NCBI GenBank assembly: GCA_903869075.1 | Contig: CAIPXZ010000327.1 | Span: 1 to 51,795, forward strand | DNA: 51,795 nucleotides | Direction: 5' to 3' | Origin: an uncultured Myxococcales bacterium | GTDB taxonomy: Bacteria > Myxococcota_A > UBA9042 | Shown here: positions 1 to 51,795 of the stretch, piece after piece | Numbering within the stretch: position 1 is the stretch's first letter | Layout of the letters: each line of letters begins with the position of its first letter | The notes under the pieces: model-generated | What the model was told of the DNA's origin: nothing | Databases searched by the model: none | The model's input: the letters and a program-made list of their open reading frames with translations, nothing else | Translations under genes and position numbers: made by a program

Positions 1-1
1 G

Positions 2-136
2 CTCAAGGTCGACCACGAGGGCTGGGTCAAGGAGATCGCGGACGTGCGCGCGGAGCACTACCCGAAGTTTGGCGACAAGCTCCCGGCGGAGCTGTGGCAC
101 GAGCTGGAAGGGCTGGAAGCGCGGCTGCGGGGGTAG
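2..136 (+). CDS. 3' end of a gene running off the window start; tail resembles the C-terminus of GTP-dependent phosphoenolpyruvate carboxykinase
   Basis: Open frame from the window edge to TAG 134-136 reads LKVDHEGWVKEIADVRAEHYPKFGDKLPAELWHELEGLEARLRG. The ..EHY.KFGDKLP.EL..EL..LE.RL tail matches what I recall of GTP-PEPCK C-termini. It is too short to be sure. Confidence 0.5.
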   Translation, partial: LKVDHEGWVKEIADVRAEHYPKFGDKLPAELWHELEGLEARLRG

Positions 137-142
137 CGCGAG

Positions 143-490
143 GTGCTGGGCGACCGGGCGCGGCCACAACCTGGACTTGGCCGAAATGGCCCCGCGCGGA
201 TTCTGCGCGTCGCCGTCGCGGTGGTCGCGCTGAGCGGCTGTGCCCGAACGACTGCCCCAGCCGATTCCGGAGCCACGTGTCGTGAGCTCTCGGCGGCGGA
301 TGGCGTCTGCTGTTGCAAGCCGTGGATCAAGCTCGTGTGCGTCAACGGCAAGTGGCTGTGCGAGCTCGGACCTGAGCCGACGCTGGGCAGCTGCGATGAC
401 ATGATCGAAGGGCACTACCAGCAGCTGTGCCCGGGCTTCGGCACCAGCGAATTCGACGATGCGTACTCGTACGACGCCGCGAAGGACTGA
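143..490 (+). CDS. small secreted Cys-rich lipoprotein (hypothetical)
   Basis: 115-aa ORF with a GTG start from the track (true start uncertain). It has a signal/lipobox-like RVAVAVVALSG|C followed by eight further Cys (..VCCCKPWIKLVCVNGKWLC..). No family recognised. Confidence 0.45.
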   Translation: MLGDRARPQPGLGRNGPARILRVAVAVVALSGCARTTAPADSGATCRELSAADGVCCCKPWIKLVCVNGKWLCELGPEPTLGSCDDMIEGHYQQLCPGFGTSEFDDAYSYDAAKD

Positions 491-495
491 GCGCC

Positions 496-4593
<4,098 letters not shown>

Positions 4594-4843
4594 CTCGCCT
4601 CGCACCAGCGCCGCCCGGGACGGCAGCGACGACAAAGAGCGCCACCGTCCAGCGACGCCAGCGCGTTGAGTCTGCGCCGCGGCGGGTCACGCGTCAAGGA
4701 GACAATGCGTTTGCATTTCAAGCGGTTGCGATGCCTTGATCTTTGTCATGCCGACGCACCCTTACCGGCAGCGATGGCATCTCCATGACACAGGCCATTT
4801 GCGTCCTGCGGCCAGCGATCGCAAGCTTGCCGCTGCGGCCGTG

Positions 4844-7705
4844 ATGCGCCGGATGAAGCGAGGTTTGTCGATGGTGTACCGCAGCCAAATCAGTATTTTG
4901 CTTGGTCTTGTTCTGATGGCGTGCGGCGGCTCCAAGGCCGTGACGCCGCCGGACGATGCCGGGCCAACCGACGTCACGGCGACGCTGACTGTGACGGTTT
5001 ACACGCCGACGACGCTGGCCAAAGGCGTGAGCCCGGCGGTGGATGACCTCGTCGCGGATCTGCAACACCTTGGCGTGCAGAACGTGGCGCGCGCAAGCCT
5101 GCCCGCGCCGGCGTGCGCGGATGGCCACCTGGACCTGCTGGTGCTGGGCGACGGCCAGACCGACCTCGCGGCGCAAGAGCTCGACGTCGCGGAGACGCTT
5201 TGCGGCGCGAACGGGCGGCAGGTCACGCTGCGCGGCGGCGGAATTTTCGCAGCGCAGTGGGCCATTTACGCGTGGCTTGAGCACCTCGGCATCCGCTACC
5301 TGCACCCGGAGCAGACACTGTACCCGGACGCGCTGGCGCTCGGCGCGCAGGCGTGGAACCTGCGCGACAAGCCGATCTGGCCGGCGCGATCGATCCACGC
5401 GCACCGCACGCACCCGATTGACCTGTCGCCGCCGCTGGATGCGACGCAAACCGGGCTGGACATGGCGGGGTACCACCGGCGGTGGGTGGGGTGGAACGTC
5501 AAAATGCGCCAGACGGCGGTGGACGGCTGGGACTACGACAAGATCGGCAACTACGCGTTTGACCGAGGGTTTCAGCGCGGCGGCGGGTTTTCGCTGGACG
5601 ACACGCAGCAGGGTTCGCACCCGCTGATCGACCCGGGCAGCCCGCTGAGCACGAACGACCAGCTGGCGGCGGTGATCGACGCGCAAATGGCGCCGGTGCC
5701 GGGACTGCCGAACAACACGACCTTCGGATTTACCTACGGTTCCAATGAGTTTGCCAAGGACGATCCGACCAAGGCGCTGGATGAGATGACGTTCATCACG
5801 AACTACATCACGCAAAAATATCCCGGCGTGCAAGTCTCGACAATCAACCACGGCACGCACATGGACCCGGTGCCGCCGTACAACGTCCGCTACTACGACC
5901 TGTCGGGGCTGGCGCCGCCGGAGCTGCAAGTTTCCGTACACATGCTGATGTTTTACGACCTGACGCGCAGCGCGTGCGGCGTCTACGGCAACCCGGATTA
6001 CACGCCGCTGCGCGAATTCATTATGGCGCAGAAGGACAAACGGCGGATTGAATATTACCCGGAGTCGTCGTGGTGGCTGACTTTTGACTTGCCGGTGCCG
6101 CTCTATCTGGCGCCGGTGTCGCTGGACGCGCGCGAGGCGGATTTCAAGCTGCTGGCGCCGTTCATCAACAGCGATCCGCTGGCGAAAACCGGGCTGATTT
6201 CGCACCACGTTTTCTCCAGTGGCCAGGAATGGGGCTATTGGTTGATCGATTATTGCACTGCGAAAATGACGTGGAATGGCAACCCCAGCGCCGACGCGTG
6301 CATCCGCGGCGCGTTTGACCAATTCGTGGGCGGCAACGACGTCGCCGACGTGCTGCAAGCCGTCAACGCGGCGCAGGTTGTGCAGATGCGCGATCCGGAA
6401 ATCGTGCGTTTCTTGGTCGGCACCGATGATCCCACGGAAACGGCGTACCAGGCGGGCATCGTTTTCCACCCGCTGCCGCCCGCGCTGACGGACGTGCTGG
6501 CCTACACCGATGCGCAAGTGACCGATTTGACGACGAACAGTCTGGACAAGCTGGATACCATGGCGACGCAATATGCGGGCTGGGCGGCGCAGATCGACGC
6601 GATCGTCGCCAAGCAGGACGCGCAGCACGCGCCGTGGATCCGCGAAGTGCGCGACGGTCTGGCGATGTTCGGGCTGCGGGCGGCGCACGCCTCGGCGGTG
6701 TACCGGACGGTGCTGGCGCTGCGGGCGGCGACCAAGAACGGGGACGCGGCGGCGATTCAAGCGGCGGCGGCGGGCGTGGACAAGGCGGCGGCGGTGACCA
6801 CCCAGGCGCGCGCGGTGGTGACGGCGCGCGAGGCGGACTACCGCTACCCGCCGGCGTTGACGATCGTCGGCGACGAGCCGGGAACGCCTGGCGCCATCGT
6901 CAACGAGACGATTTACCCGTACCGCTACCTCTCGCGCGTGCACCGGCTGTTCTACTGGACGCGGCCGGACAAGCAGCTGGCGGGGTTGTTTGGCGCAGGG
7001 CTGCCGGTGCTGGACGTGCCGGAGCGAATCCTCATCCTCGGCGAGGCGTTTGCGCCGAAGCTGCTGATTACGGCGACGTCGCTGTCGCTCGACTGGGGCG
7101 ATGGCAAGGTGGAAACGAGCGTAAATCCACACACCTATGCTGCGGAAGGGTTCTACGACTGGAAACTTTCGGCGCTGCAAAAGACCGGCGCCGTCAACCA
7201 TGCGGACAAAGCCGCGGTGGTGGAGCGGCGCATCGTGTTCGCCAAGGGCAGCTTGCAGGTCGAGTTGCCCAAGGGTGGCGACATCGTGGCGTCGTTCCTG
7301 CCGGGCTTTGTTGTCGGCATTGGCAAGGACGCGGCCGGCGATTGCTTCGCGCTGGGGCGCATCGATGGCAAGGCGCCGCAAACCGCCGAGGGCGGCCTGC
7401 AACGCGTGGCGCGGACGGGGATGGTGTACGGCCCGGGCAATTTTGACGTCAACCTCGGCTCGGTCGGCACCATCACCTTGCAGCAAGCCACTGTGACCTA
7501 CGACGACGGCACTGGCAAGGCTGCGCGGACGCTGACGATTCAGGGCCAGCTGCCGACCGACGCGCTGGTGCAGGCGATTGTCAACGTCGGCGGTTTCGCG
7601 CCCGACGGGGCGCGGAGCATGATCGCCATCACGCTCGGCTACACGCCGGAGACGCTGCCGACGCTGCTGGATTTCCGGCTCACAGGCCTCGGGACCGAGG
7701 GGTAG
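4844..7705 (+). CDS. large secreted lipoprotein with a PKD-like segment (function unknown)
   Basis: 953 aa from ATG 4844 (4853/4871 also possible). The signal peptide MRRMKRGLSMVYRSQISILLGLVLMA|CGG carries a lipobox. A PKD-like stretch LSLDWGDGKVETSVNPHTYAAEGFYDWKL lies near 7.08-7.2 kb. The N-terminal LRGGGIFAAQWAIYAWLEHLGIRYLHPE only weakly recalls N-domains of DUF4838/GH20-type proteins. Confidence 0.75.
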   Translation: MRRMKRGLSMVYRSQISILLGLVLMACGGSKAVTPPDDAGPTDVTATLTVTVYTPTTLAKGVSPAVDDLVADLQHLGVQNVARASLPAPACADGHLDLLVLGDGQTDLAAQELDVAETLCGANGRQVTLRGGGIFAAQWAIYAWLEHLGIRYLHPEQTLYPDALALGAQAWNLRDKPIWPARSIHAHRTHPIDLSPPLDATQTGLDMAGYHRRWVGWNVKMRQTAVDGWDYDKIGNYAFDRGFQRGGGFSLDDTQQGSHPLIDPGSPLSTNDQLAAVIDAQMAPVPGLPNNTTFGFTYGSNEFAKDDPTKALDEMTFITNYITQKYPGVQVSTINHGTHMDPVPPYNVRYYDLSGLAPPELQVSVHMLMFYDLTRSACGVYGNPDYTPLREFIMAQKDKRRIEYYPESSWWLTFDLPVPLYLAPVSLDAREADFKLLAPFINSDPLAKTGLISHHVFSSGQEWGYWLIDYCTAKMTWNGNPSADACIRGAFDQFVGGNDVADVLQAVNAAQVVQMRDPEIVRFLVGTDDPTETAYQAGIVFHPLPPALTDVLAYTDAQVTDLTTNSLDKLDTMATQYAGWAAQIDAIVAKQDAQHAPWIREVRDGLAMFGLRAAHASAVYRTVLALRAATKNGDAAAIQAAAAGVDKAAAVTTQARAVVTAREADYRYPPALTIVGDEPGTPGAIVNETIYPYRYLSRVHRLFYWTRPDKQLAGLFGAGLPVLDVPERILILGEAFAPKLLITATSLSLDWGDGKVETSVNPHTYAAEGFYDWKLSALQKTGAVNHADKAAVVERRIVFAKGSLQVELPKGGDIVASFLPGFVVGIGKDAAGDCFALGRIDGKAPQTAEGGLQRVARTGMVYGPGNFDVNLGSVGTITLQQATVTYDDGTGKAARTLTIQGQLPTDALVQAIVNVGGFAPDGARSMIAITLGYTPETLPTLLDFRLTGLGTEG

Positions 7706-8034
7706 CGGCAGGCGCGCGCACCGCGTGCCTCGCGCCGGGCCTCCACGCCAGCCGGCAAAAATGCCTCCCCCACTGCTTGCCCGGTTGCCCGGGCAAACCA
7801 CCACCCTGGGCACCGGTGGCGCTCTGCGCGCTGCCGGTACCCGCGGCCCCGGAGCGTTGCCGCTCCGTCCGCCCCTCCGTTTGCGGCGGCTAGCGGGTTG
7901 CCAGCCGTCGCGGAGCCAGGTTGTGGGTCCGCCGCCCTGCCGCCCGTACGCGCGGTCCAGCTGCGAACGAGGAGCCCAGCTCGCCCCTCAAAACCATGTT
8001 CGGAAGTTAGCGGATTCTGCCGCGGTGGTGACGC

Positions 8035-8063
8035 AAAAAAAATTCGCCGAGCGGCCAGCGGCG
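8035..8063 (-). terminator. candidate intrinsic terminator directly after the radical-SAM gene
   Basis: On the minus strand, immediately after the stop (8064-8066): CGCCG-9 nt loop-CGGCG (8059-8063 / 8045-8049), then AA and a T8 run (8035-8042). The stem is short. Confidence 0.35.
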
Positions 8064-8834
8064 TCACAGCCCGGCAAAGACCCGGCACGGAATGCCCAAC
8101 GCTTCCACCTGCGCGGCGATCCCTCGCGCCACGTCTTGCGGCACCATCGCCAACGCACGATCAATCGGCTTGCGGTCCAGCGTATACAAATCCACGCGCT
8201 TGGGCTGAATGTCCCGGATGCGCGCCAGCCACGCCGCCACTTCGGCGTCCGTGGTGTTGTCCACGCGACCGCGCACGAGGATTGTCTGCACGGCCACGCC
8301 CGGCAGGCTCGCCGCGGCAGCCGTCAGCGCGTCCAAAGACAGCGCCTCCCACGGCATGTCCAGCTTGGCAAATACCGCCTGCGTTCCGGCGTCCAGCTTC
8401 ACCGCGACTTCGCTCACGTGGCGCAGCGCTGCGCGCACCTCTGGCCGATGCAGCTCCGTCCCGGCCGTCAGCACCACAAGGCCGCGCCCCGGCAAGTAGC
8501 GGTCGCGCAGCCGCGCCAGCGTCGCCAACGCCACGTCCAGTTGCGGATGCAGCGTCGGCTCGCCGTTGCCGGACACCACGAGCGCGTCGATCGCCGGCCG
8601 CGCCTCGAGCGCCACGGTCACTTCCCGCTCCAGCGTCGCCACACTGGGAAATTCATGCGCCGCGCTGTGGTGTTTCTCCGCGCCTAGCTGGCAATACGTG
8701 CAGCGAAACGTGCAGAATTTGTCGCCCAGCGGCAGCAGGTTGATGCCCAGGGTGACGCCATACCGCCGCGACGGCACTGGCCCGTAGACCGTGTGCGGCG
8801 CAAGCTGACTGTGGGCGCTGTGCTGCGGTTCCAT
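8064..8834 (-). CDS. radical SAM protein (COG0731-like)
   Basis: 256 aa from ATG 8834; the longer track ORF to 9050 would overlap the upstream gene. The CxxxCxxC cluster motif sits in GDKFCTFRCTYCQLG, preceded by GPVPSRRYGVTLGINLLP. It starts 20 nt downstream of the preceding gene's stop. Confidence 0.85.
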   Translation of the reverse strand: MEPQHSAHSQLAPHTVYGPVPSRRYGVTLGINLLPLGDKFCTFRCTYCQLGAEKHHSAAHEFPSVATLEREVTVALEARPAIDALVVSGNGEPTLHPQLDVALATLARLRDRYLPGRGLVVLTAGTELHRPEVRAALRHVSEVAVKLDAGTQAVFAKLDMPWEALSLDALTAAAASLPGVAVQTILVRGRVDNTTDAEVAAWLARIRDIQPKRVDLYTLDRKPIDRALAMVPQDVARGIAAQVEALGIPCRVFAGL

Positions 8835-8854
8835 GCTCGCCTCCGGACCGGACT

Positions 8855-9526
8855 CTACTGCCGACCGCCCGGGATCGCCACATAGACGGTGTGGCGGCGG
8901 CCGCCTTTGCCCGGGTGATGGACCTGCACGCCAAAATCCAAGGATTGCAGGCGCTTGACAAACGGCGGGTCGAAATCTTCCGCCCACACCGTGAACAGCC
9001 CGCCCGGCCGCAGCGCCGCCAGCGTCCGCTGCAGCGCCGCCTTGCCCCAAAACGCGTCATCCGGCCGCTGCGAAGCCTCGTGCGGGCCTTCATACAAGTC
9101 CAGCACGATCGCGTCCCATTGCCCACGGCTCTCGCCGATCAGCCGCGCCACGTCGCCGACATGCAGCCGCGCCCGCGGATCGTGCAGCGCGTCGTCGGTG
9201 AGCAGCGCCAGCGGCCCTTCGCACCACTGCACCACGCGCGGGTTCAACTCGGCGACCGTCACTTCGGCGTCCGCCGGCAGGGCGTCCAGCGCCGCGCGCA
9301 GCGTATAGCCCATGCCAAGGCCGCCGATCAGCACCCGTGGTTTCACCTTTCCATGCAATGGCTTACACGCCAAGTCGGCAACTGCCAGCTCCGACCGGAA
9401 CGCCGTCGAGCTCATCAACACCCGCCCACCGACGAGGATGAGAAAGTCCTTTGGCCCGCGCTGCCGCAGCTCCAGATCGCCCTCCGGCGTCGGCAACTTA
9501 TCCAGGATTATCCATGGTTGCGCCAT
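8855..9526 (-). CDS. spermidine-synthase-like / class I SAM-dependent transferase
   Basis: 223 aa. Rossmann GxGxG motif in VLIGGLGMGYTLRAAL, then VAELNPRVV and DAIVLDLYEGP, resembling the PABS (spermine/spermidine synthase) fold. Confidence 0.75.
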   Translation of the reverse strand: MAQPWIILDKLPTPEGDLELRQRGPKDFLILVGGRVLMSSTAFRSELAVADLACKPLHGKVKPRVLIGGLGMGYTLRAALDALPADAEVTVAELNPRVVQWCEGPLALLTDDALHDPRARLHVGDVARLIGESRGQWDAIVLDLYEGPHEASQRPDDAFWGKAALQRTLAALRPGGLFTVWAEDFDPPFVKRLQSLDFGVQVHHPGKGGRRHTVYVAIPGGRQ

Positions 9527-9547
9527 TCACGACCCCCGATCGACACA

Positions 9548-9571
9548 GCCCACCCGCATAAGAGGGTGGGC
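9548..9571. other. stable GC hairpin between topB and the transferase gene
   Basis: GCCCACCC-gcataaga-GGGTGGGC (8-bp perfect stem, 8-nt loop). It lies ~150 nt downstream of the topB stop and 22 nt upstream of the 9526 start. There is no U-tract, so a terminator versus leader role is unresolved. Confidence 0.3.
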
Positions 9572-9722
9572 CGCTATTATCGCACTCCGCCCGATTTTTC
9601 CGCGGCCACCAAAAAAATGTCACACAGGACGCCGTGTCTTGCGGACCAGCAAGCCCGCGCGTCGCCGAATACCTGCAGGCGACCCGCGCGCAGCGCGCAC
9701 GCGGGCGCGCTAGCCGCGGCGT

Positions 9723-12170
9723 TCACAGCTGCCACGTCTGGCAGGGTTCACACCACTGATACCAAGCCCGCTTCTTCCCGCTCCACAGCGGCGCCATCGG
9801 CTGCTGGCAACTCGGGCAGGTCGCTGGTTGGGGCTGCGGCGGCAACTGCGCCCGGTCGTGCGCGACCGGCCAGGTGTCGCAGCGCTGGCAACGCAGGAAA
9901 TACTGGCGTTTCTTCTCGCTCCAAATCAGGTGGGCGATCTGCTTGCAACCGTCGCATTTCACAAGCGCCGGCATGGGCGGCCGTCCTGCGGTCGCTTGCT
10001 CGTCCTGTTCGCCGCCGCAGCATTGGCACAGCCGCTTGCCGCCGCGTGTCGTCGCCACTGCGCCCGTGCAGAACCGGCAGCGCGTTAGCGCCCGGCCAGC
10101 CGCGTCCACGTCCCAGCTCACCCGGCATTGCGGGTCGGCGATCGCGCTGCACAGCACATAGCTGCGGCCTTCCCAGCTCTTGCGCAGCAAATTCGAGCCG
10201 CACCGCGGACACACGGCCAGCGCCGCCTCGCCCGCCGCGCGCGCGATCGTCGGCTTGCTGTGGCGAATCCGGTCCACCAGTTCCGTCACGTACTTGCGGA
10301 TGTCCTCCATGAACGCGTCGCGGCCGGCGTTACCGCGGCGGATCTGCTCCATCGCCGCCTCCCACTGCCCGGTCAGCAGCGGCGACTTCAGCGCGTCCAC
10401 CTCGATGCTGTCGATGAGCGACACGCCCTTCTCCGTCGGCACCAGGTTCGTCGTCTTGCGTTCCTGCTTGCGCTCGACGTAGCCGCGCTTGATCAGCGTC
10501 TCGATGATGTTGGCGCGCGTCGCCGGCGTACCCAGCCCGGAGTCCTTCATCGCGCCGCGCAGGTTCTCGTCGTCCAGTTCGCGGCCGGCGGTCTGCATCG
10601 CCGTCAGCAAATCGCCTTCGGTCATCGCCTTGGGCGGCGTCGTCTGGCCCTTGCGCGTCTGCACATCCAGCGTCTGCACCGGCTCGGACTTCTTCAGCCG
10701 CGGCAGCTTGCCGCTTTCATCGCCCTCGGCTTTTTGCCGCGACGGCGGCGGATCCACGCGCGACCAGCCCGGCTCTTTCAGCACGTTGCCGTAGCTCTTG
10801 AAGGTCTCGCCGTCCTGGCCGCGCGCCTTGCCAACGGTAGTCACGACCTCGGTCTTCGCCTCGACGCGATCGGGGAACCACGCCGCCAGCAGCCGTCGCG
10901 CGATCAGGTCGTAGATCTTGCCCTGCTCGTCCGGCAGTGACGGCGGCGGCGCCTTCTCCGTCACGGTGAGGCCGCTGTGATCCTCGACCTCCTTGTCGTC
11001 GACGAACCGCTTGCCCAGCAGCGGCGGCTTGCCGTTGCCCATCTGCTCAATTTCACGGACAAATTCGCCGTACTGCGTCCGCCGCAGCGCGTCCAGCCAT
11101 TGCGGCGCCTTGGCGGCGTCGGCGTGGGTCAGGTGCCGTGAGTTGGTACGCGGGTAGGAAATCAGTTTGGCTTCATAGAGTTGCTGCGCGATCTCCAGCG
11201 TGTGCTCCGCCGTCATGCCAAAGCGCTTGTTCGCCTCTTTTTGCAGCGCCGTCAGGTCGTACAGCAGCTCCGGCTTCTTCTTGTCATCGCGCGCGCTGAC
11301 CGCCGTCACCACGCCGGGCTGGTCTTTCAGCTTGGCGACGAGCGCCAGCGCCTCGGCTTCGCGGTCCAGCCGGTCGTCATCGCGCGTGCCCGCCTTGCCG
11401 CCGTCCAGCACGACTGGAACCTTTCGAAACCACGTGCCTTTGTAGGTCTGGCGCGGGCCGTCGCCGTCCGCCTCCGGCTGAAATTGCGCCTGCACAGTCC
11501 AAAAGTCCTTGGGCACAAAGTGGTTGCGGTCCTTCTCACGCGCCACGAGGATCGCGAGCGTCGGCGTCTGGACCCGGCCGACGCTGTAAACGCCCTCGCC
11601 GCCACGACTTTTGGCGACCAGCGTCTGCGCCCGCGTGCAGTTCAGGCCGACGAGCCAGTCCGCCTCCTGGCGGCAGCGCGCAGCGTCGGTCAGGCCGCGG
11701 TAGGCCTCGTCGGGCTTCATTTTGGCCCACGCGTCGCGGATCGCGTCGTCGGTCAGGCTCGAGGTCCACAGCCGCTTGACCGGCTTGTCGCAGCCCGCCA
11801 GCGCGAACGCGAGGTGAAAGATGAGCTGCCCTTCGCGCCCGGCGTCGGTCGCGTTCACGACGTCCTTGAGCTCCGGGTGCTGCAACAGCTCCCGCACCGC
11901 GTGCCATTGGTCCAGCGTGCCCGGCGATGGCTCGTACTTGAACGCCGCCGGCAGCAGCGGCAGCGACGCCATGGTCCAGCGCTTCAACGCCGGGTCGTAC
12001 GCCTCCGGGTCGACGGCTTGGACAAGGTGCCCGACGCACCACGTCACAACGAGCGGCTCGCCGCTCTTGGCATCGCGGCCGTGGATGGCGTGCCGTCCCG
12101 AGCCGGTAATGCCCAACGCCGCGGCAATCGCGCGGCCCATGCTGGGTTTTTCCGAGAGGATGAGGCGCAC
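9723..12170 (-). CDS. topB: DNA topoisomerase III with extended multi-zinc-ribbon C-terminus
   Basis: 815 aa from GTG 12170, with Toprim start VRLILSEKPSMGRAIAAAL, then NATDAGREGQLIF and the catalytic-Tyr region KLISYPRTNSRHL. The C-terminal 162 aa carry four CxxC..CxxC units. The track ORF extends to 12803, but that part is Arg/Pro/Ser-rich junk overlapping the divergent regulator. Confidence 0.9.
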   Translation of the reverse strand: MRLILSEKPSMGRAIAAALGITGSGRHAIHGRDAKSGEPLVVTWCVGHLVQAVDPEAYDPALKRWTMASLPLLPAAFKYEPSPGTLDQWHAVRELLQHPELKDVVNATDAGREGQLIFHLAFALAGCDKPVKRLWTSSLTDDAIRDAWAKMKPDEAYRGLTDAARCRQEADWLVGLNCTRAQTLVAKSRGGEGVYSVGRVQTPTLAILVAREKDRNHFVPKDFWTVQAQFQPEADGDGPRQTYKGTWFRKVPVVLDGGKAGTRDDDRLDREAEALALVAKLKDQPGVVTAVSARDDKKKPELLYDLTALQKEANKRFGMTAEHTLEIAQQLYEAKLISYPRTNSRHLTHADAAKAPQWLDALRRTQYGEFVREIEQMGNGKPPLLGKRFVDDKEVEDHSGLTVTEKAPPPSLPDEQGKIYDLIARRLLAAWFPDRVEAKTEVVTTVGKARGQDGETFKSYGNVLKEPGWSRVDPPPSRQKAEGDESGKLPRLKKSEPVQTLDVQTRKGQTTPPKAMTEGDLLTAMQTAGRELDDENLRGAMKDSGLGTPATRANIIETLIKRGYVERKQERKTTNLVPTEKGVSLIDSIEVDALKSPLLTGQWEAAMEQIRRGNAGRDAFMEDIRKYVTELVDRIRHSKPTIARAAGEAALAVCPRCGSNLLRKSWEGRSYVLCSAIADPQCRVSWDVDAAGRALTRCRFCTGAVATTRGGKRLCQCCGGEQDEQATAGRPPMPALVKCDGCKQIAHLIWSEKKRQYFLRCQRCDTWPVAHDRAQLPPQPQPATCPSCQQPMAPLWSGKKRAWYQWCEPCQTWQL

Positions 12171-12385
12171 GGCGAATGGTCCAGGGCCCACGGGCCGGGC
12201 CGGGAGCGTAGGACGCGTCAACCGCCCGCGCAAGGCGACGTGGCGAAAAAGCCACGGTAGCAAATGGCGGAAAATACATCGTGCTTGACGCCCCGAAAAC
12301 CCCGCGGCAGACTGAAAATCGTGGGCAGCATTCGCGTGGGGCGAATGCGCAAATCGCGATGCCAAAGTGCATTGGCTGGCACGCC

Positions 12386-12396
12386 GGGGGGGGGGG
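12386..12396. repeat. G11 homopolymer tract in the topB / HD-GYP divergent intergenic region
   Basis: Eleven consecutive G read directly (..cacgccGGGGGGGGGGGccggcg..), 133 nt upstream of the regulator ATG. Confidence 0.9.
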
Positions 12397-12528
12397 CCGG
12401 CGACGCGTCTTCGTCCAAGAATTGGCGTCTTTTTTGTGCAGAATCCGCAGCGCCTTGATTGGCATCCGACCGTGCGTGCGGCCGGCGTGCCGCGCTGGGT
12501 GTCGCGGTCGGAATCGCGAGGGGGCCGG

Positions 12529-13587
12529 ATGGCGCGCGTGCTGGTGGTCGATGACGAAGATGGGCTGCGCCAGACGATGGCGCTGTTCCTGCGCCGCGCG
12601 GGCCACGTGTGCCGCACTGCCGGCGACGTCGCCCACGCGCTCGCCGATTTGGCGTTGGAGCCGGCGGACGTCATCATCTCGGACATCGTCATGCCCGGCG
12701 GCGGCGGCATCGCGTTGCTGGAGGCGGTGCGGGACCGCGGGTATCGCTCGGAAGTCATCATGGTCACAGGAGAACCGACGGTTGAGACGGCGGTGCAGGC
12801 CATCCGCAGCGGCGCGTTTGATTACGTCGCCAAGCCGCTCAACAGCGTGCGGCTGTGCGAGGCGGTGGCCAGCGCGGCGCGGCTGCGGCAGATCGAGGAC
12901 GAGGACGCGCAGTACCGTCAGGACCTCGAGCGGCTTGTGGAGGCGCGGACGACGAGCCTGCACGAGAGCCTCGAACGGCTGCGGCGGACGATGGAGAACA
13001 CGACGCAGGCGCTTTCACGGGCGCTGGAGATCCGCGATCCGTACACGGCGGGGCACCAGCGGCGGGTGACGCACCTTTCTTGCGCGATCCACGACCGGCT
13101 GCCGGCGGAGCTGCGGCTGACGGCGGCTGGGCGCGACGGCTTGCGCATCGCCGGGCTGCTGCACGATTTGGGTAAGCTCGCGATTCCAGCGGAGATTCTC
13201 GCCAAGCCGGCGCGGTTGTCGAGCCTGGAAATCAACCTGATCCGCGCGCATCCGGTCATCGGCTGGGAGATCCTCAACGGCCTCGATTTTGGCTGGCCGG
13301 TCGCGGACATCGTGCGGCAGCACCACGAGCGCGTGGATGGCACCGGCTATCCCGATGGCCTGAAAGGCGAGGAAATTCGCTTGGAATCCCGCATCCTGGG
13401 CGTGGCCGACGTGCTGGAAGCGATGGCCTCACACCGCCCGTACCGGCCGGCGCTGGGGATTGAGACGGCGCTGGCGGAGATCCGCCGCGGCAGCGGGACG
13501 GCGTTCGACGGCACGATTGTCGAGGCGTGCGTCGGGCTGTTCCTGGAAGACGGCTACGTGCTCGACAGCGGCGCGCCGACCGACTGA
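12529..13587 (+). CDS. response regulator with HD-GYP phosphodiesterase domain (RpfG-like)
   Basis: 352 aa from ATG 12529, with a purine-rich GCGAGGGGG just upstream. REC: MARVLVVDDEDG..IISDIVMPGGGG..VAKP. HD-GYP: LLHDLGKLAIP and HHERVDGTGYPDGL. Confidence 0.9.
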   Translation: MARVLVVDDEDGLRQTMALFLRRAGHVCRTAGDVAHALADLALEPADVIISDIVMPGGGGIALLEAVRDRGYRSEVIMVTGEPTVETAVQAIRSGAFDYVAKPLNSVRLCEAVASAARLRQIEDEDAQYRQDLERLVEARTTSLHESLERLRRTMENTTQALSRALEIRDPYTAGHQRRVTHLSCAIHDRLPAELRLTAAGRDGLRIAGLLHDLGKLAIPAEILAKPARLSSLEINLIRAHPVIGWEILNGLDFGWPVADIVRQHHERVDGTGYPDGLKGEEIRLESRILGVADVLEAMASHRPYRPALGIETALAEIRRGSGTAFDGTIVEACVGLFLEDGYVLDSGAPTD

Positions 13588-13602
13588 TCCAGCGCCGGCA
13601 AG

Positions 13603-13797
13603 CTAGGCGTCCAGGCTCACGCAGGCGTCCACCGGGCAGACTTCAGCGCACTGCGGCTTGGGGTTAAAACCCACGCATTCCGTGCACTTGACCGGGTCGA
13701 TGACGAAAAAGTCGCTGCCCTCGCTGATCGCGTGGTTCGGGCACTCGGGCTCGCAGGCGCCACAGCTGTTGCAGTCGTCGGTAATCTTGAAAGCCAT
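13603..13797 (-). CDS. 2[4Fe-4S] ferredoxin (Alvin/YfhL-type spacing), last gene of the nuo operon
   Basis: 64 aa. Motifs [12 protein letters not shown] (CxxCxxCxxxCP) and [18 protein letters not shown] (CxxCx8CxxxCP). GGAGGA lies upstream of the ATG. It sits ~35 nt after the nuoN stop on the same strand. Confidence 0.9.
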
Positions 13798-13832
13798 CAC
13801 ATCCTCCGAAAGAAATCAAAATGCCCTGGCGC

Positions 13833-15263
13833 TCACTGCCCCAGGGTCTGCAGCCATACGACGGCGCTGGCACGCACCGCTTCGTAGACCGTTGGCACGA
13901 CGCCGAGCAGCATGGACGCCGCCGTCGTCACCAACAGCGTGCCGCTGAGCAGCGCGCCGGGCTTGAGCGGCACGGCGCCGTCCGCCGGCGCTTCGATGTA
14001 CATCTGGCGGACGATCCGCAGGTAGTAGTACAGCGAAATGGTTGAATTCACTGCGGCAACGCCGACGAGCCAGTGGTAGCCAGCCTGCGCCGTCACCGAA
14101 AACAGCAGGAATTTGCCGACAAAGCCCGACAGCGGCGGGATGCCGGCGAGGCCGAAGAGACCGAGCATCATCGCCAGCGCCAAGAGCGGATTGAGCTGCG
14201 AAAGCCCACGATAATCGGTGATTTGCGTGCTGCCGGTCTGTTGGTTGTGCAAGATAATCACAGCGAAAACCGAGAGGTTGGTCACGGCGTAGACAAGCAG
14301 GTAAAACACCATCGCCGCCGCGCCGACGCTGCCGGCCCCGAGAAAGCCGAGCAGCAGGTAGCCGGCTTGCGAAATCGCTGAAAACGCCATGAACCGCAGG
14401 ATGTTGCGCTGGACGATGGCGACCAGGTTGCCCAGCGTCATTGTCGCCGTGGCCAGCAGCGCGATGGCGAAGCTGGCGTCGTGCAGGAACGGCCGGAACA
14501 CGTGGAACGCCACGAGCAGCAGCACCGCCAGGCCCGCGGCCTTGGACGCCACCGACAGCCACGCCGTCACCGGCGGCGGCGCGCCCTGGTAGACCTCCGG
14601 CGCCCACATGTGGAACGGCACGAGCGTCAGCTTGAAGCCCACGCCGGCGACGACGAGCGCCGCGGCAAACAGCGTCGTGCGGTCGGCGTGCAGCAGCGCC
14701 GGCATGGCGTCCAGGCGCATGGTGCCGGTCAAGCCGTACAGCAGGCCGAAACCGTAGAGCAGCAGCGCCGACGCCAGCGCGCCGATGACCATGTACTTCA
14801 GCCCCGCCTCGCCGCCCAGCGCGTCGCGCCGCCACGCCGCCAGCAGGAACAGCGGGATGGTCGCCAGCTCCAGCGCCACGTACAGCGTGATGAGATCGCG
14901 GGTCGACGCCAGCAGCAGCATGCCGGACAGGTTGAACAGCAGGATCGTCAGGAATTCCCCAGGGCTATGCAGCTTGCGCAGCTCCGGCGCGGCGCTCGCC
15001 AGCACGCCCGACGTCAGCGCGACGGTCAGCAACGCCGCGACGAGGAACGTCAGCTTGAACCACCACGCAAGGCCGTCCATCGCGAAGCGACCGCCCAGCA
15101 GCACGCCGTGGTCGGGCGTCCCCAGCAGCGCCAGCCCCGCGCCGGCGATGCCGGCCATGGCCAGCGGCACCAGCAGGTCGCGCTGCTTGTCGGTCAGGAA
15201 CAGGTCGAGCACGAGCAGCAGGAAGCCCGTGGCGACGACGATGAGTTCTGGCAGCATCAGCAT
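13833..15263 (-). CDS. nuoN: NADH-quinone oxidoreductase (complex I) subunit N
   Basis: 476-aa polytopic antiporter-like protein, third in the conserved L-M-N order, 12 nt after nuoM. Confidence 0.9.
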   Translation of the reverse strand: MLMLPELIVVATGFLLLVLDLFLTDKQRDLLVPLAMAGIAGAGLALLGTPDHGVLLGGRFAMDGLAWWFKLTFLVAALLTVALTSGVLASAAPELRKLHSPGEFLTILLFNLSGMLLLASTRDLITLYVALELATIPLFLLAAWRRDALGGEAGLKYMVIGALASALLLYGFGLLYGLTGTMRLDAMPALLHADRTTLFAAALVVAGVGFKLTLVPFHMWAPEVYQGAPPPVTAWLSVASKAAGLAVLLLVAFHVFRPFLHDASFAIALLATATMTLGNLVAIVQRNILRFMAFSAISQAGYLLLGFLGAGSVGAAAMVFYLLVYAVTNLSVFAVIILHNQQTGSTQITDYRGLSQLNPLLALAMMLGLFGLAGIPPLSGFVGKFLLFSVTAQAGYHWLVGVAAVNSTISLYYYLRIVRQMYIEAPADGAVPLKPGALLSGTLLVTTAASMLLGVVPTVYEAVRASAVVWLQTLGQ

Positions 15264-15275
15264 GGCGCGCGGTCC

Positions 15276-16823
15276 TTACACGTGCCCCGCGACCGCAAGT
15301 CCGGTCGCGTGCAGGCGGTTCACAAACGGCAGGAGCGCGCTCTCGATCAAGTCGATGAGCAAGCCCGGCACCAGGCCAACGACGGCGAGCGTCACCACGA
15401 GGATGCCGGTCGACAGCTTCTCGGTGAGCGTGGCGTCAGTGAGCTGGTCAAAATGGTGGTCGGTAATCGGCCCCTGGAAGACCTTGGCGAGGCCGCGCAG
15501 CACATAGACGGCGGTCACGACGATCGACAGCGTGGCGATGACGGTCAGCGCGCGGGTGGCGAGCGGGTCCGACCAGGCGTTGCCGAAGAAGCCGCCCATG
15601 AAGACGTGCGACTCAGCGACGAAGCCGGCGAAGCCGGGCAAGCCGAGCGATGCCATGCCGGCGATGTAAAAGCAGACCGCGAGCCACGGCATCACTTTGG
15701 CCAAGCCGCCCATGTCCGGGATGATGCGCGTGTGCGTGCGGCCGTAGACCATGCCGATGAGCGCGAAGAACAGGCCGGTCATGACGCCGTGGCTGAACAT
15801 CTGCAGGACGGCGCCCTTGAAGCCCATCAAGTTCAAGCTGGCGACGCCGAAGAGCACGAAGCCACAGTGGCTGACCGAGGAATACGCCGTGAAGAACTTG
15901 AGGTCGGTCTGCTTGATGGCGCCGAACGCGCCGTAGAGGATGTTGATTGTCGTCAGCGCCATGAAGAAGAGGCCCCAATACTGGGCGCCTTCAGGCAGCA
16001 GGTACACGCCGATGCGCAGCGCGCCGTAGCCGCCGAGCTTCATCAGCACACCGGCGTGCAGCATGGACACCGCCGTCGGCGCGGACGCATGGCCATCGGG
16101 CGACCAGGTGTGAAACGGGTACAGCGCGCCAAGCACGCCGAAACCGATGAAAATCAGCGGGAAAACCCAGCGCTGCATCTCGACCGGATAGTGGTGCTGG
16201 GCGAGCTGCGTCAAATCGAACGTCGTGCCGCCGGCGTAGTGGTACAGCGCCAGCATGCCGACAAGGATGAACGCCGAGCCGACCATGAGCATCAGCGTCA
16301 GCTTCATCGCCGAGTATTCCTTGGGACCGGTGCCCCAGACGCCGATGAGCAGGTACATCGGCAACACCGCGACTTCATAGAACATGAAGAACAGGAACAG
16401 GTCGAAGCTGAGGAACACGCCGAACACGCCGGTGACGAGCACGAGCAGCAGCGCGAAGAATTCCTTGGTGCGCACCACGACGTTCCAGCTTGCCAGGACG
16501 CCGGTGAAGATGATGATCGACGTCAGGATGACCATCGCCATTGTCACGCCGTCGATGCCGACGAGGTAGTCGACGCCGAGCGACTTGAACCACGGGATGC
16601 GCTCGACGAGGTACAGCTTGGTCAGCGTCGCCGTCTTGGCCAACGCGATGTCCGGCGACGCAAGCTGCCAGAACTGCACTGTCGTCACCGCCGTCAGCAC
16701 CAGGTGCGCGCCCGTGCCGAGCAGCGACACCCAGCGGATCAGCTCCGGACGGCGCGCCGGCGCCGCGAGCACGGCCAGCGCGGTCAGAAACGGCAACAAA
16801 ATGAGCCAACTTGCCAGACCCAT
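15276..16823 (-). CDS. nuoM: complex I subunit M
   Basis: 515-aa antiporter-like membrane protein (..WSPDGHASAPTAVSMLHAGVLMKLGGYG..), 3 nt after nuoL. Confidence 0.9.
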   Translation of the reverse strand: MGLASWLILLPFLTALAVLAAPARRPELIRWVSLLGTGAHLVLTAVTTVQFWQLASPDIALAKTATLTKLYLVERIPWFKSLGVDYLVGIDGVTMAMVILTSIIIFTGVLASWNVVVRTKEFFALLLVLVTGVFGVFLSFDLFLFFMFYEVAVLPMYLLIGVWGTGPKEYSAMKLTLMLMVGSAFILVGMLALYHYAGGTTFDLTQLAQHHYPVEMQRWVFPLIFIGFGVLGALYPFHTWSPDGHASAPTAVSMLHAGVLMKLGGYGALRIGVYLLPEGAQYWGLFFMALTTINILYGAFGAIKQTDLKFFTAYSSVSHCGFVLFGVASLNLMGFKGAVLQMFSHGVMTGLFFALIGMVYGRTHTRIIPDMGGLAKVMPWLAVCFYIAGMASLGLPGFAGFVAESHVFMGGFFGNAWSDPLATRALTVIATLSIVVTAVYVLRGLAKVFQGPITDHHFDQLTDATLTEKLSTGILVVTLAVVGLVPGLLIDLIESALLPFVNRLHATGLAVAGHV

Positions 16824-16826
16824 GAG

Positions 16827-18812
16827 CTAATTGCCTCCCGACTTCAGCACGCCCCAGAGCACCACGACCGCGGCGATCGCCCCGGAAACCAGCCACGAGC
16901 CGTAGGTCTGCACCTGGCCGGTCTGCAGCTTGCCGAGCAGCAGGCCCGCGGTGCGCGTGAACCAGCCGCTCAAGTTGACGGCGCCGTCGACGATGTGGCG
17001 GTCAAACCAGGCGATCGGCGCGGCGACGAAGCGGAAGATGAGGCTGTGGGTGACGTAGAGGTAGAGTTCGTCGAAGTAGAATTTGGCCTTGATTGTCGTG
17101 TAGATGCGGCCGAGCTTGGCGACAAGGGCGTTGGCGCGGTCGGGGGCGCCGCCGTACAGCAGCCAGGCGAGGCCGATGCCGGCGAGCGCGAGGACGGTGG
17201 ACGGGATCGCGACGGCGAGGTCGATGCCCTCGTGCTCCGCCGGGCTGCCGGGCAGCTGGACCCACTCGGGGATCGGGATGAAGCCGGCGCCGATGCTCAG
17301 CACGCCAAGGAACGCCATCGGCCCGAGCATGATCCACGGCGACTCGTGCGCGTGGTGCGCGTGCTCGCTGCGGGCGTCGCCCCAGAAGGTCACGAAATAA
17401 ATGCGGAACATGTAGAACGCCGTCATGCCGGCGACCAGCAGCCCGACGCCGAAGACGACGGTGTGGCCCGAGTGCAACGCCGCGGCGAGGATCTCGTCCT
17501 TGGAGAAAAAGCCCGCGAGCGGGTAGATGCCGGCGATGGCCAGCGTGGCGATGAGAAACAGCGCGTGCGTCACCGGCATGTGCTTGCGCAGGCCGCCCAT
17601 GTGCCAGATATCATTGGAATGTACAGCGTGGATGACCGAGCCGGCGCCGAGGAACAGCAGCGCCTTGAAGAACGCGTGGGTGAACAGGTGGAACATCGCC
17701 GCGGAGTAGCCCAGCGGATGGGCGAACGAGGCGACGCCGAGCGCGAACATCATGTAGCCCAGCTGCGACAGCGTGGAGAACGCGAGCACGCGTTTGATGT
17801 CGTCCTGCGTGCAGCCGATGACAGCGGCGAAAAGGCTTGTGAAGGCGCCGATGCACATGACGACGGTCAGCGCCTCGCCCGAGGTGGCGAAGATCGGGAA
17901 GCAGCGCGCGACCAAGTAGACGCCGGCGACGACCATCGTGGCGGCGTGGATGAGCGCGGAGACCGGCGTCGGCCCTTCCATCGCGTCCGGCAGCCAGATA
18001 TGCAGCGGAAACATGGCGCTTTTGCCGGCGCCGCCGGTGTAGATGAGCACCGCCGCCAGCGTCAGCACGCCGACGCCGAGGAAGTGCACGTTCAGCCCGG
18101 ACAGCTGCGCGAGCACGTCCGGGCGCGTGAGGAAGGCGAAATCGAGCGGCTGCTGACCGGCGACGCTGACAGCGGGCAGCGCGGCGAAGATCTGGCTGGC
18201 GTAGAACCCGAGCACGAGGATGCCGAGGAAGAAGCCGAGGTCGGCGAAGCGCGTGACGATAAAGGCTTTCTTGGAGGCGGAGACCGCCGACGGCTTCTCG
18301 AAGTAAAAGCCGATGAGGAAGAACGAGCTGGCGCCGACCAGCTCCCAGCACACGTACATCTGCACGAGGTTGGGCGCCAGCACCAGGCCCAACATGCTGA
18401 ACGTAAACAGGTTCAGGAACGCGAAGTAGCGGGCGTAACCCGGTTCGCCGTGCATGTAGCCGGTCGAATAGAGGTGCACGAGCGTCGAGACCGTCGTCAC
18501 AACCACCAGCAGCATCACGGAAATCGGGTCCAGCAGCGTGCCGATCGCGATGCCGAAGCCATCCTGGAAGTGCAGCCACATCGCCGACCACGGAACCAGC
18601 GACGGCAGCGGCTGGCCGTGCGGCACCAGGTGCAGGAAATCCCACGCCAGCAGCCAGGACAGCCCGGCGGACGTCGCCACCGCCAGCGTCGCCACCGCGC
18701 CCGCGAGGCGCTCCGAGACCGGCCGCAGCACCAAGCCAACCAGCAGGAATGACAGCAGCGGAATGGCCGGAATCAGCCAGGCGTGGGTCAGGATGAAGGA
18801 GAGCGGCTGCAT
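16827..18812 (-). CDS. nuoL: complex I subunit L
   Basis: 661-aa antiporter-like protein (..LPDAMEGPTPVSALIHAATMVVAGVYL..) with the long C-terminal extension typical of NuoL. Confidence 0.9.
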   Translation of the reverse strand: MQPLSFILTHAWLIPAIPLLSFLLVGLVLRPVSERLAGAVATLAVATSAGLSWLLAWDFLHLVPHGQPLPSLVPWSAMWLHFQDGFGIAIGTLLDPISVMLLVVVTTVSTLVHLYSTGYMHGEPGYARYFAFLNLFTFSMLGLVLAPNLVQMYVCWELVGASSFFLIGFYFEKPSAVSASKKAFIVTRFADLGFFLGILVLGFYASQIFAALPAVSVAGQQPLDFAFLTRPDVLAQLSGLNVHFLGVGVLTLAAVLIYTGGAGKSAMFPLHIWLPDAMEGPTPVSALIHAATMVVAGVYLVARCFPIFATSGEALTVVMCIGAFTSLFAAVIGCTQDDIKRVLAFSTLSQLGYMMFALGVASFAHPLGYSAAMFHLFTHAFFKALLFLGAGSVIHAVHSNDIWHMGGLRKHMPVTHALFLIATLAIAGIYPLAGFFSKDEILAAALHSGHTVVFGVGLLVAGMTAFYMFRIYFVTFWGDARSEHAHHAHESPWIMLGPMAFLGVLSIGAGFIPIPEWVQLPGSPAEHEGIDLAVAIPSTVLALAGIGLAWLLYGGAPDRANALVAKLGRIYTTIKAKFYFDELYLYVTHSLIFRFVAAPIAWFDRHIVDGAVNLSGWFTRTAGLLLGKLQTGQVQTYGSWLVSGAIAAVVVLWGVLKSGGN

Positions 18813-18815
18813 GGT

Positions 18816-19166
18816 TCAGTCCTTCAGGGCGTCCAGGCGGGTGACGTCGACGGTGCGACGCTCGGCGTACATCGCCACGAAGATTGCCATGCCGACGACG
18901 ACTTCCGCCGCGGCGACCGCGATGACGAAGATGGTCATGACCGCGCCGTCGAGGCGCTCAGCGCCGCCGAGGTTCGTTGGCGCAAGATAGCGATTGAACA
19001 GGACAAAATTGACGGCCGCGGCGTTCAGGCACAGCTCCAGGGACATCAGCACGCCGACGGCGTTGCGCCGCGTCAACATGCCGTAGATGCCAATGGAAAA
19101 CAGCGCGGACGTCAGCACGAGCCAGTGCGTGAGCGTGGGCGCGTGGTTGGCGAGGAAATCACCCAT
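18816..19166 (-). CDS. nuoK: complex I subunit K
   Basis: 116 aa from ATG 19166 (MGDFLANHAPTLTHWLVLTSALFSIGIYGMLTRRNAV..LELCLNAA), with 3 TM segments. It overlaps the nuoJ stop by 8 nt. Confidence 0.85.
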   Translation of the reverse strand: MGDFLANHAPTLTHWLVLTSALFSIGIYGMLTRRNAVGVLMSLELCLNAAAVNFVLFNRYLAPTNLGGAERLDGAVMTIFVIAVAAAEVVVGMAIFVAMYAERRTVDVTRLDALKD

Positions 19167-19707
19167 GGTGCACCTCCGACTTGACGAGCGCCGCCGGCTT
19201 GCGGGCGATGACGATGCCGCCAATCATCGCCGCCAACAGCAGCAGCGAGACGACTTCAAACGGCAGCGCGTAGCCGTTTTCACCGGTATCCAGCAGCGCG
19301 CGGCCAATCGCCGCGACGTCATTCTTGGGCAGCGCCGTCAGCGCGCGGTTGGCAAAAACCGGCGCGGTCATCATGCAGTACGAGAGGCCAAAGAACGTCA
19401 GCGCCACCGCGCCGCCCAGCAGCTGCCGCCCGCGCGTCGGGTGGTCCTCCAGCAGCTCGGTCGTGCGCGTCAGCATCACCGCGAACACAAGCAGCACGAC
19501 GATGCCGCCGACGTACACGAGCACCTGCACGCCCGCGAGGAACGGCGAATCCAGCAGCAGGTACAGCCCGGCGCTCGCCGCCAGCACACCCATCAGCGAC
19601 ACCGCCGCGCGCAGGATGCGCCGGCCAGTCACGACCGACCACGCCAGCGTCAGCGAGATCGCCGCCAGCAGGTAAAAGATCAGCGTCGGCAGGGCGTTAG
19701 CCAGCAT
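19159..19707 (-). CDS. nuoJ: complex I subunit J
   Basis: 182 aa from ATG 19707 (MLANALPTLIFYLLAAISL..VQVLVYVGGIVVLLVFAVML). It overlaps the nuoI stop by 11 nt. Confidence 0.85.
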   Translation of the reverse strand: MLANALPTLIFYLLAAISLTLAWSVVTGRRILRAAVSLMGVLAASAGLYLLLDSPFLAGVQVLVYVGGIVVLLVFAVMLTRTTELLEDHPTRGRQLLGGAVALTFFGLSYCMMTAPVFANRALTALPKNDVAAIGRALLDTGENGYALPFEVVSLLLLAAMIGGIVIARKPAALVKSEVHHG

Positions 19708-20461
19708 CTTCAGCCTCCCCAGCCGGCGCCGCCGCGGCCGCGGCTTTCTTGGCCAAGCGCGCCACCCGCGCCGCCTCACGCGCGGCTTTCTCCGCGATCT
19801 TCTTGGCCTTTTGCTTTTCGATCAGCGCCTCGATCACCGCGTGGCCGCCGTACGGGTCGCGCGGATCCATCGCCGCCTTGCGGGCGTCCGGGTCCTCGAT
19901 CTTTTCCAGCACTGACGCCACCGGACCGGCGTACTGGTTCAGCGTGTACGACAGCAGGCGGCGATCGTAGACCGACGACTCGAACGTGCCGTCAAAGCGC
20001 AGCACACCGAACGGGCAGACCATCACGCAGGTGTTGCAGAACGTGCAGCTGTCCAGGCGCCAGACGAACGAATCGAGCTCTTTTTTGCTCACCGCCGGCT
20101 TCTCGCGGCCGGTGATGATGATGCTGACGTTCGGGCAGGCTTCCTCGCAAATGCGGCACATCGTGCACTTGTGGTAGCCGTTGGCGTCGTGGTTGAACGC
20201 GAGCTGGGCGCGGAAGCGGTCGGGCAGCTTCAGCGTCTCGCGGTTCTCCGGGTATTCCTGCGTCACCACGGTCGACGGGCGCATCAGGTAGCCGACGGTG
20301 ACCTTCATGCCGCTGAACAGCGAGCGGATGCCCTTGAAAACGCCGCCGATGGCGCCGGACGTGTCGATCCATGGCACCGGACCGGCGACGGCGCCGCCCG
20401 TGCCGACGTGCTTTTCCGGCGGTGGCAAGACTTCAGGGACTGCGATCGACTCGTCGGACAT
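19697..20461 (-). CDS. nuoI: complex I subunit I (2x[4Fe-4S]) with N-terminal extension and Lys/Ala-rich C-terminal tail
   Basis: 254 aa from ATG 20461. Motifs CTMCRICEEACP and CTFCNTCVMVCP. The tail reads ..EKQKAKKIAEKAAREAARVARLAKKAAAAAAPAGEAEDAG. Confidence 0.9.
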   Translation of the reverse strand: MSDESIAVPEVLPPPEKHVGTGGAVAGPVPWIDTSGAIGGVFKGIRSLFSGMKVTVGYLMRPSTVVTQEYPENRETLKLPDRFRAQLAFNHDANGYHKCTMCRICEEACPNVSIIITGREKPAVSKKELDSFVWRLDSCTFCNTCVMVCPFGVLRFDGTFESSVYDRRLLSYTLNQYAGPVASVLEKIEDPDARKAAMDPRDPYGGHAVIEALIEKQKAKKIAEKAAREAARVARLAKKAAAAAAPAGEAEDAG

Positions 20462-20468
20462 GACCAAC

Positions 20469-21566
20469 CTACCGCGCGAAAAAGTAGAAGCCCGTCACGA
20501 CGCACGCCGCCGAGACGAAGAGGTTCACGAAGCCAATCGGCAGCAGGATCTTCCACTCCAGCCGCATCAGCTGGTCGACACGCAAGCGCGGGAAAGTCCA
20601 GCGGAACCACATGAGCAAGAAGATGATGGCCGTGGTCTTGAGCGTGAACCACAGCCCGGGCGGCAGCAGGTCCATGACGCCGTTGAACGCCGCGAAGTGG
20701 CCCCCAACTCCGCTTGGGCCAACGTGCAAGGGCATCCAGCCGCCGAAGAACAGCGTTGACGCCATGGCGGCGAGCACGAACATGTTGAGGAATTCCGAGA
20801 GGAAAAAGAACGAGAAGCGCAACCCCGAGTATTCCGTGTGGAAACCGGCGGTCAGCTCGCTCTCGCCTTCGGCCAGGTCAAACGGCGTGCGGTTGATTTC
20901 GGCGGTGCCGGCGATCATGAAGATGGCGAAGGCGACAAGGCCGCAGCCGTGCGCCCGCCAGATCCACCAGCCGGTGTCCTGCGACTGGATGATGCCCGAG
21001 AGCTGCAGCGTGCCGGCGAAGACGACGACAACGAGCAGCGCCAAAGTCGCTGAAACTTCGTAGGAAATAATCTGCGCACCGGCGCGCATGGCGCCCAGCA
21101 GCGACCACTTGTTGTTGGAACTCCAGCCGCCCAGCAGGATGCCCAGCACGCCCAGGCCGCTGACGGCGGTCACGTAGAGCACGCCGATGTTCATGTCCGC
21201 GACTTGCAGCGACGGGCTCATCGGCAGCGCGATCATCACCAGCAGCATGCCGGCAAAGCTGAGCACCGGCGCGAGGATATGCAGCAGCGCGTCGGCGTCG
21301 CGCGGCACCACGTCCTCTTTCATCAGCAGCTTGATGGCGTCGGCGATGGACTGCAGCACGCCGTGCCAGCCCACGCGCATGGGACCGACGCGGCACTGGA
21401 AGTGCGCGGCGATCTTGCGCTCGGCGTAGATCAGCACCAAGCCGGCGACCGTCACGAACGCGGTCACCGCGAGGATGGTCAGCAGCACGTACAGCGCCGC
21501 GGTCCACGGACTGCCCGGCAGCAGTTCACCGGTGCGCTGGGCGATGGTTTTGACTTGCCAGGCCAT
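20469..21566 (-). CDS. nuoH: complex I subunit H
   Basis: 365-aa membrane protein (..YAERKIAAHFQCRVGPMRVGWHGVLQSIADAIKLL.. and FDLAEGESELTAGFHTEYSG). It starts 9 nt after the nuoD stop, so there is no room for nuoE/F/G. Confidence 0.9.
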   Translation of the reverse strand: MAWQVKTIAQRTGELLPGSPWTAALYVLLTILAVTAFVTVAGLVLIYAERKIAAHFQCRVGPMRVGWHGVLQSIADAIKLLMKEDVVPRDADALLHILAPVLSFAGMLLVMIALPMSPSLQVADMNIGVLYVTAVSGLGVLGILLGGWSSNNKWSLLGAMRAGAQIISYEVSATLALLVVVVFAGTLQLSGIIQSQDTGWWIWRAHGCGLVAFAIFMIAGTAEINRTPFDLAEGESELTAGFHTEYSGLRFSFFFLSEFLNMFVLAAMASTLFFGGWMPLHVGPSGVGGHFAAFNGVMDLLPPGLWFTLKTTAIIFLLMWFRWTFPRLRVDQLMRLEWKILLPIGFVNLFVSAACVVTGFYFFAR

Positions 21567-21575
21567 CGGAATTCC

Positions 21576-22736
21576 TCAGCGGTCGATGTCGGGGACGACG
21601 ATGTCGATCGACGACAGCATGGCCACCAGGTCGCCGATGCGCCCGCCGGTCGCCATCTCGCCGATGCACCACAAGTTGTTGAAATTTGGCGTGCGGCAGT
21701 GGATGCGGTACGGCGCTTCCTTGCCGTCGGACACCAGCAGCACGCCGAGGATGCCGCGCGCGGTCTCCAGGTGGCTGTAGTGGATGCCCGCGGGCACCTT
21801 GATCTTCGCCGCCGGCTTGACCATAAAGGTCTTGCCTTCCGGGATGTTGTCGATCAGCTGCTCGATAATGCGGATCGACTGGCGGATCTCTTCCATCCGC
21901 ACCCAGTACCGGTCCCAGCAGTCGCCGTCGGTGCCGACCGGCACGTCAAAGTCCACCTGGCTGTACAGGCCATACGGCTCGGACTTGCGCAGGTCGTGCG
22001 CCACGCCGCTCGCGCGCAGCACCGGACCGGTCGCGCCGAGCGCAATCGCCCGCGCCGCGCTCAGCTTGCCGATGCCGCGCAGGCGTTCCTGGATGATGAC
22101 GTTGCCGGTCAGCAGCGCGTCGTACTCGACAAGCTTGGGCTTCAGGTAATTCAGGAACGCTTTGACATCCTTGACGAACTCCGGGTGGATATCGAACATC
22201 ACGCCGCCGGGCTGGATGTAGTTCATCGTCAGCCGCGCGCCGATCGTCTTCTCGAAGATGTCGCAGATCTGCTCCCGGTCGCGCAGGCCGTAGAAAAACG
22301 GCGTAAATCCGCCGAGATCCATGCCAAACACGCCCCACCACAGCAAGTGGCTCTGGATGCGCTGCAGCTCGCAGACAAGCGTGCGGATCGCCTGGATCCG
22401 CTCGGTGGTCTCCATTTTGGCGGCTTTTTCAACCACCATCGTCACGGCCCAGTTGTTGGCCAGCGCCGACAAATAGTCCATGCGATCAACCAGATGCACG
22501 AACTGGCGGTAGTTGCCATGTTCGCCCATCTTCTCAATGCCGCGGTGGATGTAGCCCAGCACCGGCACGACTTCGCGCACCGTCTCGCCGTCCAGCCGCA
22601 GCACGAGGCGCAGCACGCCGTGCGTCGACGGGTGCTGCGGGCCCATGTTGACGAAATATTCTTCCGTCGACAGCGGGCTGCCGGCGGTGCTCTCGCCGGA
22701 AATGCGCGCCTGGAGGGTGGAAACGGTGACGCTCAT
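21576..22736 (-). CDS. nuoD: complex I subunit D (49-kDa / NdhH-like)
   Basis: 386 aa (..NMGPQHPSTHGVLRLVLRLDGE.., C-terminal ..DIVVPDIDR). 4-nt ATGA overlap with nuoC. Confidence 0.9.
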   Translation of the reverse strand: MSVTVSTLQARISGESTAGSPLSTEEYFVNMGPQHPSTHGVLRLVLRLDGETVREVVPVLGYIHRGIEKMGEHGNYRQFVHLVDRMDYLSALANNWAVTMVVEKAAKMETTERIQAIRTLVCELQRIQSHLLWWGVFGMDLGGFTPFFYGLRDREQICDIFEKTIGARLTMNYIQPGGVMFDIHPEFVKDVKAFLNYLKPKLVEYDALLTGNVIIQERLRGIGKLSAARAIALGATGPVLRASGVAHDLRKSEPYGLYSQVDFDVPVGTDGDCWDRYWVRMEEIRQSIRIIEQLIDNIPEGKTFMVKPAAKIKVPAGIHYSHLETARGILGVLLVSDGKEAPYRIHCRTPNFNNLWCIGEMATGGRIGDLVAMLSSIDIVVPDIDR

Positions 22737-23197
22737 TCGGGCCGCTCCAGCATGAAATCGTCCTCGTAGTCCTTGCGCAGCGGAAAGCCGACCCAGTCGT
22801 CTTCCAGAAACAGCCGCCGCAAGTCCGGGTGACCGTCGTACAAAATACCAAACATGTCGTAGGCTTCGCGCTCAAGCCACTCAGCGATCGGCCAGACCTG
22901 GCTGACCGTCGGCACCACCGGCGCGTCGCGGTCGATGTTCACCGCCAGCAGCAGCCGGTGGCCGTGCGGCACCGACGTCAGCAGGTACAGCAGCTCAAAC
23001 CGGTCCTCTTCCAGCCAATCGACAGCGGTGTGCGTCTCCAGCAGGTCGAACCGCAGGTCCGGGTCGTCGCGCAACTGCGTCGCCAACGCCACGAGCGCGT
23101 CGGCAGCGACGGTCAGCGTCGGCTGGTCGCTCTGCGCGCGCGCCTGCGCGGCCGGGTGCAGCGCCTGGACGGCGGCGATGAGGTTCAGCGCGTCCAT
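22733..23197 (-). CDS. nuoC: complex I subunit C (30-kDa)
   Basis: 154 aa (..WPIAEWLEREAYDMFGILYDGHPDLRRLFL..). Confidence 0.85.
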   Translation of the reverse strand: MDALNLIAAVQALHPAAQARAQSDQPTLTVAADALVALATQLRDDPDLRFDLLETHTAVDWLEEDRFELLYLLTSVPHGHRLLLAVNIDRDAPVVPTVSQVWPIAEWLEREAYDMFGILYDGHPDLRRLFLEDDWVGFPLRKDYEDDFMLERPE

Positions 23198-23198
23198 C

Positions 23199-23873
23199 TC
23201 AAAAATCCTTCAGGTCAGCGGCATAGTGCGCGCCGGCGGCCACCGCATCGGTCATCGTCACGTTGGCATCGTGCGACAGCAAGTCCTGCATTTCCTTGCG
23301 GATATCGTCCAGCGTCATGCCTTCCGGCAGCGCCGCCAGCACCGGCCGCCGCCGCTCGCCCGGGTGACGAATGCTCTCGCCTTCCTTGATCATTTTTTGC
23401 AGCGTCAGCAGGCCGTAGAAGAACGCCTCCGGTCGCGGCGGACAGCCGGGCACGTAGACGTCGACCGGGATGATCTCGTCCGCGCCGCGCACCGTCGTGT
23501 AGCTGTGGTACATGAACGGCCCGCCGCAGATGGCGCAGGAGCCGGTGGCCATGACGTAGCGCGGCTCGGCCATCTGCTCGTACAGCGTGCGCAGCCGCGG
23601 CGCCATGCGCTTGACGATGGTGCCGGCGATGACGAGCAGGTCCGCCTGCCGCGGCGAGGGCCGCGCGACTTCAGCGCCGAAGCGCGCGAGGTCATGCCGC
23701 GCCGCGCCGGTGGCCATCATCACTTCGATGGCGCAGCAGCTTGTGCCAAACGTCAACGGCCACAGGCTGTTGGCGCGGCTCCAGTTGATCAGCTGGTCAA
23801 CGGCGGTCACGAGCACGGAGCCGCCAGGCAGCGGTTCGAGCACGCCGGGCAAATTGTCGGTGATCACACCCAT
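23199..23873 (-). CDS. nuoB: complex I subunit B (N2 cluster subunit)
   Basis: 224 aa from ATG 23873. N2 ligands are present: [30 protein letters not shown]. It overlaps the nuoA stop by 10 nt. Confidence 0.9.
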
Positions 23874-24214
23874 TCGAGCGCTCCTTTGCGCCACGCGTAC
23901 AACAGGCCGACCATCAACATGGCGCCGAACACGCCCGCCTCGATGAGCCCCGTCGTTCCAAACTCGCGCAGCACTACCGCCCACGGGTACAGGAACGCGG
24001 CCTCGACGTCAAACACCAAAAACATCAAACCGAACAGGTAGAAGCCGACGTTGAACTGGATCCACGACGTGCCGATGGTCTTCTCGCCGCATTCGTAGGC
24101 GTCATTCTTGGCGCCGCCGGGATGATGCGGCGCGACGAGCCGGGACAGCCCGAGCCCACCTAGCACCATCACGGCTGAAAAGCCGAGAAAAATCAGGACA
24201 TAGAAGAAATCCAT
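23864..24214 (-). CDS. nuoA: complex I subunit A
   Basis: 116 aa with 3 TM segments (..[40 protein letters not shown]..). The start is only 7 nt downstream of the korB stop. Confidence 0.9.
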
Positions 24215-24221
24215 CGGATCC

Positions 24222-25277
24222 TCACGCTGCCGAGGCTGCCGCTACCTGCGCGCCCAGCAAGCTGATATGGCCCTGCGCGTCTTCCATCCACGCTTCCGAC
24301 CCGCGGAACACGCGCATGAGGTCGCCGCCCTTGGGCGCGTAGTGGTCATCGTACGCTGTCTGCTGCACTTTGCGGAACACGCCGACCGGCACCGGCAGGT
24401 CCGGATGTTCCATGTTTGACAGCAGAAAAGCCAGCGACGAGTCTTCGACCGCGACGTCGTGCACGAGCGCGTTGTCCGGCAGCGGGCTGCCCGGCACGTA
24501 CGCCTCGACCTGCGGCCGGAAGCCGTCGATTGTCACGATGCGGTCCTTGCCGTTGCCGAAAATCAGCGGCTCCTTGTCCTTGAGCGTCACCGTCGTGTCC
24601 GCCTTGACGGCTTTCTCGGTCAGGTGGCTGAAGGTGCCGTCGTTGAAGATCACGCAGTTCAGCAGCACTTCCACAAACGCCGCGCCTTTGTGGTCCGCCG
24701 CCTGCTGCAAGATGTCCGCCATCAGCTGGCCGTCGGTATCGGCAACGCGCGCGGCAAAAGTCGCGCCGGCAGCGATCGCCATGGACAGCGGGCGAATCGG
24801 CGGGTCGATCGAGCCGTACGGCGTCGACTTGGTCTTTTTGCCCTTGCTCGTCGTCGGCGACGCCTGGCCTTTGGTCAGGCCGTAGATCTGGTTGTTGAAC
24901 AGAATCACCTTGATGTTGGGATTGCGGCGGATCATGTGGATGAAGTGGTTGCCGCCGATCGACAGCGCGTCGCCGTCACCGGTCATGACCCACACGCTCA
25001 GGTCGGGGCGCGAGAGCTTCAAGCCGGTGGCGACCGTCATGGCGCGGCCGTGGACGGTGTGAAAGCCGTACGTGCCGACGTAGTACGGCGTGCGCGACGA
25101 GCAGCCGATGCCGGAGATGACGGCGAATTTCTCGCGCGGCAGGTTCATGGTCGGGAACGTGCCGGTCAGCCAGCGCAGGACGCTGTAGCAGCCGCAGCCG
25201 GCGCACCACTTCGGGTCGATGGAACTGAGGAAATCCTGGCGCTTGAGGCCGAGGTTGGCGGTAGGGACGATGGTCAT
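24222..25277 (-). CDS. korB: 2-oxoglutarate(2-oxoacid):ferredoxin oxidoreductase beta subunit (TPP-binding)
   Basis: 351 aa, with WCAGCGCYSV and the TPP motif VMTGDGDALSIGGNHFIH..ILFNNQIYGLTKGQ. Confidence 0.88.
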   Translation of the reverse strand: MTIVPTANLGLKRQDFLSSIDPKWCAGCGCYSVLRWLTGTFPTMNLPREKFAVISGIGCSSRTPYYVGTYGFHTVHGRAMTVATGLKLSRPDLSVWVMTGDGDALSIGGNHFIHMIRRNPNIKVILFNNQIYGLTKGQASPTTSKGKKTKSTPYGSIDPPIRPLSMAIAAGATFAARVADTDGQLMADILQQAADHKGAAFVEVLLNCVIFNDGTFSHLTEKAVKADTTVTLKDKEPLIFGNGKDRIVTIDGFRPQVEAYVPGSPLPDNALVHDVAVEDSSLAFLLSNMEHPDLPVPVGVFRKVQQTAYDDHYAPKGGDLMRVFRGSEAWMEDAQGHISLLGAQVAAASAA

Positions 25278-25322
25278 GACGACGCTCCGTAGGTTCCAGG
25301 CAAAAGGCAGGGTTCAGCTGGG

Positions 25323-27167
25323 CTAGACCAGCGACTCAATCTTGGCTTCGATGTCGTCGGCGCGGAACGGCTGGCCTTCGACCTTGTTGAACTGCACGAC
25401 ATCCACGAGGTATTTGCCGCGCAGGTGGTACGCGAGCTGCCCGGAATTGATCTCCGGCAACAGCACGCGCTTGTACTTCTGCATGAGCGCCTTCAAGTCC
25501 GGCGGCAGCGGGTTCATGTGCCGCAGGTGCGCGCCGGCGACCTTGTGACCGCGCTTGCGCACGTGGCCAATCGCCTGCTCGATGACGCCGCGGGTCGAGC
25601 CCCAGCCGAGCACCAGCAGGTCGGCATCGGCGTCGCCGTAAACTTCCGTCGGCGCGATGTCCTGGGCGATCTTCTCGATTTTCGCCGCGCGCAGATCGGT
25701 CATCCGCTGGTGATTCGCGGGGTTATGGCTGATGTTGCCCGAGCCATCCTCTTTCTCGAGGCCGCCGATGCGGTGCTCCAGCCCCGGCGTGCCGACCGCC
25801 GCCCAAGGCCGCGCCAGCGTCTCCGGGTCGCGCGAGTACGGCTTGAAGCCCTCGGGATTCGTAACCAAATGCGTCTTCAGCACCGGCAGCTCGTCCAGCT
25901 CCGGCACGCGCCAGACTTCCGAACCGTTGCCGAGATAGCCGTCGGTCAGCAGCACCACCGGCGTCATGTACTTGAGCGCGATGCGCGCCGCCTCAATCGT
26001 CGCGTCAAAGCAATCGCGCGGCGAGGACGCCGCCACAACCGCCAGCGGCGACTCACCGTGCCGGCCAAACAGCGCCTGCAGCAGATCGGACTGCTCGGTC
26101 TTGGTCGGCAAACCGGTCGACGGACCGGCGCGCTGCACGTCGACGATGACAAGCGGCAGCTCCGTCATCACCGCGAGGTTGATGAACTCCGCCTTGAGCG
26201 AAAAGCCCGGTCCCGAGGTCGACGTCGCCGCCAGCGCGCCGCCAAACGCCGCGCCAATCGCCGAGCCGATGCCGGCAATCTCGTCCTCAGCCTGCAGCAC
26301 GTTGCAGAATTCCTTATTCTGCTGGAGCACTTGCATGATGTCCGTCGCCGGCGTGATTGGGTAGCTGCCCAAGAAAAGCGGCAGGTTCGCGCGCTTCGCC
26401 GCCGCCAGCAGGCCATACGCTGTCGCCGTGTTGCCCGACACTTGGCGGTACACGCCGGCGCCGCGCGGCGTCGCCTTGGCGCGCGTTGCGTACGTGTGGT
26501 TCTGCAGCTTGCCGTCCTTGCCGTACTGCAAGCCCGCCTCGAACGCCCGCTGGTTGGCCTCCAGCACGTCCGGCTTGTTGCTGAATTTCTTGATGATCCA
26601 GCGCTGCGTCTGCTTGATGTCGCGGTTGAACAGCCAGTAGCTCAAGCCCAGCGCGAAGAAGTTCTTGCAGCGGTCAACCTGCTTGGCGGAAAGGCCGCCG
26701 GCGCCGAGCGCTTCCTGCGTCGCCTTGACCATCGGCACACGCAAAAGCTTGAACGTGTTCAGTTCCCCGGTCTCGAGCGGGTCCGCAGCGTAGCCGGCTT
26801 TCTCGATGTTGCGGGCGATGAACGCGTCCTCGTTGACGATGACGGTCGAACCGGACTTGAGAAACGGCATGTTGGCGCGCAACGCCGCCGGGTTCATGGC
26901 GACCAAGAAGTCGAGGCTGTCGCCCGGCGTGAACACGTCGCTGGTGCCAAAGCACACCTGGAAGCCCGAGACGCCGCCGATGGTGCCGGCGGGCGCGCGA
27001 ATCTCCGCGGGATAGTCCGGCAAAGTCGCGACGTCGTCGCCCATCAGCGCGGAAGTACTGGTAAACTGGTCGCCGACCAACTGCATGCCGTCGCCCGAGT
27101 CACCCGCAAAGCGGATCACCACGGTATCGACTTCTTCTACAGTACGCGCGAGCTGATGCGATGTCAT
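25323..27167 (-). CDS. korA: 2-oxoglutarate(2-oxoacid):ferredoxin oxidoreductase alpha subunit (gamma+alpha fusion)
   Basis: 614 aa from ATG 27167, with a GGAGGA RBS 6 nt upstream. The gamma-like N-terminus VVIRFAGDSGDGMQLVGDQF is followed by an alpha-like SGNTATAYGLLAA..GSYPITPATDI. This is the two-subunit KorAB architecture, with no delta/ferredoxin domain. Confidence 0.88.
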   Translation of the reverse strand: MTSHQLARTVEEVDTVVIRFAGDSGDGMQLVGDQFTSTSALMGDDVATLPDYPAEIRAPAGTIGGVSGFQVCFGTSDVFTPGDSLDFLVAMNPAALRANMPFLKSGSTVIVNEDAFIARNIEKAGYAADPLETGELNTFKLLRVPMVKATQEALGAGGLSAKQVDRCKNFFALGLSYWLFNRDIKQTQRWIIKKFSNKPDVLEANQRAFEAGLQYGKDGKLQNHTYATRAKATPRGAGVYRQVSGNTATAYGLLAAAKRANLPLFLGSYPITPATDIMQVLQQNKEFCNVLQAEDEIAGIGSAIGAAFGGALAATSTSGPGFSLKAEFINLAVMTELPLVIVDVQRAGPSTGLPTKTEQSDLLQALFGRHGESPLAVVAASSPRDCFDATIEAARIALKYMTPVVLLTDGYLGNGSEVWRVPELDELPVLKTHLVTNPEGFKPYSRDPETLARPWAAVGTPGLEHRIGGLEKEDGSGNISHNPANHQRMTDLRAAKIEKIAQDIAPTEVYGDADADLLVLGWGSTRGVIEQAIGHVRKRGHKVAGAHLRHMNPLPPDLKALMQKYKRVLLPEINSGQLAYHLRGKYLVDVVQFNKVEGQPFRADDIEAKIESLV

Positions 27168-27255
27168 AGGTGTTCCTCCGTCCTGGCCAACCGCCTTTCC
27201 GGGGCGGTCATTCACACGCCGAATGAGGCGCCCGATCGCGTCCAAGGTCAATGCC

Positions 27256-27268
27256 GTCTGTCACAGAC
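27256..27268. promoter_or_regulatory. candidate operator: perfect 6-1-6 palindrome upstream of korA
   Basis: GTCTGT-C-ACAGAC, ~90 nt upstream of the korA ATG. It is followed by two TTGTCA hexamers (27290-27295 and 27301-27306, 11-bp spacing). Confidence 0.25.
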
Positions 27269-27455
27269 GTGTCTAGCAAAGGCCGCCTATTGTCATGGGT
27301 TTGTCAGGCGAGAGGGGCGTCCGTTGGTGACGCCGCAACCGCCCCGGCAGCGGCTGCCGTGGAGGGGCGCAAAATAGTGGCACAATTCGGTCCGGATTGG
27401 CGGCGGTCCCGCGCCGGCGTTGGCGACGCGGCCGCTTGCGCAGCGCGCGGGGGCG

Positions 27456-27980
27456 CTACAGCTTGGGCGTGTCGATCTCGTCCCACGCGCGATCCGGCTC
27501 ATCGTCGCCCGGAACGCGCGCCAGCAATTCGGCAACCAGGCGCTGGTGCTCCAGTTCCTCGGTCCGCAGCTCTACGAACAGCAGGCGGACGTCCTTGTCC
27601 TTGACGTGAATCAAGGCTTCATCAAAAAAATCATAGGCTTTGCGCTCCGCTGCCAGCGCGATTTCCAGCGCCTGGCGCGTGCTCATGAAGTTGCGCGGCT
27701 GGCTCGTCTCCGGCGCCTCGATGTCGATCACCGCGTCCGGATTCACCCGCGACGGCGCGTCGGCGTACAGCGCACGGCGGCGGGTCTGCAGCACTTCGCG
27801 GTGCTTTTGCTCGTTGACGACCATCGCGTCGAAGAACGTCGCGGCGTCGCCCTCATACCGCTTGCCCACGAGCTCGGAGAAATCGGCGTAGCGCTGCCGC
27901 GCCTCTTCCTCAATCAAAATGGCATAATCCAGCGCGTCTTGCAGGGTCAGGTGGGCAAAATCGATGGTCTGAAAGGACAT
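27456..27980 (-). CDS. ferritin-like / rubrerythrin-like diiron four-helix-bundle protein
   Basis: 174 aa from ATG 27980 (AGGAG RBS). Two ExxH pairs (NEQKH, EELEH) plus Glu-bearing helices (LIEEEARQRY, LAAERKAYDFF). Confidence 0.7.
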   Translation of the reverse strand: MSFQTIDFAHLTLQDALDYAILIEEEARQRYADFSELVGKRYEGDAATFFDAMVVNEQKHREVLQTRRRALYADAPSRVNPDAVIDIEAPETSQPRNFMSTRQALEIALAAERKAYDFFDEALIHVKDKDVRLLFVELRTEELEHQRLVAELLARVPGDDEPDRAWDEIDTPKL

Positions 27981-28194
27981 GACGAACTCCTGGTGGTGCA
28001 GCGGCACGGCAGGCCCGGGCAGCGCGGTCGCGAGCGTAACAGACCGCAGCGTTCTGAATCCACGCGCCAGACGCCGCAATTGTCACGGCCTTGTCGTGGC
28101 CGCTGGTGGCGGCTGTGTCACAATCCTGCCACACAGCCCGTGTACGACCCGGACGTTGCGCGGCACAATGGCGGCGCGCAAAGCCGGAGGCCCC

Positions 28195-31100
28195 ATGCAC
28201 AAACCAGCCTACATCACCGTCGACGGCAACGAAGCGACAGCGCTCGTTGCCCACAAGCTCAATGAAATCATTGTCATTTACCCGATCACGCCGTCCTCGA
28301 CGATGGGCGAACTGTGCGACGAGTGGAGCGCCAACGGCCGCCAAAACCTCTGGGGCGCGGTGCCGGAAGTGACGGAAATGCAGTCGGAAGCCGGCGCGGC
28401 GGGCGCGGTCCACGGCGCGCTGCAAGTCGGCGTGCTGGCGACGACGTTCACGGCGTCCCAGGGCCTTTTGCTCATGATTCCAAACATGTACAAAATCGCC
28501 GGCGAGTTGACGCCGTTTTGCATGCACGTTGCCGCGCGCACGCTGGCGACGCACGCGCTGTCGATTTTTGGCGATCACTCGGACGTCATGGCGTGCCGGC
28601 AGACCGGTTTTGCGATGCTGGCTTCCGGCTCGGTACAAGAAGCCCATGATTTCGCAGCGATCGGCCAAGCCGCGACGCTGCGGTCGCGCGTGCCGTTTCT
28701 GCACTTTTTCGACGGTTTCCGCACCTCGCATGAAGTCGCCAAGATCGCCGCGCTGACCGACGCCGACCTGCGCGCGCTCATCGACGCCGACGCCATCGCC
28801 GCGCACCGCGCCCGCGCGCTGACGCCCGATCACCCGAGCGTGCGTGGAACTGCGCAAAATCCAGACGCTTTCTTCCAGGCCCGCGAGGCCGGCAACCGCT
28901 TTACCGACGCCTGCCCGCAGATCGTCCGCGAGTCCATGGCGCACTTCGCGGCGCTGACGGGGCGCGTCTACCAACCGTTTGATTACTTTGGCCATCCAGA
29001 AGCCGAGCGCGTCATCGTCGTCATGGGCTCCGGCGCCGAGACGGTGCGCGAGACGGTGGACTGGCTTGTGGCGCGCGGGCACAAAGTCGGCGTGGTGCAG
29101 GTGCGGCTGTATCGCCCGTTCGCGATTGCCGATTTTGCCAAAGTGCTGCCAGCGACGACCCAGCGCATCGCCGTGCTGGACCGCACCAAGGAGCCCGGCG
29201 CGCCGGGCGAGCCGCTGTACCTGGACGTCGTGGCGGCGCTGGCGGCGCTGCGGCGCGATGGCGAAGGGCTGCTGCACGAGCCGCTCGTTGTCGGCGGGCG
29301 GTACGGCTTGTCGTCCAAGGAATTCACGCCGGCGATGGTCGACGCAATCTTCCGCGAGCTGCAAAAACCCAAGCCGCGCCATGGCTTTACCGTCGGCATC
29401 GTCGATGACGTGACGTTCCTGTCGCTGGCGGTCGACCCAGCGTTCTCGATCGAGGCGGAAGACGTCGTCGGCGCTGTGTTTTTTGGCCTCGGCGCCGATG
29501 GCACCGTCGGCGCCAACAAGAATTCAATCAAGATCATCGGCGAGGAGACCGACAGGTTCGCGCAGGGCTATTTCGTCTATGATTCCAAGAAGTCCGGCGC
29601 GATGACGATCTCGCATTTGCGCTTTGGCCCGCGGCCGATTCGCGCGCCGTACCTGGTCAAGCAGGCGCACTTTGTGGCGTGCCACCACATGACGTTCCTC
29701 GACAAGTATGACGTGCTGGGCTACGCCGCGCCGGGCGGGGTTTTCCTGTTGAATTCCGCGCACAACGCCGCGGAGATCTGGCACCACCTCTCGGCCGAGG
29801 TGCAACAGGAGCTGATCGACAAGCGCCTGACTTTCTACGTGATTGACGCCCACAAGGTCGCCCAGGAGACCGGCATGGGCGCGCGCATCAACACGATCAT
29901 GCAGACGTGCTTTTTCGCCATCTCCGGTGTGCTGCCGCGCGACGAGGCCATCGGCCACATCAAGCATTCCATTGAGAAAAGTTACAAGAAAAAGGGCGCG
30001 GACGTGGTGAAGAAGAACTTTGCCGCCGTCGACCACACGCTCAAGCACCTGGAGACCGTGCACGTGCCGGGGCTGGCGACGTCACCGCGCCACCTGCCGC
30101 CGATTGTCGACAGCCACGCCCCGGATTTTGTGCAGCGCGTGACGGCGGTCATGATGGCGGACAAGGGCGATGCCCTGCCCGTCAGCGCGTTCCCGATCGA
30201 CGGCGTCTGGCCGATGGGCACGACGCAGTGGGAAAAGCGCAATATCGCTCTGGAAATCCCGGTTTGGCACACAAGCGTCTGCATCCAGTGCAACAAATGC
30301 GCGCTTGTGTGCCCGCACGCCGCCATCCGCGCCAAGGTCTTTGACCCCAGCTACGCCGAAGGCGCGCCGCCGACGTTCAAGACCATGGACTACCGCGGCC
30401 TCGAATTCCGCGGCGACAAGTACACGATCCAGGTCGCGCCCGAGGACTGCACCGGTTGTGAGCTGTGCGTACACATGTGCCCCGCGGTAGACAAGCAGAC
30501 CGGTCAGCGGGCGCTGGAGATGGTGCCGCAGCCGGAGCTGCGCGCCGCGGAGCACGCCAACTTTGCGCACTTCCTGGCGATTCCCGAACCGGATCGCTTG
30601 AAAGTGAAGATCGACGTCAAGGGTTCGCAGTTCCTGCAGCCGCTTTTCGAATTCTCGGGCGCGTGCTCCGGCTGCGGCGAGACGCCGTATGTCAAGCTGC
30701 TGACTCAGCTTTTTGGCGACAGGCTGCTGATAGCCAACGCCACTGGCTGCTCGTCCATCTTTGGCGGCAACCTGCCGACGACGCCGTACACGACCAACGC
30801 CGCGGGCCAGGGACCGGCGTGGGCGAACTCGCTTTTCGAGGACAACGCTGAGTTTGGCCTGGGTTTTCGCCTCGCTGTCGACCAGCACGCGCTGCACGCG
30901 CAGGCGCTTGTGCAGGAGCTCATCGGCGTGGCGGACGAGGACCTGGCGCGCGGGCTGCTGACGGCCGACCAGTCGAGCGAGCAGGGCCTCGCGGACCAGC
31001 GGACGCGGGTGGCGACGCTGAAGGAACGGCTGCTGGCGCACCCGACCGGCACAAGCCGACGGCTGTGGCAGATCGCTGATTTCCTTGTGAAAAAGAGCGT

Positions 31101-31746
31101 CTGGATCGTCGGTGGCGACGGCTGGGCGTATGACATCGGCTACGGCGGCTTGGACCACGTGCTGGCCAGCGGACGGGACGTCAACGTGCTCGTGCTGGAC
31201 ACGGAAGTGTACTCGAACACCGGCGGCCAGGCGTCCAAAGCCACGCCGATGGGCGCGGCGGCGCGGTTTGCCACGGCCGGCAAGGCGATGGCCAAGAAGG
31301 ATCTCGGGCTGATGGCGATGAGCTACGGCCACGTCTACGTCGCGCGGGTCGCGCTGGGCGCCAAGGACGCGCACACGGTGCGGGTGATGCAGGAGGCAGA
31401 GTCGTACCACGGCCCGTCGCTTGTGATTGCCTACAGCCACTGCATCGCCCATGGCTATGACCTGAGCGAGGCGCTGGAACACCAGGAAACTGCTGTACAA
31501 TCGGCGTATTGGCCGCTGCACCGCTTTGATCCGCGACGCCAAGCGGCGGGCGAGAACCCGCTGAAGCTGGACTCACCGCCGCCGAAGAAGACGTTGGCGG
31601 AATTCGTCAGCCACGAGAACCGCTTCAAGCAGACTGAAGTCCGTGATCCCAAACACTTTGCCGAGATGATGGACGAGGCGCAGCACGCGCTGAACCGCCG
31701 CTACGCGCTCTACGAGCACCTCAGCAAGCTGGCGGTCAGCGAGTAG
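28195..31746 (+). CDS. nifJ: pyruvate:ferredoxin (flavodoxin) oxidoreductase, single-polypeptide type
   Basis: 1183 aa from ATG 28195 (GGAGG upstream; ATG 28168 also possible). N-terminus MHKPAYITVDGNEATALVAHKL. Two ferredoxin motifs, CIQCNKCALVCPHAAI and CTGCELCVHMCP. TPP site GGDGWAYDIGYGGLDHV..VLVLDTEVYSNTGGQ. Confidence 0.93.
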   Translation: MHKPAYITVDGNEATALVAHKLNEIIVIYPITPSSTMGELCDEWSANGRQNLWGAVPEVTEMQSEAGAAGAVHGALQVGVLATTFTASQGLLLMIPNMYKIAGELTPFCMHVAARTLATHALSIFGDHSDVMACRQTGFAMLASGSVQEAHDFAAIGQAATLRSRVPFLHFFDGFRTSHEVAKIAALTDADLRALIDADAIAAHRARALTPDHPSVRGTAQNPDAFFQAREAGNRFTDACPQIVRESMAHFAALTGRVYQPFDYFGHPEAERVIVVMGSGAETVRETVDWLVARGHKVGVVQVRLYRPFAIADFAKVLPATTQRIAVLDRTKEPGAPGEPLYLDVVAALAALRRDGEGLLHEPLVVGGRYGLSSKEFTPAMVDAIFRELQKPKPRHGFTVGIVDDVTFLSLAVDPAFSIEAEDVVGAVFFGLGADGTVGANKNSIKIIGEETDRFAQGYFVYDSKKSGAMTISHLRFGPRPIRAPYLVKQAHFVACHHMTFLDKYDVLGYAAPGGVFLLNSAHNAAEIWHHLSAEVQQELIDKRLTFYVIDAHKVAQETGMGARINTIMQTCFFAISGVLPRDEAIGHIKHSIEKSYKKKGADVVKKNFAAVDHTLKHLETVHVPGLATSPRHLPPIVDSHAPDFVQRVTAVMMADKGDALPVSAFPIDGVWPMGTTQWEKRNIALEIPVWHTSVCIQCNKCALVCPHAAIRAKVFDPSYAEGAPPTFKTMDYRGLEFRGDKYTIQVAPEDCTGCELCVHMCPAVDKQTGQRALEMVPQPELRAAEHANFAHFLAIPEPDRLKVKIDVKGSQFLQPLFEFSGACSGCGETPYVKLLTQLFGDRLLIANATGCSSIFGGNLPTTPYTTNAAGQGPAWANSLFEDNAEFGLGFRLAVDQHALHAQALVQELIGVADEDLARGLLTADQSSEQGLADQRTRVATLKERLLAHPTGTSRRLWQIADFLVKKSVWIVGGDGWAYDIGYGGLDHVLASGRDVNVLVLDTEVYSNTGGQASKATPMGAAARFATAGKAMAKKDLGLMAMSYGHVYVARVALGAKDAHTVRVMQEAESYHGPSLVIAYSHCIAHGYDLSEALEHQETAVQSAYWPLHRFDPRRQAAGENPLKLDSPPPKKTLAEFVSHENRFKQTEVRDPKHFAEMMDEAQHALNRRYALYEHLSKLAVSE

Positions 31747-31754
31747 CGGCTGGA

Positions 31755-34424
31755 CTAGTTCGGCACGGCGAGGCACTGACCCGCGGTCTGGCACGTGTAC
31801 TGGACCGGCGAGGCGCTGCCGCTGTTGCAGCTCTCGCCGTTGCTCAGGATGATCCACCCGTACTGGCTGGGGAATTTGCCGGCGCAGACGCGGCAGGAGT
31901 CGTTGCCAGCGATGCCGGCGTAGGCGCCATCGGCGATGCACTTGCCGTCGATGAGGCACGTCGCGGCGGCGAGGTTGTGCTGGCACACGCCGCTGCTGCA
32001 GACGTCGGTCGTGCAGCTGATGCCGTCGCTGCAGTCGCCGTCGGTTGTGCAGTCCGGCACGTGCTGGACGGTGACCTGTACGACGATCTCACAGGAATTG
32101 TTCGGCTCGCCGGCGACGGGTGGCAGGTCGTAGAGCGTCGCCGTCGCCGTGCCGGTGCCCTTGCCGGCGCCGTAGGTGATGATGCTTGTCTCGACGGACG
32201 TCACGCCGTAGTTGGCATCGACGCTGACCGAGCAGCTGGCTTCCACGTTGCTGACGATGCTGCCGATCTGCGTCGCGGTGCCGCCGGGCGCGTAGTCGCA
32301 GCCGCCGATGAAGTTCATCGGGTGCGGCTTGCCGGTCTTGGTGTAGCCGACGTTGGCGCGCGGTTCCACAAGCTGGATGATGGCGTTGCAGGTCGTGGAC
32401 ACGGTCTTTGTCGTCACCGTCCAGTTGCCGCCGGTGTAGAACGCCGGCTTGGTGCTGGCGTCACACGTCGGCAGCGCGCAGACCTTGCCGTTGGCGAGCG
32501 GCGCGGTCGGCGGCCACGGGTCCACGCAGGTGCCGCTGGCGCAGGTGCCGGCGGTGCCGCAGGAGAACGTCTCGTTGGCGACGCTCCAGCTGTTGCTGCT
32601 GGCGGTGGCGCTGCAGGCGAGGCAGGCGTTGCTCGGGTTGCCCTGGCCGTCGCTGTAGCAGGTGCCGTCGACAAGGCAGTTGCCGGCGGTGACGGTGTGC
32701 GTGCAGGCGTGCGTCGTCGGGTCGCACACGTCGCCGGTGCAGGCTTTGCCGTCGTCGCACTGGCCGTTGTTCAGGCACTGCGGCACGGTGCCAGCGCAGA
32801 CGCCGGCGGTGCAGGTGTCGCCAATCGTGTTGGCGTTGCCGTCATCGCAGCTCGTCGCCGAGAGCTTGGTGTTGACGCAACCGGCCGTCGGGTCGCAGGA
32901 ATCCGCGGTGCAGGCGTTGCCGTCATCGCACTTGCTGCCGGAAATGTCGCTGTGGCTGCACGCCAAGATCGCGGAGTTGCCGGCCGCGGGATCGCAGCTG
33001 TCGTTGGTGCAAACGTTGTTGTCGCTGCACGGCGTGCCGGCGGCGCCGGTGCAGGTCGTGACGTCGCAGGCGTCGGCGACGGTGCAGAAGTTGCCGTCAT
33101 CGCAGGCGATGGCGCCAGCAGCGGTGTGGAGGCAGCCCTTCTTGCTGTCGCAGGCGTCCACGGTGCAGGCGTTGCCGTCGTCGCAGCCGCCGTTGTTCGC
33201 CGTGCCGCTGCAGGCGCCGCCAGCGCAGGCGTCGGCGGTCGTGCAGGTCACGCCGTCGTCGCAGCTGACGGCGTTGTTGGTCGTGGTGCAGGCGCCGGAC
33301 AGGTCGCAGCCGTCGTCGGTGCACGCGTTGCCGTCGTCGCAGACTTTGGCGCTGCCGGTGCAGGTGCCGGTGCCGCAGTTGTCGCCCACGGTGCAGGCGT
33401 TGCCGTCGTCGCACGTCACGCTGGCGGGCAGCGCGACCGTCACGCAACCCTTCGTCTTGTCGCAGGAATCGGTGGTGCAGGCGTTGCCGTCGTCGCAGAC
33501 GATGGCGGTGTTGCTGCAGAACATGTTGGTGCATGTGTCGGTTGTGCACGCGCTTTTGTCATCGCAATCGGCATCGGCGGCACAATCGGGCGCGCTGAAG
33601 CCGCTGCAGGCGCTGAGCGCTTTGCCGCATTTTTGCGCGGAGCAGGAAATGCACGCCGGGTCGGTCACGGTGGCGCTGATGAAGTTCGAGCATTCCGACA
33701 CGCAAGACGTCGACACACAGACCGACAAGTCGCCGAAGCAATCCGCGCATTGGGACGCCATCGGGTAGGTTTGGGCGATGCAAGTGGCCATGCACGCTTT
33801 GTCCAAGGTGTTGGTGATCGGCGCGCCCGCCGGCTTGCAGGCACCGGTGCCGCACGTGCCCAGCGCGGTGACAAAAGCGATGTTCGTCGTCGAATCCCAC
33901 TCCCCTTTGCTGCAGTTGGTCGCGGACCCGGTGTCACCAGCGGTGTCGCCGCTCGCGTCGCCGCCGGCGTCCGTGGCGGTCACGTCGGATGTGTCGTCGA
34001 CGGTGTCCGTGCACGTGCCGTTGCCGGCGCAGATGCCCTTTTTGCAGTAGTCGTTCTGGGTGCACGGGTCGCCGTCGTCGCAGGGACCGGCGTTCTGCGG
34101 GTTGCTGCACACGCCCTTGGCGCAGATGTTGTCGGTACACGGGTCGTTGTCGTTGCACTCGGAGTTCGTCGTACACTGCGGCGCGACGTCGGGCGGCACA
34201 TCGTCAGACACCTCGGCCACGTCAGTCTTGGACGCTGTGTCCTGGGTATCCTTGCCAACATCGGCTGCGGCGTCCGAGGCCGTCACGCTGTCGTCCACGC
34301 CCACATCGGCGGCGACGTCGTCACCCGGCTGCGTCGCTGGGTTCGTGCCACCGCACGCTGCGAGCGCCAACACAGCGGCCACGAGCATCAAGCGTTTGTC
34401 CAGCAAATTCAAGGCAATCTTCAT
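31755..34424 (-). CDS. Cys-rich repeat lipoprotein A (slime-mold-type CDDGNxCTxDxC repeats)
   Basis: 889 aa from ATG 34424. Lipobox in MKIALNLLDKRLMLVAAVLALAA|CGG, then an acidic D/V/A tether. I hand-count at least 14 copies of C-[DS]-D-x-x-x-C-T-x(1,2)-D-x-C (main array ~32679-33584). A ~150-aa non-repeat module lies near the C-terminus. Confidence 0.85.
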   Translation of the reverse strand: MKIALNLLDKRLMLVAAVLALAACGGTNPATQPGDDVAADVGVDDSVTASDAAADVGKDTQDTASKTDVAEVSDDVPPDVAPQCTTNSECNDNDPCTDNICAKGVCSNPQNAGPCDDGDPCTQNDYCKKGICAGNGTCTDTVDDTSDVTATDAGGDASGDTAGDTGSATNCSKGEWDSTTNIAFVTALGTCGTGACKPAGAPITNTLDKACMATCIAQTYPMASQCADCFGDLSVCVSTSCVSECSNFISATVTDPACISCSAQKCGKALSACSGFSAPDCAADADCDDKSACTTDTCTNMFCSNTAIVCDDGNACTTDSCDKTKGCVTVALPASVTCDDGNACTVGDNCGTGTCTGSAKVCDDGNACTDDGCDLSGACTTTNNAVSCDDGVTCTTADACAGGACSGTANNGGCDDGNACTVDACDSKKGCLHTAAGAIACDDGNFCTVADACDVTTCTGAAGTPCSDNNVCTNDSCDPAAGNSAILACSHSDISGSKCDDGNACTADSCDPTAGCVNTKLSATSCDDGNANTIGDTCTAGVCAGTVPQCLNNGQCDDGKACTGDVCDPTTHACTHTVTAGNCLVDGTCYSDGQGNPSNACLACSATASSNSWSVANETFSCGTAGTCASGTCVDPWPPTAPLANGKVCALPTCDASTKPAFYTGGNWTVTTKTVSTTCNAIIQLVEPRANVGYTKTGKPHPMNFIGGCDYAPGGTATQIGSIVSNVEASCSVSVDANYGVTSVETSIITYGAGKGTGTATATLYDLPPVAGEPNNSCEIVVQVTVQHVPDCTTDGDCSDGISCTTDVCSSGVCQHNLAAATCLIDGKCIADGAYAGIAGNDSCRVCAGKFPSQYGWIILSNGESCNSGSASPVQYTCQTAGQCLAVPN

Positions 34425-34501
34425 CACAAACTCCGTTCCAGGGGCCCAATCGAGTCTCGTAAGGCGCGGCAATCCCACGCAAAGCCGACGCAGCGCGCGG
34501 G

Positions 34502-34530
34502 ATCATACGAGCGCAAACGGGGATGCGCAA
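34502..34530 (-). promoter_or_regulatory. candidate sigma70-type promoter (and dyad) for lipoprotein A
   Basis: Minus strand reads TTGCGC (34530-34525), a 17-nt spacer, then TATGAT (34507-34502), ~75 nt upstream of ATG 34424. The dyad GCGCA-N8-TGCGC (34511-34528) overlaps the -35 element. Confidence 0.35.
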
Positions 34531-34553
34531 CAACTTGGCGGAAACGCCGCTGG

Positions 34554-35465
34554 CTACGGCAGGTCGTCCGCCGGGACAAAGCCGACGGTGCCTTCGATCA
34601 GCTCGCGGATCAGCGCCACCGCCGCGCGCGTCCGCGGCGTCCCCGCCCGCACTTCCGGGATCGCCAGCCGCACCGCGCAGGACCGCCCGACGAGCGTGTT
34701 GAGCACGGGCACCAGCCCGTCCGACTCCACGCTCACCTGCACCGGCGGGTTCGGCAGCAGCCCGATGCCCACGCCCGCCGCCACAAGCATCCGCAACAGG
34801 TGAATGTCCGAGCCGACGACCGCCGGCTTGACCGGCACCAGCCCGCCGGCGCGCATCGGCAGCGAACGCCCGTCCTCGCCCGGCGCGCGCCAAACCAGCA
34901 GCGGATGCGCCTCCAGCTCAGCCAGCGTCCGCGGCGTGCCGTGCTCCGCCAGGTACTCCGGCGACGCGAGCAGCTGCTCGTCCAGCGTCATCAGCAGCTG
35001 CGTGCGGAACGGCCCACGCGGCACCGACGGGCCGAAATGCAGCACCAGATCGACGTCCGCCGGCAGCTGCGCCAGCGGATCCTCGGCGAAGCTCAGGTGC
35101 ACCGGCACCTGCGGATGGCGCTCGCGGAACAAGCCCATCAGCATCCCCAGGAGCTCCGGCGGCGGTCCAACCGGCACGCGCAGGTGCAGCTCGCCCGACG
35201 GCACGTTCATCTCGTCGCGCACCGAGCTCGGCAGCGCCCGCAGCTGGTTCACAAGCGCCCGCGCCCGCTCCGCCAGCGCCGTGCCCGCCGCCGTCGCTTC
35301 GGCGCCATCGCGCGTCCGCGTCAGCAACGCCACGCCGAATTCCTGCTCCAGCGCGTCCAACTTGGCGCGCACTGTCGAGCGCGGCAGCTTCAGCGCGTCC
35401 GCCGCACCGAGCACAGAGCCGTGATCCACGATGGCCAAGAAGGCCTGTAGCTGGTCAATATCCAT
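34554..35465 (-). CDS. LysR-family transcriptional regulator
   Basis: 303 aa from ATG 35465. HTH start MDIDQLQAFLAIVDHGSVLGAADALKLPRSTVRAKLDALEQEFGVALLTR, then a periplasmic-binding-fold-like effector domain. The track ORF's upstream 155 aa are Arg-rich junk. Confidence 0.9.
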   Translation of the reverse strand: MDIDQLQAFLAIVDHGSVLGAADALKLPRSTVRAKLDALEQEFGVALLTRTRDGAEATAAGTALAERARALVNQLRALPSSVRDEMNVPSGELHLRVPVGPPPELLGMLMGLFRERHPQVPVHLSFAEDPLAQLPADVDLVLHFGPSVPRGPFRTQLLMTLDEQLLASPEYLAEHGTPRTLAELEAHPLLVWRAPGEDGRSLPMRAGGLVPVKPAVVGSDIHLLRMLVAAGVGIGLLPNPPVQVSVESDGLVPVLNTLVGRSCAVRLAIPEVRAGTPRTRAAVALIRELIEGTVGFVPADDLP

Positions 35466-35587
35466 GGGTTCCCGCAGCGCGGCCCGATACGCGCTGTGGG
35501 ACTTCGCGTACCGCCGCGCGCGCGCGAAGTCAAGCCAGGCCTGCCAACGCCGCGCTTGTCCAAGCAAGATCGGGTGCATGGTCGGAC

Positions 35588-38500
35588 CTACTGGCACACG
35601 CCGGCGCTGCAGGTCTTCGCCGCGCCGCAAGCGACGCCATCGGGCAGCGCGGTGTGGCTGCACAAGCCGGCGTTCGTGGCGAGGCAGACGTCCGCGGTGC
35701 ACGGGTTGGCGTCGTCGCACAGCGCCTCGGTCTGGCCGCCGCAGCTGCCGCTGTCGGCGCAGGTGACGTTGCCCCAGGTGTCGAGCTTGACGATCCAGCC
35801 GTCGCCCCAGCCTTTTTGGTCGTCGATGCCAGCAAGGACAAAGCCGTCGGTGGCGGTGGCGACCGCGGCGAGGCTGCACGTGCCTGTTGCGTTCGTGGTG
35901 TCCGCCGGCCTGGGGATGGCTTTTTGCCACAGCAGGTTGCCGTTCAGGTCCGTGCGGACGACGTAGCCTTCGCGGGCGGGCGCGCCAAAGCCGTCCGTCG
36001 CGCCGGCGAGGATCAGGCCGTCGCCGGTGGCGGTGATGCCGCTGCCGAAGTCATCCGCGGTCGAGCCGTAGGTCTTTTGCCACAAGACGTTGCCATTGGC
36101 GTCGAGGGCGACAAGCCAGACCTTGCTTGTCGCGGTCGGACTGGCGACGTAGCTGCCCACGACGTACAAAGTACCTGCAACTTCAACGATCTTGCCGAAG
36201 CTTGTGCCGAGGCTTGTCGTGGAGTTGAGATCGCCGGCGATGCGCTTGTCCCACAGTTTGGCGCCGCTTGCGTCGGTGCGCACGACCCAGCCGCCGTTGT
36301 CCGCGCGTCCGGCCATGACGATGTCGCCGTTGGCGGCGACGATAACGCCAGCACAGCTCTGGTAGTAGCTCGCCGGATCATAAAAATTGTGTGATTTAGC
36401 GTTGTTGCCGCTCGTGTCCGTCGTGAGGAGCCAGAAGTTTTCATCGCCGCCCAGCAAGGACGAAGACGTGCCGCCGCAAGCCACGTAGCCGCCGGGCCGC
36501 GTTGCGATGGCGTGCAACTCGTCCTGGCCGGTGCCACCGTAGGTCTTCTTCCACAGCATTGTCAGGCCGTCGGCGGCGACCGCGTAGAGGACGCCATCGT
36601 CGTGCGTCTGGTCGACGCCTGTGTTGCCGGCGAAGGTCCAGCCGCTGCCCGCCGCGACGACGTCGTGCAACTCGTCAAAGCCGCCGAGGTCGACGACGTT
36701 GCCCGCGTCGCCGTTCGCGTCGCTATTGAGAATGGTGCCGCCCAAGTCCGTGACAACCATCCACAAGTTGTCGGTGCCATGCGCCCGGCCGGCGAACGCG
36801 TAGCCGGTGGCGCTGACCGCGATGCCGCTCAAGCCGGCGTAGTAGTCAAAGCCCAGCGCGTGGCTGAAGGTCGATTTGTGGCCCGCGGCGCACGCGCCAG
36901 CCTTGCAGCTGTCCTGGAGCGTGCACGGGCTGCCGTCCTCGCACCTCAGGCCGTCGCTGACCGCCGTCGATTTGCAGCCGCCGTTGGCGTCGCAGACATC
37001 GAGCGTGCAGAGGTTGACGTCGTCGCAGTAGGCGCCAGAGGCGAAATTGACATGGCTGCACACGCCGGCGCTGCAGGCGTCATTGGTGCACAGGTTGCCG
37101 TCGCCGCAGTCGCTGGGACTCTTGCCCGCGCAGTCGCCCGACGCGGCGCACGTGCTGTTGCCAAAGCTGTCAAGGCGCACGAGGTAGCCCTGTCGGCCGT
37201 CGCTGCCGTCCTGCGCGCCACCGATCCACACACCTTGCGGCGTGGAAGCAACGGACTGGCCGAGCGCGAACAGGTCACCGGCCTTCGGATCCTTTTCCCA
37301 GAGCGTGTTGCCAGCCGTGTCCAGCCGCACCGCAAAGAGCCCGGACGGGGCGATTTGGTTGTAGCCCGAGACCAACATACCGTCGCTCAAGGTCAAGGCC
37401 CCAATTCCCTTCTTGGCGTTGTTCAGGCCGCCGACCTCGCGCATCCACAGTGGCGCGCCGTCGACTCCCAAGCGGTGCATGAACAGGGCGAAAGCGATGT
37501 CCGTGTTGGAGAAAGCGTTGACGACGACGTTGAAGCTGCCGTCGGGCAGCGCCGCGACGCCCATCAGCGTGCTGCTTGCGGACTTGCCGTCGTCGAACAG
37601 CTGGCCCCACAGCTTGTTGCCGTAGCTGTCGACGCCGATGGCGTAGCCCGCGGTGCCGCAACAGCCCGTGGGCACGTTGCCGCCGAGAATCCAGCCGCCG
37701 CTGGTGATCGGTGCGAGGCTTGTGATCTCCAAGTTGGCGGGAGAATTGTACGTATAGGTGTTCTTGAGGGTGCCGTCGCTGTGGAGCCGGGTCAGCGTGT
37801 TTCCGCCCACCGTGGCGTAACCCTCGCCGTCGACGATGATCGCGTTCTCGCCCGAGGCAACGTTGGTGCTCTGGACCAGGCCGCCATCCGCGACGGCGAG
37901 CGCAAGAAACCACGAAGCGCCGCTCTTGCTGGCCTGATGGCCGATGAACGCGACCGTGCCGACGTCGCGCACGCCGGCGTTGAGAATGTCGTCGCCCGGC
38001 GTGGCAAAGGTCTGGCTCCACAACGTGTTGCCGAGGGTGTCCAGCCGGCTGACCGTGGTGTCGATGCCAGCGCTGCCGCCGTTCATGCTCTGCACCGCCA
38101 TGATAACCCCGCCATCGTCCAGCCCCACGACGGCGGAGACCAAGTGCTCGACGGTGGCGCCGTACGTCTTGCTCCACAGCGTCGCGCTGCCCGTGCACAC
38201 GCCCGCGCTGCACGCGTCATTGACGGTGCAGACCGTGCCGTCGCTGCACGCGCTGCCGTCGCTCTTCGTCGGGTTGCTGCAGCTGCCGCTCGTGGTGTCG
38301 CAGGTGCCGGCGGCGTGGCACGTGTCGCTGGCGGTGCAGGTCTTGGCGGTCCCGGCGACGCACGCGCCGGACTGGCACGTGTCGGCCACCGTGCACGCAT
38401 TGCCGTCGCTGCAGGTCGCGCCGTTGGTCTTCCCCGGGTTGCTGCACGTGCCGCTCGTCGTGTCGCAGCTGCCGACGGCGTGGCACTGGTCGCTGGCGGT

Positions 38501-39841
38501 GCACACCACCGGATTGGCGCCGACGCACGCGCCGTTCTGGCAGGTGTCGCTCTGCGTGCACGCGTTGCCGTCGCTGCAGCTGTTCACGTTGTTGGTGTGG
38601 GTGCAGCCGCCGGCGGCGCAGCCGTCCGTCGTGCAGGGGTTTTTGTCGTCGCAGTCGAGCGGCGCGGCGCCTGGCATGCACGTGCCGCCCGCGCACTGGT
38701 CGCCCACCGTACACGGGTTGCCGTCGTCGCAGGCGAGCGTGTTGGCGGTGTGACTGCAGCCGGAATTCGCATCGCAGCTGTCGGTCGTGCACAGCTGGCC
38801 GTCGTCGCAGGTGACGCTCACGCCCTTGCACGTCCCGCTCGCGCACACGTCGGCCGAAGTGCAGGCGTCGCCATCGTCGCAACTGGCCGTGTTGACGCTG
38901 TGCAGGCAGCCTTGCAGCGCGTTGCAGCTGTCGGTGGTGCACGCGTTCTGGTCGTCGCAGTCCTGCACGGTCGGCGTCGCGCTGCAACTGCCGGCGAGGC
39001 AAGTGCTCGCGTCCTGCCAGCCGCCCGCGCCGCAGCTCTTGGCGCTGCATGCGGTACCGTCGGTCTGGGCAACGTGGCTGCAGCCGGATTGCGGCGTGCA
39101 GCCGTCGGTGGTGCACGGGTTGCCGTCGTCACAGGAAACCGTGCCGAGCGCCACGCACCCGCCTTCCTGGCAGCTCGCGGCGCTGACGCACTTGTCAGCC
39201 AATGTGCAGGTGCCGCTGGCGGCTGTGTGGAGGCAGCCGCTGGCGGTGTCGCAGCTGTCCGCACTGCAGCTGTTGCCGTCGTCGCAGCCGGTCACGGCGC
39301 CAGGCATGCAGACGCTGGCCGCGCAACTGTCGCCCAGCGTGCAGGCGTTGCCGTCTGAACAGGTGGCCGCGTTGGCCAAGTGGACGCACGCGCCGGCGTC
39401 GCCACAGCTGTCGTCGGTGCACGGGTTCTGGTCGTCGCACTGCGCCGCGGTGCAGCTCGGACCCGTGTCGCCGGTGGTGTCGCCGTCGGCATCCGCGTCC
39501 ACCGCGTCGGGGGCAGCATCGGGTTGCCCCGCGTCGGCGTCAGCGGTGTCCGCGACGACATCGCTGCCGGTGTCGCTGTCCACGCTGTCCGCGACGACAT
39601 CGCTGCCGGTGTCGGTGTCCACGCCGTCCGCCGCGACATCGCTGCCGGTGTCGGCATCCACGCCGTCCGCCGCGACATCGCTGCCAATGTCGGTGTCCAG
39701 CGGCGCAACGTCAGGCCCGCCATCGGCCGGCACCGCGCTATCGGCGACGATGTCCTGCTGGTCCAGGAAGGACTCGGCCGACGGCACGGTCTCCACGCAA
39801 CCGACGACGAGCACACTCAAAAATCCAAGCCAATACCGCAT
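35588..39841 (-). CDS. giant lipoprotein B: acidic tandem-repeat tether + Cys-rich repeat arrays alternating with two beta-propeller-like modules
   Basis: 1417 aa from ATG 39841. Lipobox in MRYWLGFLSVLVVG|CVE. I hand-count at least 16 CDDGNxCTxDxC-type units, in arrays at ~38186-39454, 36884-37153 and 35591-35764. Two modules (~37154-38185 and ~35765-36883) carry a recurring (V/L)xR(L/T)DxxGNxLW blade-like motif, about 5 copies each. Confidence 0.88.
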   Translation of the reverse strand: MRYWLGFLSVLVVGCVETVPSAESFLDQQDIVADSAVPADGGPDVAPLDTDIGSDVAADGVDADTGSDVAADGVDTDTGSDVVADSVDSDTGSDVVADTADADAGQPDAAPDAVDADADGDTTGDTGPSCTAAQCDDQNPCTDDSCGDAGACVHLANAATCSDGNACTLGDSCAASVCMPGAVTGCDDGNSCSADSCDTASGCLHTAASGTCTLADKCVSAASCQEGGCVALGTVSCDDGNPCTTDGCTPQSGCSHVAQTDGTACSAKSCGAGGWQDASTCLAGSCSATPTVQDCDDQNACTTDSCNALQGCLHSVNTASCDDGDACTSADVCASGTCKGVSVTCDDGQLCTTDSCDANSGCSHTANTLACDDGNPCTVGDQCAGGTCMPGAAPLDCDDKNPCTTDGCAAGGCTHTNNVNSCSDGNACTQSDTCQNGACVGANPVVCTASDQCHAVGSCDTTSGTCSNPGKTNGATCSDGNACTVADTCQSGACVAGTAKTCTASDTCHAAGTCDTTSGSCSNPTKSDGSACSDGTVCTVNDACSAGVCTGSATLWSKTYGATVEHLVSAVVGLDDGGVIMAVQSMNGGSAGIDTTVSRLDTLGNTLWSQTFATPGDDILNAGVRDVGTVAFIGHQASKSGASWFLALAVADGGLVQSTNVASGENAIIVDGEGYATVGGNTLTRLHSDGTLKNTYTYNSPANLEITSLAPITSGGWILGGNVPTGCCGTAGYAIGVDSYGNKLWGQLFDDGKSASSTLMGVAALPDGSFNVVVNAFSNTDIAFALFMHRLGVDGAPLWMREVGGLNNAKKGIGALTLSDGMLVSGYNQIAPSGLFAVRLDTAGNTLWEKDPKAGDLFALGQSVASTPQGVWIGGAQDGSDGRQGYLVRLDSFGNSTCAASGDCAGKSPSDCGDGNLCTNDACSAGVCSHVNFASGAYCDDVNLCTLDVCDANGGCKSTAVSDGLRCEDGSPCTLQDSCKAGACAAGHKSTFSHALGFDYYAGLSGIAVSATGYAFAGRAHGTDNLWMVVTDLGGTILNSDANGDAGNVVDLGGFDELHDVVAAGSGWTFAGNTGVDQTHDDGVLYAVAADGLTMLWKKTYGGTGQDELHAIATRPGGYVACGGTSSSLLGGDENFWLLTTDTSGNNAKSHNFYDPASYYQSCAGVIVAANGDIVMAGRADNGGWVVRTDASGAKLWDKRIAGDLNSTTSLGTSFGKIVEVAGTLYVVGSYVASPTATSKVWLVALDANGNVLWQKTYGSTADDFGSGITATGDGLILAGATDGFGAPAREGYVVRTDLNGNLLWQKAIPRPADTTNATGTCSLAAVATATDGFVLAGIDDQKGWGDGWIVKLDTWGNVTCADSGSCGGQTEALCDDANPCTADVCLATNAGLCSHTALPDGVACGAAKTCSAGVCQ
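39530..39703 (-). repeat. 4 x 39-bp in-frame tandem repeat (13-aa acidic unit GSDV(A/V)ADGVDxDT)
   Basis: Units at 39548-39586, 39587-39625, 39626-39664 and 39665-39703 on the + strand (gtccgcGacgacatcgctgccggtgtcgCtgtccacgcT and variants), with a decaying fifth copy down to ~39530. Confidence 0.9.
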
Positions 39842-39861
39842 GTTGCCGCCTCGCGTCAGAG

Positions 39862-40794
39862 TTAGAATCGTCCCGCCCACTGCACACCGTTCAGCGTCGG
39901 CGTCGGCACCCAGGCGCTTTGCTGCAGCGCATCCGTCAGCCACAGCGCCCCGCCACCGAGCGCCGCCGCCGCACCGAGCGCCAACGTCACGGCACCGGCT
40001 GTCTTTTTGTGACCAATCGCCGCCGCCTGCGCCGTGGCGTCAGCGTAGGAAATCCCACTGATATAGCTACCTTGCGTCTGCGCCAGCTTGCCATCGAGCG
40101 CCGAGCGGTCGGATGCCGCGCTGCCATACACCGCCGCGCCGGCGATCACCGCCACCGCGCCCGCGCCCAGCAGGCCCCAGCGCGCGTACGTGCGCCAGCG
40201 CGGCGCCGGATCCGCTGGCGGCGCCGTCGCGACAACCACCGGCGCCGCGACCGGCTTCACCACCACTGGCGCCGCCACGGGCGTCACAACCACCGGCGGC
40301 GGCTTGACCGGCGTAGGCGGCGCGACCGGCTCCGGCGGCGGCGCAGGCTTGACCGGCTCCGGCGCGGGCTTCGCCACCGGCAGCGGCGCCGGCTCGGGCT
40401 TCACCTCCGGCTTGGTCGGCAGCGTTCGCTCCAGCGCCGCCATCGTCGTCTGCAGCTCGCGCAGCGCGTTGCGGCCTTTCTTGGACCACGGGTCGGTCGC
40501 CGGCAGCAACGCCAGCAGGCTCTCGTAAGCCAGCATAGCATCTTGGTATTTTTGGGCATTTTGCAGCGACCGCCCGAGGCCAAACAGGTACTCCGGCCGC
40601 GTCGGGTCGATGCGGAACGCCCGGCGGTACAGCTCCGCGGCCATCGTGAACTCACCCGCTTTGTAGTAGTCCATCGCCTGCTTGGCCACGCCCGCTGCTT
40701 CGACGACAGTGGCGTTCCCGGCAAACGCCGGCGTCGGCGCCACCGCCAAGCTTGCCAGCAGCAGCAGCGCCCAGCGCACGCCGCGCGCACACAT
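39862..40794 (-). CDS. secreted TPR-like / Pro-rich linker / C-terminal hydrophobic-domain protein
   Basis: 310 aa from ATG 40794. Signal peptide MCARGVRWALLLLASLAVAPTPAFA. TPR-like AKQAMDYYKAGEFTMAAELYRRAFRIDPTRPEYLFGLGRSLQNAQKYQDAMLAYESLL. Pro-rich KPEVKPEPAPLPVAKPAPEPVKPAPPPEPVAPPTPVKPPP. A Gly/Ala-rich C-terminal part ends in ..GVQWAGRF. Its stop lies 20 nt upstream of the lipoprotein B start. Confidence 0.8.
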   Translation of the reverse strand: MCARGVRWALLLLASLAVAPTPAFAGNATVVEAAGVAKQAMDYYKAGEFTMAAELYRRAFRIDPTRPEYLFGLGRSLQNAQKYQDAMLAYESLLALLPATDPWSKKGRNALRELQTTMAALERTLPTKPEVKPEPAPLPVAKPAPEPVKPAPPPEPVAPPTPVKPPPVVVTPVAAPVVVKPVAAPVVVATAPPADPAPRWRTYARWGLLGAGAVAVIAGAAVYGSAASDRSALDGKLAQTQGSYISGISYADATAQAAAIGHKKTAGAVTLALGAAAALGGGALWLTDALQQSAWVPTPTLNGVQWAGRF

Positions 40795-40936
40795 ACCGCG
40801 ACCTGCGGCCCGCGCCGCATATCCACATGAAATCATGGAGCCTCCCGCCTCGAAAACAGGTGCGATGCCCGCGCACGCAGTCCTGTTCAGGTTCCTGTGC
40901 CGTCAGCGTACCGTGTCGCCGCGGCCGCGCCATGGC

Positions 40937-40959
40937 GAAAATCCGCCAGTCGATGGCGG
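40937..40959 (-). terminator. candidate intrinsic terminator after the GMC oxidoreductase gene
   Basis: Minus strand reads CCGCCA-tcgac-TGGCGG followed by ATTTTC, ~55 nt downstream of the stop at 41012. Confidence 0.4.
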
Positions 40960-41011
40960 CAAAGGCCGCGGTCGGGAGAAACACTTGCGGCGGCGTGGGG
41001 ATTTCGCTCGG

Positions 41012-42508
41012 CTACTGCCGCAGGATGGACCGCGCGCAGAGCGTCGACAGCGCGAGGATAGACGTCTGCGGGTTCACGCCCGTCGCCGTCGGGAACACGC
41101 TGGAGTCGGCGACGTACAGCCCGGCGACCGTGTGGTGGCGAAAGTCGGGGCGCACGACCGCTGTCGCCGGGTCACTGCCCATCTGGCAGGTGCCAAAAAG
41201 GTGCGTGATTGCGCCATGATAGGCGTTGGCCTGGCGCGGCCCTTCGGTCTGGAACCGCACCATTTCGCGCGGATCGGTGACCACCGGCGCCCAGCCGTGC
41301 ACGCCCGGAAGCACGCGCAGCGCGCCCGCGGCAAACAGCATCTCGCCCAGCACCCGCACGCCGCGCCGCACGCAATCGACGTCGTGCGGCGTCAGGTCAT
41401 ACTGGATGAGCGGCCGGCCGCGCCAGCCCACGCGCACGCGCCCGCGGCCCTGCGCGCGCACCGCGACGCCCCAGTGGACCTCGTGCGCCAGCTGGTCCAG
41501 GTTGCGGGCAAACGCCCGTCCCATGCCATCCATGCGGCTGGCGATGATCGACGGATCGTAGCCAAGTGCCTCAAACTTGATGCCTTCCTTGCGCAGGCCG
41601 ATGACCTCGTGCCCCTGCGTCGCGCCGTTCCACATCCGCACCGTCTCGGCAAACTGGCCGACGACCGCCACGCCCGGATGCGCCTGCAGGTTGCGCCCGA
41701 CCGGGCCGTGCCGCACGCCGCTCTTGTGCAGCAGCATCGGCGTCTGGATCGCGCTGGCCGCCAGCACCACCGCCTGGCTGGCACGCACCGTCACCACGCC
41801 GCCGCCCGCCGCGCGCCCGACGACGCCGACCGCCCGGCCGTTCTCCACCGTCACGCCCTGCACCGCCACGCGGCTGAGGATCTGCGCGCCGGCGGCGCAC
41901 GCCAGCGGCAACAGCGTCAGGTCCATCGACTGCTTGCGGCCGTGCGGACAGCCCTGCAGGCAGCGCCCCAGACCTTCGCAGCCGCGGGTGTTGCGGGCGA
42001 TCGGCCGGTGCTCCAGCCCCAGCGCGTCGGCGCCCTTGGCCATCAGCAGGTTCTTCGGCCCCGCCACCGCGGCCTGGGTCGGCGCGATGCCCAGGTCGTC
42101 CTCGATCTCGGCAAAAAGCCGTTGCAGCACAGCGGCATCCAGCGTGCCGGCCAGTCCTGGATCCGCCGCCACCCAGCCGGCGCGCACGTCTTCCGGCAGC
42201 CGCCACGAGATCGCGCCGTTGACAACCGACGTGCCGCCCACCGCGCGTCCCTGCAGCACCGGCATCGGCGCATTGCCCAGCGCGACGTTCGCGCCCATGT
42301 CGCGGTACAGCAACGCCATCGAGGAAAAACCGTCGACCGGATAATCGCGCGGCTGCACCCACGGCCCCTCTTCCAGCACCACGACGCGCAGACCCGCTTG
42401 GGCCAGCGTCCGCGCCGCAGCCGCGCCAGCCGGACCGGAACCAACGATGGCGACGTCACACGTCACCGCGTGCGGCGCGGCGATGCCGGCGCCGTCCAGC
42501 ACGTTCAT
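41012..42508 (-). CDS. GMC-family FAD oxidoreductase
   Basis: 498 aa from ATG 42508. FAD motif CDVAIVGSGPAGAAAARTLAQAGLRVVVLEEG, Cys cluster NTRGCEGLGRCLQGCPHGRKQS, and C-terminal GTCQMGSDP..VADSSVFPTATGVNPQ. 4-nt ATGA overlap with the upstream gene. Confidence 0.88.
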   Translation of the reverse strand: MNVLDGAGIAAPHAVTCDVAIVGSGPAGAAAARTLAQAGLRVVVLEEGPWVQPRDYPVDGFSSMALLYRDMGANVALGNAPMPVLQGRAVGGTSVVNGAISWRLPEDVRAGWVAADPGLAGTLDAAVLQRLFAEIEDDLGIAPTQAAVAGPKNLLMAKGADALGLEHRPIARNTRGCEGLGRCLQGCPHGRKQSMDLTLLPLACAAGAQILSRVAVQGVTVENGRAVGVVGRAAGGGVVTVRASQAVVLAASAIQTPMLLHKSGVRHGPVGRNLQAHPGVAVVGQFAETVRMWNGATQGHEVIGLRKEGIKFEALGYDPSIIASRMDGMGRAFARNLDQLAHEVHWGVAVRAQGRGRVRVGWRGRPLIQYDLTPHDVDCVRRGVRVLGEMLFAAGALRVLPGVHGWAPVVTDPREMVRFQTEGPRQANAYHGAITHLFGTCQMGSDPATAVVRPDFRHHTVAGLYVADSSVFPTATGVNPQTSILALSTLCARSILRQ

Positions 42509-42885
42509 GGCACAACCCCCAGCGCGCGACGCGCCTTCGGGTCGCGAAACAGCGCAAAACAGGCAATGACCTTCAGCGTCGCCGCCAGCTGCCGCAGCAG
42601 GAACACCGGCGTGTCCGCCATTTGCGCCAGGAACGCGTCGCGGCGATCCGCCGACAGCGCGAAAAACGGCCGCCAATAGCCTGGCAGCACAAGCGGCAGC
42701 CACGTGAACGTCCAGGTCGTGAACCGCAGCCCCAGCCGCAGCAGCGGCGGCGCGACCTGCGCAAGCTCCGGCCAAAACGTCGTCAGGTCCACCTGCGGCA
42801 GCCCCGCGCGCTCCGGCAGGTCCGGCACCGTCGCGTCCAGCAGCAGCCGCAGCCAGCGCAGCTCAAACGCCAGCCAGCCGGTCAT
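42505..42885 (-). CDS. small hydrophobic protein coupled to the GMC oxidoreductase (unknown function)
   Basis: 126 aa (MTGWLAFELRWLRLLLDATVPDLPE..RFTTWTFTWLPLVLPGYWRPFFAL..). ATGA overlaps at both ends (42882-42885 and 42505-42508) argue for a real, translationally coupled gene. The rest of the 392-aa track ORF is junk. Confidence 0.6.
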   Translation of the reverse strand: MTGWLAFELRWLRLLLDATVPDLPERAGLPQVDLTTFWPELAQVAPPLLRLGLRFTTWTFTWLPLVLPGYWRPFFALSADRRDAFLAQMADTPVFLLRQLAATLKVIACFALFRDPKARRALGVVP

Positions 42886-44249
42886 GCGGCACCATGGGCA
42901 GCGACGAATTGCGCGACTTCGTCCTGAAACACCGCCATCAGCGTCTGGACCTCCGCGGCGGTCGCCACCGACGCCTTGAAGTTGAAGTTCAGCGTCGCCG
43001 TGCCGTCGTAGTTGGTCAGCGTCAGCACGATCGCCGTGCGCGGAATGAGCGGCGTGGACACGTACACCGCCGTCACCGCCCAGCCCGGACCGTGCAGCCG
43101 CGGGATCGGAATCGCCAGCACATTGCTGTAGTTCAGGTTGACGACCGTGCGCGGCGACGTGAACAACAGCTTGCGAAAATCCGCCATCTTCAGCGTCAGC
43201 GCAAACCAGCGCTCGAACAGGTAGCGCTTCAGGTGCGCGCGGCGGTCGTTCTGGGCTTTGACCTGGCGCTGGATCTCCGGCATCACGTCGGCGATGCCGT
43301 GAAAGCGCGTGAAGTCGATGTCCGGAATATGAAAGGCCAAATGGTTGGCAAATGAGCGAAACGGCTGGCCGCGCGGCCGCGTCTCCGCCGCCGTCGTCGC
43401 GTTCATCCGCGCGACTTTCACGCCCTGCGCCTCGTTCCAGCGCTTGTTGGCCACCAGGAACGCCGCCGCCAGCATCCAGTTCAGGTTGCCACCGGCGCGC
43501 TTGGCCGCGTCCTTCCATGCCTGCAGCGTCTCCGGCGCCAGCGGCACGTGCAAAGTCCGGTTGCCGCCTGAATAATCCAGCGACGCGTTCTGCTTGAGCA
43601 CCGACAGCGGCCGGCGCAGCGACACGAACGCGCTGCGGATGTACTCGCCGATGCCCGCCAGTAGCAGCCCGCGGCGCTGCCACGGCGTCAGGTCAAAAGC
43701 GTCCAGCTCGGCACGGCGCGGCACCACCGCGAGCGCGCGCGCGTCCGGCTGCGTGCCGGCGAGCGCGTGGTTCAGGAACGCCGCGAGATCCGGGAGCATT
43801 TCAATCATCGCCCGGCCATCCGCGAGGCCGTGGTGCTGCTTGACGAACAGCTGCGCGCGGTCGCCCGGCAGCCACGCGAGGATCAGCTGCAGCGGCGGGC
43901 GGGTGAACAGGTCCAGGAAGCGGTCGTGGACGTCGTCGCGCAGCGCCGCCAGCGCGTCGTCCGGCGCGGCGCGCAGGTCGTGGAACTCCAGCAGCTGCGC
44001 GAGCGGCGGCGTGTCGGGCCAGGACCACGCGAAATGCTTGGCAGAATCCGCAGTTCCATCCAGCGACACGACCGTCGCCGCGCAGCTCGGGTACGCCACG
44101 CACAGCCAGCGCAGCGCCTGCTCCAGCGCCGCGACCGGCGGCTGGCCCTCGATCGCCAGCTCCCACGTCGGCGCGTTCGAGCAGCCCAGCGGCCCGCTCG
44201 TCGCCGCCAGGCAGGCTTTGTCCAAATATTCAAAAGCTTGGCTTGGCAT
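42882..44249 (-). CDS. condensation-domain superfamily acyltransferase (HHxxxDG; WS/DGAT- or PapA5-like)
   Basis: 455 aa from ATG 44249. Catalytic motif in LFVKQHHGLADGRAMIEML. The size is typical of stand-alone condensation/WS-DGAT enzymes. It starts 12 nt after the CotH stop. Confidence 0.75.
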   Translation of the reverse strand: MPSQAFEYLDKACLAATSGPLGCSNAPTWELAIEGQPPVAALEQALRWLCVAYPSCAATVVSLDGTADSAKHFAWSWPDTPPLAQLLEFHDLRAAPDDALAALRDDVHDRFLDLFTRPPLQLILAWLPGDRAQLFVKQHHGLADGRAMIEMLPDLAAFLNHALAGTQPDARALAVVPRRAELDAFDLTPWQRRGLLLAGIGEYIRSAFVSLRRPLSVLKQNASLDYSGGNRTLHVPLAPETLQAWKDAAKRAGGNLNWMLAAAFLVANKRWNEAQGVKVARMNATTAAETRPRGQPFRSFANHLAFHIPDIDFTRFHGIADVMPEIQRQVKAQNDRRAHLKRYLFERWFALTLKMADFRKLLFTSPRTVVNLNYSNVLAIPIPRLHGPGWAVTAVYVSTPLIPRTAIVLTLTNYDGTATLNFNFKASVATAAEVQTLMAVFQDEVAQFVAAHGAA

Positions 44250-44261
44250 CAACGGCCCCAG

Positions 44262-45707
44262 CTATTTGCACGGCCCCAGCAGGTCGCTCAGGGTCTTTTG
44301 CCGCTTGGTGATGTAGGTCTGCAGCGCCAGGTATGCCGTGTCCAGCTGCTTGGGCGTGTACAAGCCCTTGGGATCACTGTAGACATACGGCTTGAGCGCC
44401 ATCTGCCAGGACTGCACGAGGGGCAGCAAAGTCGCGCTGTTGAAGAGCCCGCACTGCAGCGCCTGCAGCTTGGCCACCAGCTTGGGCTTGAGCACCGCGT
44501 TGTTCCAAATCCGCTTGTACAGCGTGTCCGTGCGGTCCGCGCACCAGCTGTTCGGCGGCCCCCACGGCGTCGCGAGCTCGTACCACGCGTCGTTGAAGTT
44601 GCCGAACGTCAGGTCGACGCCCGTCGGGATCATATGGAATTTTTTGGTCTTTTCGTCGCCGTAGATCGTGAAATTCTGCCCCGCTGACGCGAGGCCATCG
44701 AGGTTCGACAGCAGCGCGTCGACGGCGTAGTCCGCCAGCAGCTCATCGGTGTAGAAATACTTGTCGAGCACCGCCGGCAGCTGGTCATCAGTGGCGGTCG
44801 TGATGGCCTGCGCCGCGTCGACGATCGCCTGCGGGTCGCCCGGACTGCCGACGTACGCCGGCTTGAGCGCCGGACAGCCACCCGCCGTCGGGCAGTCGAT
44901 GCCCATGCAGCCGATGACCGGCTCGAACTTGTCGCCGTTCTTGTTGCCAAACGCGTTGGAAAAAAAGCGTTTATCCACGCTCTCTTGCAGCTCGTACGCG
45001 CCGTAGTCTTCGCCATTGACGGTGAAGTGCGCCCAGCTGAAGCGCGGGCCGTTGCCGCCGATCGTCCGCACGAGCGCGCCGGCGATGGGCTCGCGGATGA
45101 AGGTCGGGTCCTGGCCGGACGCCTTCAAGCGGAACTCTTTCTCGCCCAGCGGGCCATAGCCGGTGGTGACGAACTGGTCGAATTTGAAGCGCATATTCGG
45201 CTTGCCTGGGTTGTCGATCTGGCTGCCGTTGCCAAAGCCCTTGACGCCGGCGGCGCTGAACTTCTGGCCGTCAAACTCCACGTCCGCCTGGTCCCAGGTG
45301 TAGACCTTCATACCGTCGGGCTGGTTGACGCCGTTCAGGTACGCCGTCCAGTCCGCTGCGGCGAGCGTGACCTTGACCTCGTGGATGCCCTCGAAGTCGA
45401 ACATGCCGGTCGCTGGCGTTATCGCCGTGATTTCAGAGGGTAAGCCGCCGCCGATGTCGGCGATGATGTCGTACTGCACAACGTCCGGCTTGACCGTATC
45501 CGGCGCGTCGGCGCTGTCGACGTCCGCGGCATCGCTGCCATCCGCGGTGTCCAACACCGTCGCATCCTTGCCGGACGGCTGCCAATCGACCGTCGAGACG
45601 TCATCGGTGCTCGCGTCCGGGTCCGCACCGGCACCCGCGGGGTCGCTGCCGCACGCGCTCAACAGCCCCAGCCACGCCGCCATCATCCACAAGGTCGCTT
45701 GCCGCAT
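44262..45707 (-). CDS. CotH-family (atypical kinase fold) lipoprotein
   Basis: 481 aa from ATG 45707 (GGAGGA RBS). Lipobox in MRQATLWMMAAWLGLLSA|CGS, then an acidic tether. CotH-like core FRLKASGQDPTFIREPIAGALVRTIGGNGPRFSWAHFTVNGEDYGAYELQESVDKRFF. The remaining 722 aa of the track ORF are antisense shadow. Confidence 0.75.
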   Translation of the reverse strand: MRQATLWMMAAWLGLLSACGSDPAGAGADPDASTDDVSTVDWQPSGKDATVLDTADGSDAADVDSADAPDTVKPDVVQYDIIADIGGGLPSEITAITPATGMFDFEGIHEVKVTLAAADWTAYLNGVNQPDGMKVYTWDQADVEFDGQKFSAAGVKGFGNGSQIDNPGKPNMRFKFDQFVTTGYGPLGEKEFRLKASGQDPTFIREPIAGALVRTIGGNGPRFSWAHFTVNGEDYGAYELQESVDKRFFSNAFGNKNGDKFEPVIGCMGIDCPTAGGCPALKPAYVGSPGDPQAIVDAAQAITTATDDQLPAVLDKYFYTDELLADYAVDALLSNLDGLASAGQNFTIYGDEKTKKFHMIPTGVDLTFGNFNDAWYELATPWGPPNSWCADRTDTLYKRIWNNAVLKPKLVAKLQALQCGLFNSATLLPLVQSWQMALKPYVYSDPKGLYTPKQLDTAYLALQTYITKRQKTLSDLLGPCK

Positions 45708-45745
45708 GAGTCCTCCGTTGCGCACTTCGCGCACGATAACCGATT

Positions 45746-45779
45746 GCCACTGCGCGGGCCACTGCGCGAACACTGGCGC
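45746..45779. promoter_or_regulatory. tandem direct repeats in the cotH / glycosidase-like divergent promoter
   Basis: GCCACTGCGCG (45746-45756) and GCCACTGCGCG (45758-45768) at 12-bp period, plus a degenerate third copy ACACTGGCGC (45770-45779). The whole intergenic region is only 120 bp. Confidence 0.35.
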
Positions 45780-45827
45780 CCGCCGCGCTCTTGCCGTATC
45801 TTGCGCCAACCCGCGGAGGGCGGGCGT

Positions 45828-48041
45828 ATGCCGCGTATTTGCCTCACCATTTCCCTGCTCGTTGCGGCACTGCTCAGCGCGTGTACGGACGTGCCTTCCG
45901 CCAGCCCGCCGCCGCCCATCGCCGCAGAATTCCGCGCCCACGGCGACTACTTTGAGATCAACCGCGGCGATGGCTGGCAGAAGTTCATCGTCAACGGCGT
46001 CGACTTGGCCGTCGCCAAGCCCGGCTATTATCCCGGCGATCTGGCGGCGCAGCGCGACGACTACGACCGCTGGCTGGCGGGGATCGCCGAGATGGGCGCC
46101 AACGTCATCCGCGTCTACACGCTGCATTACCCCGTGTTTTATCAGGCTTTTCGCGATTGGAACCTGAACCACCCGGACAAGCCGCTGTACCTGCTGCACG
46201 GTATCTGGCTGGATGAGCGCACCGACGGCGACTACATGACTGATTCGACTGTGCTTTTTGAGGAAGAGATCCGCTTGGACGTCGACGCGATCCACGGCAA
46301 CGTCGACATCGACCCGCGCTTTGGCAAGGCGTCCGGTCACTACGACGCCGACATCTCGCCGTGGCTGATGGCGTGGCTGCCGGGCGATGAGATGGACGGC
46401 AACCTCGTCGCCGTGTCGAACCAAAAGTGGGCGGGGTACAACGAGTACAATGGCCGCTACATCCGCATGAAGAAAGGCGGTTTGCCGTTGGAAGGCTGGG
46501 TCGCGCACGAGCTGGACACGGTGCTGAGCTACGAATTTGACCGCTACGGCGAATTCCGGCCGATCGGCTGGTCCAGCTGGCCGGCGCTCGACCCGATCCA
46601 CCACCCGACCGAGTCGCCGAATTTCGGCCAGGACGTCGTCGACTGTAACTTCGCGCAGTTCGACCTCGTGGCGCCGTACGACAAGGGCCTGTTCGCCAGC
46701 TACCACATCTACCCATTCAACCCGGAATTCATCATCTACGACCCGGGTTACGACAAGACGCTCGACGCCGCCGGCGCCGTCAACAGCTACCTCGGCTACA
46801 TGAAGGACTTGAAGGCGCACCACGCCGGCGTACCGGTGCTTGTCGCCGAATACGGCATCCCGTCCAGCCAGGGCGTGGCGCACATCAACCCGTACGCCTA
46901 CAACCACGGCGGCTACAGCGAGGCGGAACAGGCGGATGTTGTTTACGATTTGTACCACAGCTGCATGCAAGCCGGCATGGCCGGGACGGTCGCTTTCGAG
47001 TGGATCGACGAGTGGTTCAAGCGCACCTGGGTGACGACGCCGACGATGCTGCCGGCGGACAGCGGCCGGCTGTGGCTGGACGTGATGAGCCCGGAGGAAA
47101 ACTTCGGAATTCTCTCGTATTACCCGCTGCCCGGCTGGTCCAAGACCGTCGACGGCAAGCCCGACGATTGGAGCGCCCAGGACTTTGCGGCCGCGCAGCA
47201 GACACCCCAGCCCGGCGGCCTCGCGCACGTGCAGCTGGCGGCGGACCCGGCGTTCCTGTACCTGAGCATCCAGCTGGCCGATGACGCGACGCCGAACTTG
47301 AGCAAACTCTCGCTGCTGATTGGCATTTCGACGGCGGAGGGCGACACCGGCAACCACCTGCTGGGCGCGCTGACGACGCCGCAGGACACGACGCTGGCGA
47401 CCGACGGCTTCGGCTTTGAGTCGCTTGTGCTGCTGGACGGCGCGACCGATGAGCTGCGGATCGACGCCACCTACGACCCGATGCCGAAGATCAACGGCGC
47501 CAGCAAGGTCGGCGGCACGCCGGTGGCGACGACCGATGGGCAATTCCTGCTTGAAAATCAGCTGGTCAACAACAACGCGCAGTACCAGTCGATGGACGTG
47601 GAGTTCGACGGCAAGCAGTGGCCGCCGCCGCCGAAACAGTACCACGCCTGGGGCAAGCTGGTGGTCGGCGATGCGACGACGAACACGCTGGCGAACGTGC
47701 AGGTGGGGCCGCACGGCGTGCTGGAAATTCGCTTGCCGTGGCACGCGATTTGGGTGACCGACCCGTCCAGCCGCAGCATCTTGTGGGACGATCCGACGAC
47801 GCCGGACTGGGATGTGAAGGTCACCGAAGGCATTCGGATTTTCGTGGCGACGGCGCAGAAGTCCGGCGATCACTACCGGCTTGTGGACGCCGCGCCGCGC
47901 GACGCGGTGGCTGGCGGGACGCTCGTCGGCGCCAAGCTGCCGCTGTTTACGTGGCCGACCTGGAGCACCGTCAGCAACGTCGTCGAACGACGCAAGCCCT
48001 TGTTTTACGCGCTGAAGACCGCGTTCGCGGAGAACCCATGA
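45828..48041 (+). CDS. TIM-barrel (clan GH-A-like) glycoside hydrolase/transglycosylase-like lipoprotein
   Basis: 737 aa from ATG 45828 (GGAGGG upstream). Lipobox in MPRICLTISLLVAALLSA|CTD. Motifs GANVIRVYTLHYP, LLHGIWLDE, VLVAEYGIPSS and FEWIDEWFKRTW recall retaining (beta/alpha)8 glycosidases (GH72/GH5/GH2-like). The family is not resolved. Confidence 0.6.
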   Translation: MPRICLTISLLVAALLSACTDVPSASPPPPIAAEFRAHGDYFEINRGDGWQKFIVNGVDLAVAKPGYYPGDLAAQRDDYDRWLAGIAEMGANVIRVYTLHYPVFYQAFRDWNLNHPDKPLYLLHGIWLDERTDGDYMTDSTVLFEEEIRLDVDAIHGNVDIDPRFGKASGHYDADISPWLMAWLPGDEMDGNLVAVSNQKWAGYNEYNGRYIRMKKGGLPLEGWVAHELDTVLSYEFDRYGEFRPIGWSSWPALDPIHHPTESPNFGQDVVDCNFAQFDLVAPYDKGLFASYHIYPFNPEFIIYDPGYDKTLDAAGAVNSYLGYMKDLKAHHAGVPVLVAEYGIPSSQGVAHINPYAYNHGGYSEAEQADVVYDLYHSCMQAGMAGTVAFEWIDEWFKRTWVTTPTMLPADSGRLWLDVMSPEENFGILSYYPLPGWSKTVDGKPDDWSAQDFAAAQQTPQPGGLAHVQLAADPAFLYLSIQLADDATPNLSKLSLLIGISTAEGDTGNHLLGALTTPQDTTLATDGFGFESLVLLDGATDELRIDATYDPMPKINGASKVGGTPVATTDGQFLLENQLVNNNAQYQSMDVEFDGKQWPPPPKQYHAWGKLVVGDATTNTLANVQVGPHGVLEIRLPWHAIWVTDPSSRSILWDDPTTPDWDVKVTEGIRIFVATAQKSGDHYRLVDAAPRDAVAGGTLVGAKLPLFTWPTWSTVSNVVERRKPLFYALKTAFAENP

Positions 48042-49459
48042 ACTGGCGCCACTTTGCGTTGTTGGGCAGCTGCCTGTGCGCCGCGCCGGTCTGGGCGGCG
48101 ACGATCCCCAACGCCGGCTTTGAGCAGGCCAACGCCGACGGCGGCGCCGGTCCCGCCAGCTGGACGACCGACCAGTGGGGCGACGTCCAGGCCACCTTCA
48201 CCTGGACACTCGTCGGCCACAGTGGCCGCGGCGGGCGCGTGCAGGTGACCGCGTCGGGCGCGACCGGCGACGCCAAGTGGTGGGGCGTCGACTTCGCCGC
48301 CGATGGCCAGGACACGCTCTACCAGGTCAGCGACTGGTACCGCGCCGACGTGCCGACCGACCTGATCCTCTGGGTGCAGTTCGCCGACGGCACCGAGTCC
48401 TATCAGCCGGTCCTGACGCTGCCCGCCGCGGCGACCTGGACGCAGGCATCCGGGCCTGTGACGGTGCCGGCGGGTGCGCAGCGGCTGCGGGTGCTGCACG
48501 TGATCAGCCAGATCGGCAGCCTGGACATCGACGACGTCGCCTGCGTCGGCCAAAACGGCGGCGGCACGATTGGCACCGGCAAGTACAAAGCCACCGTCAC
48601 CTTCACCTTCGACGACGGCTGGCTCTCCGCCTACAACATGCTGATCCCGCGGCTGGAAAAGATGGGCTGGCGCGGCACCAACTTCATCATCACGACCTAC
48701 CCCGACAAGCCCGGCTACCAGTCCGACTACATTTTGTCCAAGGACGTGAAATCGCTGATGGATCGCTGCCACGAGGTCGCCAGTCACACCCTGACGCACC
48801 CGGACTTGGCGACGCTGACCGCGGCGCAGTGGACGTCCGAGATCACCGACCCGATCCCGACGCTGAAGGCTTGGGGCTCGGGCGTCTTCGGCATCGCGCC
48901 GCCCTATGGCTCGTACACGCAGCCGATCCTGGCGGCGATGGCCAAGCTGTACCCGTACATGCGGACGCTGCACCCGGACGTGAACCAGCCGCCGTACAAC
49001 CTCCACGAGCTGAACGGCCACGTGCTGACCAATATCTCGCAGAACAACGAGCTCGAGGAGCTGCTGACGCGCGCCGAGCAGATCGAGGACGGCTGGGTCA
49101 TCCTCGTGTTCCACCGCGCCTCGGCGGACGCGCCGAGCGACGCGTACGTGACGCCGGACCAGTTCCAGGGCTTCCTGGACCTCGTGCAAAAGCACGGCGC
49201 GAAGGTGGAGACGATCGCGCAGCATCTGGGGCTGCAGCAGTGCACGCCGTTGCCGACGCAGCCGACGCTCGTTGTGGGCGACAAGTCGCTGGACGCGCCG
49301 GCGGCGGCGACCTCAGCGACGGCGGAGGGCAGTTCCGGCACGGCTTCAGGCTGCAACGCGACGCCGCGACCCAACGCGATGTGGCCGCTGCTCGCGGGCG
49401 CGCTGGCGCTGCTGCGGGCGCGGCGGCGGGCGGCAAAGCCCAATGTGCGACCGGGCTAG
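48038..49459 (+). CDS. polysaccharide deacetylase (NodB) with N-terminal CBM4/9-like module and MYXO-CTERM-like tail
   Basis: 473 aa. ATGA overlap with the upstream gene. Signal peptide MNWRHFALLGSCLCAAPVWA, then a CBM-like TIPNAGFEQANADGG..W. NodB motifs TFTFDDGW and EVASHTLTH. C-terminus SGTASGCNATPRPNAMWPLLAGALALLRARRRAA (GC + hydrophobic helix + RRR). Confidence 0.85.
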   Translation: MNWRHFALLGSCLCAAPVWAATIPNAGFEQANADGGAGPASWTTDQWGDVQATFTWTLVGHSGRGGRVQVTASGATGDAKWWGVDFAADGQDTLYQVSDWYRADVPTDLILWVQFADGTESYQPVLTLPAAATWTQASGPVTVPAGAQRLRVLHVISQIGSLDIDDVACVGQNGGGTIGTGKYKATVTFTFDDGWLSAYNMLIPRLEKMGWRGTNFIITTYPDKPGYQSDYILSKDVKSLMDRCHEVASHTLTHPDLATLTAAQWTSEITDPIPTLKAWGSGVFGIAPPYGSYTQPILAAMAKLYPYMRTLHPDVNQPPYNLHELNGHVLTNISQNNELEELLTRAEQIEDGWVILVFHRASADAPSDAYVTPDQFQGFLDLVQKHGAKVETIAQHLGLQQCTPLPTQPTLVVGDKSLDAPAAATSATAEGSSGTASGCNATPRPNAMWPLLAGALALLRARRRAAKPNVRPG

Positions 49460-49470
49460 TCGGATTTAGC

Positions 49471-49499
49471 TTGGCACGCCGTCGGGCCTCCCCTACACT
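49471..49499 (+). promoter_or_regulatory. candidate sigma70-type promoter for the fdx-cyaY pair
   Basis: TTGGCA (49471-49476), a 17-nt spacer, then TACACT (49494-49499). The RBS-like GAGAGGA at 49523-49529 sits 8 nt before ATG 49538. Confidence 0.35.
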
Positions 49500-49537
49500 G
49501 CGCGCGCCGACCGCCTGCGGTCGAGAGGAACCAGCCC

Positions 49538-49942
49538 ATGGGCGGCATCAATCCCTACCACAAGTCCACGACAACGCCGCCGGCGTCGCGCCCGTTCACG
49601 GTGCGGCTCGCTGGCCACCCGACGCTGATTGAGGTCAAGCCGGAGCAGCTGCCGTTTGGCCGCGACGGTCGCCCGGGCTCGCTGCTGGACATCTTGCTGA
49701 ACGGTGCGCACGTGGCGATCGACCACGCGTGCGGCGGCGTCAATGCGTGCTCGACGTGCCACATCGTCGTCAAGGAAGGCCTCGCCAGCTGCTCGCCGGC
49801 GGATGAAGCCGAGGAGGACATGCTGGACACCGCGCCGGGCTTGACGCCGCAGTCGCGGCTGGCGTGCCAGTGCGTGCCCGACGGCAGCGCCAATTTAATC
49901 GTGGAAATCCCCAGTTGGAACCGCAACGCGGTCAAAGAGTAG
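49538..49942 (+). CDS. adrenodoxin/ISC-type [2Fe-2S] ferredoxin with N-terminal extension
   Basis: 134 aa. Cx5Cx2C in HACGGVNACSTCH plus a distal SRLACQC. About 25 extra N-terminal residues (MGGINPYHKSTTTPPASRPFTVRL..). Confidence 0.85.
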   Translation: MGGINPYHKSTTTPPASRPFTVRLAGHPTLIEVKPEQLPFGRDGRPGSLLDILLNGAHVAIDHACGGVNACSTCHIVVKEGLASCSPADEAEEDMLDTAPGLTPQSRLACQCVPDGSANLIVEIPSWNRNAVKE

Positions 49943-49948
49943 GTCCGC

Positions 49949-50269
49949 ATGGATGAGCGCACGTTTCGCCAGGTCGTTGACGGCATCTACACCAAGGTGC
50001 TCAAGCGCTTGGACGCCGAGGATCCGGACGTCGTCGAGGGCGAGATGAACGCCGGCGTCGTGCGCATCCGCGGCGGCGGCGGCCAGGTCTATGTGCTGAA
50101 CGTGCAGCCGCCGCTGCAGGAAGTGTGGGACGCGGCGGGCGATCGCGCCTGGCATTTCCAGTTCGCCGGCGATCGCTGGGTCGACCCGCGCAACGGCGAC
50201 GAACTCGGCGCGGTGCTGGCGGCGACCGTCAGCCGCATCGCCGGTCGGCCGGTGCATTTTGCGCTGTAG
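49949..50269 (+). CDS. cyaY: frataxin homologue CyaY
   Basis: 106 aa, aligning by eye to E. coli CyaY (..F..v.d.i....l..lD..D.D.. / GGV..I...G.......NRQ.PL.QVW.A....a.HF......W.D...G.EL...L). Confidence 0.8.
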   Translation: MDERTFRQVVDGIYTKVLKRLDAEDPDVVEGEMNAGVVRIRGGGGQVYVLNVQPPLQEVWDAAGDRAWHFQFAGDRWVDPRNGDELGAVLAATVSRIAGRPVHFAL

Positions 50270-50302
50270 ACGCCGCGCCAAGCCGTTCGCTACCATGCCG
50301 GC

Positions 50303-51795
50303 ATGAATTTGCCCACGCGCCCCACGCTTCGCCACCGTCTCCTCACCAGCCTCTGCCTAATCGCGTGTGCGCTCGCGCCCTTGCACGCGCGCGAGGCAGA
50401 CGCGTTTTCGGTCAATGTCCACCGCTTCATCACGGAGCGCGCGCTGCGCGGCAAGATGCCGACCGGCAACATGTCCGGGCTGCCGCAGGACTCGCTCGTC
50501 AAGTTCTGGGTGTGGATGGGCGAGTCCCTGTCGGTCGACGAGATGAAGGCCGACGATCTGGACGGCTGGCGCTTTCGCCATCATTTTCCAGTGCCGCGGG
50601 CGTTCAGCGCCACGTCCATCCGCATGTTCTTGGCGCTGAATTACGACCTGAACCACCACATCCGCGGCTTGGACACGGTCGACGGCTTGGACGGCACGGA
50701 GCGCTTTGACGCCCACATCCAGGGCTCCGCGTGGCCGGATTTGGACGGACGCAACCAGGACCGGATGATGCTCGACGGCCACGGGCAGCCGATGCACCTC
50801 GAGACGGGCGAGCTCGTGCCGTTCGACCCGATGACGCTGAACATGGGCGAAATGACTGGTCTTTCAAGCCAGGCGCACGCGCACTACCAGCTGGCGGCGG
50901 ACCATCCGTCGGACGAGGTGGCGGTGCTGCAGAACGAGCCGTGGAACTTCGTCATGGCCATCGGCTTTCCTGGACCGGTGCTGACCTACGCCGCGTGGAT
51001 GGCGCAGATGCACCTGGACGTGGCGACGCTGGCGGAGTTCTGGGGCCACAAGGCCATGACAAGCGCGTCGGAGCCGATCGAGATCGCGTGGATTGGCTCG
51101 GGCTTGCACTACGTCGAGGACGCCGCGGGGCCGCTGCACGCGGTGCAGGTTGGCAGCTACGCGCTGTTCAAGCGCGCCAAGCTTGCGTACTGGGCGGAAG
51201 CGGTCAAGAGCTGCGGCGGGTACTGCGGGGCGTTGCCGTCGTTCACCAAAATCGGCTTGAATTACCTGCACAACCACCACCTGATGGCGGAAGCTTGGCT
51301 GGAGGATCAGGTCTACAACGCCATCGCCGGCGGGCCAGCGCACCCGGAGATCGCCAAGGCGTGGGCGGCGATGGGCGAGGACGATCCGGAGCTGCTGGCG
51401 GCGCTGGGCGACAAGCTCAAGCCGTATCAGGCCGGGCCGACCAAGCCGGCGCCGTGGCAAGATGGCCGCGGTTTGGCCACGGTGCTGGTGGAGACCGAGG
51501 CGAAGCTGGCGTCACGCGATGGCGCGGCGCTGTACGAGGCGGCGCTGCTCGCGGGCGCGCCGACGCTGACCGCGCTGGGGACGTACCTGCCCGACGACGG
51601 CAGCTGGCACAAGGAATACCTGGGCGACGTCAACGATCCGCAGGTCAAGGCGGCGATCGACACGATGGCGCGGATCCAGGCCAAGTCCCTGCGGCGGGCG
51701 GCGACGGCGGTGCGGATCTTCTACGACGCGCTGGAGACGGCGAGCATCGACGGCGCGGGGCGACGGCTGCGGCGCGCGTGTCTGGATAACCACGA
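50303..51795 (+). CDS. secreted protein, zinc-dependent phospholipase C / S1-P1 nuclease superfamily-like (partial, runs off window end)
   Basis: The frame is open from ATG 50303 to the window end and is not in the track because it has no stop. Signal peptide MNLPTRPTLRHRLLTSLCLIACALAPLHAREADA. The mature N-terminus FSVNVHRFITERAL and the internal GLHYVEDAAGPLHAV fit the H..I and H-[YF]-[LV]-x-D-x3-P-x-H metal-site pattern of that superfamily. Confidence 0.6.
   Translation, partial: MNLPTRPTLRHRLLTSLCLIACALAPLHAREADAFSVNVHRFITERALRGKMPTGNMSGLPQDSLVKFWVWMGESLSVDEMKADDLDGWRFRHHFPVPRAFSATSIRMFLALNYDLNHHIRGLDTVDGLDGTERFDAHIQGSAWPDLDGRNQDRMMLDGHGQPMHLETGELVPFDPMTLNMGEMTGLSSQAHAHYQLAADHPSDEVAVLQNEPWNFVMAIGFPGPVLTYAAWMAQMHLDVATLAEFWGHKAMTSASEPIEIAWIGSGLHYVEDAAGPLHAVQVGSYALFKRAKLAYWAEAVKSCGGYCGALPSFTKIGLNYLHNHHLMAEAWLEDQVYNAIAGGPAHPEIAKAWAAMGEDDPELLAALGDKLKPYQAGPTKPAPWQDGRGLATVLVETEAKLASRDGAALYEAALLAGAPTLTALGTYLPDDGSWHKEYLGDVNDPQVKAAIDTMARIQAKSLRRAATAVRIFYDALETASIDGAGRRLRRACLDNH

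Follow-up and report, generated by a model that had tools for sequence, protein, structure and literature searches.

A KorAB-type 2-oxoacid:ferredoxin oxidoreductase linked across bacterial phyla to an 11-subunit complex I: a putative ferredoxin-dependent respiratory module

Cyanobacterial and chloroplast NDH-1 has an 11-subunit core without NuoEFG, and ferredoxin is its demonstrated donor. Methanothrix Fpo without FpoF, a complex I homologue, also oxidises ferredoxin without a dedicated input subunit. In Campylobacter jejuni and Helicobacter pylori, a complex I incapable of NADH use obtains its electrons from oxidoreductases of 2-oxoglutarate and pyruvate, the 2-oxoglutarate enzyme (OOR) being of the four-subunit type and encoded outside the nuo operon, while in Thauera aromatica a two-subunit KorAB and an Alvin-type ferredoxin form a known redox couple. 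The use of ferredoxin by 11-subunit complexes (Nuo11) is already an established idea: ferredoxin has been proposed as their donor (PMC3903129, PMC3362086). In Desulfitobacterium, which has an 11-subunit complex, rotenone stops pyruvate- and lactate-dependent growth (PMC11238625), and the donor of the C. jejuni and H. pylori Nuo complexes has been named (PMC4453560). In a Zixibacteria gene cluster described by Castelle et al. in 2013, an 11-subunit complex I is encoded together with PFOR and OGOR, and the authors suggested that ferredoxin is oxidised (PMC3903129).

The 51.8-kb stretch of Myxococcales DNA analysed here (the window) carries 14 minus-strand genes at 13603-27167, in the order korA, korB, nuoABCD, nuoHIJKLMN and the gene of a YfhL/Alvin-type 2[4Fe-4S] ferredoxin, fdx (Table 1). 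An earlier note on this DNA had given this content, strand and order, and coordinates together with Pfam and NCBIfam matches bear it out for all 14 genes. The coordinates also confirm the gap sizes and overlaps it listed: no gap exceeds the 45 nt between korA and korB (korB/nuoA 7 nt; nuoD/nuoH 9; nuoN/fdx 35), and nuoA/B, nuoC/D, nuoI/J and nuoJ/K overlap. The start of korA is an ATG with a GGAGGA Shine-Dalgarno, and sequence scans found no promoter-like or terminator-like sites in any operon junction. About 170 nt of the leader upstream of korA are nearly invariant between the window and loci L001, L002, L004 and L033, the only five sequences that nhmmer matched; the remaining intergenic region is unconserved. 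This leader is likely to be the start of the korA-to-fdx transcription unit, and korA through fdx probably form one transcript beginning there.

Table 1. Features of the korAB-nuo locus and its upstream neighbours (window coordinates).
Feature	Position	Strand	Basis or remark
fdx, 64 aa, last gene of the operon	13603-13797	-	NF033683 YfhL, 90 bits (cut-off 86)
nuoN	13833-15263	-	TIGR01770, 376 bits (cut-off 333)
nuoM	15276-16823	-	Pfam Proton_antipo_M, E = 5e-64
nuoL, antiporter-like subunit, 661 aa	16827-18812	-	NF005141, 652 bits (cut-off 556); Proton_antipo_N, Proton_antipo_M
nuoK	18816-19166	-	Pfam Oxidored_q2, E = 8e-24
nuoJ	19159-19707	-	Pfam Oxidored_q3, E = 2e-32
nuoI, clusters N6a and N6b	19697-20461	-	Fer4 families; NuoI models
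nuoH	20469-21566	-	Pfam NADHdh, E = 6e-114; NF004741, 338 bits (cut-off 305)
nuoD, quinone site	21576-22736	-	Pfam Complex1_49kDa, E = 9e-91
nuoC	22733-23197	-	Pfam Complex1_30kDa, E = 9e-43; TIGR01961, 132 bits
nuoB, cluster N2	23199-23873	-	NF005012, 227 bits
nuoA	23864-24214	-	Pfam Oxidored_q4, E = 2e-34
korB, beta subunit, 351 aa	24222-25277	-	Pfam TPP_enzyme_C; TIGR02177
korA, 2-oxoacid:ferredoxin oxidoreductase alpha subunit, 614 aa	25323-27167	-	TIGR03710; Pfam POR, POR_N, PFOR_II
Leader/promoter region with TGACAA direct repeats, conserved	27138-27312	-	directly upstream of korA
Rubrerythrin, 174 aa	27456-27980	-	Pfam Rubrerythrin, E = 3e-11; start and stop read
PFOR/NifJ type, single-chain full-length pyruvate:ferredoxin oxidoreductase, 1183 aa	28195-31746	+	ATG with GGAGG Shine-Dalgarno

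Two further genes, absent from the earlier description, lie beyond the leader: a rubrerythrin gene, 288 nt upstream of korA on the operon's strand, and a PFOR gene transcribed divergently from the rubrerythrin-korAB-nuo side. The PFOR chain has the Pfam domains POR_N, PFOR_II, POR, EKR, Fer4 and TPP_enzyme_C, in PFOR-typical order. Rubrerythrin adjoins korA on the same strand in four Myxococcales loci and occurs in six Bdellovibrionota loci, in five of them divergent upstream of korA and in one (L029) on the same strand downstream of fdx. The Myxococcales loci and many Flavobacteriaceae loci keep PFOR beside the cassette, and many korAB-nuo clusters include a PFOR-type enzyme in either its single-chain or its split form.

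KorA matches TIGR03710 with 652 bits (cut-off 483) and has domains III, I and II fused; among solved structures it best matches the Magnetococcus OGOR (6N2N_A, 256 bits). KorB, which matches 6N2N_B and 5B46_B, has a TPP site and one [4Fe-4S] cluster; aligned with the Sulfolobus enzyme, its C25, C28, C59 and C208 fall on the cysteines of the cluster. No Fer4 domain was found by Pfam scan in either subunit, in agreement with the earlier statement that KorAB lacks a ferredoxin domain of its own. The substrate is most likely, but not certainly, 2-oxoglutarate, as the NCBIfam match to KorA is only at subfamily level.

On the complex I side, nuoEFG are indeed gone from their canonical place, as nuoH starts 9 nt after the nuoD stop. 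The check for stray nuoEFG suggested in the earlier note, run within the window, found no NuoE, NuoF or NuoG family and no NuoF motif in the rest of the 51.8 kb; with a view of that length, NuoEFG encoded elsewhere in the genome could dock on the 11-subunit complex. Motif reading confirmed that the Fe-S ligands of NuoB (CC...C...GCPP) and NuoI (two CxxCxxCxxxCP motifs) are intact. His39 and Tyr88 of NuoD correspond in the alignment to His38 and Tyr87, the quinone ligands in Thermus Nqo4, and no hydrogenase cysteine motifs were found in this subunit. The best solved relative of NuoD is NdhH (6HUM_H, 319 bits), by a small margin over Thermus Nqo4 (305 bits); the best NuoI-type structural matches are NdhI chains, and Fpo models fall far under their cut-offs (for example, FpoD with 325 bits against 600). 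NuoB has a clade-specific C-terminal extension of ~55 aa, conserved in a Myxococcota/Bdellovibrionota/Zixibacteria/Planctomycetota subclade, and NuoI has one of ~100 aa.

We propose that the locus encodes a ferredoxin-dependent respiratory module, with electrons passing from KorAB and PFOR to ferredoxin, Nuo11 and quinone coupled to proton pumping, a reading that we consider reasonably probable. KorAB would oxidise its 2-oxoacid to acyl-CoA and the neighbouring PFOR would perform the same reaction with pyruvate, both handing single electrons to the small, acidic and presumably diffusible ferredoxin. The 11-subunit complex would then re-oxidise ferredoxin, with electrons running from N6a and N6b in NuoI through N2 in NuoB to quinone, which would be reduced at the NuoD/NuoH site, and this flow would drive proton pumping by NuoL, NuoM and NuoN.

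The conservation of the arrangement was examined in the 80 closest NuoD relatives from species-representative genomes, of which 67 loci were evaluable, with 58 generic KorAB loci as control. In 47 of the 67 loci, from 47 species in several phyla, nuoA directly follows korAB, against 1 of 58 in the control (Fisher p = 3e-17). The korB-nuoA adjacency, which the earlier note had proposed to look for in other genomes, recurs and exceeds chance. It is found in Myxococcota (7/7), Bdellovibrionota (15/16), Zixibacteria (4/4), Ignavibacteriales (1/1), Flavobacteriaceae (17/17), Saprospiraceae (1/1) and other Bacteroidota, and its carriers include cultured Lutimonas species. In 40 of the 47 linked loci korB and nuoA are no more than 94 nt apart. 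The divergence of KorA is correlated with that of NuoD (r = 0.96). In the KorA tree the linked sequences fall into two distinct clades with many unlinked KorAs between, a topology that fits either two recruitments or an old linkage.

The other 20 loci have only unrelated genes upstream, which makes KorAB an optional partner. That related complexes manage without adjacent korAB would suit a grouping of genes for a common low-oxygen need, with no direct electron transfer among the partners and with NuoEFG encoded elsewhere, a hydrogenase, flavodoxin or F420 as the Nuo11 donor. The nearby rubrerythrin gene fits an oxygen-stress regulon, and Moparthi and Hagerhall proposed 11-subunit complexes to be docking platforms for several donors (PMC3144371). 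However, the enrichment is strong, the linkage persists with tight spacing in two distant KorA clades, ferredoxin is linked with both korAB and nuo, the loci without korAB have no conserved alternative donor gene, and a NuoF motif occurs in only 1 of the 80 loci. We therefore regard co-regulation alone as very unlikely; the cross-phylum linkage points to the long-sought electron donor of "headless" complex I.

The fdx product is acidic (11 Asp/Glu vs 3 Lys/Arg), with Pseudomonas aeruginosa 2FGO, Allochromatium vinosum 1BLU and T. aromatica 1RGV as best solved relatives. Its family is encoded in 29 of the 47 korAB-nuo clusters, after nuoN, before korA or divergently with PFOR; in the Zixibacteria loci (L023, L024, L027 and L036) a split PFOR is followed by fdx-korA-korB-nuoA-N. 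Such movement between lineages is expected of a shared diffusible carrier. The remaining 18 linked loci have no ferredoxin gene within the examined flanks, which would favour KorAB sitting directly on the Q-module at the NuoEFG site, a substitute input module in a 2-oxoglutarate:quinone oxidoreductase supercomplex where ferredoxin is a bound wire or absent. The missing ferredoxin domain and the position of korAB immediately 5' of nuoA (-1 to 20 nt in many Bdellovibrionota, 7 nt here) are in line with this arrangement, and the NuoB and NuoI extensions could form an interface. Yet relatives that lack korAB have these extensions equally, and comparison with 53-79 unlinked homologues revealed no insertion or conserved residue specific to linked KorA or KorB. 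Both subunits resemble ordinary enzymes that reduce ferredoxin more than a module specialised for docking. Moreover, fdx still adjoins nuo in three loci without korAB (L007, L009 and L031), and PFOR in the neighbourhood argues for a shared soluble carrier. Direct docking thus appears quite unlikely to us, and a soluble ferredoxin remains our preferred carrier. Collectively, the core of what the earlier note proposed (donor enzyme, carrier and NuoEFG-less pump acting jointly) is strongly backed by the cross-phylum synteny, the KorA-NuoD correlation and the intact motifs; its "hard-wired 2-oxoglutarate chain" proved too narrow, since a PFOR-type enzyme shares the neighbourhood here and in many relatives and the position of fdx varies.

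Because complex I, like the 2-oxoacid:ferredoxin oxidoreductases, can run both ways, the direction of electron flow is unreadable from sequence, and linkage alone is compatible with either. In the reverse direction, the proton-motive force would push quinol electrons via Nuo11 to ferredoxin, and KorAB and PFOR would serve as 2-oxoglutarate and pyruvate synthases, either to assimilate CO2 or acetate or within a reductive TCA branch. The Magnetococcus OGOR (6N2N), KorA's best solved relative, is a reductive-TCA enzyme, which counts in favour of such operation, whereas the low-potential cluster of Alvin-type ferredoxins, whose reduction from quinol would be uphill and costly, counts against it. 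In Nitrospina, a modified complex I has been suggested to carry electrons in reverse from quinol to ferredoxin (PMC3578206), and Chlorobi have an 11-subunit complex plus KFOR and PFOR (PMC3362086). On the other hand, Pfam scans detected no ATP-citrate lyase or other autotrophy marker among the other ORFs of the window, the carriers belong by name to heterotrophic groups (Flavobacteriaceae, Bdellovibrionota and Myxococcota), and Castelle et al. did not find citrate lyase in cluster-bearing Zixibacteria (PMC3903129). We consider reverse operation unlikely and favour the forward flow from 2-oxoacid to quinone.

Compared with known systems, the proposed module differs from NDH-1 in its carrier, a 2[4Fe-4S] ferredoxin, and in its donor enzymes, 2-oxoacid oxidoreductases; NDH-1 has the extra subunits NdhS, NdhV and NdhO for binding its ferredoxin, which is of the plant 2Fe-2S type and receives electrons from photosystem I, and nothing comparable is encoded here. 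The Campylobacter complex, counted among the 11-subunit enzymes in the earlier note, instead retains a NuoG-like subunit, and in Campylobacter and Helicobacter two unrelated genes replace nuoE and nuoF (PMC3144371), whereas nuoD abuts nuoH here; their carrier is flavodoxin rather than the ferredoxin proposed for this locus. The NDH-1 of Chlorobi, Ignavibacterium and Melioribacter has the same nuoABCDHIJKLMN operon without nuoEFG, and ferredoxin has been suggested as its donor, but the KFOR genes of I. album (IALB_1501-1502) lie ~120 genes from its nuo operon (IALB_1622-1632), and the Melioribacter operon is linked to a transhydrogenase instead of korAB. Methanothrix Fpo is archaeal and uses methanophenazine, in contrast to the bacterial complex of the window.

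KorAB shares its two-subunit architecture, with domains III, I and II in alpha, TPP and one [4Fe-4S] cluster in beta and no ferredoxin domain, with Magnetococcus marinus OGOR (6N2N), Sulfolobus StOFOR (5B46) and M. tuberculosis KOR (HMMER scores of 256 and 187 bits, the beta match covering residues 11-213 only), none of which has been reported next to a complex I operon. The T. aromatica KGOR ferredoxin (1RGV), of the same family as fdx and among its top matches, feeds benzoyl-CoA reductase and not a respiratory complex; the ferredoxin of the window lacks the C-terminal helix (64 aa vs ~80). The earlier note had taken the arrangement to be undescribed: our literature search found no publication describing the cross-phylum korAB-nuo operon, although the Zixibacteria RBG-1 cluster dates from 2013 (PMC3903129). 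There too the complex was proposed to re-oxidise ferredoxin and build a proton-motive force, but for one lineage and for a large, loosely arranged cluster with NfnAB and Mvh/Hdr as further members, with the korAB-nuo operon and its cross-phylum recurrence not noted in that account; in the window, fdx is the final gene, and the upstream side has rubrerythrin and a PFOR of the single-chain type. The korAB linkage gives Nuo11 a designated partner where a 2011 survey had found none.

Between positions 13603 and 27167, the ORF map and translations with candidate starts place 14 co-directional genes on the minus strand, and Pfam and NCBIfam assign them to a two-subunit 2-oxoacid:ferredoxin oxidoreductase (KorAB), an 11-subunit complex I without NuoEFG (Nuo11), whose core genes nuoA-D and nuoH-N are all found and contiguous, and a ferredoxin (table below). 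This reproduces the gene order and spacing described in the earlier note. The gaps are 45 nt (korA/korB), 7 nt (korB/nuoA), 9 nt (nuoD/nuoH) and 35 nt (nuoN/fdx), and genes overlap at nuoA/B, nuoC/D, nuoI/J and nuoJ/K. The note's inventory of these 14 genes stands, but it overlooked a rubrerythrin gene and a divergent PFOR gene; the former fits with enzymes needing protection from oxygen.

Genes of the korA-to-fdx operon and two neighbouring genes, with the evidence for each
Gene	Position	Strand	Evidence or context
korA	25323-27167	-	TIGR03710 652 bits vs cut-off 483; Pfam POR, POR_N, PFOR_II
korB	24222-25277	-	Pfam TPP_enzyme_C; TIGR02177 255 bits, just below cut-off 262
nuoA	23864-24214	-	Pfam/NCBIfam
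nuoB	23199-23873	-	Pfam/NCBIfam; cluster N2 motifs
nuoC	22733-23197	-	Pfam/NCBIfam
nuoD	21576-22736	-	Pfam/NCBIfam
nuoH	20469-21566	-	Pfam/NCBIfam
nuoI	19697-20461	-	Pfam/NCBIfam; two CxxCxxCxxxCP motifs
nuoJ	19159-19707	-	Pfam/NCBIfam
nuoK	18816-19166	-	Pfam/NCBIfam
nuoL	16827-18812	-	Pfam/NCBIfam
nuoM	15276-16823	-	Pfam/NCBIfam
nuoN	13833-15263	-	Pfam/NCBIfam
fdx	13603-13797	-	NF033683 90 bits vs cut-off 86
rubrerythrin gene	27456-27980	-	288 nt upstream of korA
PFOR gene, full-length single-chain	28195-31746	+	divergent from rubrerythrin gene

The G+C content of the window is about 67%. Its plus-strand AT skew is strongly positive (0.23-0.26) across nuoI-nuoN (14000-20000), probably reflecting the T-rich codon usage of minus-strand membrane subunits. 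A plus-strand gene of response-regulator/HD-GYP type (12367-13587) converges on the operon, and its stop lies 15 nt from that of fdx, which leaves no space there for a conventional terminator. On the minus strand, 31755-34502 and 35588-40039 encode two very large Cys-rich proteins with Dictyostelium-type CTDC repeats; long high-GC3 ORFs overlap these genes on the opposite strand and could be taken for genes by simple ORF calling.

The earlier note had suggested searching other genomes for korB-nuoA adjacency, and this search revealed a widespread linkage. We fetched the loci of the 80 closest NuoD relatives (L numbers), one genome per species, and mapped all window proteins on them. The closest loci belong to freshwater "uncultured Myxococcales" MAGs (NuoD 92-97% identical, DNA 84-89% over 13-19 kb). 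Among the 67 loci with enough upstream sequence, 47 carry korA-korB directly upstream of nuoA on the same strand (hereafter linked), and in 40 of these the korB-nuoA spacer does not exceed 94 nt. Linked loci occur in Myxococcota (7/7), Bdellovibrionota/Oligoflexia (15/16), Zixibacteria (4/4), Ignavibacteriales (1/1), Flavobacteriaceae (17/17), Saprospiraceae (1/1) and further Bacteroidota, and the Flavobacteriaceae include the cultured Lutimonas vermicola, L. saemankumensis and L. halocynthiae, at loci L059, L075 and L077. No korAB is found in the relatives from Planctomycetota, Victivallales/Lentisphaerae, SAR324, Verrucomicrobiota and Hydrogenedentes, whose upstream genes are unrelated. An alternative donor gene was sought upstream of nuoA in ten relatives without korAB; only unrelated genes were found, coding for a histidine kinase, NnrS, SpoIIE, RpiB, MoxR and a tRNA synthetase.

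As a background control we used a metagenome scan with KorB, which returned only distant KorAB loci and no close relatives. Of 58 such generic loci (KorB 46-55% identical, at least 1 kb of downstream sequence), a single one has nuoA downstream, and it is a Bdellovibrionales sequence already in the relative set (47/67 vs 1/58, Fisher p = 3e-17). The operon arrangement is confirmed as real and is far beyond chance. Mere co-regulation, with Nuo11 fed by another donor, is hard to square with the strength and recurrence of the linkage, and on the 51.8-kb window and the related loci we hold it to be improbable.

Across linked loci, pairwise distances of KorA and NuoD correlate strongly (r = 0.96 overall; 0.91 within Myxococcota/Bdellovibrionota/Zixibacteria), which fits a cassette passed on as a whole, although such a correlation would arise for any pair of genes with vertical inheritance. 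Neighbour joining of KorA sequences puts the linked enzymes in two separate clades, one from Myxococcota/Bdellovibrionota/Zixibacteria/Ignavibacteriales and one from Bacteroidota, with many unlinked KorAs between them. Mean KorA identity between the two clades is 51%, no higher than to unlinked KorAs (52-55%). With this simple tree method, the pattern suggests either two origins of the linkage or an old linkage with frequent loss. Linked and unlinked lineages alternate in the NuoD tree, which points to losses or rearrangements.

The genes of the N-module, nuoEFG, are absent from their canonical place, as had been claimed: nuoH follows nuoD directly, and Pfam scans of the other ORFs of the 51.8-kb window found no NuoE, F or G family, nor does the window contain a NuoF motif. 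Since nuoD adjoins nuoH in all 80 relatives, the window operon is part of a clade in which the operon lacks nuoEFG. Just one of the 80 loci, L019 (Lentisphaerae), has a NuoF-type N3 cluster motif (ESCGRCMPCR), in the flank about 2.3 kb from the locus start and on the opposite strand. L057 (Verrucomicrobiia) carries a second nuoJ-nuoK-nuoL-like set (30-41% identity) right after nuoN of its 11-gene operon.

The Q-module retains its Fe-S ligands, and here too the first reading of the sequence was borne out: the cluster N2 motifs of NuoB and both cluster motifs of NuoI are present. In an alignment with Thermus Nqo4, His39 and Tyr88 of NuoD fall on the quinone ligands His38 and Tyr87. We rejected a [NiFe] hydrogenase identity, which is contradicted by the N2/N6a/N6b ligands, by the NuoD His and Tyr and by the lack of [NiFe] cysteine motifs in NuoD; hydrogenase subunits score far lower against this protein (e.g. 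6CFW_L, 170 bits).

Two Q-module subunits are extended. NuoI continues for about 100 aa past its second cluster motif (19697-20010, the C-terminal third), and the segment YDRRLLxYxLNxYAGP...EPRxxYxGP is common to relatives from Myxococcota, Bdellovibrionota, Zixibacteria, Planctomycetota and Victivallales; a Lys/Ala-rich tail is found in Myxococcales only, and Bacteroidota relatives have just a 37-aa tail. NuoB of the same subclade runs on for about 55 aa after its canonical end (23199-23370), opening with a basic patch and carrying the motif PGxRRKPV..., and this extension may be part of the surface exposed by the absent N-module. Both extensions are clade-specific rather than linkage-specific, being present with or without korAB.

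TIGR03710 identifies KorA as an alpha subunit (domains III, I and II) of the two-subunit 2-oxoacid:acceptor oxidoreductases, and its best solved relative is the Magnetococcus OGOR (6N2N). KorB is the TPP-containing beta subunit with one [4Fe-4S] cluster; its C25, C28, C59 and C208 correspond in alignment to the cysteines that hold the [4Fe-4S] cluster in the Sulfolobus enzyme (5B46_B). Pfam detects no Fer4 domain in either subunit, in agreement with the earlier observation that KorAB lacks a ferredoxin domain of its own. For 2-oxoglutarate as candidate substrate, the observations are the OGOR match, a separate PFOR gene alongside, and equivalog-level NCBIfam models that all score below their cut-offs. 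KorAB might dock directly on the complex as a substitute N-module, as the very tight korB-nuoA junction could suggest, but comparison with 53-79 unlinked homologues showed no linkage-specific insertion or residue in KorA or KorB, and the NuoI and NuoB extensions occur regardless of korAB; we consider such docking quite improbable.

PFOR-type enzymes are encoded in many clusters, as one chain or as separate alpha-gamma and delta-beta genes. The single-chain PFOR gives way to an alpha-gamma fusion of about 650 aa in Zixibacteria, Ignavibacteriales and some Bdellovibrionota clusters, and a delta-beta fusion gene of about 540 aa adjoins this fusion in the Zixibacteria and Ignavibacteriales loci (split PFOR-like loci: L023 358-4096, L027, L037, L015 18837-20813 and L041 19152-21152). 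The metagenome contig locus L147 (Ga0187809_10000009) has a distant korAB divergent from a nuoA-, nuoB-, nuoH- and nuoI-like cluster (33-50% identity), which is a different kind of KorAB association with a complex I-like or hydrogenase-like module.

The window ferredoxin (Fdx), a 2[4Fe-4S] protein of the YfhL/Alvin type, contains a CxxCxxCxxxCP motif followed by CxxCx8CxxxCP, with an insertion in the second motif. Its top PDB matches are 2FGO, 3EUN, 1BLU, 1RGV and 2ZVS, and its best solved relatives come from Pseudomonas, Allochromatium and Thauera, the Thauera ferredoxin being the natural acceptor of a two-subunit KorAB. The protein is strongly acidic (11 Asp/Glu vs 3 Lys/Arg) and, at 64 aa, ends just past the last cluster motif, without the C-terminal helical extension (typical total about 80 aa). 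Fdx lengths were compared between the window (13603-13797) and L012, L023, L041 and L059. The Myxococcales proteins have 63-68 aa and no C-terminal helix, those encoded in Bdellovibrionota and Zixibacteria clusters have 94-98 aa with the extension kept, and in those of Flavobacteriaceae an acidic stretch of about 45 aa is inserted between the cluster motifs.

A YfhL/Alvin-family ferredoxin is encoded in 29 of the 47 linked clusters, at variable positions: after nuoN in Myxococcales and some Bdellovibrionota, before korA in Zixibacteria, Ignavibacteriales, L041 and L058, and divergent together with PFOR in Flavobacteriaceae. It also lies beside nuo in three relatives without korAB (L007, L009 and L031). 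A gene that shifts position yet stays with the reductases as well as the pump is what would be expected of a shared diffusible carrier. A plus-strand pair at 49460-50269, consisting of a gene with a 2Fe-2S ferredoxin domain and, right behind it, a frataxin/CyaY-like gene, may serve Fe-S cluster assembly; many Fe-S enzymes are encoded within the same 50 kb.

Directly upstream of korA, about 170 nt (27138-27312, minus strand) are near-invariant between the window and four Myxococcales loci (L001, L002, L004 and L033), and the remainder of the 288-nt korA/rubrerythrin spacer is not conserved among them. Within the block are TGACAA direct repeats, spaced by about 11 nt, together with a TGTGACAGAC element. 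In one part the variation falls mostly on third bases, as in a short coding leader, but a 1-nt indel in L004 disrupts the reading frame with korA. The block was not found in more distant relatives, and it is a candidate promoter, operator or leader for the korA-to-fdx unit. Consensus scans detected no promoter-like or terminator-like site at the internal operon junctions; the 19 hits, all inside coding sequence, do not exceed the expectation from shuffled sequence (13.2 ± 4.0), so the scan bears little on transcript structure. No Rfam family matched across the whole window.

From the observed gene content, cluster ligands and linkage we infer the following activity. KorAB and PFOR would oxidise 2-oxoglutarate and pyruvate and reduce ferredoxin, which would donate electrons to the Q-module at its exposed NuoI end; from there they would reach quinone at NuoD/NuoH by way of N6a, N6b and N2, and the intact antiporter-like subunits NuoL, NuoM and NuoN would pump protons. 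Comparative genomics makes this functional coupling of KorAB, ferredoxin and Nuo11 a well-supported prediction. At about -450 mV, ferredoxin offers some 130 mV more driving force than NADH by textbook potentials, a gain that would allow full proton pumping in hypoxic water and sediment even where the quinone is low-potential menaquinone. The rationale is that this extra force matters with menaquinone in hypoxic habitats, and MAG names indicate stratified lakes, sulfidic caves and sediments.

The chain might instead run in reverse, with pmf-driven electron flow from quinol to ferredoxin supplying synthases of 2-oxoglutarate and pyruvate. 2-Oxoacid oxidoreductases and complex I alike are reversible, and 6N2N, the best structural relative of KorA, is a reductive-TCA enzyme. 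Analogous ideas have been proposed for Nitrospina (PMC3578206), but no autotrophy marker lies nearby in the window and the carriers are heterotrophic groups, and we regard reverse operation as unlikely. Beyond the coupling through a ferredoxin set out above, a bolder reading, to which we give a distinctly small chance, is a clade of the ancestral-type Nuo11 whose genetically designated input (KorAB, a dedicated ferredoxin and usually PFOR) was recruited into the nuo operon at least twice independently (Myxococcota/Bdellovibrionota/Zixibacteria; Bacteroidota). The whole would act as a physically associated 2-oxoacid:quinone oxidoreductase supercomplex, with the NuoB/NuoI extensions replacing the missing N-module interface. 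If true, this would be the first TPP-enzyme-derived "input module" of a bacterial Nuo11.

The electron donor of bacterial 11-subunit complex I is a long-standing open question. Ferredoxin use is established for cyanobacterial NDH-1 and Methanothrix Fpo, and the flavodoxin of Campylobacter is fed by OOR and POR. A survey that sought a partner of the 11-subunit enzyme reported "no designated partner protein" (Moparthi and Hagerhall 2011, PMC3144371), later work listed only candidate donors (PMC11238625), and ferredoxin as Nuo11 donor is a standing hypothesis for Chlorobi, Ignavibacterium (PMC3362086), Melioribacter and Desulfitobacterium (PMC11238625). Present in 47 species from several phyla, the operon described here ties the complex to a ferredoxin and to a ferredoxin-reducing enzyme of the TCA cycle, and it specifies a candidate donor chain for one large clade. 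If this chain operates as proposed, 2-oxoglutarate and pyruvate steps would enter the quinone pool via ferredoxin rather than NADH, and the presence of the cassette in cultured Lutimonas species makes it directly testable.

Three known systems were rejected as matches. For archaeal Fpo/Fqo, none of the FpoC, D, H, I and L models comes near its cut-off, and no FpoF-like gene was found in the window. For cyanobacterial NDH-1, the operon contains no extra ORFs that could encode its ferredoxin-binding subunits specific to oxygenic photosynthesis, such as NdhS, NdhV and NdhO, and the NDH-1 equivalog models fall under their cut-offs (NdhH 344 bits vs 583; ndhI 53 vs 302). The Campylobacter type has a NuoG-like gene and two substitute genes between nuoD and nuoH, where the window has only 9 nt; Campylobacter Nuo also differs in its flavodoxin donor (PMC4453560) and in keeping the NuoG-like subunit (PMC3144371).

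Other associations differ as well. The KFOR genes of I. album are not adjacent to its nuo operon (PMC3362086), the rTCA clusters of Riftia and Thioflavicoccus tie korABCD to Flx-Hdr and not to nuo, and Nitrospina NUO-2 is a different, NuoEFG-containing variant (PMC3578206). The earlier note knew of no description of the arrangement. For a korAB-nuo operon conserved across phyla, we likewise found none in a full-text literature that covers few subscription journals; it is otherwise for Zixibacteria, where the RBG-1 cluster, the nearest earlier description, was already reported with an "alternative complex I", PFOR, OGOR, NfnAB and Mvh/Hdr (PMC3903129). The Zixibacteria loci analysed here show the same core as that cluster. 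The parts belong to known kinds (Nuo11, two-subunit OFOR, Alvin-type ferredoxin), and it is their conserved operon-level fusion that appears new.

Follow-up and report, generated by a model that had tools for sequence, protein, structure and literature searches.

P1 and P3, two proteins encoded by an uncultured member of the Myxococcota from a lake-water metagenome, are most likely anchored at the outer membrane or the surface and carry a disulfide-bonded repeat array as a stalk for binding heads, in the way proposed for Myxococcus TraA. P4, P3, and a LysR-type regulator probably form one operon. The explanation as a whole (acidic, lipid-anchored, stalk-plus-head envelope proteins, with P4-P3-LysR as one unit and P1 separate) draws on sequence analysis, and we give it an even chance of being right.

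In the window (the whole stretch of DNA that was analysed, 51,795 nucleotides), the four open reading frames were confirmed on the minus strand, with the placement and common orientation given in the sequence-only reading (Table 1). The P4 stop codon lies 20 nt before the ATG of P3, and the gap between P3 and LysR is 8 or 122 nt, depending on the LysR start chosen. Independent contigs of the source run covered the locus 7-9x, except within the P1 repeat array (~32772-33470): there, contigs break and depth climbs to 25-54x through cross-matching repeats, and therefore the P1 repeat order depends on the window's own assembly. None of the four proteins matched the PADLOC anti-phage defence HMMs. 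The neighbouring genes are metabolic (GMC oxidoreductase, a WS/DGAT-like gene, and PFOR).

Table 1. Features of the locus, with positions in the window.
Feature	Position	Strand	Basis
P1, 889-aa predicted lipoprotein, lipobox LAAC (Cys24), pI 4.05	31755..34424	-	translation, PF00526 86.1 bits
P1 last Dicty_CTDC repeat, second CLIDG.C..DG...C..C element, and tail, aa 798-889	31758..32033	-	kept in four homologues
P1 rare C-terminal globular region, aa ~581-797	32034..32684	-	homologue search
P1 main Dicty_CTDC array, aa 287-580, 11 repeats	32685..33566	-	motif, PF00526
P1 unique Cys-rich region, aa ~170-285	33570..33917	-	without family match
P1 two further Dicty_CTDC repeats, aa 90-140	34005-34157	-	motif, PF00526
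LysR-P1 spacer, 129 nt	34425..34553	-	sequence read by eye
LysR-type regulator, sure core 34554-35465 (303 aa, ATG)	34554..35579	-	HTH_1, LysR_substrate
P3, 1417-aa predicted lipoprotein, lipobox VVGC (Cys15), pI 4.05	35588..39841	-	translation, PF00526 85.6 bits, orthologues in L002, L163/L164, L162
P3 C-terminal Dicty_CTDC repeat and Cys-rich tail, aa 1375-1417	35591..35719	-	motif
P3 beta-propeller-like region 2, aa ~991-1365, delta-60/DUF5122/SBBP kind	35747..36871	-	homologues, CylK, SBBP
P3 spacer between propeller-like regions, three Dicty_CTDC repeats, aa 912-990	36872..37108	-	motif
P3 beta-propeller-like region 1, aa ~556-905, repeated ..D..GN.LW.. blade motifs	37127..38176	-	blade motifs, weak DUF5122 match
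P3 repeat array 1, aa 135-555, 12 Dicty_CTDC four-Cys repeats	38177..39439	-	motif, PF00526
P4, 324-aa predicted secreted TPR protein, pI 9.7	39862..40836	-	Pfam TPR_2/TPR_14/TPR_1, hydropathy, composition
P4 5' region, candidate promoter/leader of the P4-P3-LysR unit	40837..41011	-	window/L002 alignment

For the repeats, the motif as originally written occurs in 12 copies in P1 and 15 in P3, against ~0 in 2000 shuffles per protein. When one-residue departures were allowed (N for D/S/E, N for the second Cys), the counts were 14 and 16, which reproduces earlier hand counts. The units are 23-28 residues long with the spacing C-x5-C-x4/5-C-x3-6-C (n = 14 for P1 and 16 for P3), and the four-Cys units are regular, with two subtypes alternating; cysteine makes up 10.7% of P1 (95 residues) and 6.6% of P3 (94). 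Six-frame translation of the entire window placed the motif in these two genes only. A profile search confirmed the Dicty_CTDC family (PF00526) that had been suggested for them, with whole-protein HMM scores of ~86 bits for both proteins vs. a gathering cut-off of 27 bits; taken singly, 4 of the 14 repeats of P1 and 8 of the 16 of P3 passed the model. The view that the spacing is closer to this family than to the GDGC-type Myxococcus repeat also held: P1 and P3 had no match to DUF4215/PF13948 (Pfam, E ≤ 0.01), none of the matches listed for them even at E ≤ 10 was an NCBIfam repeat model (which we take TIGR02232 and TIGR04201 to be), and the Cys spacing differs. The view of the two lipoproteins as paralogous is weakened: BLASTP similarity was limited to the arrays (34-44% identity), and the remaining domains are unrelated. 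An AF2 model of five repeats had a pLDDT of 46.8, and sequence and profile searches of the PDB returned no structure related to the repeat.

By inspection, the N-termini of P1 (MKIALNLLDKRLMLVAAVLALAAC) and P3 (MRYWLGFLSVLVVGC) hold a signal peptide and a lipobox, and by composition both proteins have an acidic, Asp-rich tether (aa ~25-130 in P3). At their C-termini there is no hydrophobic or Arg-rich tail, and the MYXO-CTERM signal is missing. Disulfide-rich secreted lipoproteins are a fair reading of P1 and P3, in which lipidation and disulfides are predicted. P1 and P3 would be Sec-exported, lipid-anchored, strongly acidic envelope proteins, and their tandem ~25-residue repeats would presumably hold two disulfides each, which the periplasmic Dsb system would form. 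Assuming such pairing and a rod shape, the arrays would form an elongated, disulfide-stiffened stalk behind the flexible tether.

The only close genome found, a Myxococcales MAG (L002) with an 86% identical LysR, keeps P4-P3-LysR in synteny, including a P4 orthologue (60% identity) in the same position and a P3 orthologue with a lipobox (LLSAC); convergent radical-SAM and carbamoyltransferase genes stand in place of P1. P3-LysR is also kept in L163/L164 and in a more distant contig (L162). In the latter, the HTH-encoding part of LysR is deleted while P3 is intact, and therefore LysR is not indispensable for P3; a MYXO-CTERM metalloprotease-like gene comes next after LysR. Altogether, LysR is linked to P3 in three related lineages and to P1 in none. 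The locus had been described as four linked genes centred on LysR. The linkage stands for P4-P3-LysR but not for P1, and LysR is the 3' end of the likely operon; P1 would belong to the same protein class but stand as a gene on its own, adjoining LysR in this genome only.

P4 has a signal peptide (..AFA/G cleavage), and two to three TPR units (aa ~50-113; TPR_2 at 38.7 bits vs. a cut-off of 27). A Pro-rich linker spans aa ~140-210, and two hydrophobic helices follow towards the C-terminus, at aa ~220-240 and 280-301. These helices would anchor it in the inner membrane, and it may help in P3 export or assembly. The regulator matched PF00126 (57 bits) and PF03466 (87 bits); it reached no NCBIfam equivalog cut-off, the best NCBIfam match being YafC, far below its cut-off. 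A 38-codon N-terminal extension is possible from an ATG at 35579, 8 nt past the P3 stop: L002, L163, and L162 share this start and the frame RRW.AWLDF.RA, but with no clear third-position substitution bias. LysR regulators usually answer to small metabolites, and this one may set the level of the P4-P3-LysR unit in response to a small molecule.

Next to the P4 start, ~60 nt are conserved with L002, including a small hairpin (GTGCGCGGGCATCGCAC), which the consensus scan picked out as well, and a GGGAGG ribosome-binding site; no sigma-70 consensus was found in the P4 5' region. Between the P4, P3, and LysR genes, the coding strand has no terminator-like site, and the consensus scan found no promoter or terminator signals above chance. 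The upstream regions of P4, LysR, and P1 lack a perfect T-N11-A dyad and have no 9-mer in common. In the LysR-P1 spacer, TTGCGC-17 nt-TATGAT and a GGAG ribosome-binding site were read by eye (absent from the consensus scan listing), so P1 may carry its own promoter.

We consider it unlikely that the genes are functionally unlinked, neighbours by descent alone, with a LysR that controls something elsewhere. The arrangement is common to close relatives only, the repeat motif is absent from the 159 other LysR loci that were retrieved, other propeller-plus-repeat proteins lack a TPR or LysR neighbour, and the L162 LysR is degraded. However, the P3-LysR junction is retained at 53-65% protein identity with the flanks on both sides altered, the junctions are very short, and the leader 5' of P4 is conserved. 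We prefer P4-P3-LysR as a single lineage-specific transcription unit, in which the three genes would be co-transcribed, although the synteny comes from three related lineages that may be too close to have rearranged.

Outside the arrays, the C-terminal globular region of P1, which may be a rare beta-rich domain, is preceded by a CL[VI]DG.C..DG...C..C element. It had no Pfam match and an AF2 pLDDT of 47, and a search of 5.8 billion proteins gave only four homologues, of which three are 359-385 aa long with lipobox-like N-termini of their own and 50-53% identity. For the Cys-rich region of P1 (aa ~170-285), there was no match in Pfam at E ≤ 10 or among 157 repeat-array representatives. P3, whose first array also holds two Cys-rich inserts and two degenerate CTASD.C units, would carry two beta-propellers of the delta-60/SBBP/CylK kind as heads. 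Its two propeller-like regions are alike, and P0313 matches both. The best Pfam score for the propellers was DUF5122 on region 1, at E 0.58 only, so Pfam itself makes no call. For region 2, 276 homologues were found; many of these carry PF17164 or the name 'delta-60 repeat protein', often together with T9SS tails, so they are typically secreted proteins; P3 also matched the NCBIfam SBBP lipoprotein model (E 4.7e-6, 25.5 bits vs. a cut-off of 400) and, in the PDB, region 2 matched the CylK propeller (E 1.3e-6, 29 bits), covering the generic blade motif alone. The L002 orthologue has three propeller units vs. two in P3, so propeller modules are gained and lost as units.

P3 could instead be a periplasm-facing enzyme or substrate-capturing protein, with catalytic or cofactor-binding propellers as in CylK, repeats that stabilise them, and a LysR that senses substrate or product. 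The sole solved propeller relative is indeed the catalytic propeller of CylK, and both the usual ligands of LysR regulators and the metabolic neighbours would fit. Nevertheless, we find this reading improbable: the CylK match is weak, no catalytic family was matched, T9SS cargo and 'cadherin'-type surface proteins make up most of the nearest propeller homologues, and the metabolic neighbours are not kept in L002.

The view of P1 and P3 as giant, special proteins is also weakened. In a set of 1.84 billion representatives, a five-repeat query retrieved 14,274 protein clusters (E ≤ 1e-3), a good many of them 2000-5400 aa long, and the arrays combine with Lcl_C, SdrD_B-like, or fibrinogen/COLFI-like domains, or with propellers. 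Because of this number, length, and variety of partner domains, P1 and P3 are modest representatives of a bacterial class that is large and unstudied. Among 157 repeat-array proteins examined, 85 had a lipobox-like N-terminus and six matched the P3 propeller regions; in one locus (L165), a DUF4215 protein adjoins a repeat-plus-propeller homologue. It is very unlikely that the four genes are one LysR-controlled module for extracellular matrix, adhesion, or prey contact in a social bacterium, with paralogous lipoproteins and with repeats that reflect convergence or exchange with social amoebae. In favour of it, the PF00526 membership is genuine, the genes are co-oriented with short gaps, Dictyostelium PF00526 proteins such as EcmA/EcmB and PsiA serve in the matrix and in signalling (PMC4931340), and the resemblance of myxobacterial Cys-rich repeats to Pfam00526 was remarked earlier (PMC3325183), but P1 is missing at the locus in every relative found, P1 and P3 are alike in repeats alone, no operator-like sequence is common to the P4 and P1 upstream regions, the L162 LysR is truncated, the repeat class is widespread over bacteria, including the non-social Magasanikbacteria and Thermoanaerobaculia, and the lake-water organism gives no sign of a social lifestyle.

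Regarding known systems, EcmA/EcmB, PsiA, and DicA1/PsiF of Dictyostelium resemble P1 and P3 in their secreted, disulfide-rich nature and in long tandem arrays of PF00526 repeats of ~24 residues with four Cys (PMC4931340). However, these proteins come from a eukaryote, none of them is a lipoprotein, and PA14 often accompanies their repeats, whereas the arrays of P1 and P3 are predicted to be lipid-anchored, are strongly acidic, and occur with propeller-like regions or a rare bacterial domain; the Dictyostelium function is not transferable. The Myxococcus cysteine-rich repeat (TIGR02232/DUF4215, PF13948) is also tandem, Cys-rich, and abundant in Myxococcota secreted proteins, but its Cys spacing is different and its profiles gave no match. 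The delta-60/DUF5122 (PF17164)/SBBP proteins, among them the Leptospira LipL53-family lipoproteins and the CylK propeller, have the ..D..GN.LW.K.. blade motif in common with P3, and some of them are lipoproteins, as predicted for P3. Yet these relatives mostly have T9SS tails and no Dicty_CTDC arrays, and P3 scores below every curated cut-off. The same repeat as in P1 and P3, with varied partners and often a lipobox, is found in the N-terminal regions of bacterial teneurin-like proteins and in thousands of unnamed metagenomic proteins; none of the other bacterial Dicty_CTDC proteins has been studied.

Finally, among experimentally studied proteins, TraA of Myxococcus xanthus is the closest analogue of how P1 and P3 may work. 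It is an envelope protein with ~20-residue tandem Cys-rich repeats (PMC3325183, PMC6372800), for which a role as stalk for the recognition domain was proposed (PMC6372800). It differs in its repeats (TIGR04201, with no NCBIfam repeat model among the matches listed for P1 or P3 at E ≤ 10), in its anchor (MYXO-CTERM vs. an N-terminal lipobox), in its head (a PA14-like variable domain vs. propellers in P3 or a domain without family match in P1), and in its partner, since P1 and P3 have nothing like TraB. The P3 layout with P4 and LysR as neighbours, and the fusion of repeats to the rare C-terminal domain in P1, were found in this lineage only. In P1 and P3, the stalks would hold the non-repeat globular domains off the membrane, and such heads would probably bind a ligand, a surface, or a polymer.

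P1 and P3, the two large cysteine-rich lipoproteins, are further members of a known, functionally uncharacterised protein class, and their repeat feature is real and correctly named. The sequence-only reading had counted by hand at least 14 copies in P1 and at least 16 in P3 of the motif C-[DSE]-D-x-x-x-C-[TS]-x(1,2)-D-x-C. Taken literally, the motif occurs 12 and 15 times, respectively (~0 expected, 2000 shuffles), and the hand counts were reached with one-residue relaxations (14 and 16). A six-frame translation of the whole window confined the motif to these two proteins. The repeat unit spans 23-28 residues with four cysteines and alternates between two subtypes, CDDGNACTxDSCDxxxGCxHT and CDDGNxCTxxDxCxxGxC. 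The family named at first sight, the Dictyostelium slime-mold repeat Dicty_CTDC (PF00526), was the right one, because both proteins exceeded its Pfam cut-off of 27 bits (P1 86.1 bits, P3 85.6 bits), DUF4215 matched neither in Pfam, and none of the NCBIfam matches of P1 and P3, even those up to E 10, was to a repeat model.

We surveyed the class with a five-repeat P3 tile, using phmmer against 1.84 billion cluster representatives. At E<=1e-3 the tile matched 14,274 proteins, and a threshold of E<=1e-30 still left 3,165; many of the matches were 2000-5400 residues long, with up to 46 matched stretches. Those that were scanned scored 157-307 bits on PF00526 and had Lcl_C or SdrD_B-like domains alongside the array. 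Named members come from Magasanikbacteria and Thermoanaerobaculia and include MYXO-CTERM proteins. The likeness of myxobacterial Cys-rich repeats to Pfam00526 was already remarked in the TraA paper (PMC3325183). The literature searched yielded no functional work on PF00526 proteins of bacteria, and bacterial Dicty_CTDC was mentioned there only in a bacterial-teneurin preprint, as the label of a domain.

Genes of the repeat-lipoprotein stretch (window coordinates)
Gene	Coordinates	Strand	Product	Basis or remark
P4 (TPR/Pro-rich protein)	39862-40836	minus	324 aa	GC3-filtered ORF map and translation
P3 (Cys-rich repeat lipoprotein)	35588-39841	minus	1417 aa	GC3-filtered ORF map and translation
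LysR-type regulator	34554-35465	minus	303 aa	alternative ATG at 35579
P1 (Cys-rich repeat lipoprotein)	31755-34424	minus	889 aa	GC3-filtered ORF map and translation

The N-termini of P1 and P3 are signal peptides closing in lipoboxes (LAAC and VVGC, respectively), each followed by an Asp-rich tether, and both proteins are strongly acidic (pI 4.05). Their resemblance is limited to the repeat arrays. In P3, the tether leads to 12 repeats, a region of ~350 residues, three repeats, a region of ~375 residues and a last repeat. The blade motif ..D..GN.LW.K.. recurs in both non-repeat regions. The second has 276 homologues, many with PF17164 (DUF5122 beta-propeller), 'delta-60 repeat protein' names and T9SS tails; a PDB search with it retrieved the CylK propeller (E 1.3e-6), and its match to the NCBIfam model for SBBP lipoproteins was weak. 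Run on the non-repeat regions alone, Pfam gave nothing usable up to E 10 and did not call the P3 propellers. Among 157 related repeat proteins, 85 carried a lipobox-like N-terminus and six matched the P3 propeller regions.

In P1, two repeats precede a unique Cys-rich stretch, which is followed by 11 repeats and a C-terminal region of ~300 residues (aa 581-889; window 31758-32684). This region had no family match, and a search of 5.8 billion proteins yielded only four homologues. Proteins of 359-385 residues with their own lipobox-like N-termini make up three of the four, and the contigs examined for two of them showed unrelated gene contexts. A duplicated element, CL[VI]DG.C..DG...C..C...W, was seen in this region at aa ~583 and ~822. 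AF2 models of the region with its four homologues (pLDDT 47.1) and of a five-repeat tile from a pseudo-alignment of P1 and P3 tiles (pLDDT 46.8) were too poor for a fold search, and sequence and profile searches of the PDB found no solved relative of the repeat. P4 opens with a signal peptide; TPR units and a Pro-rich linker follow, and two hydrophobic helices lie at the C-terminus.

The best-supported reading, by analogy, is that P1 and P3 would be lipid-anchored envelope proteins. The lipid anchor would tether them in the envelope, and the disulfide-stiffened repeat array would act as a stalk or spacer carrying binding heads. The model is TraA, for which a stalk role of the Cys-rich repeats has been proposed (PMC6372800). 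The stalk reading fits what is seen elsewhere, where the array is paired in modular fashion with domains of the adhesin type. A less probable rival reading would instead give P3 a periplasmic or enzymatic role.

At the locus level, a genome scan with LysR retrieved a sole close relative, L002, from a Myxococcales MAG (LysR 86% identical); the remaining matches were generic LysR proteins at ~30% identity. A metagenome scan with LysR did not find a close relative, and an exact look-up of the window LysR with two start codons returned no matching record. P4 (60% identical), P3 and LysR are syntenic in L002, which was also the only one of 161 fetched loci with the repeat motif. Its P3 orthologue (L002:4011-9878; ~1950 aa) keeps the lipobox and has three repeat-plus-propeller units vs. 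two in the window; therefore, whole units were duplicated or lost between close relatives. P3 followed by LysR is kept on the short contigs L163 and L164 (LysR 91% identical) and L162 (P3 53% and LysR 65% identical). In L162, a MYXO-CTERM metalloprotease-like gene comes after LysR, and the LysR itself (1949-2790) has lost ~215 nt for the HTH, with a broken frame, so that only the substrate-binding part was called as a gene. Either the regulator is decaying, or the Logan contig is misassembled here.

L002 encodes a second Dicty_CTDC protein (L002:3-1448) just upstream of P4. Its end resembles fibrinogen C-terminal and fibrillar-collagen C-terminal (COLFI) domains (E 1e-7 and 8e-5), a domain of the animal-matrix type attached here to a bacterial array of repeats.

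From the synteny in L002 and L162-L164, the conserved unit, found in one narrow lineage, is P4-P3-LysR, or at least P3-LysR. P4-P3-LysR is probably one operon, judging from gene order and spacing: P4 and P3 are 20 nt apart, and P3 and LysR 122 or 8 nt depending on the start codon. The gap between LysR and P1 is 129 nt. P4 would be an assembly partner and LysR a feedback regulator. Another rival reading sees no functional linkage among the genes; beside the order kept in these relatives stands L165, another locus with a repeat-plus-propeller protein, whose neighbours include neither TPR nor LysR genes. The proposal of a 'LysR-centred' four-gene matrix or prey-contact module is improbable and is not borne out by the comparative evidence: downstream of LysR, L002 has convergent radical-SAM and carbamoyltransferase genes in place of P1, and P1 adjoins LysR in the window genome only.

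Regarding regulatory signals, the window and L002 share a conserved stretch of ~60 nt ahead of the P4 start codon. It includes a ribosome-binding site and, directly 5' of it in the P4 leader (window 40837-40900), the small hairpin GTGCGCGGGCATCGCAC. Farther upstream, at roughly 40930-40960, a CGCCAT pair ~21 nt apart was seen by eye in the window and L002. No operator-like sequence common to the P4 and P1 upstream regions was found, and a promoter/terminator scan gave no more matches than shuffles. Candidate sigma-54 promoters in TGGCGGATTTTCGCC upstream of P4 and TGGCAGGCCTGGCTTGA upstream of LysR were rejected by inspection for wrong spacing of the GG/GC elements. The stretch from the P3 stop to the certain LysR start (35466-35587; DNA core TGGCTTGACTTC) is conserved in three lineages and reads RRW.AWLDF.RA in the LysR frame. 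Substitutions in the possible 38-codon extension fall 10/6/10 on codon positions 1/2/3, and the stretch may be an N-terminal LysR extension or a regulatory site.

The source run is a lake-water metagenome, in which independent contigs give 7-9x coverage of the locus and break inside the P1 array, where depth climbs through cross-matching repeats; the assembly of that array is to be read with this caution. In contigs from four lake-water runs, the arrays at 32772-33470 and 38500-39200 showed 3-6 times the flank depth and many cross-joints. The community, or a single genome, therefore contains many near-identical Dicty_CTDC stretches.

The flanking genes are metabolic and unrelated to the four-gene stretch, in a window of 64-71% G+C. 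A pyruvate:ferredoxin oxidoreductase gene, convergent with P1, stops 8 nt from the P1 stop, and the flank upstream of P4 carries genes for a GMC oxidoreductase and a WS/DGAT-like protein. The window has two sets of pyruvate/2-oxoacid:ferredoxin oxidoreductase (PFOR) genes (24222-27260, minus; 27979-31746, plus) on either side of a rubrerythrin gene (27456-28082), an anaerobe-type toolkit in a lake-water Myxococcota genome. Elsewhere in the window, we observed a 1396-aa hybrid histidine kinase (496-4686) with DUF4118, multiple PAS domains and a receiver domain, and near it an HD-GYP-like response regulator (12316-13587) and three Mrp/Nuo antiporter-type subunits (13833-18815). Two further large predicted lipoproteins (4670-7705, lipobox LMAC; 45444-48041, LSAC) had zero Pfam matches. 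PADLOC returned zero matches for P1, LysR, P3 and P4.

The suggested link to social amoebae found no support in the comparative evidence. We consider it improbable that Dicty_CTDC arrays are primarily bacterial, a disulfide-stapled stalk of envelope lipoproteins passed horizontally to dictyostelids. P3-type proteins would then be the living bacterial counterparts and P4-P3-LysR a self-regulated surface-binding device; the same doubtful scenario would have the module widespread in Myxococcota and other phyla, with the dictyostelid matrix and signalling proteins EcmA/B and Psi factors as recipients. The repeat class is large in prokaryote-dominated collections, a size that is silent on transfer direction and relatedness.

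The locus itself, from an uncultured organism and with no conserved four-gene module, adds little beyond the class. If P1 and P3 do carry binding heads on a stalk, they exemplify a very large class of bacterial envelope proteins that has hardly been studied (>14,000 clusters at 50% identity, some members >5,000 residues) and is built on a repeat familiar from the extracellular matrix of slime moulds. Whether the amoebal matrix repeat came from bacteria is a question for a careful phylogeny, and both the bacterial and the slime-mould field would profit from a solved structure of the bacterial repeat with its disulfides mapped.

Follow-up and report, generated by a model that had tools for sequence, protein, structure and literature searches.

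The closest described systems to the locus analysed here are the CotH kinases of Bacillus (B. subtilis CotH; B. cereus CotH, PDB 5JD9), the gamma-alpha-beta glucose dehydrogenase of Burkholderia cepacia (BcGDH; 6A2U) together with fructose dehydrogenase (7W2J), and stand-alone condensation-family proteins, i.e. AzeD (8S6L), the mycobacterial PapA5-type acyltransferases and WS/DGAT (AtfA; PDB 6CHJ). Catalytic roles have been described for D228 and D251 of B. subtilis CotH (PMC7821199), while BcGDH carries a His/Asn pair and a 3Fe-4S cluster ligated by Cys212, Cys218 and Cys222 (PMC6719666). Relatives of all three kinds are encoded side by side within the window (the whole stretch of 51,795 nucleotides that was analysed), and the view that no described system has this composition was upheld. 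The features of the locus are as follows.

44262-45707, minus strand: g1, CotH-family kinase-fold lipoprotein (481 aa)
44613-44699, minus strand: catalytic segment of g1, from alignment to B. subtilis CotH
42882-44249, minus strand: g2, stand-alone condensation/CAT-fold protein, putative acyltransferase (455 aa)
43815-43835, minus strand: HHGLADG motif of g2 (residues 139-145)
42505-42885, minus strand: g3, all-helical protein of an unannotated family, putative GMC partner or adaptor subunit (126 aa)
41012-42508, minus strand: g4, predicted GMC-family FAD dehydrogenase (498 aa)
41945-41980, minus strand: Cys cluster C177-x5-C183-x3-C187-P188 of g4 (residues 177-188), putative 3Fe-4S site
40937-40959, minus strand: weak hairpin (6-bp stem CCGCCA/TGGCGG, AUUUUC tail), 53 nt past the g4 stop
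45708-45827, no strand: divergent intergenic region of 120 nt that separates g1 from the 737-aa lipoprotein gene on the other strand
45828-48041, plus strand: orphan 737-aa lipoprotein, divergent from g1
48038-49459, plus strand: HfsH-like polysaccharide deacetylase, its gene in ATGA overlap with the 737-aa lipoprotein gene

The four minus-strand genes are tightly packed and span 41012-45707, with a spacing of 12 nt and no overlap between g1 and g2, followed by ATGA start/stop overlaps at 42882-42885 (g2/g3) and 42505-42508 (g3/g4), the same coordinates as in an earlier reading of the sequence alone (hereafter the sequence-only reading). An alternative TTG start for g2 lies 3 nt upstream and GGAGGA precedes the g1 start. 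All four genes carry a coding signal (GC of 0.87-0.89 at the third codon position vs 0.45-0.52 at the second) and have homologues elsewhere, and we infer that they are co-transcribed. The divergent intergenic region is presumed to serve as promoter region for both g1 and the 737-aa lipoprotein gene; a scan of these 120 nt for the sigma-70 consensus found none. The hairpin beyond g4 does exist, but the terminator function suggested for it is not supported above chance level (fold z-score of -0.73, with 41 of 200 shuffles folding equally well or better) and it was not called in a terminator scan, so that the end of the operon would be placed only by the 175-217-nt gap to the next gene.

Our preferred reading, to which we give somewhat less than an even chance, is that the locus represents a lineage-specific operon of separable modules, in which g2 and g3/g4 would share a substrate and the CotH protein would be a co-expressed outsider. 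The best-defined module pairs a flavin dehydrogenase with a small protein not described before, its putative partner. Both GMC domains of g4 match Pfam (GMC_oxred_N, 2.2e-42; GMC_oxred_C, 2.2e-24), in agreement with its earlier identification as a GMC oxidoreductase, and alignment to PDB relatives yields a putative catalytic pair, H436/N479. The top PDB relatives are a chloramphenicol-inactivating oxidoreductase, hydroxyparomomycin oxidase and the GMC family protein 7QF8, which we take to be a glycoside 3-oxidase. The C-x5-C-x3-C-P motif is invariant in six orthologues, also occurs in a natural g3-GMC fusion (P0123) and lies in a loop that aligns with the BcGDH loop holding Cys212/218/222; judging from the Cys spacing and this one alignment, g4 probably carries a surface 3Fe-4S cluster on C177, C183 and C187. 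The sequence-only reading had linked such a cluster to oxidases and dehydrogenases alike: the cluster is present, but because it matches the 3Fe-4S ligands of dehydrogenase complexes it favours a dehydrogenase over an oxidase. No signal peptide, twin-arginine motif or CxxCH motif was found in g2-g4.

The small protein g3 had no match in Pfam, NCBIfam, PDB or Foldseek, and its family, which is unannotated, comprises at least 913 cluster representatives at 50% identity. It had been taken for a small membrane protein, but the highest hydropathy of any 19-residue segment is 1.82, and that segment includes Arg and Lys; g3 is thus not convincingly membrane-spanning. We read it as the dehydrogenase's partner subunit. 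Its gene is always immediately 5' of the GMC gene (the window, L008, L055, L009-L011, L012-L016 and L034), and in P0141, P0145 and P0158 it is fused to a 167-aa, 4-TM-like protein that lacks conserved His or Cys and is absent from the window. The 4-nt g3/GMC overlap is conserved in L009 and L011, both without g2; this overlap, the P0123 fusion and the large size of the g3 family vs the 35 clusters of the g2 family suggest that g3 and the GMC protein act as a unit. The two proteins would thus form a two-component flavoprotein dehydrogenase, in which a cytoplasmic, FAD-containing g4 would use His436/Asn479 to oxidise a hydroxyl to a carbonyl and would deliver the electrons to a partner instead of O2, and g3 would be a dedicated small helical partner or adaptor that in other genomes may connect the enzyme to the 167-aa membrane protein.

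The second module, g2, would be a free-standing enzyme of condensation fold, and its HHxxxDG motif is intact (H139, H140, D144 and G145 do not vary among 25 members of the family). Its Pfam matches are WS_DGAT_C (21.4 bits) and Condensation (18.3 bits, under its cutoff), with no match to the WS/DGAT N-terminal domain in the same scan; against TIGR02946 it reached E=3.8e-11, yet only 42.6 bits vs a cutoff of 310, by which a bona fide WS/DGAT was ruled out. Profile searches of the PDB retrieved the C domain of PvdL (6.5e-12) and, over the full length, AzeD (2.2e-8), and the AF2 model (pLDDT 94.4) has AzeD as its best structural match in Foldseek (TM 0.78; identity ~14%). The family, seen only in Myxococcota-type MAGs, has its own motifs (LDK, SNAPTW, QN.SLDYSG.NRT, RPR..FRSFANHL and NLNFSN), and two members match PapA_C (PF16911). 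The HHxxxDG condensation/CAT fold of the sequence-only reading therefore stands; acyl transfer is less direct, since g2 misses the WS/DGAT cutoffs and its nearest solved relative is a dehydratase. Most likely g2 would move an acyl group from acyl-CoA or acyl-ACP onto a hydroxyl or amine.

By analogy with AzeE (a dehydrogenase) and AzeD (a dehydratase), g2 might instead be a dehydratase-, epimerase- or cyclase-like C-family enzyme that acts with the GMC protein on a free small molecule, in specialised-metabolite tailoring or detoxification of a xenobiotic alcohol. AzeD, the only full-length sequence match as well as the best structural one, is itself a stand-alone C-family enzyme whose free secondary-alcohol substrate comes from a dehydrogenase; the substrates of g4's top PDB matches are small molecules and sugars, and genes for GH1, GT1 and methyltransferase proteins adjoin some g2 homologues. 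We nevertheless consider this quite unlikely: both His residues of the motif are kept throughout the g2 family where the first is Pro in AzeD, the identity to AzeD is low, and Pfam named no biosynthetic genes, be they NRPS, PKS, carrier-protein or other, within the operon or among the genes flanking it.

The preferred modular reading draws on how the four genes recur. The complete set occurs at eight loci of a narrow clade (g2 identity of at least 71%), i.e. in L008, L012-L016 and L055 besides the window, so the linkage is not peculiar to this contig; the neighbourhood of CotH, g2 and GMC genes splits into sub-modules elsewhere. The source relatives are lake and groundwater MAGs. CotH and g2 occur without the GMC pair in two lineages (L001 and L006), and g3 and GMC without g2 or CotH in two others (L009-L011). 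A distant MAG (L034) has the order GH1-g3-GMC-g2 and no CotH; its g2 is just 33% identical and lies 350-420 nt past the GMC gene, a spacing at which it may be a separate transcription unit. Alone, g2 is found in ~25 loci with heterogeneous neighbours, and for most of its homologues no GMC gene lies within 10 kb, which makes the g2-GMC coupling facultative. In the window clade, g2 is ATGA-coupled to g3 and stands exactly where other genomes have the membrane protein, and this suggests a common substrate for g2 and g3/g4. The substrate would be a hydroxylated compound, lipophilic or glycosidic, on the cytoplasmic side of the inner membrane; a precursor of an envelope lipid or glycolipid that undergoes both oxidation and acylation is one example.

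The same rearrangements could also reflect local shuffling in one lineage without any shared function, e.g. insertion of g3 and g4 after CotH-g2 with only the promoter in common. What follows CotH(-g2) does indeed differ: L001 has nothing in this slot, L006 has a radical SAM gene, the window clade has g3 and GMC, and L053 has a metallophosphoesterase in g2's place plus a CBM9-like protein. Lone g2 genes have neighbours without a common theme, and the radical SAM genes that occur close to g2 are not orthologues of one another. We regard this as rather doubtful, as the ATGA coupling of g2 to g3/GMC is kept at all eight loci down to 71% g2 identity (with both overlaps also in L008 and L055), and L034 again juxtaposes g2 with g3 and GMC in another order, both families being rare in the sampled set.

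The protein g1 is a CotH homologue, as previously proposed (PF08757, E=9.3e-33, 114.5 bits vs a cutoff of 23.8; PDB 5JD9, E=5.4e-11 across residues 188-477), and its lipoprotein signal is likewise present. The lipobox reads LSAC (Cys19), a low-complexity acidic linker extends to approximately residue 85, and the CotH domain covers residues 173-473. Cys19 and six more Cys are conserved across the subfamily. In the alignment, D337 (the counterpart of D228 in B. subtilis CotH) and the following N345 are invariant, so part of the expected catalytic set is retained, but G363 replaces the canonical Mg-binding aspartate of the PWD motif (D251), with an invariant D365 two residues on. CotH orthologues without g2 (L042-L050, L053 and L054; 40-63% identity) have no related gene after them or, at one locus, a metallophosphoesterase. 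The divergent pair (45828-49459) stays beside CotH even without g2-g4 in L053 (737-aa lipoprotein 72% identical, CotH 55%), and fusions of CotH with Dicty_CTDC repeats occur in P0092 and L048-L050; g1 persists more with these other surface proteins, i.e. the 737-aa lipoprotein, the deacetylase and the Cys-rich Dicty_CTDC repeat proteins.

The sequence-only reading had proposed a surface-lipid or spore-coat modification module. Spelled out, this would be one integrated pathway of all four proteins that modifies a spore coat, a surface lipid or a glycolipid, and in which the exported CotH kinase would phosphorylate the g2-g4 product, its carrier or a receptor protein at the cell surface. Tight packing, the eight conserved four-gene loci, the CotH Asp and Asn, and the envelope or glycan character of the divergent neighbours are consistent with this, as is the CotH-g2 pair, which is kept in three differently arranged contexts (L001 and L006 included) with gaps of 3-24 nt; such a link may be real and underplayed by the modular reading. 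However, CotH is predicted to be extracytoplasmic and g2-g4, without signal peptides, cytoplasmic, which makes a single enzymatic pathway topologically awkward. CotH orthologues lack g2 even where the divergent neighbours are the same (L053), the lone g2 loci and L034 lack CotH, and the Mg-binding position is Gly. The spore-coat role in a sporulating member gained no support: no evidence of sporulation was found, and the sources are lake-water MAGs with lake and groundwater relatives. We judge the integrated pathway quite improbable. In the modular reading, g1 would be an exported CotH-fold lipoprotein that is co-expressed with g2-g4 and probably takes no enzymatic step there.

Compared with the known systems, g1 shares its family and the invariant counterparts of D228 and Asn with Bacillus CotH, a mother-cell cytoplasmic coat protein, but g1 is exported as a lipoprotein and has an acidic linker, six conserved Cys and Gly in place of D251, and its recurrent neighbours are the orphan lipoprotein, the deacetylase and Dicty_CTDC repeat proteins; Pfam named no spore-coat families among the operon neighbours. 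Like AzeD, PapA5-type proteins and WS/DGAT, g2 is discrete, without carrier or adenylation domains. It has the two-lobed CAT/condensation fold of AzeD, but HHxxxDG where that dehydratase has PHxxxDG; it resembles the PapA5-type acyltransferases in the PapA_C matches of its family, and differs from WS/DGAT in its low TIGR02946 score and unmatched N-terminal domain. A Tat signal is absent from g3, and neither its sequence nor its fold shows detectable similarity to the hitchhiker subunit of BcGDH; there is no multihaem cytochrome c subunit at this locus, the third component in other genomes being the 167-aa TM-like protein; the covalent-FAD His105 of BcGDH is Val in g4; and g4 is predicted to be cytoplasmic whereas BcGDH is periplasmic. 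As in dehydrogenase complexes of the BcGDH type, which include fructose dehydrogenase, the catalytic subunit belongs to the GMC family, has a His/Asn pair and a Cys loop aligned with the 3Fe-4S ligands, and follows directly on the gene of a small partner protein.

The layout noticed in the sequence-only reading was recovered exactly: four minus-strand ORFs with strong coding bias (GC3 of 0.87-0.89) are separated by a 12-nt gap (g1/g2) and then by ATGA overlaps at 42882-42885 (g2/g3) and 42505-42508 (g3/g4), as follows.

44262-45707, minus strand: g1, CotH-family lipoprotein (481 aa)
42882-44249, minus strand: g2, condensation-fold HHxxxDG protein (455 aa)
42505-42885, minus strand: g3, helical protein of an unannotated family (126 aa)
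41012-42508, minus strand: g4, GMC flavoprotein (498 aa)

A hairpin is present at 40937-40959, but its suggested role as a terminator was dropped, since its folding was not above chance relative to shuffled sequence (z = -0.73) and a terminator scan did not call it. The window is rich in GC (64-71%) and has housekeeping genes typical of a Myxococcota chromosome, ferredoxin and frataxin among them, together with a run of ORFs resembling NADH dehydrogenase membrane subunits and a pyruvate:ferredoxin-oxidoreductase-like ORF (both named by reading the translations). Sequence runs matching the region came from lake, pond and permafrost DNA metagenomes only, with no RNA run among them.

Linkage was surveyed in every retrieved locus, both by tblastn and with profiles. 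The four-gene arrangement is conserved in relatives, the full set being found in eight loci (the window, L008, L012-L016 and L055; g2 identity of 71-89%), but this combination is clade-specific. CotH and g2 occur without g3 and g4 in L001/L002 and L006, where the gene directly after g2 encodes a Dicty_CTDC protein (L001) or a radical SAM protein followed by a Dicty_CTDC protein (L006). Locus L034 shows the order GH1-g3-GMC-g2 with CotH absent (g2 33% identical), around 25 further g2 loci lack CotH, g3 and GMC altogether and have mutually unrelated neighbours, and g2 is in turn absent from the CotH-subfamily loci L042-L050, L053 and L054 (CotH identity of 40-63%). The operon is thus a clade-specific combination of modules that are also found apart. 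A mere co-location of the four genes seems unlikely to us.

Six-frame ORF profile searches for distant CotH, g3 or GMC genes hidden in the g2 loci added nothing beyond the tblastn matches except an unrelated weak GMC match in L026. Similarly, a conserved partner for the lone g2 genes was sought by clustering neighbours (42 loci), which returned lineage synteny only; radical SAM was the commonest Pfam family among 84 such neighbours (4/84), and the two radical SAM genes compared, those of L006 and L034, are not orthologues. The radical SAM protein encoded directly after g2 in L006 has its orthologue in the window, in an ORF of 64% identity (8067-9056, minus strand); as this ORF lies 35 kb from the operon, the gene has changed its place with respect to g2 among relatives.

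The CotH identity of g1 was borne out by a match to PF08757 above the curated cutoff (114.5 bits against 23.8; E = 9e-33; profile positions 17-322 of 322), and g1 also matched the Bacillus cereus CotH structure 5JD9 (E = 5e-11). Its N-terminus carries a lipoprotein signal (LLSAC), and the lipobox Cys and six more Cys residues are conserved across the g1 subfamily, all of which fits a predicted extracytoplasmic location. In Bacillus subtilis CotH, D228 is the catalytic Asp and D251, of the 'PWD' motif, a second essential Asp that binds metal (PMC7821199). The g1 equivalent of D228, D337, and the downstream Asn, N345, are invariant in an alignment of 21 sequences including B. cereus CotH. D251, assigned in this alignment by its 23-residue spacing from D228, corresponds to Gly363 in g1, while D365, two residues on, is invariant in the subfamily. 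Two distant CotH proteins (P0094, P0095) keep PWD, as does B. cereus CotH; P0096, like g1, has G-x-D. With D337 and N345 retained but Gly at the D251 position, catalytic competence of g1 is plausible, short of established. Nothing was found in support of the spore-coat role suggested earlier; g1 is a predicted lipoprotein in lake-water MAGs. If confirmed, an exported lipoprotein of CotH fold that retains catalytic residues would draw attention to the targets such proteins phosphorylate away from spores and to the source of their phosphate donor.

Two genes diverge from the CotH gene on the plus strand.

45828-48041, plus strand: orphan lipoprotein (737 aa), divergent from the CotH gene
48038-49459, plus strand: HfsH-like polysaccharide deacetylase, ATGA overlap with the 737-aa lipoprotein gene

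The 737-aa lipoprotein, which had no match in Pfam, NCBIfam or PDB, is encoded in every full-set locus, and the deacetylase in all except L055. Both are kept in L053, the most informative locus in this respect, where g2-g4 are absent and the lipoprotein is 72% identical as against 55% for CotH, so this pair has stayed beside CotH more persistently than the acyltransferase-like gene. In the place of g2-g4, L053 (8464-10784, plus strand) has a gene for a secreted, Cys-rich metallophosphoesterase (PF00149; motifs GDTRPP, GNHE and GHTH) that shares 1 nt with the CotH gene, the last CotH base being the first base of the next start codon, and a CBM9-like protein follows. With a phosphoesterase paired in this way to an exported protein of kinase fold, there is a hint of phosphoryl chemistry outside the cytoplasm. 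On the minus strand of the window, 35588-39841 encodes a lipoprotein of 1417 aa that contains Dicty_CTDC Cys-rich repeats and, N-terminally, an acidic tandem motif (…DTGSDVAADGVD…). Repeat proteins homologous to it are encoded after the CotH operon in L001, L006, L012, L013 and L016, and CotH is fused to Dicty_CTDC Cys-rich repeats in P0092 and in L048-L050. The 1417-aa lipoprotein is a possible CotH client, although such repeat proteins are abundant in these genomes.

The HHxxxDG motif of g2 (HHGLADG, residues 139-145) is invariant across the g2 family, in line with the sequence-only reading, but membership of the WS/DGAT family failed: g2 scored 42.6 bits against TIGR02946 (family cutoff 309.95), matched the WS/DGAT C-terminal domain only marginally (PF06974, 21.4 against 20.7), and gave no match to the N-terminal domain in the Pfam scan. 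The Condensation profile of Pfam was matched at a borderline level only, and the same scan detected no carrier, adenylation or other domains. The g2 family profile matched NRPS condensation domains in PDB and 8S6L over residues 32-442 (E = 2.2e-8). The AF2 model of g2 (pLDDT 94.4, pTM 0.92) is a discrete protein with a two-lobed, V-shaped CAT fold, and its best Foldseek match was again 8S6L (E = 1.8e-22; TM 0.78/0.81), followed by many NRPS C/E domains, the WS/DGAT 6CHJ and TRI3. 8S6L is AzeD, founder of a clade of stand-alone C-proteins and a dehydratase acting on a free alcohol produced by a dehydrogenase (bioRxiv 10.64898/2026.07.17.738954). From these fold, profile and AzeD matches we conclude that g2 is a stand-alone condensation-fold enzyme.

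The reaction catalysed by g2 would most probably be acyl transfer, judging from the retention of both motif His residues, so that the earlier acyltransferase label survives as a candidate activity. The solved structure nearest to g2 is a dehydratase, and in keeping with this g2 might be an AzeD-like non-acyltransferase in small-molecule tailoring or detoxification; with both His residues favouring acyl transfer, we rate this as quite unlikely. The g2 family (35 clusters, 30 genome loci) is a distinct, Myxococcota-restricted family in the stand-alone C-protein group near AzeD and PapA5, from Myxococcota-type MAGs of lakes, groundwater and similar habitats; with an intact HHxxxDG and no NRPS context, it joins a group only now gaining recognition. 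Homologues also occur in MAGs labelled 'uncultured Enterobacterales' (L024, L025, L026 and L028), with the arrangement chorismate mutase/prephenate dehydrogenase - g2 - TPR/thioredoxin in L025, L026 and L028; these labels look doubtful, since the family is otherwise found in Myxococcota-type MAGs only. Two homologues, P0030 and P0033 (L005:8001-9869), have an extra N-terminal domain of around 160 aa with several hydrophobic helices, which suggests that the g2 family may act at the membrane.

Both GMC domains were matched in g4 (N-terminal PF00732, 2.2e-42; C-terminal PF05199, 2.2e-24), confirming its assignment as a GMC flavoprotein. It has no signal peptide, its FAD-binding GxGxxG is GSGPAG (residues 23-28), and it is distant by sequence from every solved GMC enzyme. 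Its best PDB matches were a chloramphenicol-inactivating oxidoreductase, hydroxyparomomycin oxidase, the GMC family protein 7QF8 (which we take to be a glycoside 3-oxidase), FAD-glucose dehydrogenase and fructose dehydrogenase. Residues H436 and N479 align with the catalytic pair His476/Asn519 of BcGDH, the Burkholderia cepacia FAD-glucose dehydrogenase (PDB 6A2U), with a spacing of 43 residues in both; the covalent-FAD His of BcGDH is not retained in the alignment. A Cys cluster, C177-x5-C183-x3-C187-P, is invariant in g4 orthologues and aligns with the 197-229 loop of BcGDH, its spacing identical to that of Cys212/218/222, which ligate the 3Fe-4S cluster relaying electrons from FAD to a partner (PMC6719666). 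By this alignment g4 probably carries a 3Fe-4S cluster.

Searches with g3 were negative throughout: neither Pfam nor NCBIfam gave a match, PDB gave none by sequence or by profile, and Foldseek none at E<0.8; 19 members of its family matched none of the named Pfam families even at E<=10. It is predicted to be all-helical, with only one of five AF2 models confident. The small membrane protein proposed from sequence was not convincingly borne out, since the most hydrophobic stretch includes charged residues and is only marginal for a span (KD19 1.82). We also rejected a motif resemblance to Gluconate_2-dh3/Tat hitchhiker subunits: Pfam, PDB and Foldseek were all negative, and the twin-arginine motif is absent from g3.

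We read g3 as the partner of the GMC enzyme. P0123 is a single 642-aa protein in which a g3 domain precedes a GMC enzyme with the same Cys cluster, and P0141, P0145 and P0158 are fusions of g3 with a 167-aa TM-like protein. In L009/L010 and L011, the 167-aa protein, g3 and GMC are encoded consecutively, mostly with 4-nt overlaps, in the absence of g2 and CotH.

L009:7501-8004: 167-aa TM-like protein, precedes g3-GMC
L011:5412-5918: 167-aa TM-like protein, precedes g3-GMC

From these fusions and loci, g3+g4 emerges as an independent, widespread module; a word-based search gave 24 clusters for the g3 family and an exhaustive profile search at least 913 representatives at 50% identity. The 167-aa protein has a conserved N-terminal motif (FW.QP..(R/H)YRNFQ) and no match in Pfam or NCBIfam; neither His nor Cys is invariant in it, which makes a haem protein improbable. 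No hidden copy of this anchor was found in the window by tblastn, and its kinship with the N-terminal extension of P0030/P0033 was discarded (hhalign probability 0.4%).

The strongest functional unit would be g3+g4, a putative alcohol or sugar dehydrogenase that is cytoplasmic and FAD-dependent, probably bears a 3Fe-4S cluster and has a dedicated partner. Given that g2 is translationally coupled to g3/g4 and takes the slot that a membrane protein has elsewhere, and that a distant g2 adjoins g3-GMC in L034, we infer that g2 and g3/g4 may share one hydroxylated substrate, handled on the cytoplasmic side of the membrane. Our best guess for this substrate would be a lipid or glycolipid precursor, to which weak hints come from a FadR-type regulator and an SCP2 protein adjoining g3-GMC modules, from GH1 or GT1 genes adjoining some g2 or g3-GMC genes, and from the sugars oxidised by the nearest solved relatives of g4. 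Near some g2 homologues we also observed a CruF-like carotenoid biosynthesis protein (PF04240; L034:15276-16328, plus strand; 4 kb from g2) and, just upstream of g2, a GT1 glycosyltransferase with a methyltransferase (L022:6008-9078, plus strand; also L027). Such neighbours could be a hint that some g2 homologues act on lipophilic, glycosylated compounds; a carotenoid-glycoside ester built on them was too thin an idea to adopt.

CotH would be co-expressed with g2-g4 and not itself a pathway step, because it is exported, has more persistent surface-protein associates, and has its downstream genes swapped among close relatives. This overall reading, of a g3/g4 dehydrogenase and g2 on a shared substrate with CotH merely co-expressed, is held tentatively, as slightly short of an even chance. 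The integrated surface-lipid model, in which CotH is a pathway member, has the tight spacing of g1 and g2 in its favour and the same swapping of genes behind CotH against it, and we consider it rather improbable. A more novel reading is a long shot: g3 would be an adaptor docking varied upstream partners onto the 3Fe-4S GMC dehydrogenase (a 4-TM anchor in most genomes, g2 in the window clade), a physical g2-g3-g4 complex would couple oxidation to acylation of one envelope precursor (lipid or glycolipid), and CotH, with its shifted G-x-D metal site, would phosphorylate the product or a surface carrier outside. If true, it would amount to a pathway of envelope modification that has not been described, with an extracytoplasmic kinase as one of its members.

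As every catalytic component comes from a known superfamily, the operon is not categorically new, and what can be put to use elsewhere is the g3 family with its fusions rather than the CotH link that drew attention. The roles of all four families are uncertain in Gram-negative bacteria, and annotation should avoid spreading 'spore coat protein H', 'wax ester synthase' and 'choline dehydrogenase' to genes of the g1, g2 and g4 types. If confirmed, a g3 family of this size fused or coupled to a GMC subfamily with a 3Fe-4S motif would be a new dehydrogenase architecture, and a cytoplasm-facing FAD-dependent dehydrogenase with different partners would broaden the enzyme class.

Compared with the CotH family, g1 stands out in its unusual metal-site arrangement and its predicted extracytoplasmic location. 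Known FAD-dependent dehydrogenase complexes, which are used in direct-electron-transfer biosensors, are periplasmic and Tat-dependent, with a hitchhiker subunit and a cytochrome c. The g3+g4 pair resembles the BcGDH type (gamma-alpha-beta) in its catalytic subunit. It differs in that the BcGDH type has a Tat hitchhiker subunit, whereas g3 is non-Tat with no detectable relation to the hitchhiker, and in that the multihaem cytochrome c subunit of that type has no counterpart in the g3/g4 operon, neither a CxxCH motif nor a cytochrome Pfam match being present in the operon or flanking proteins. On these sequence comparisons, the g3/g4 pair seems to represent a variant of such complexes with a new architecture.
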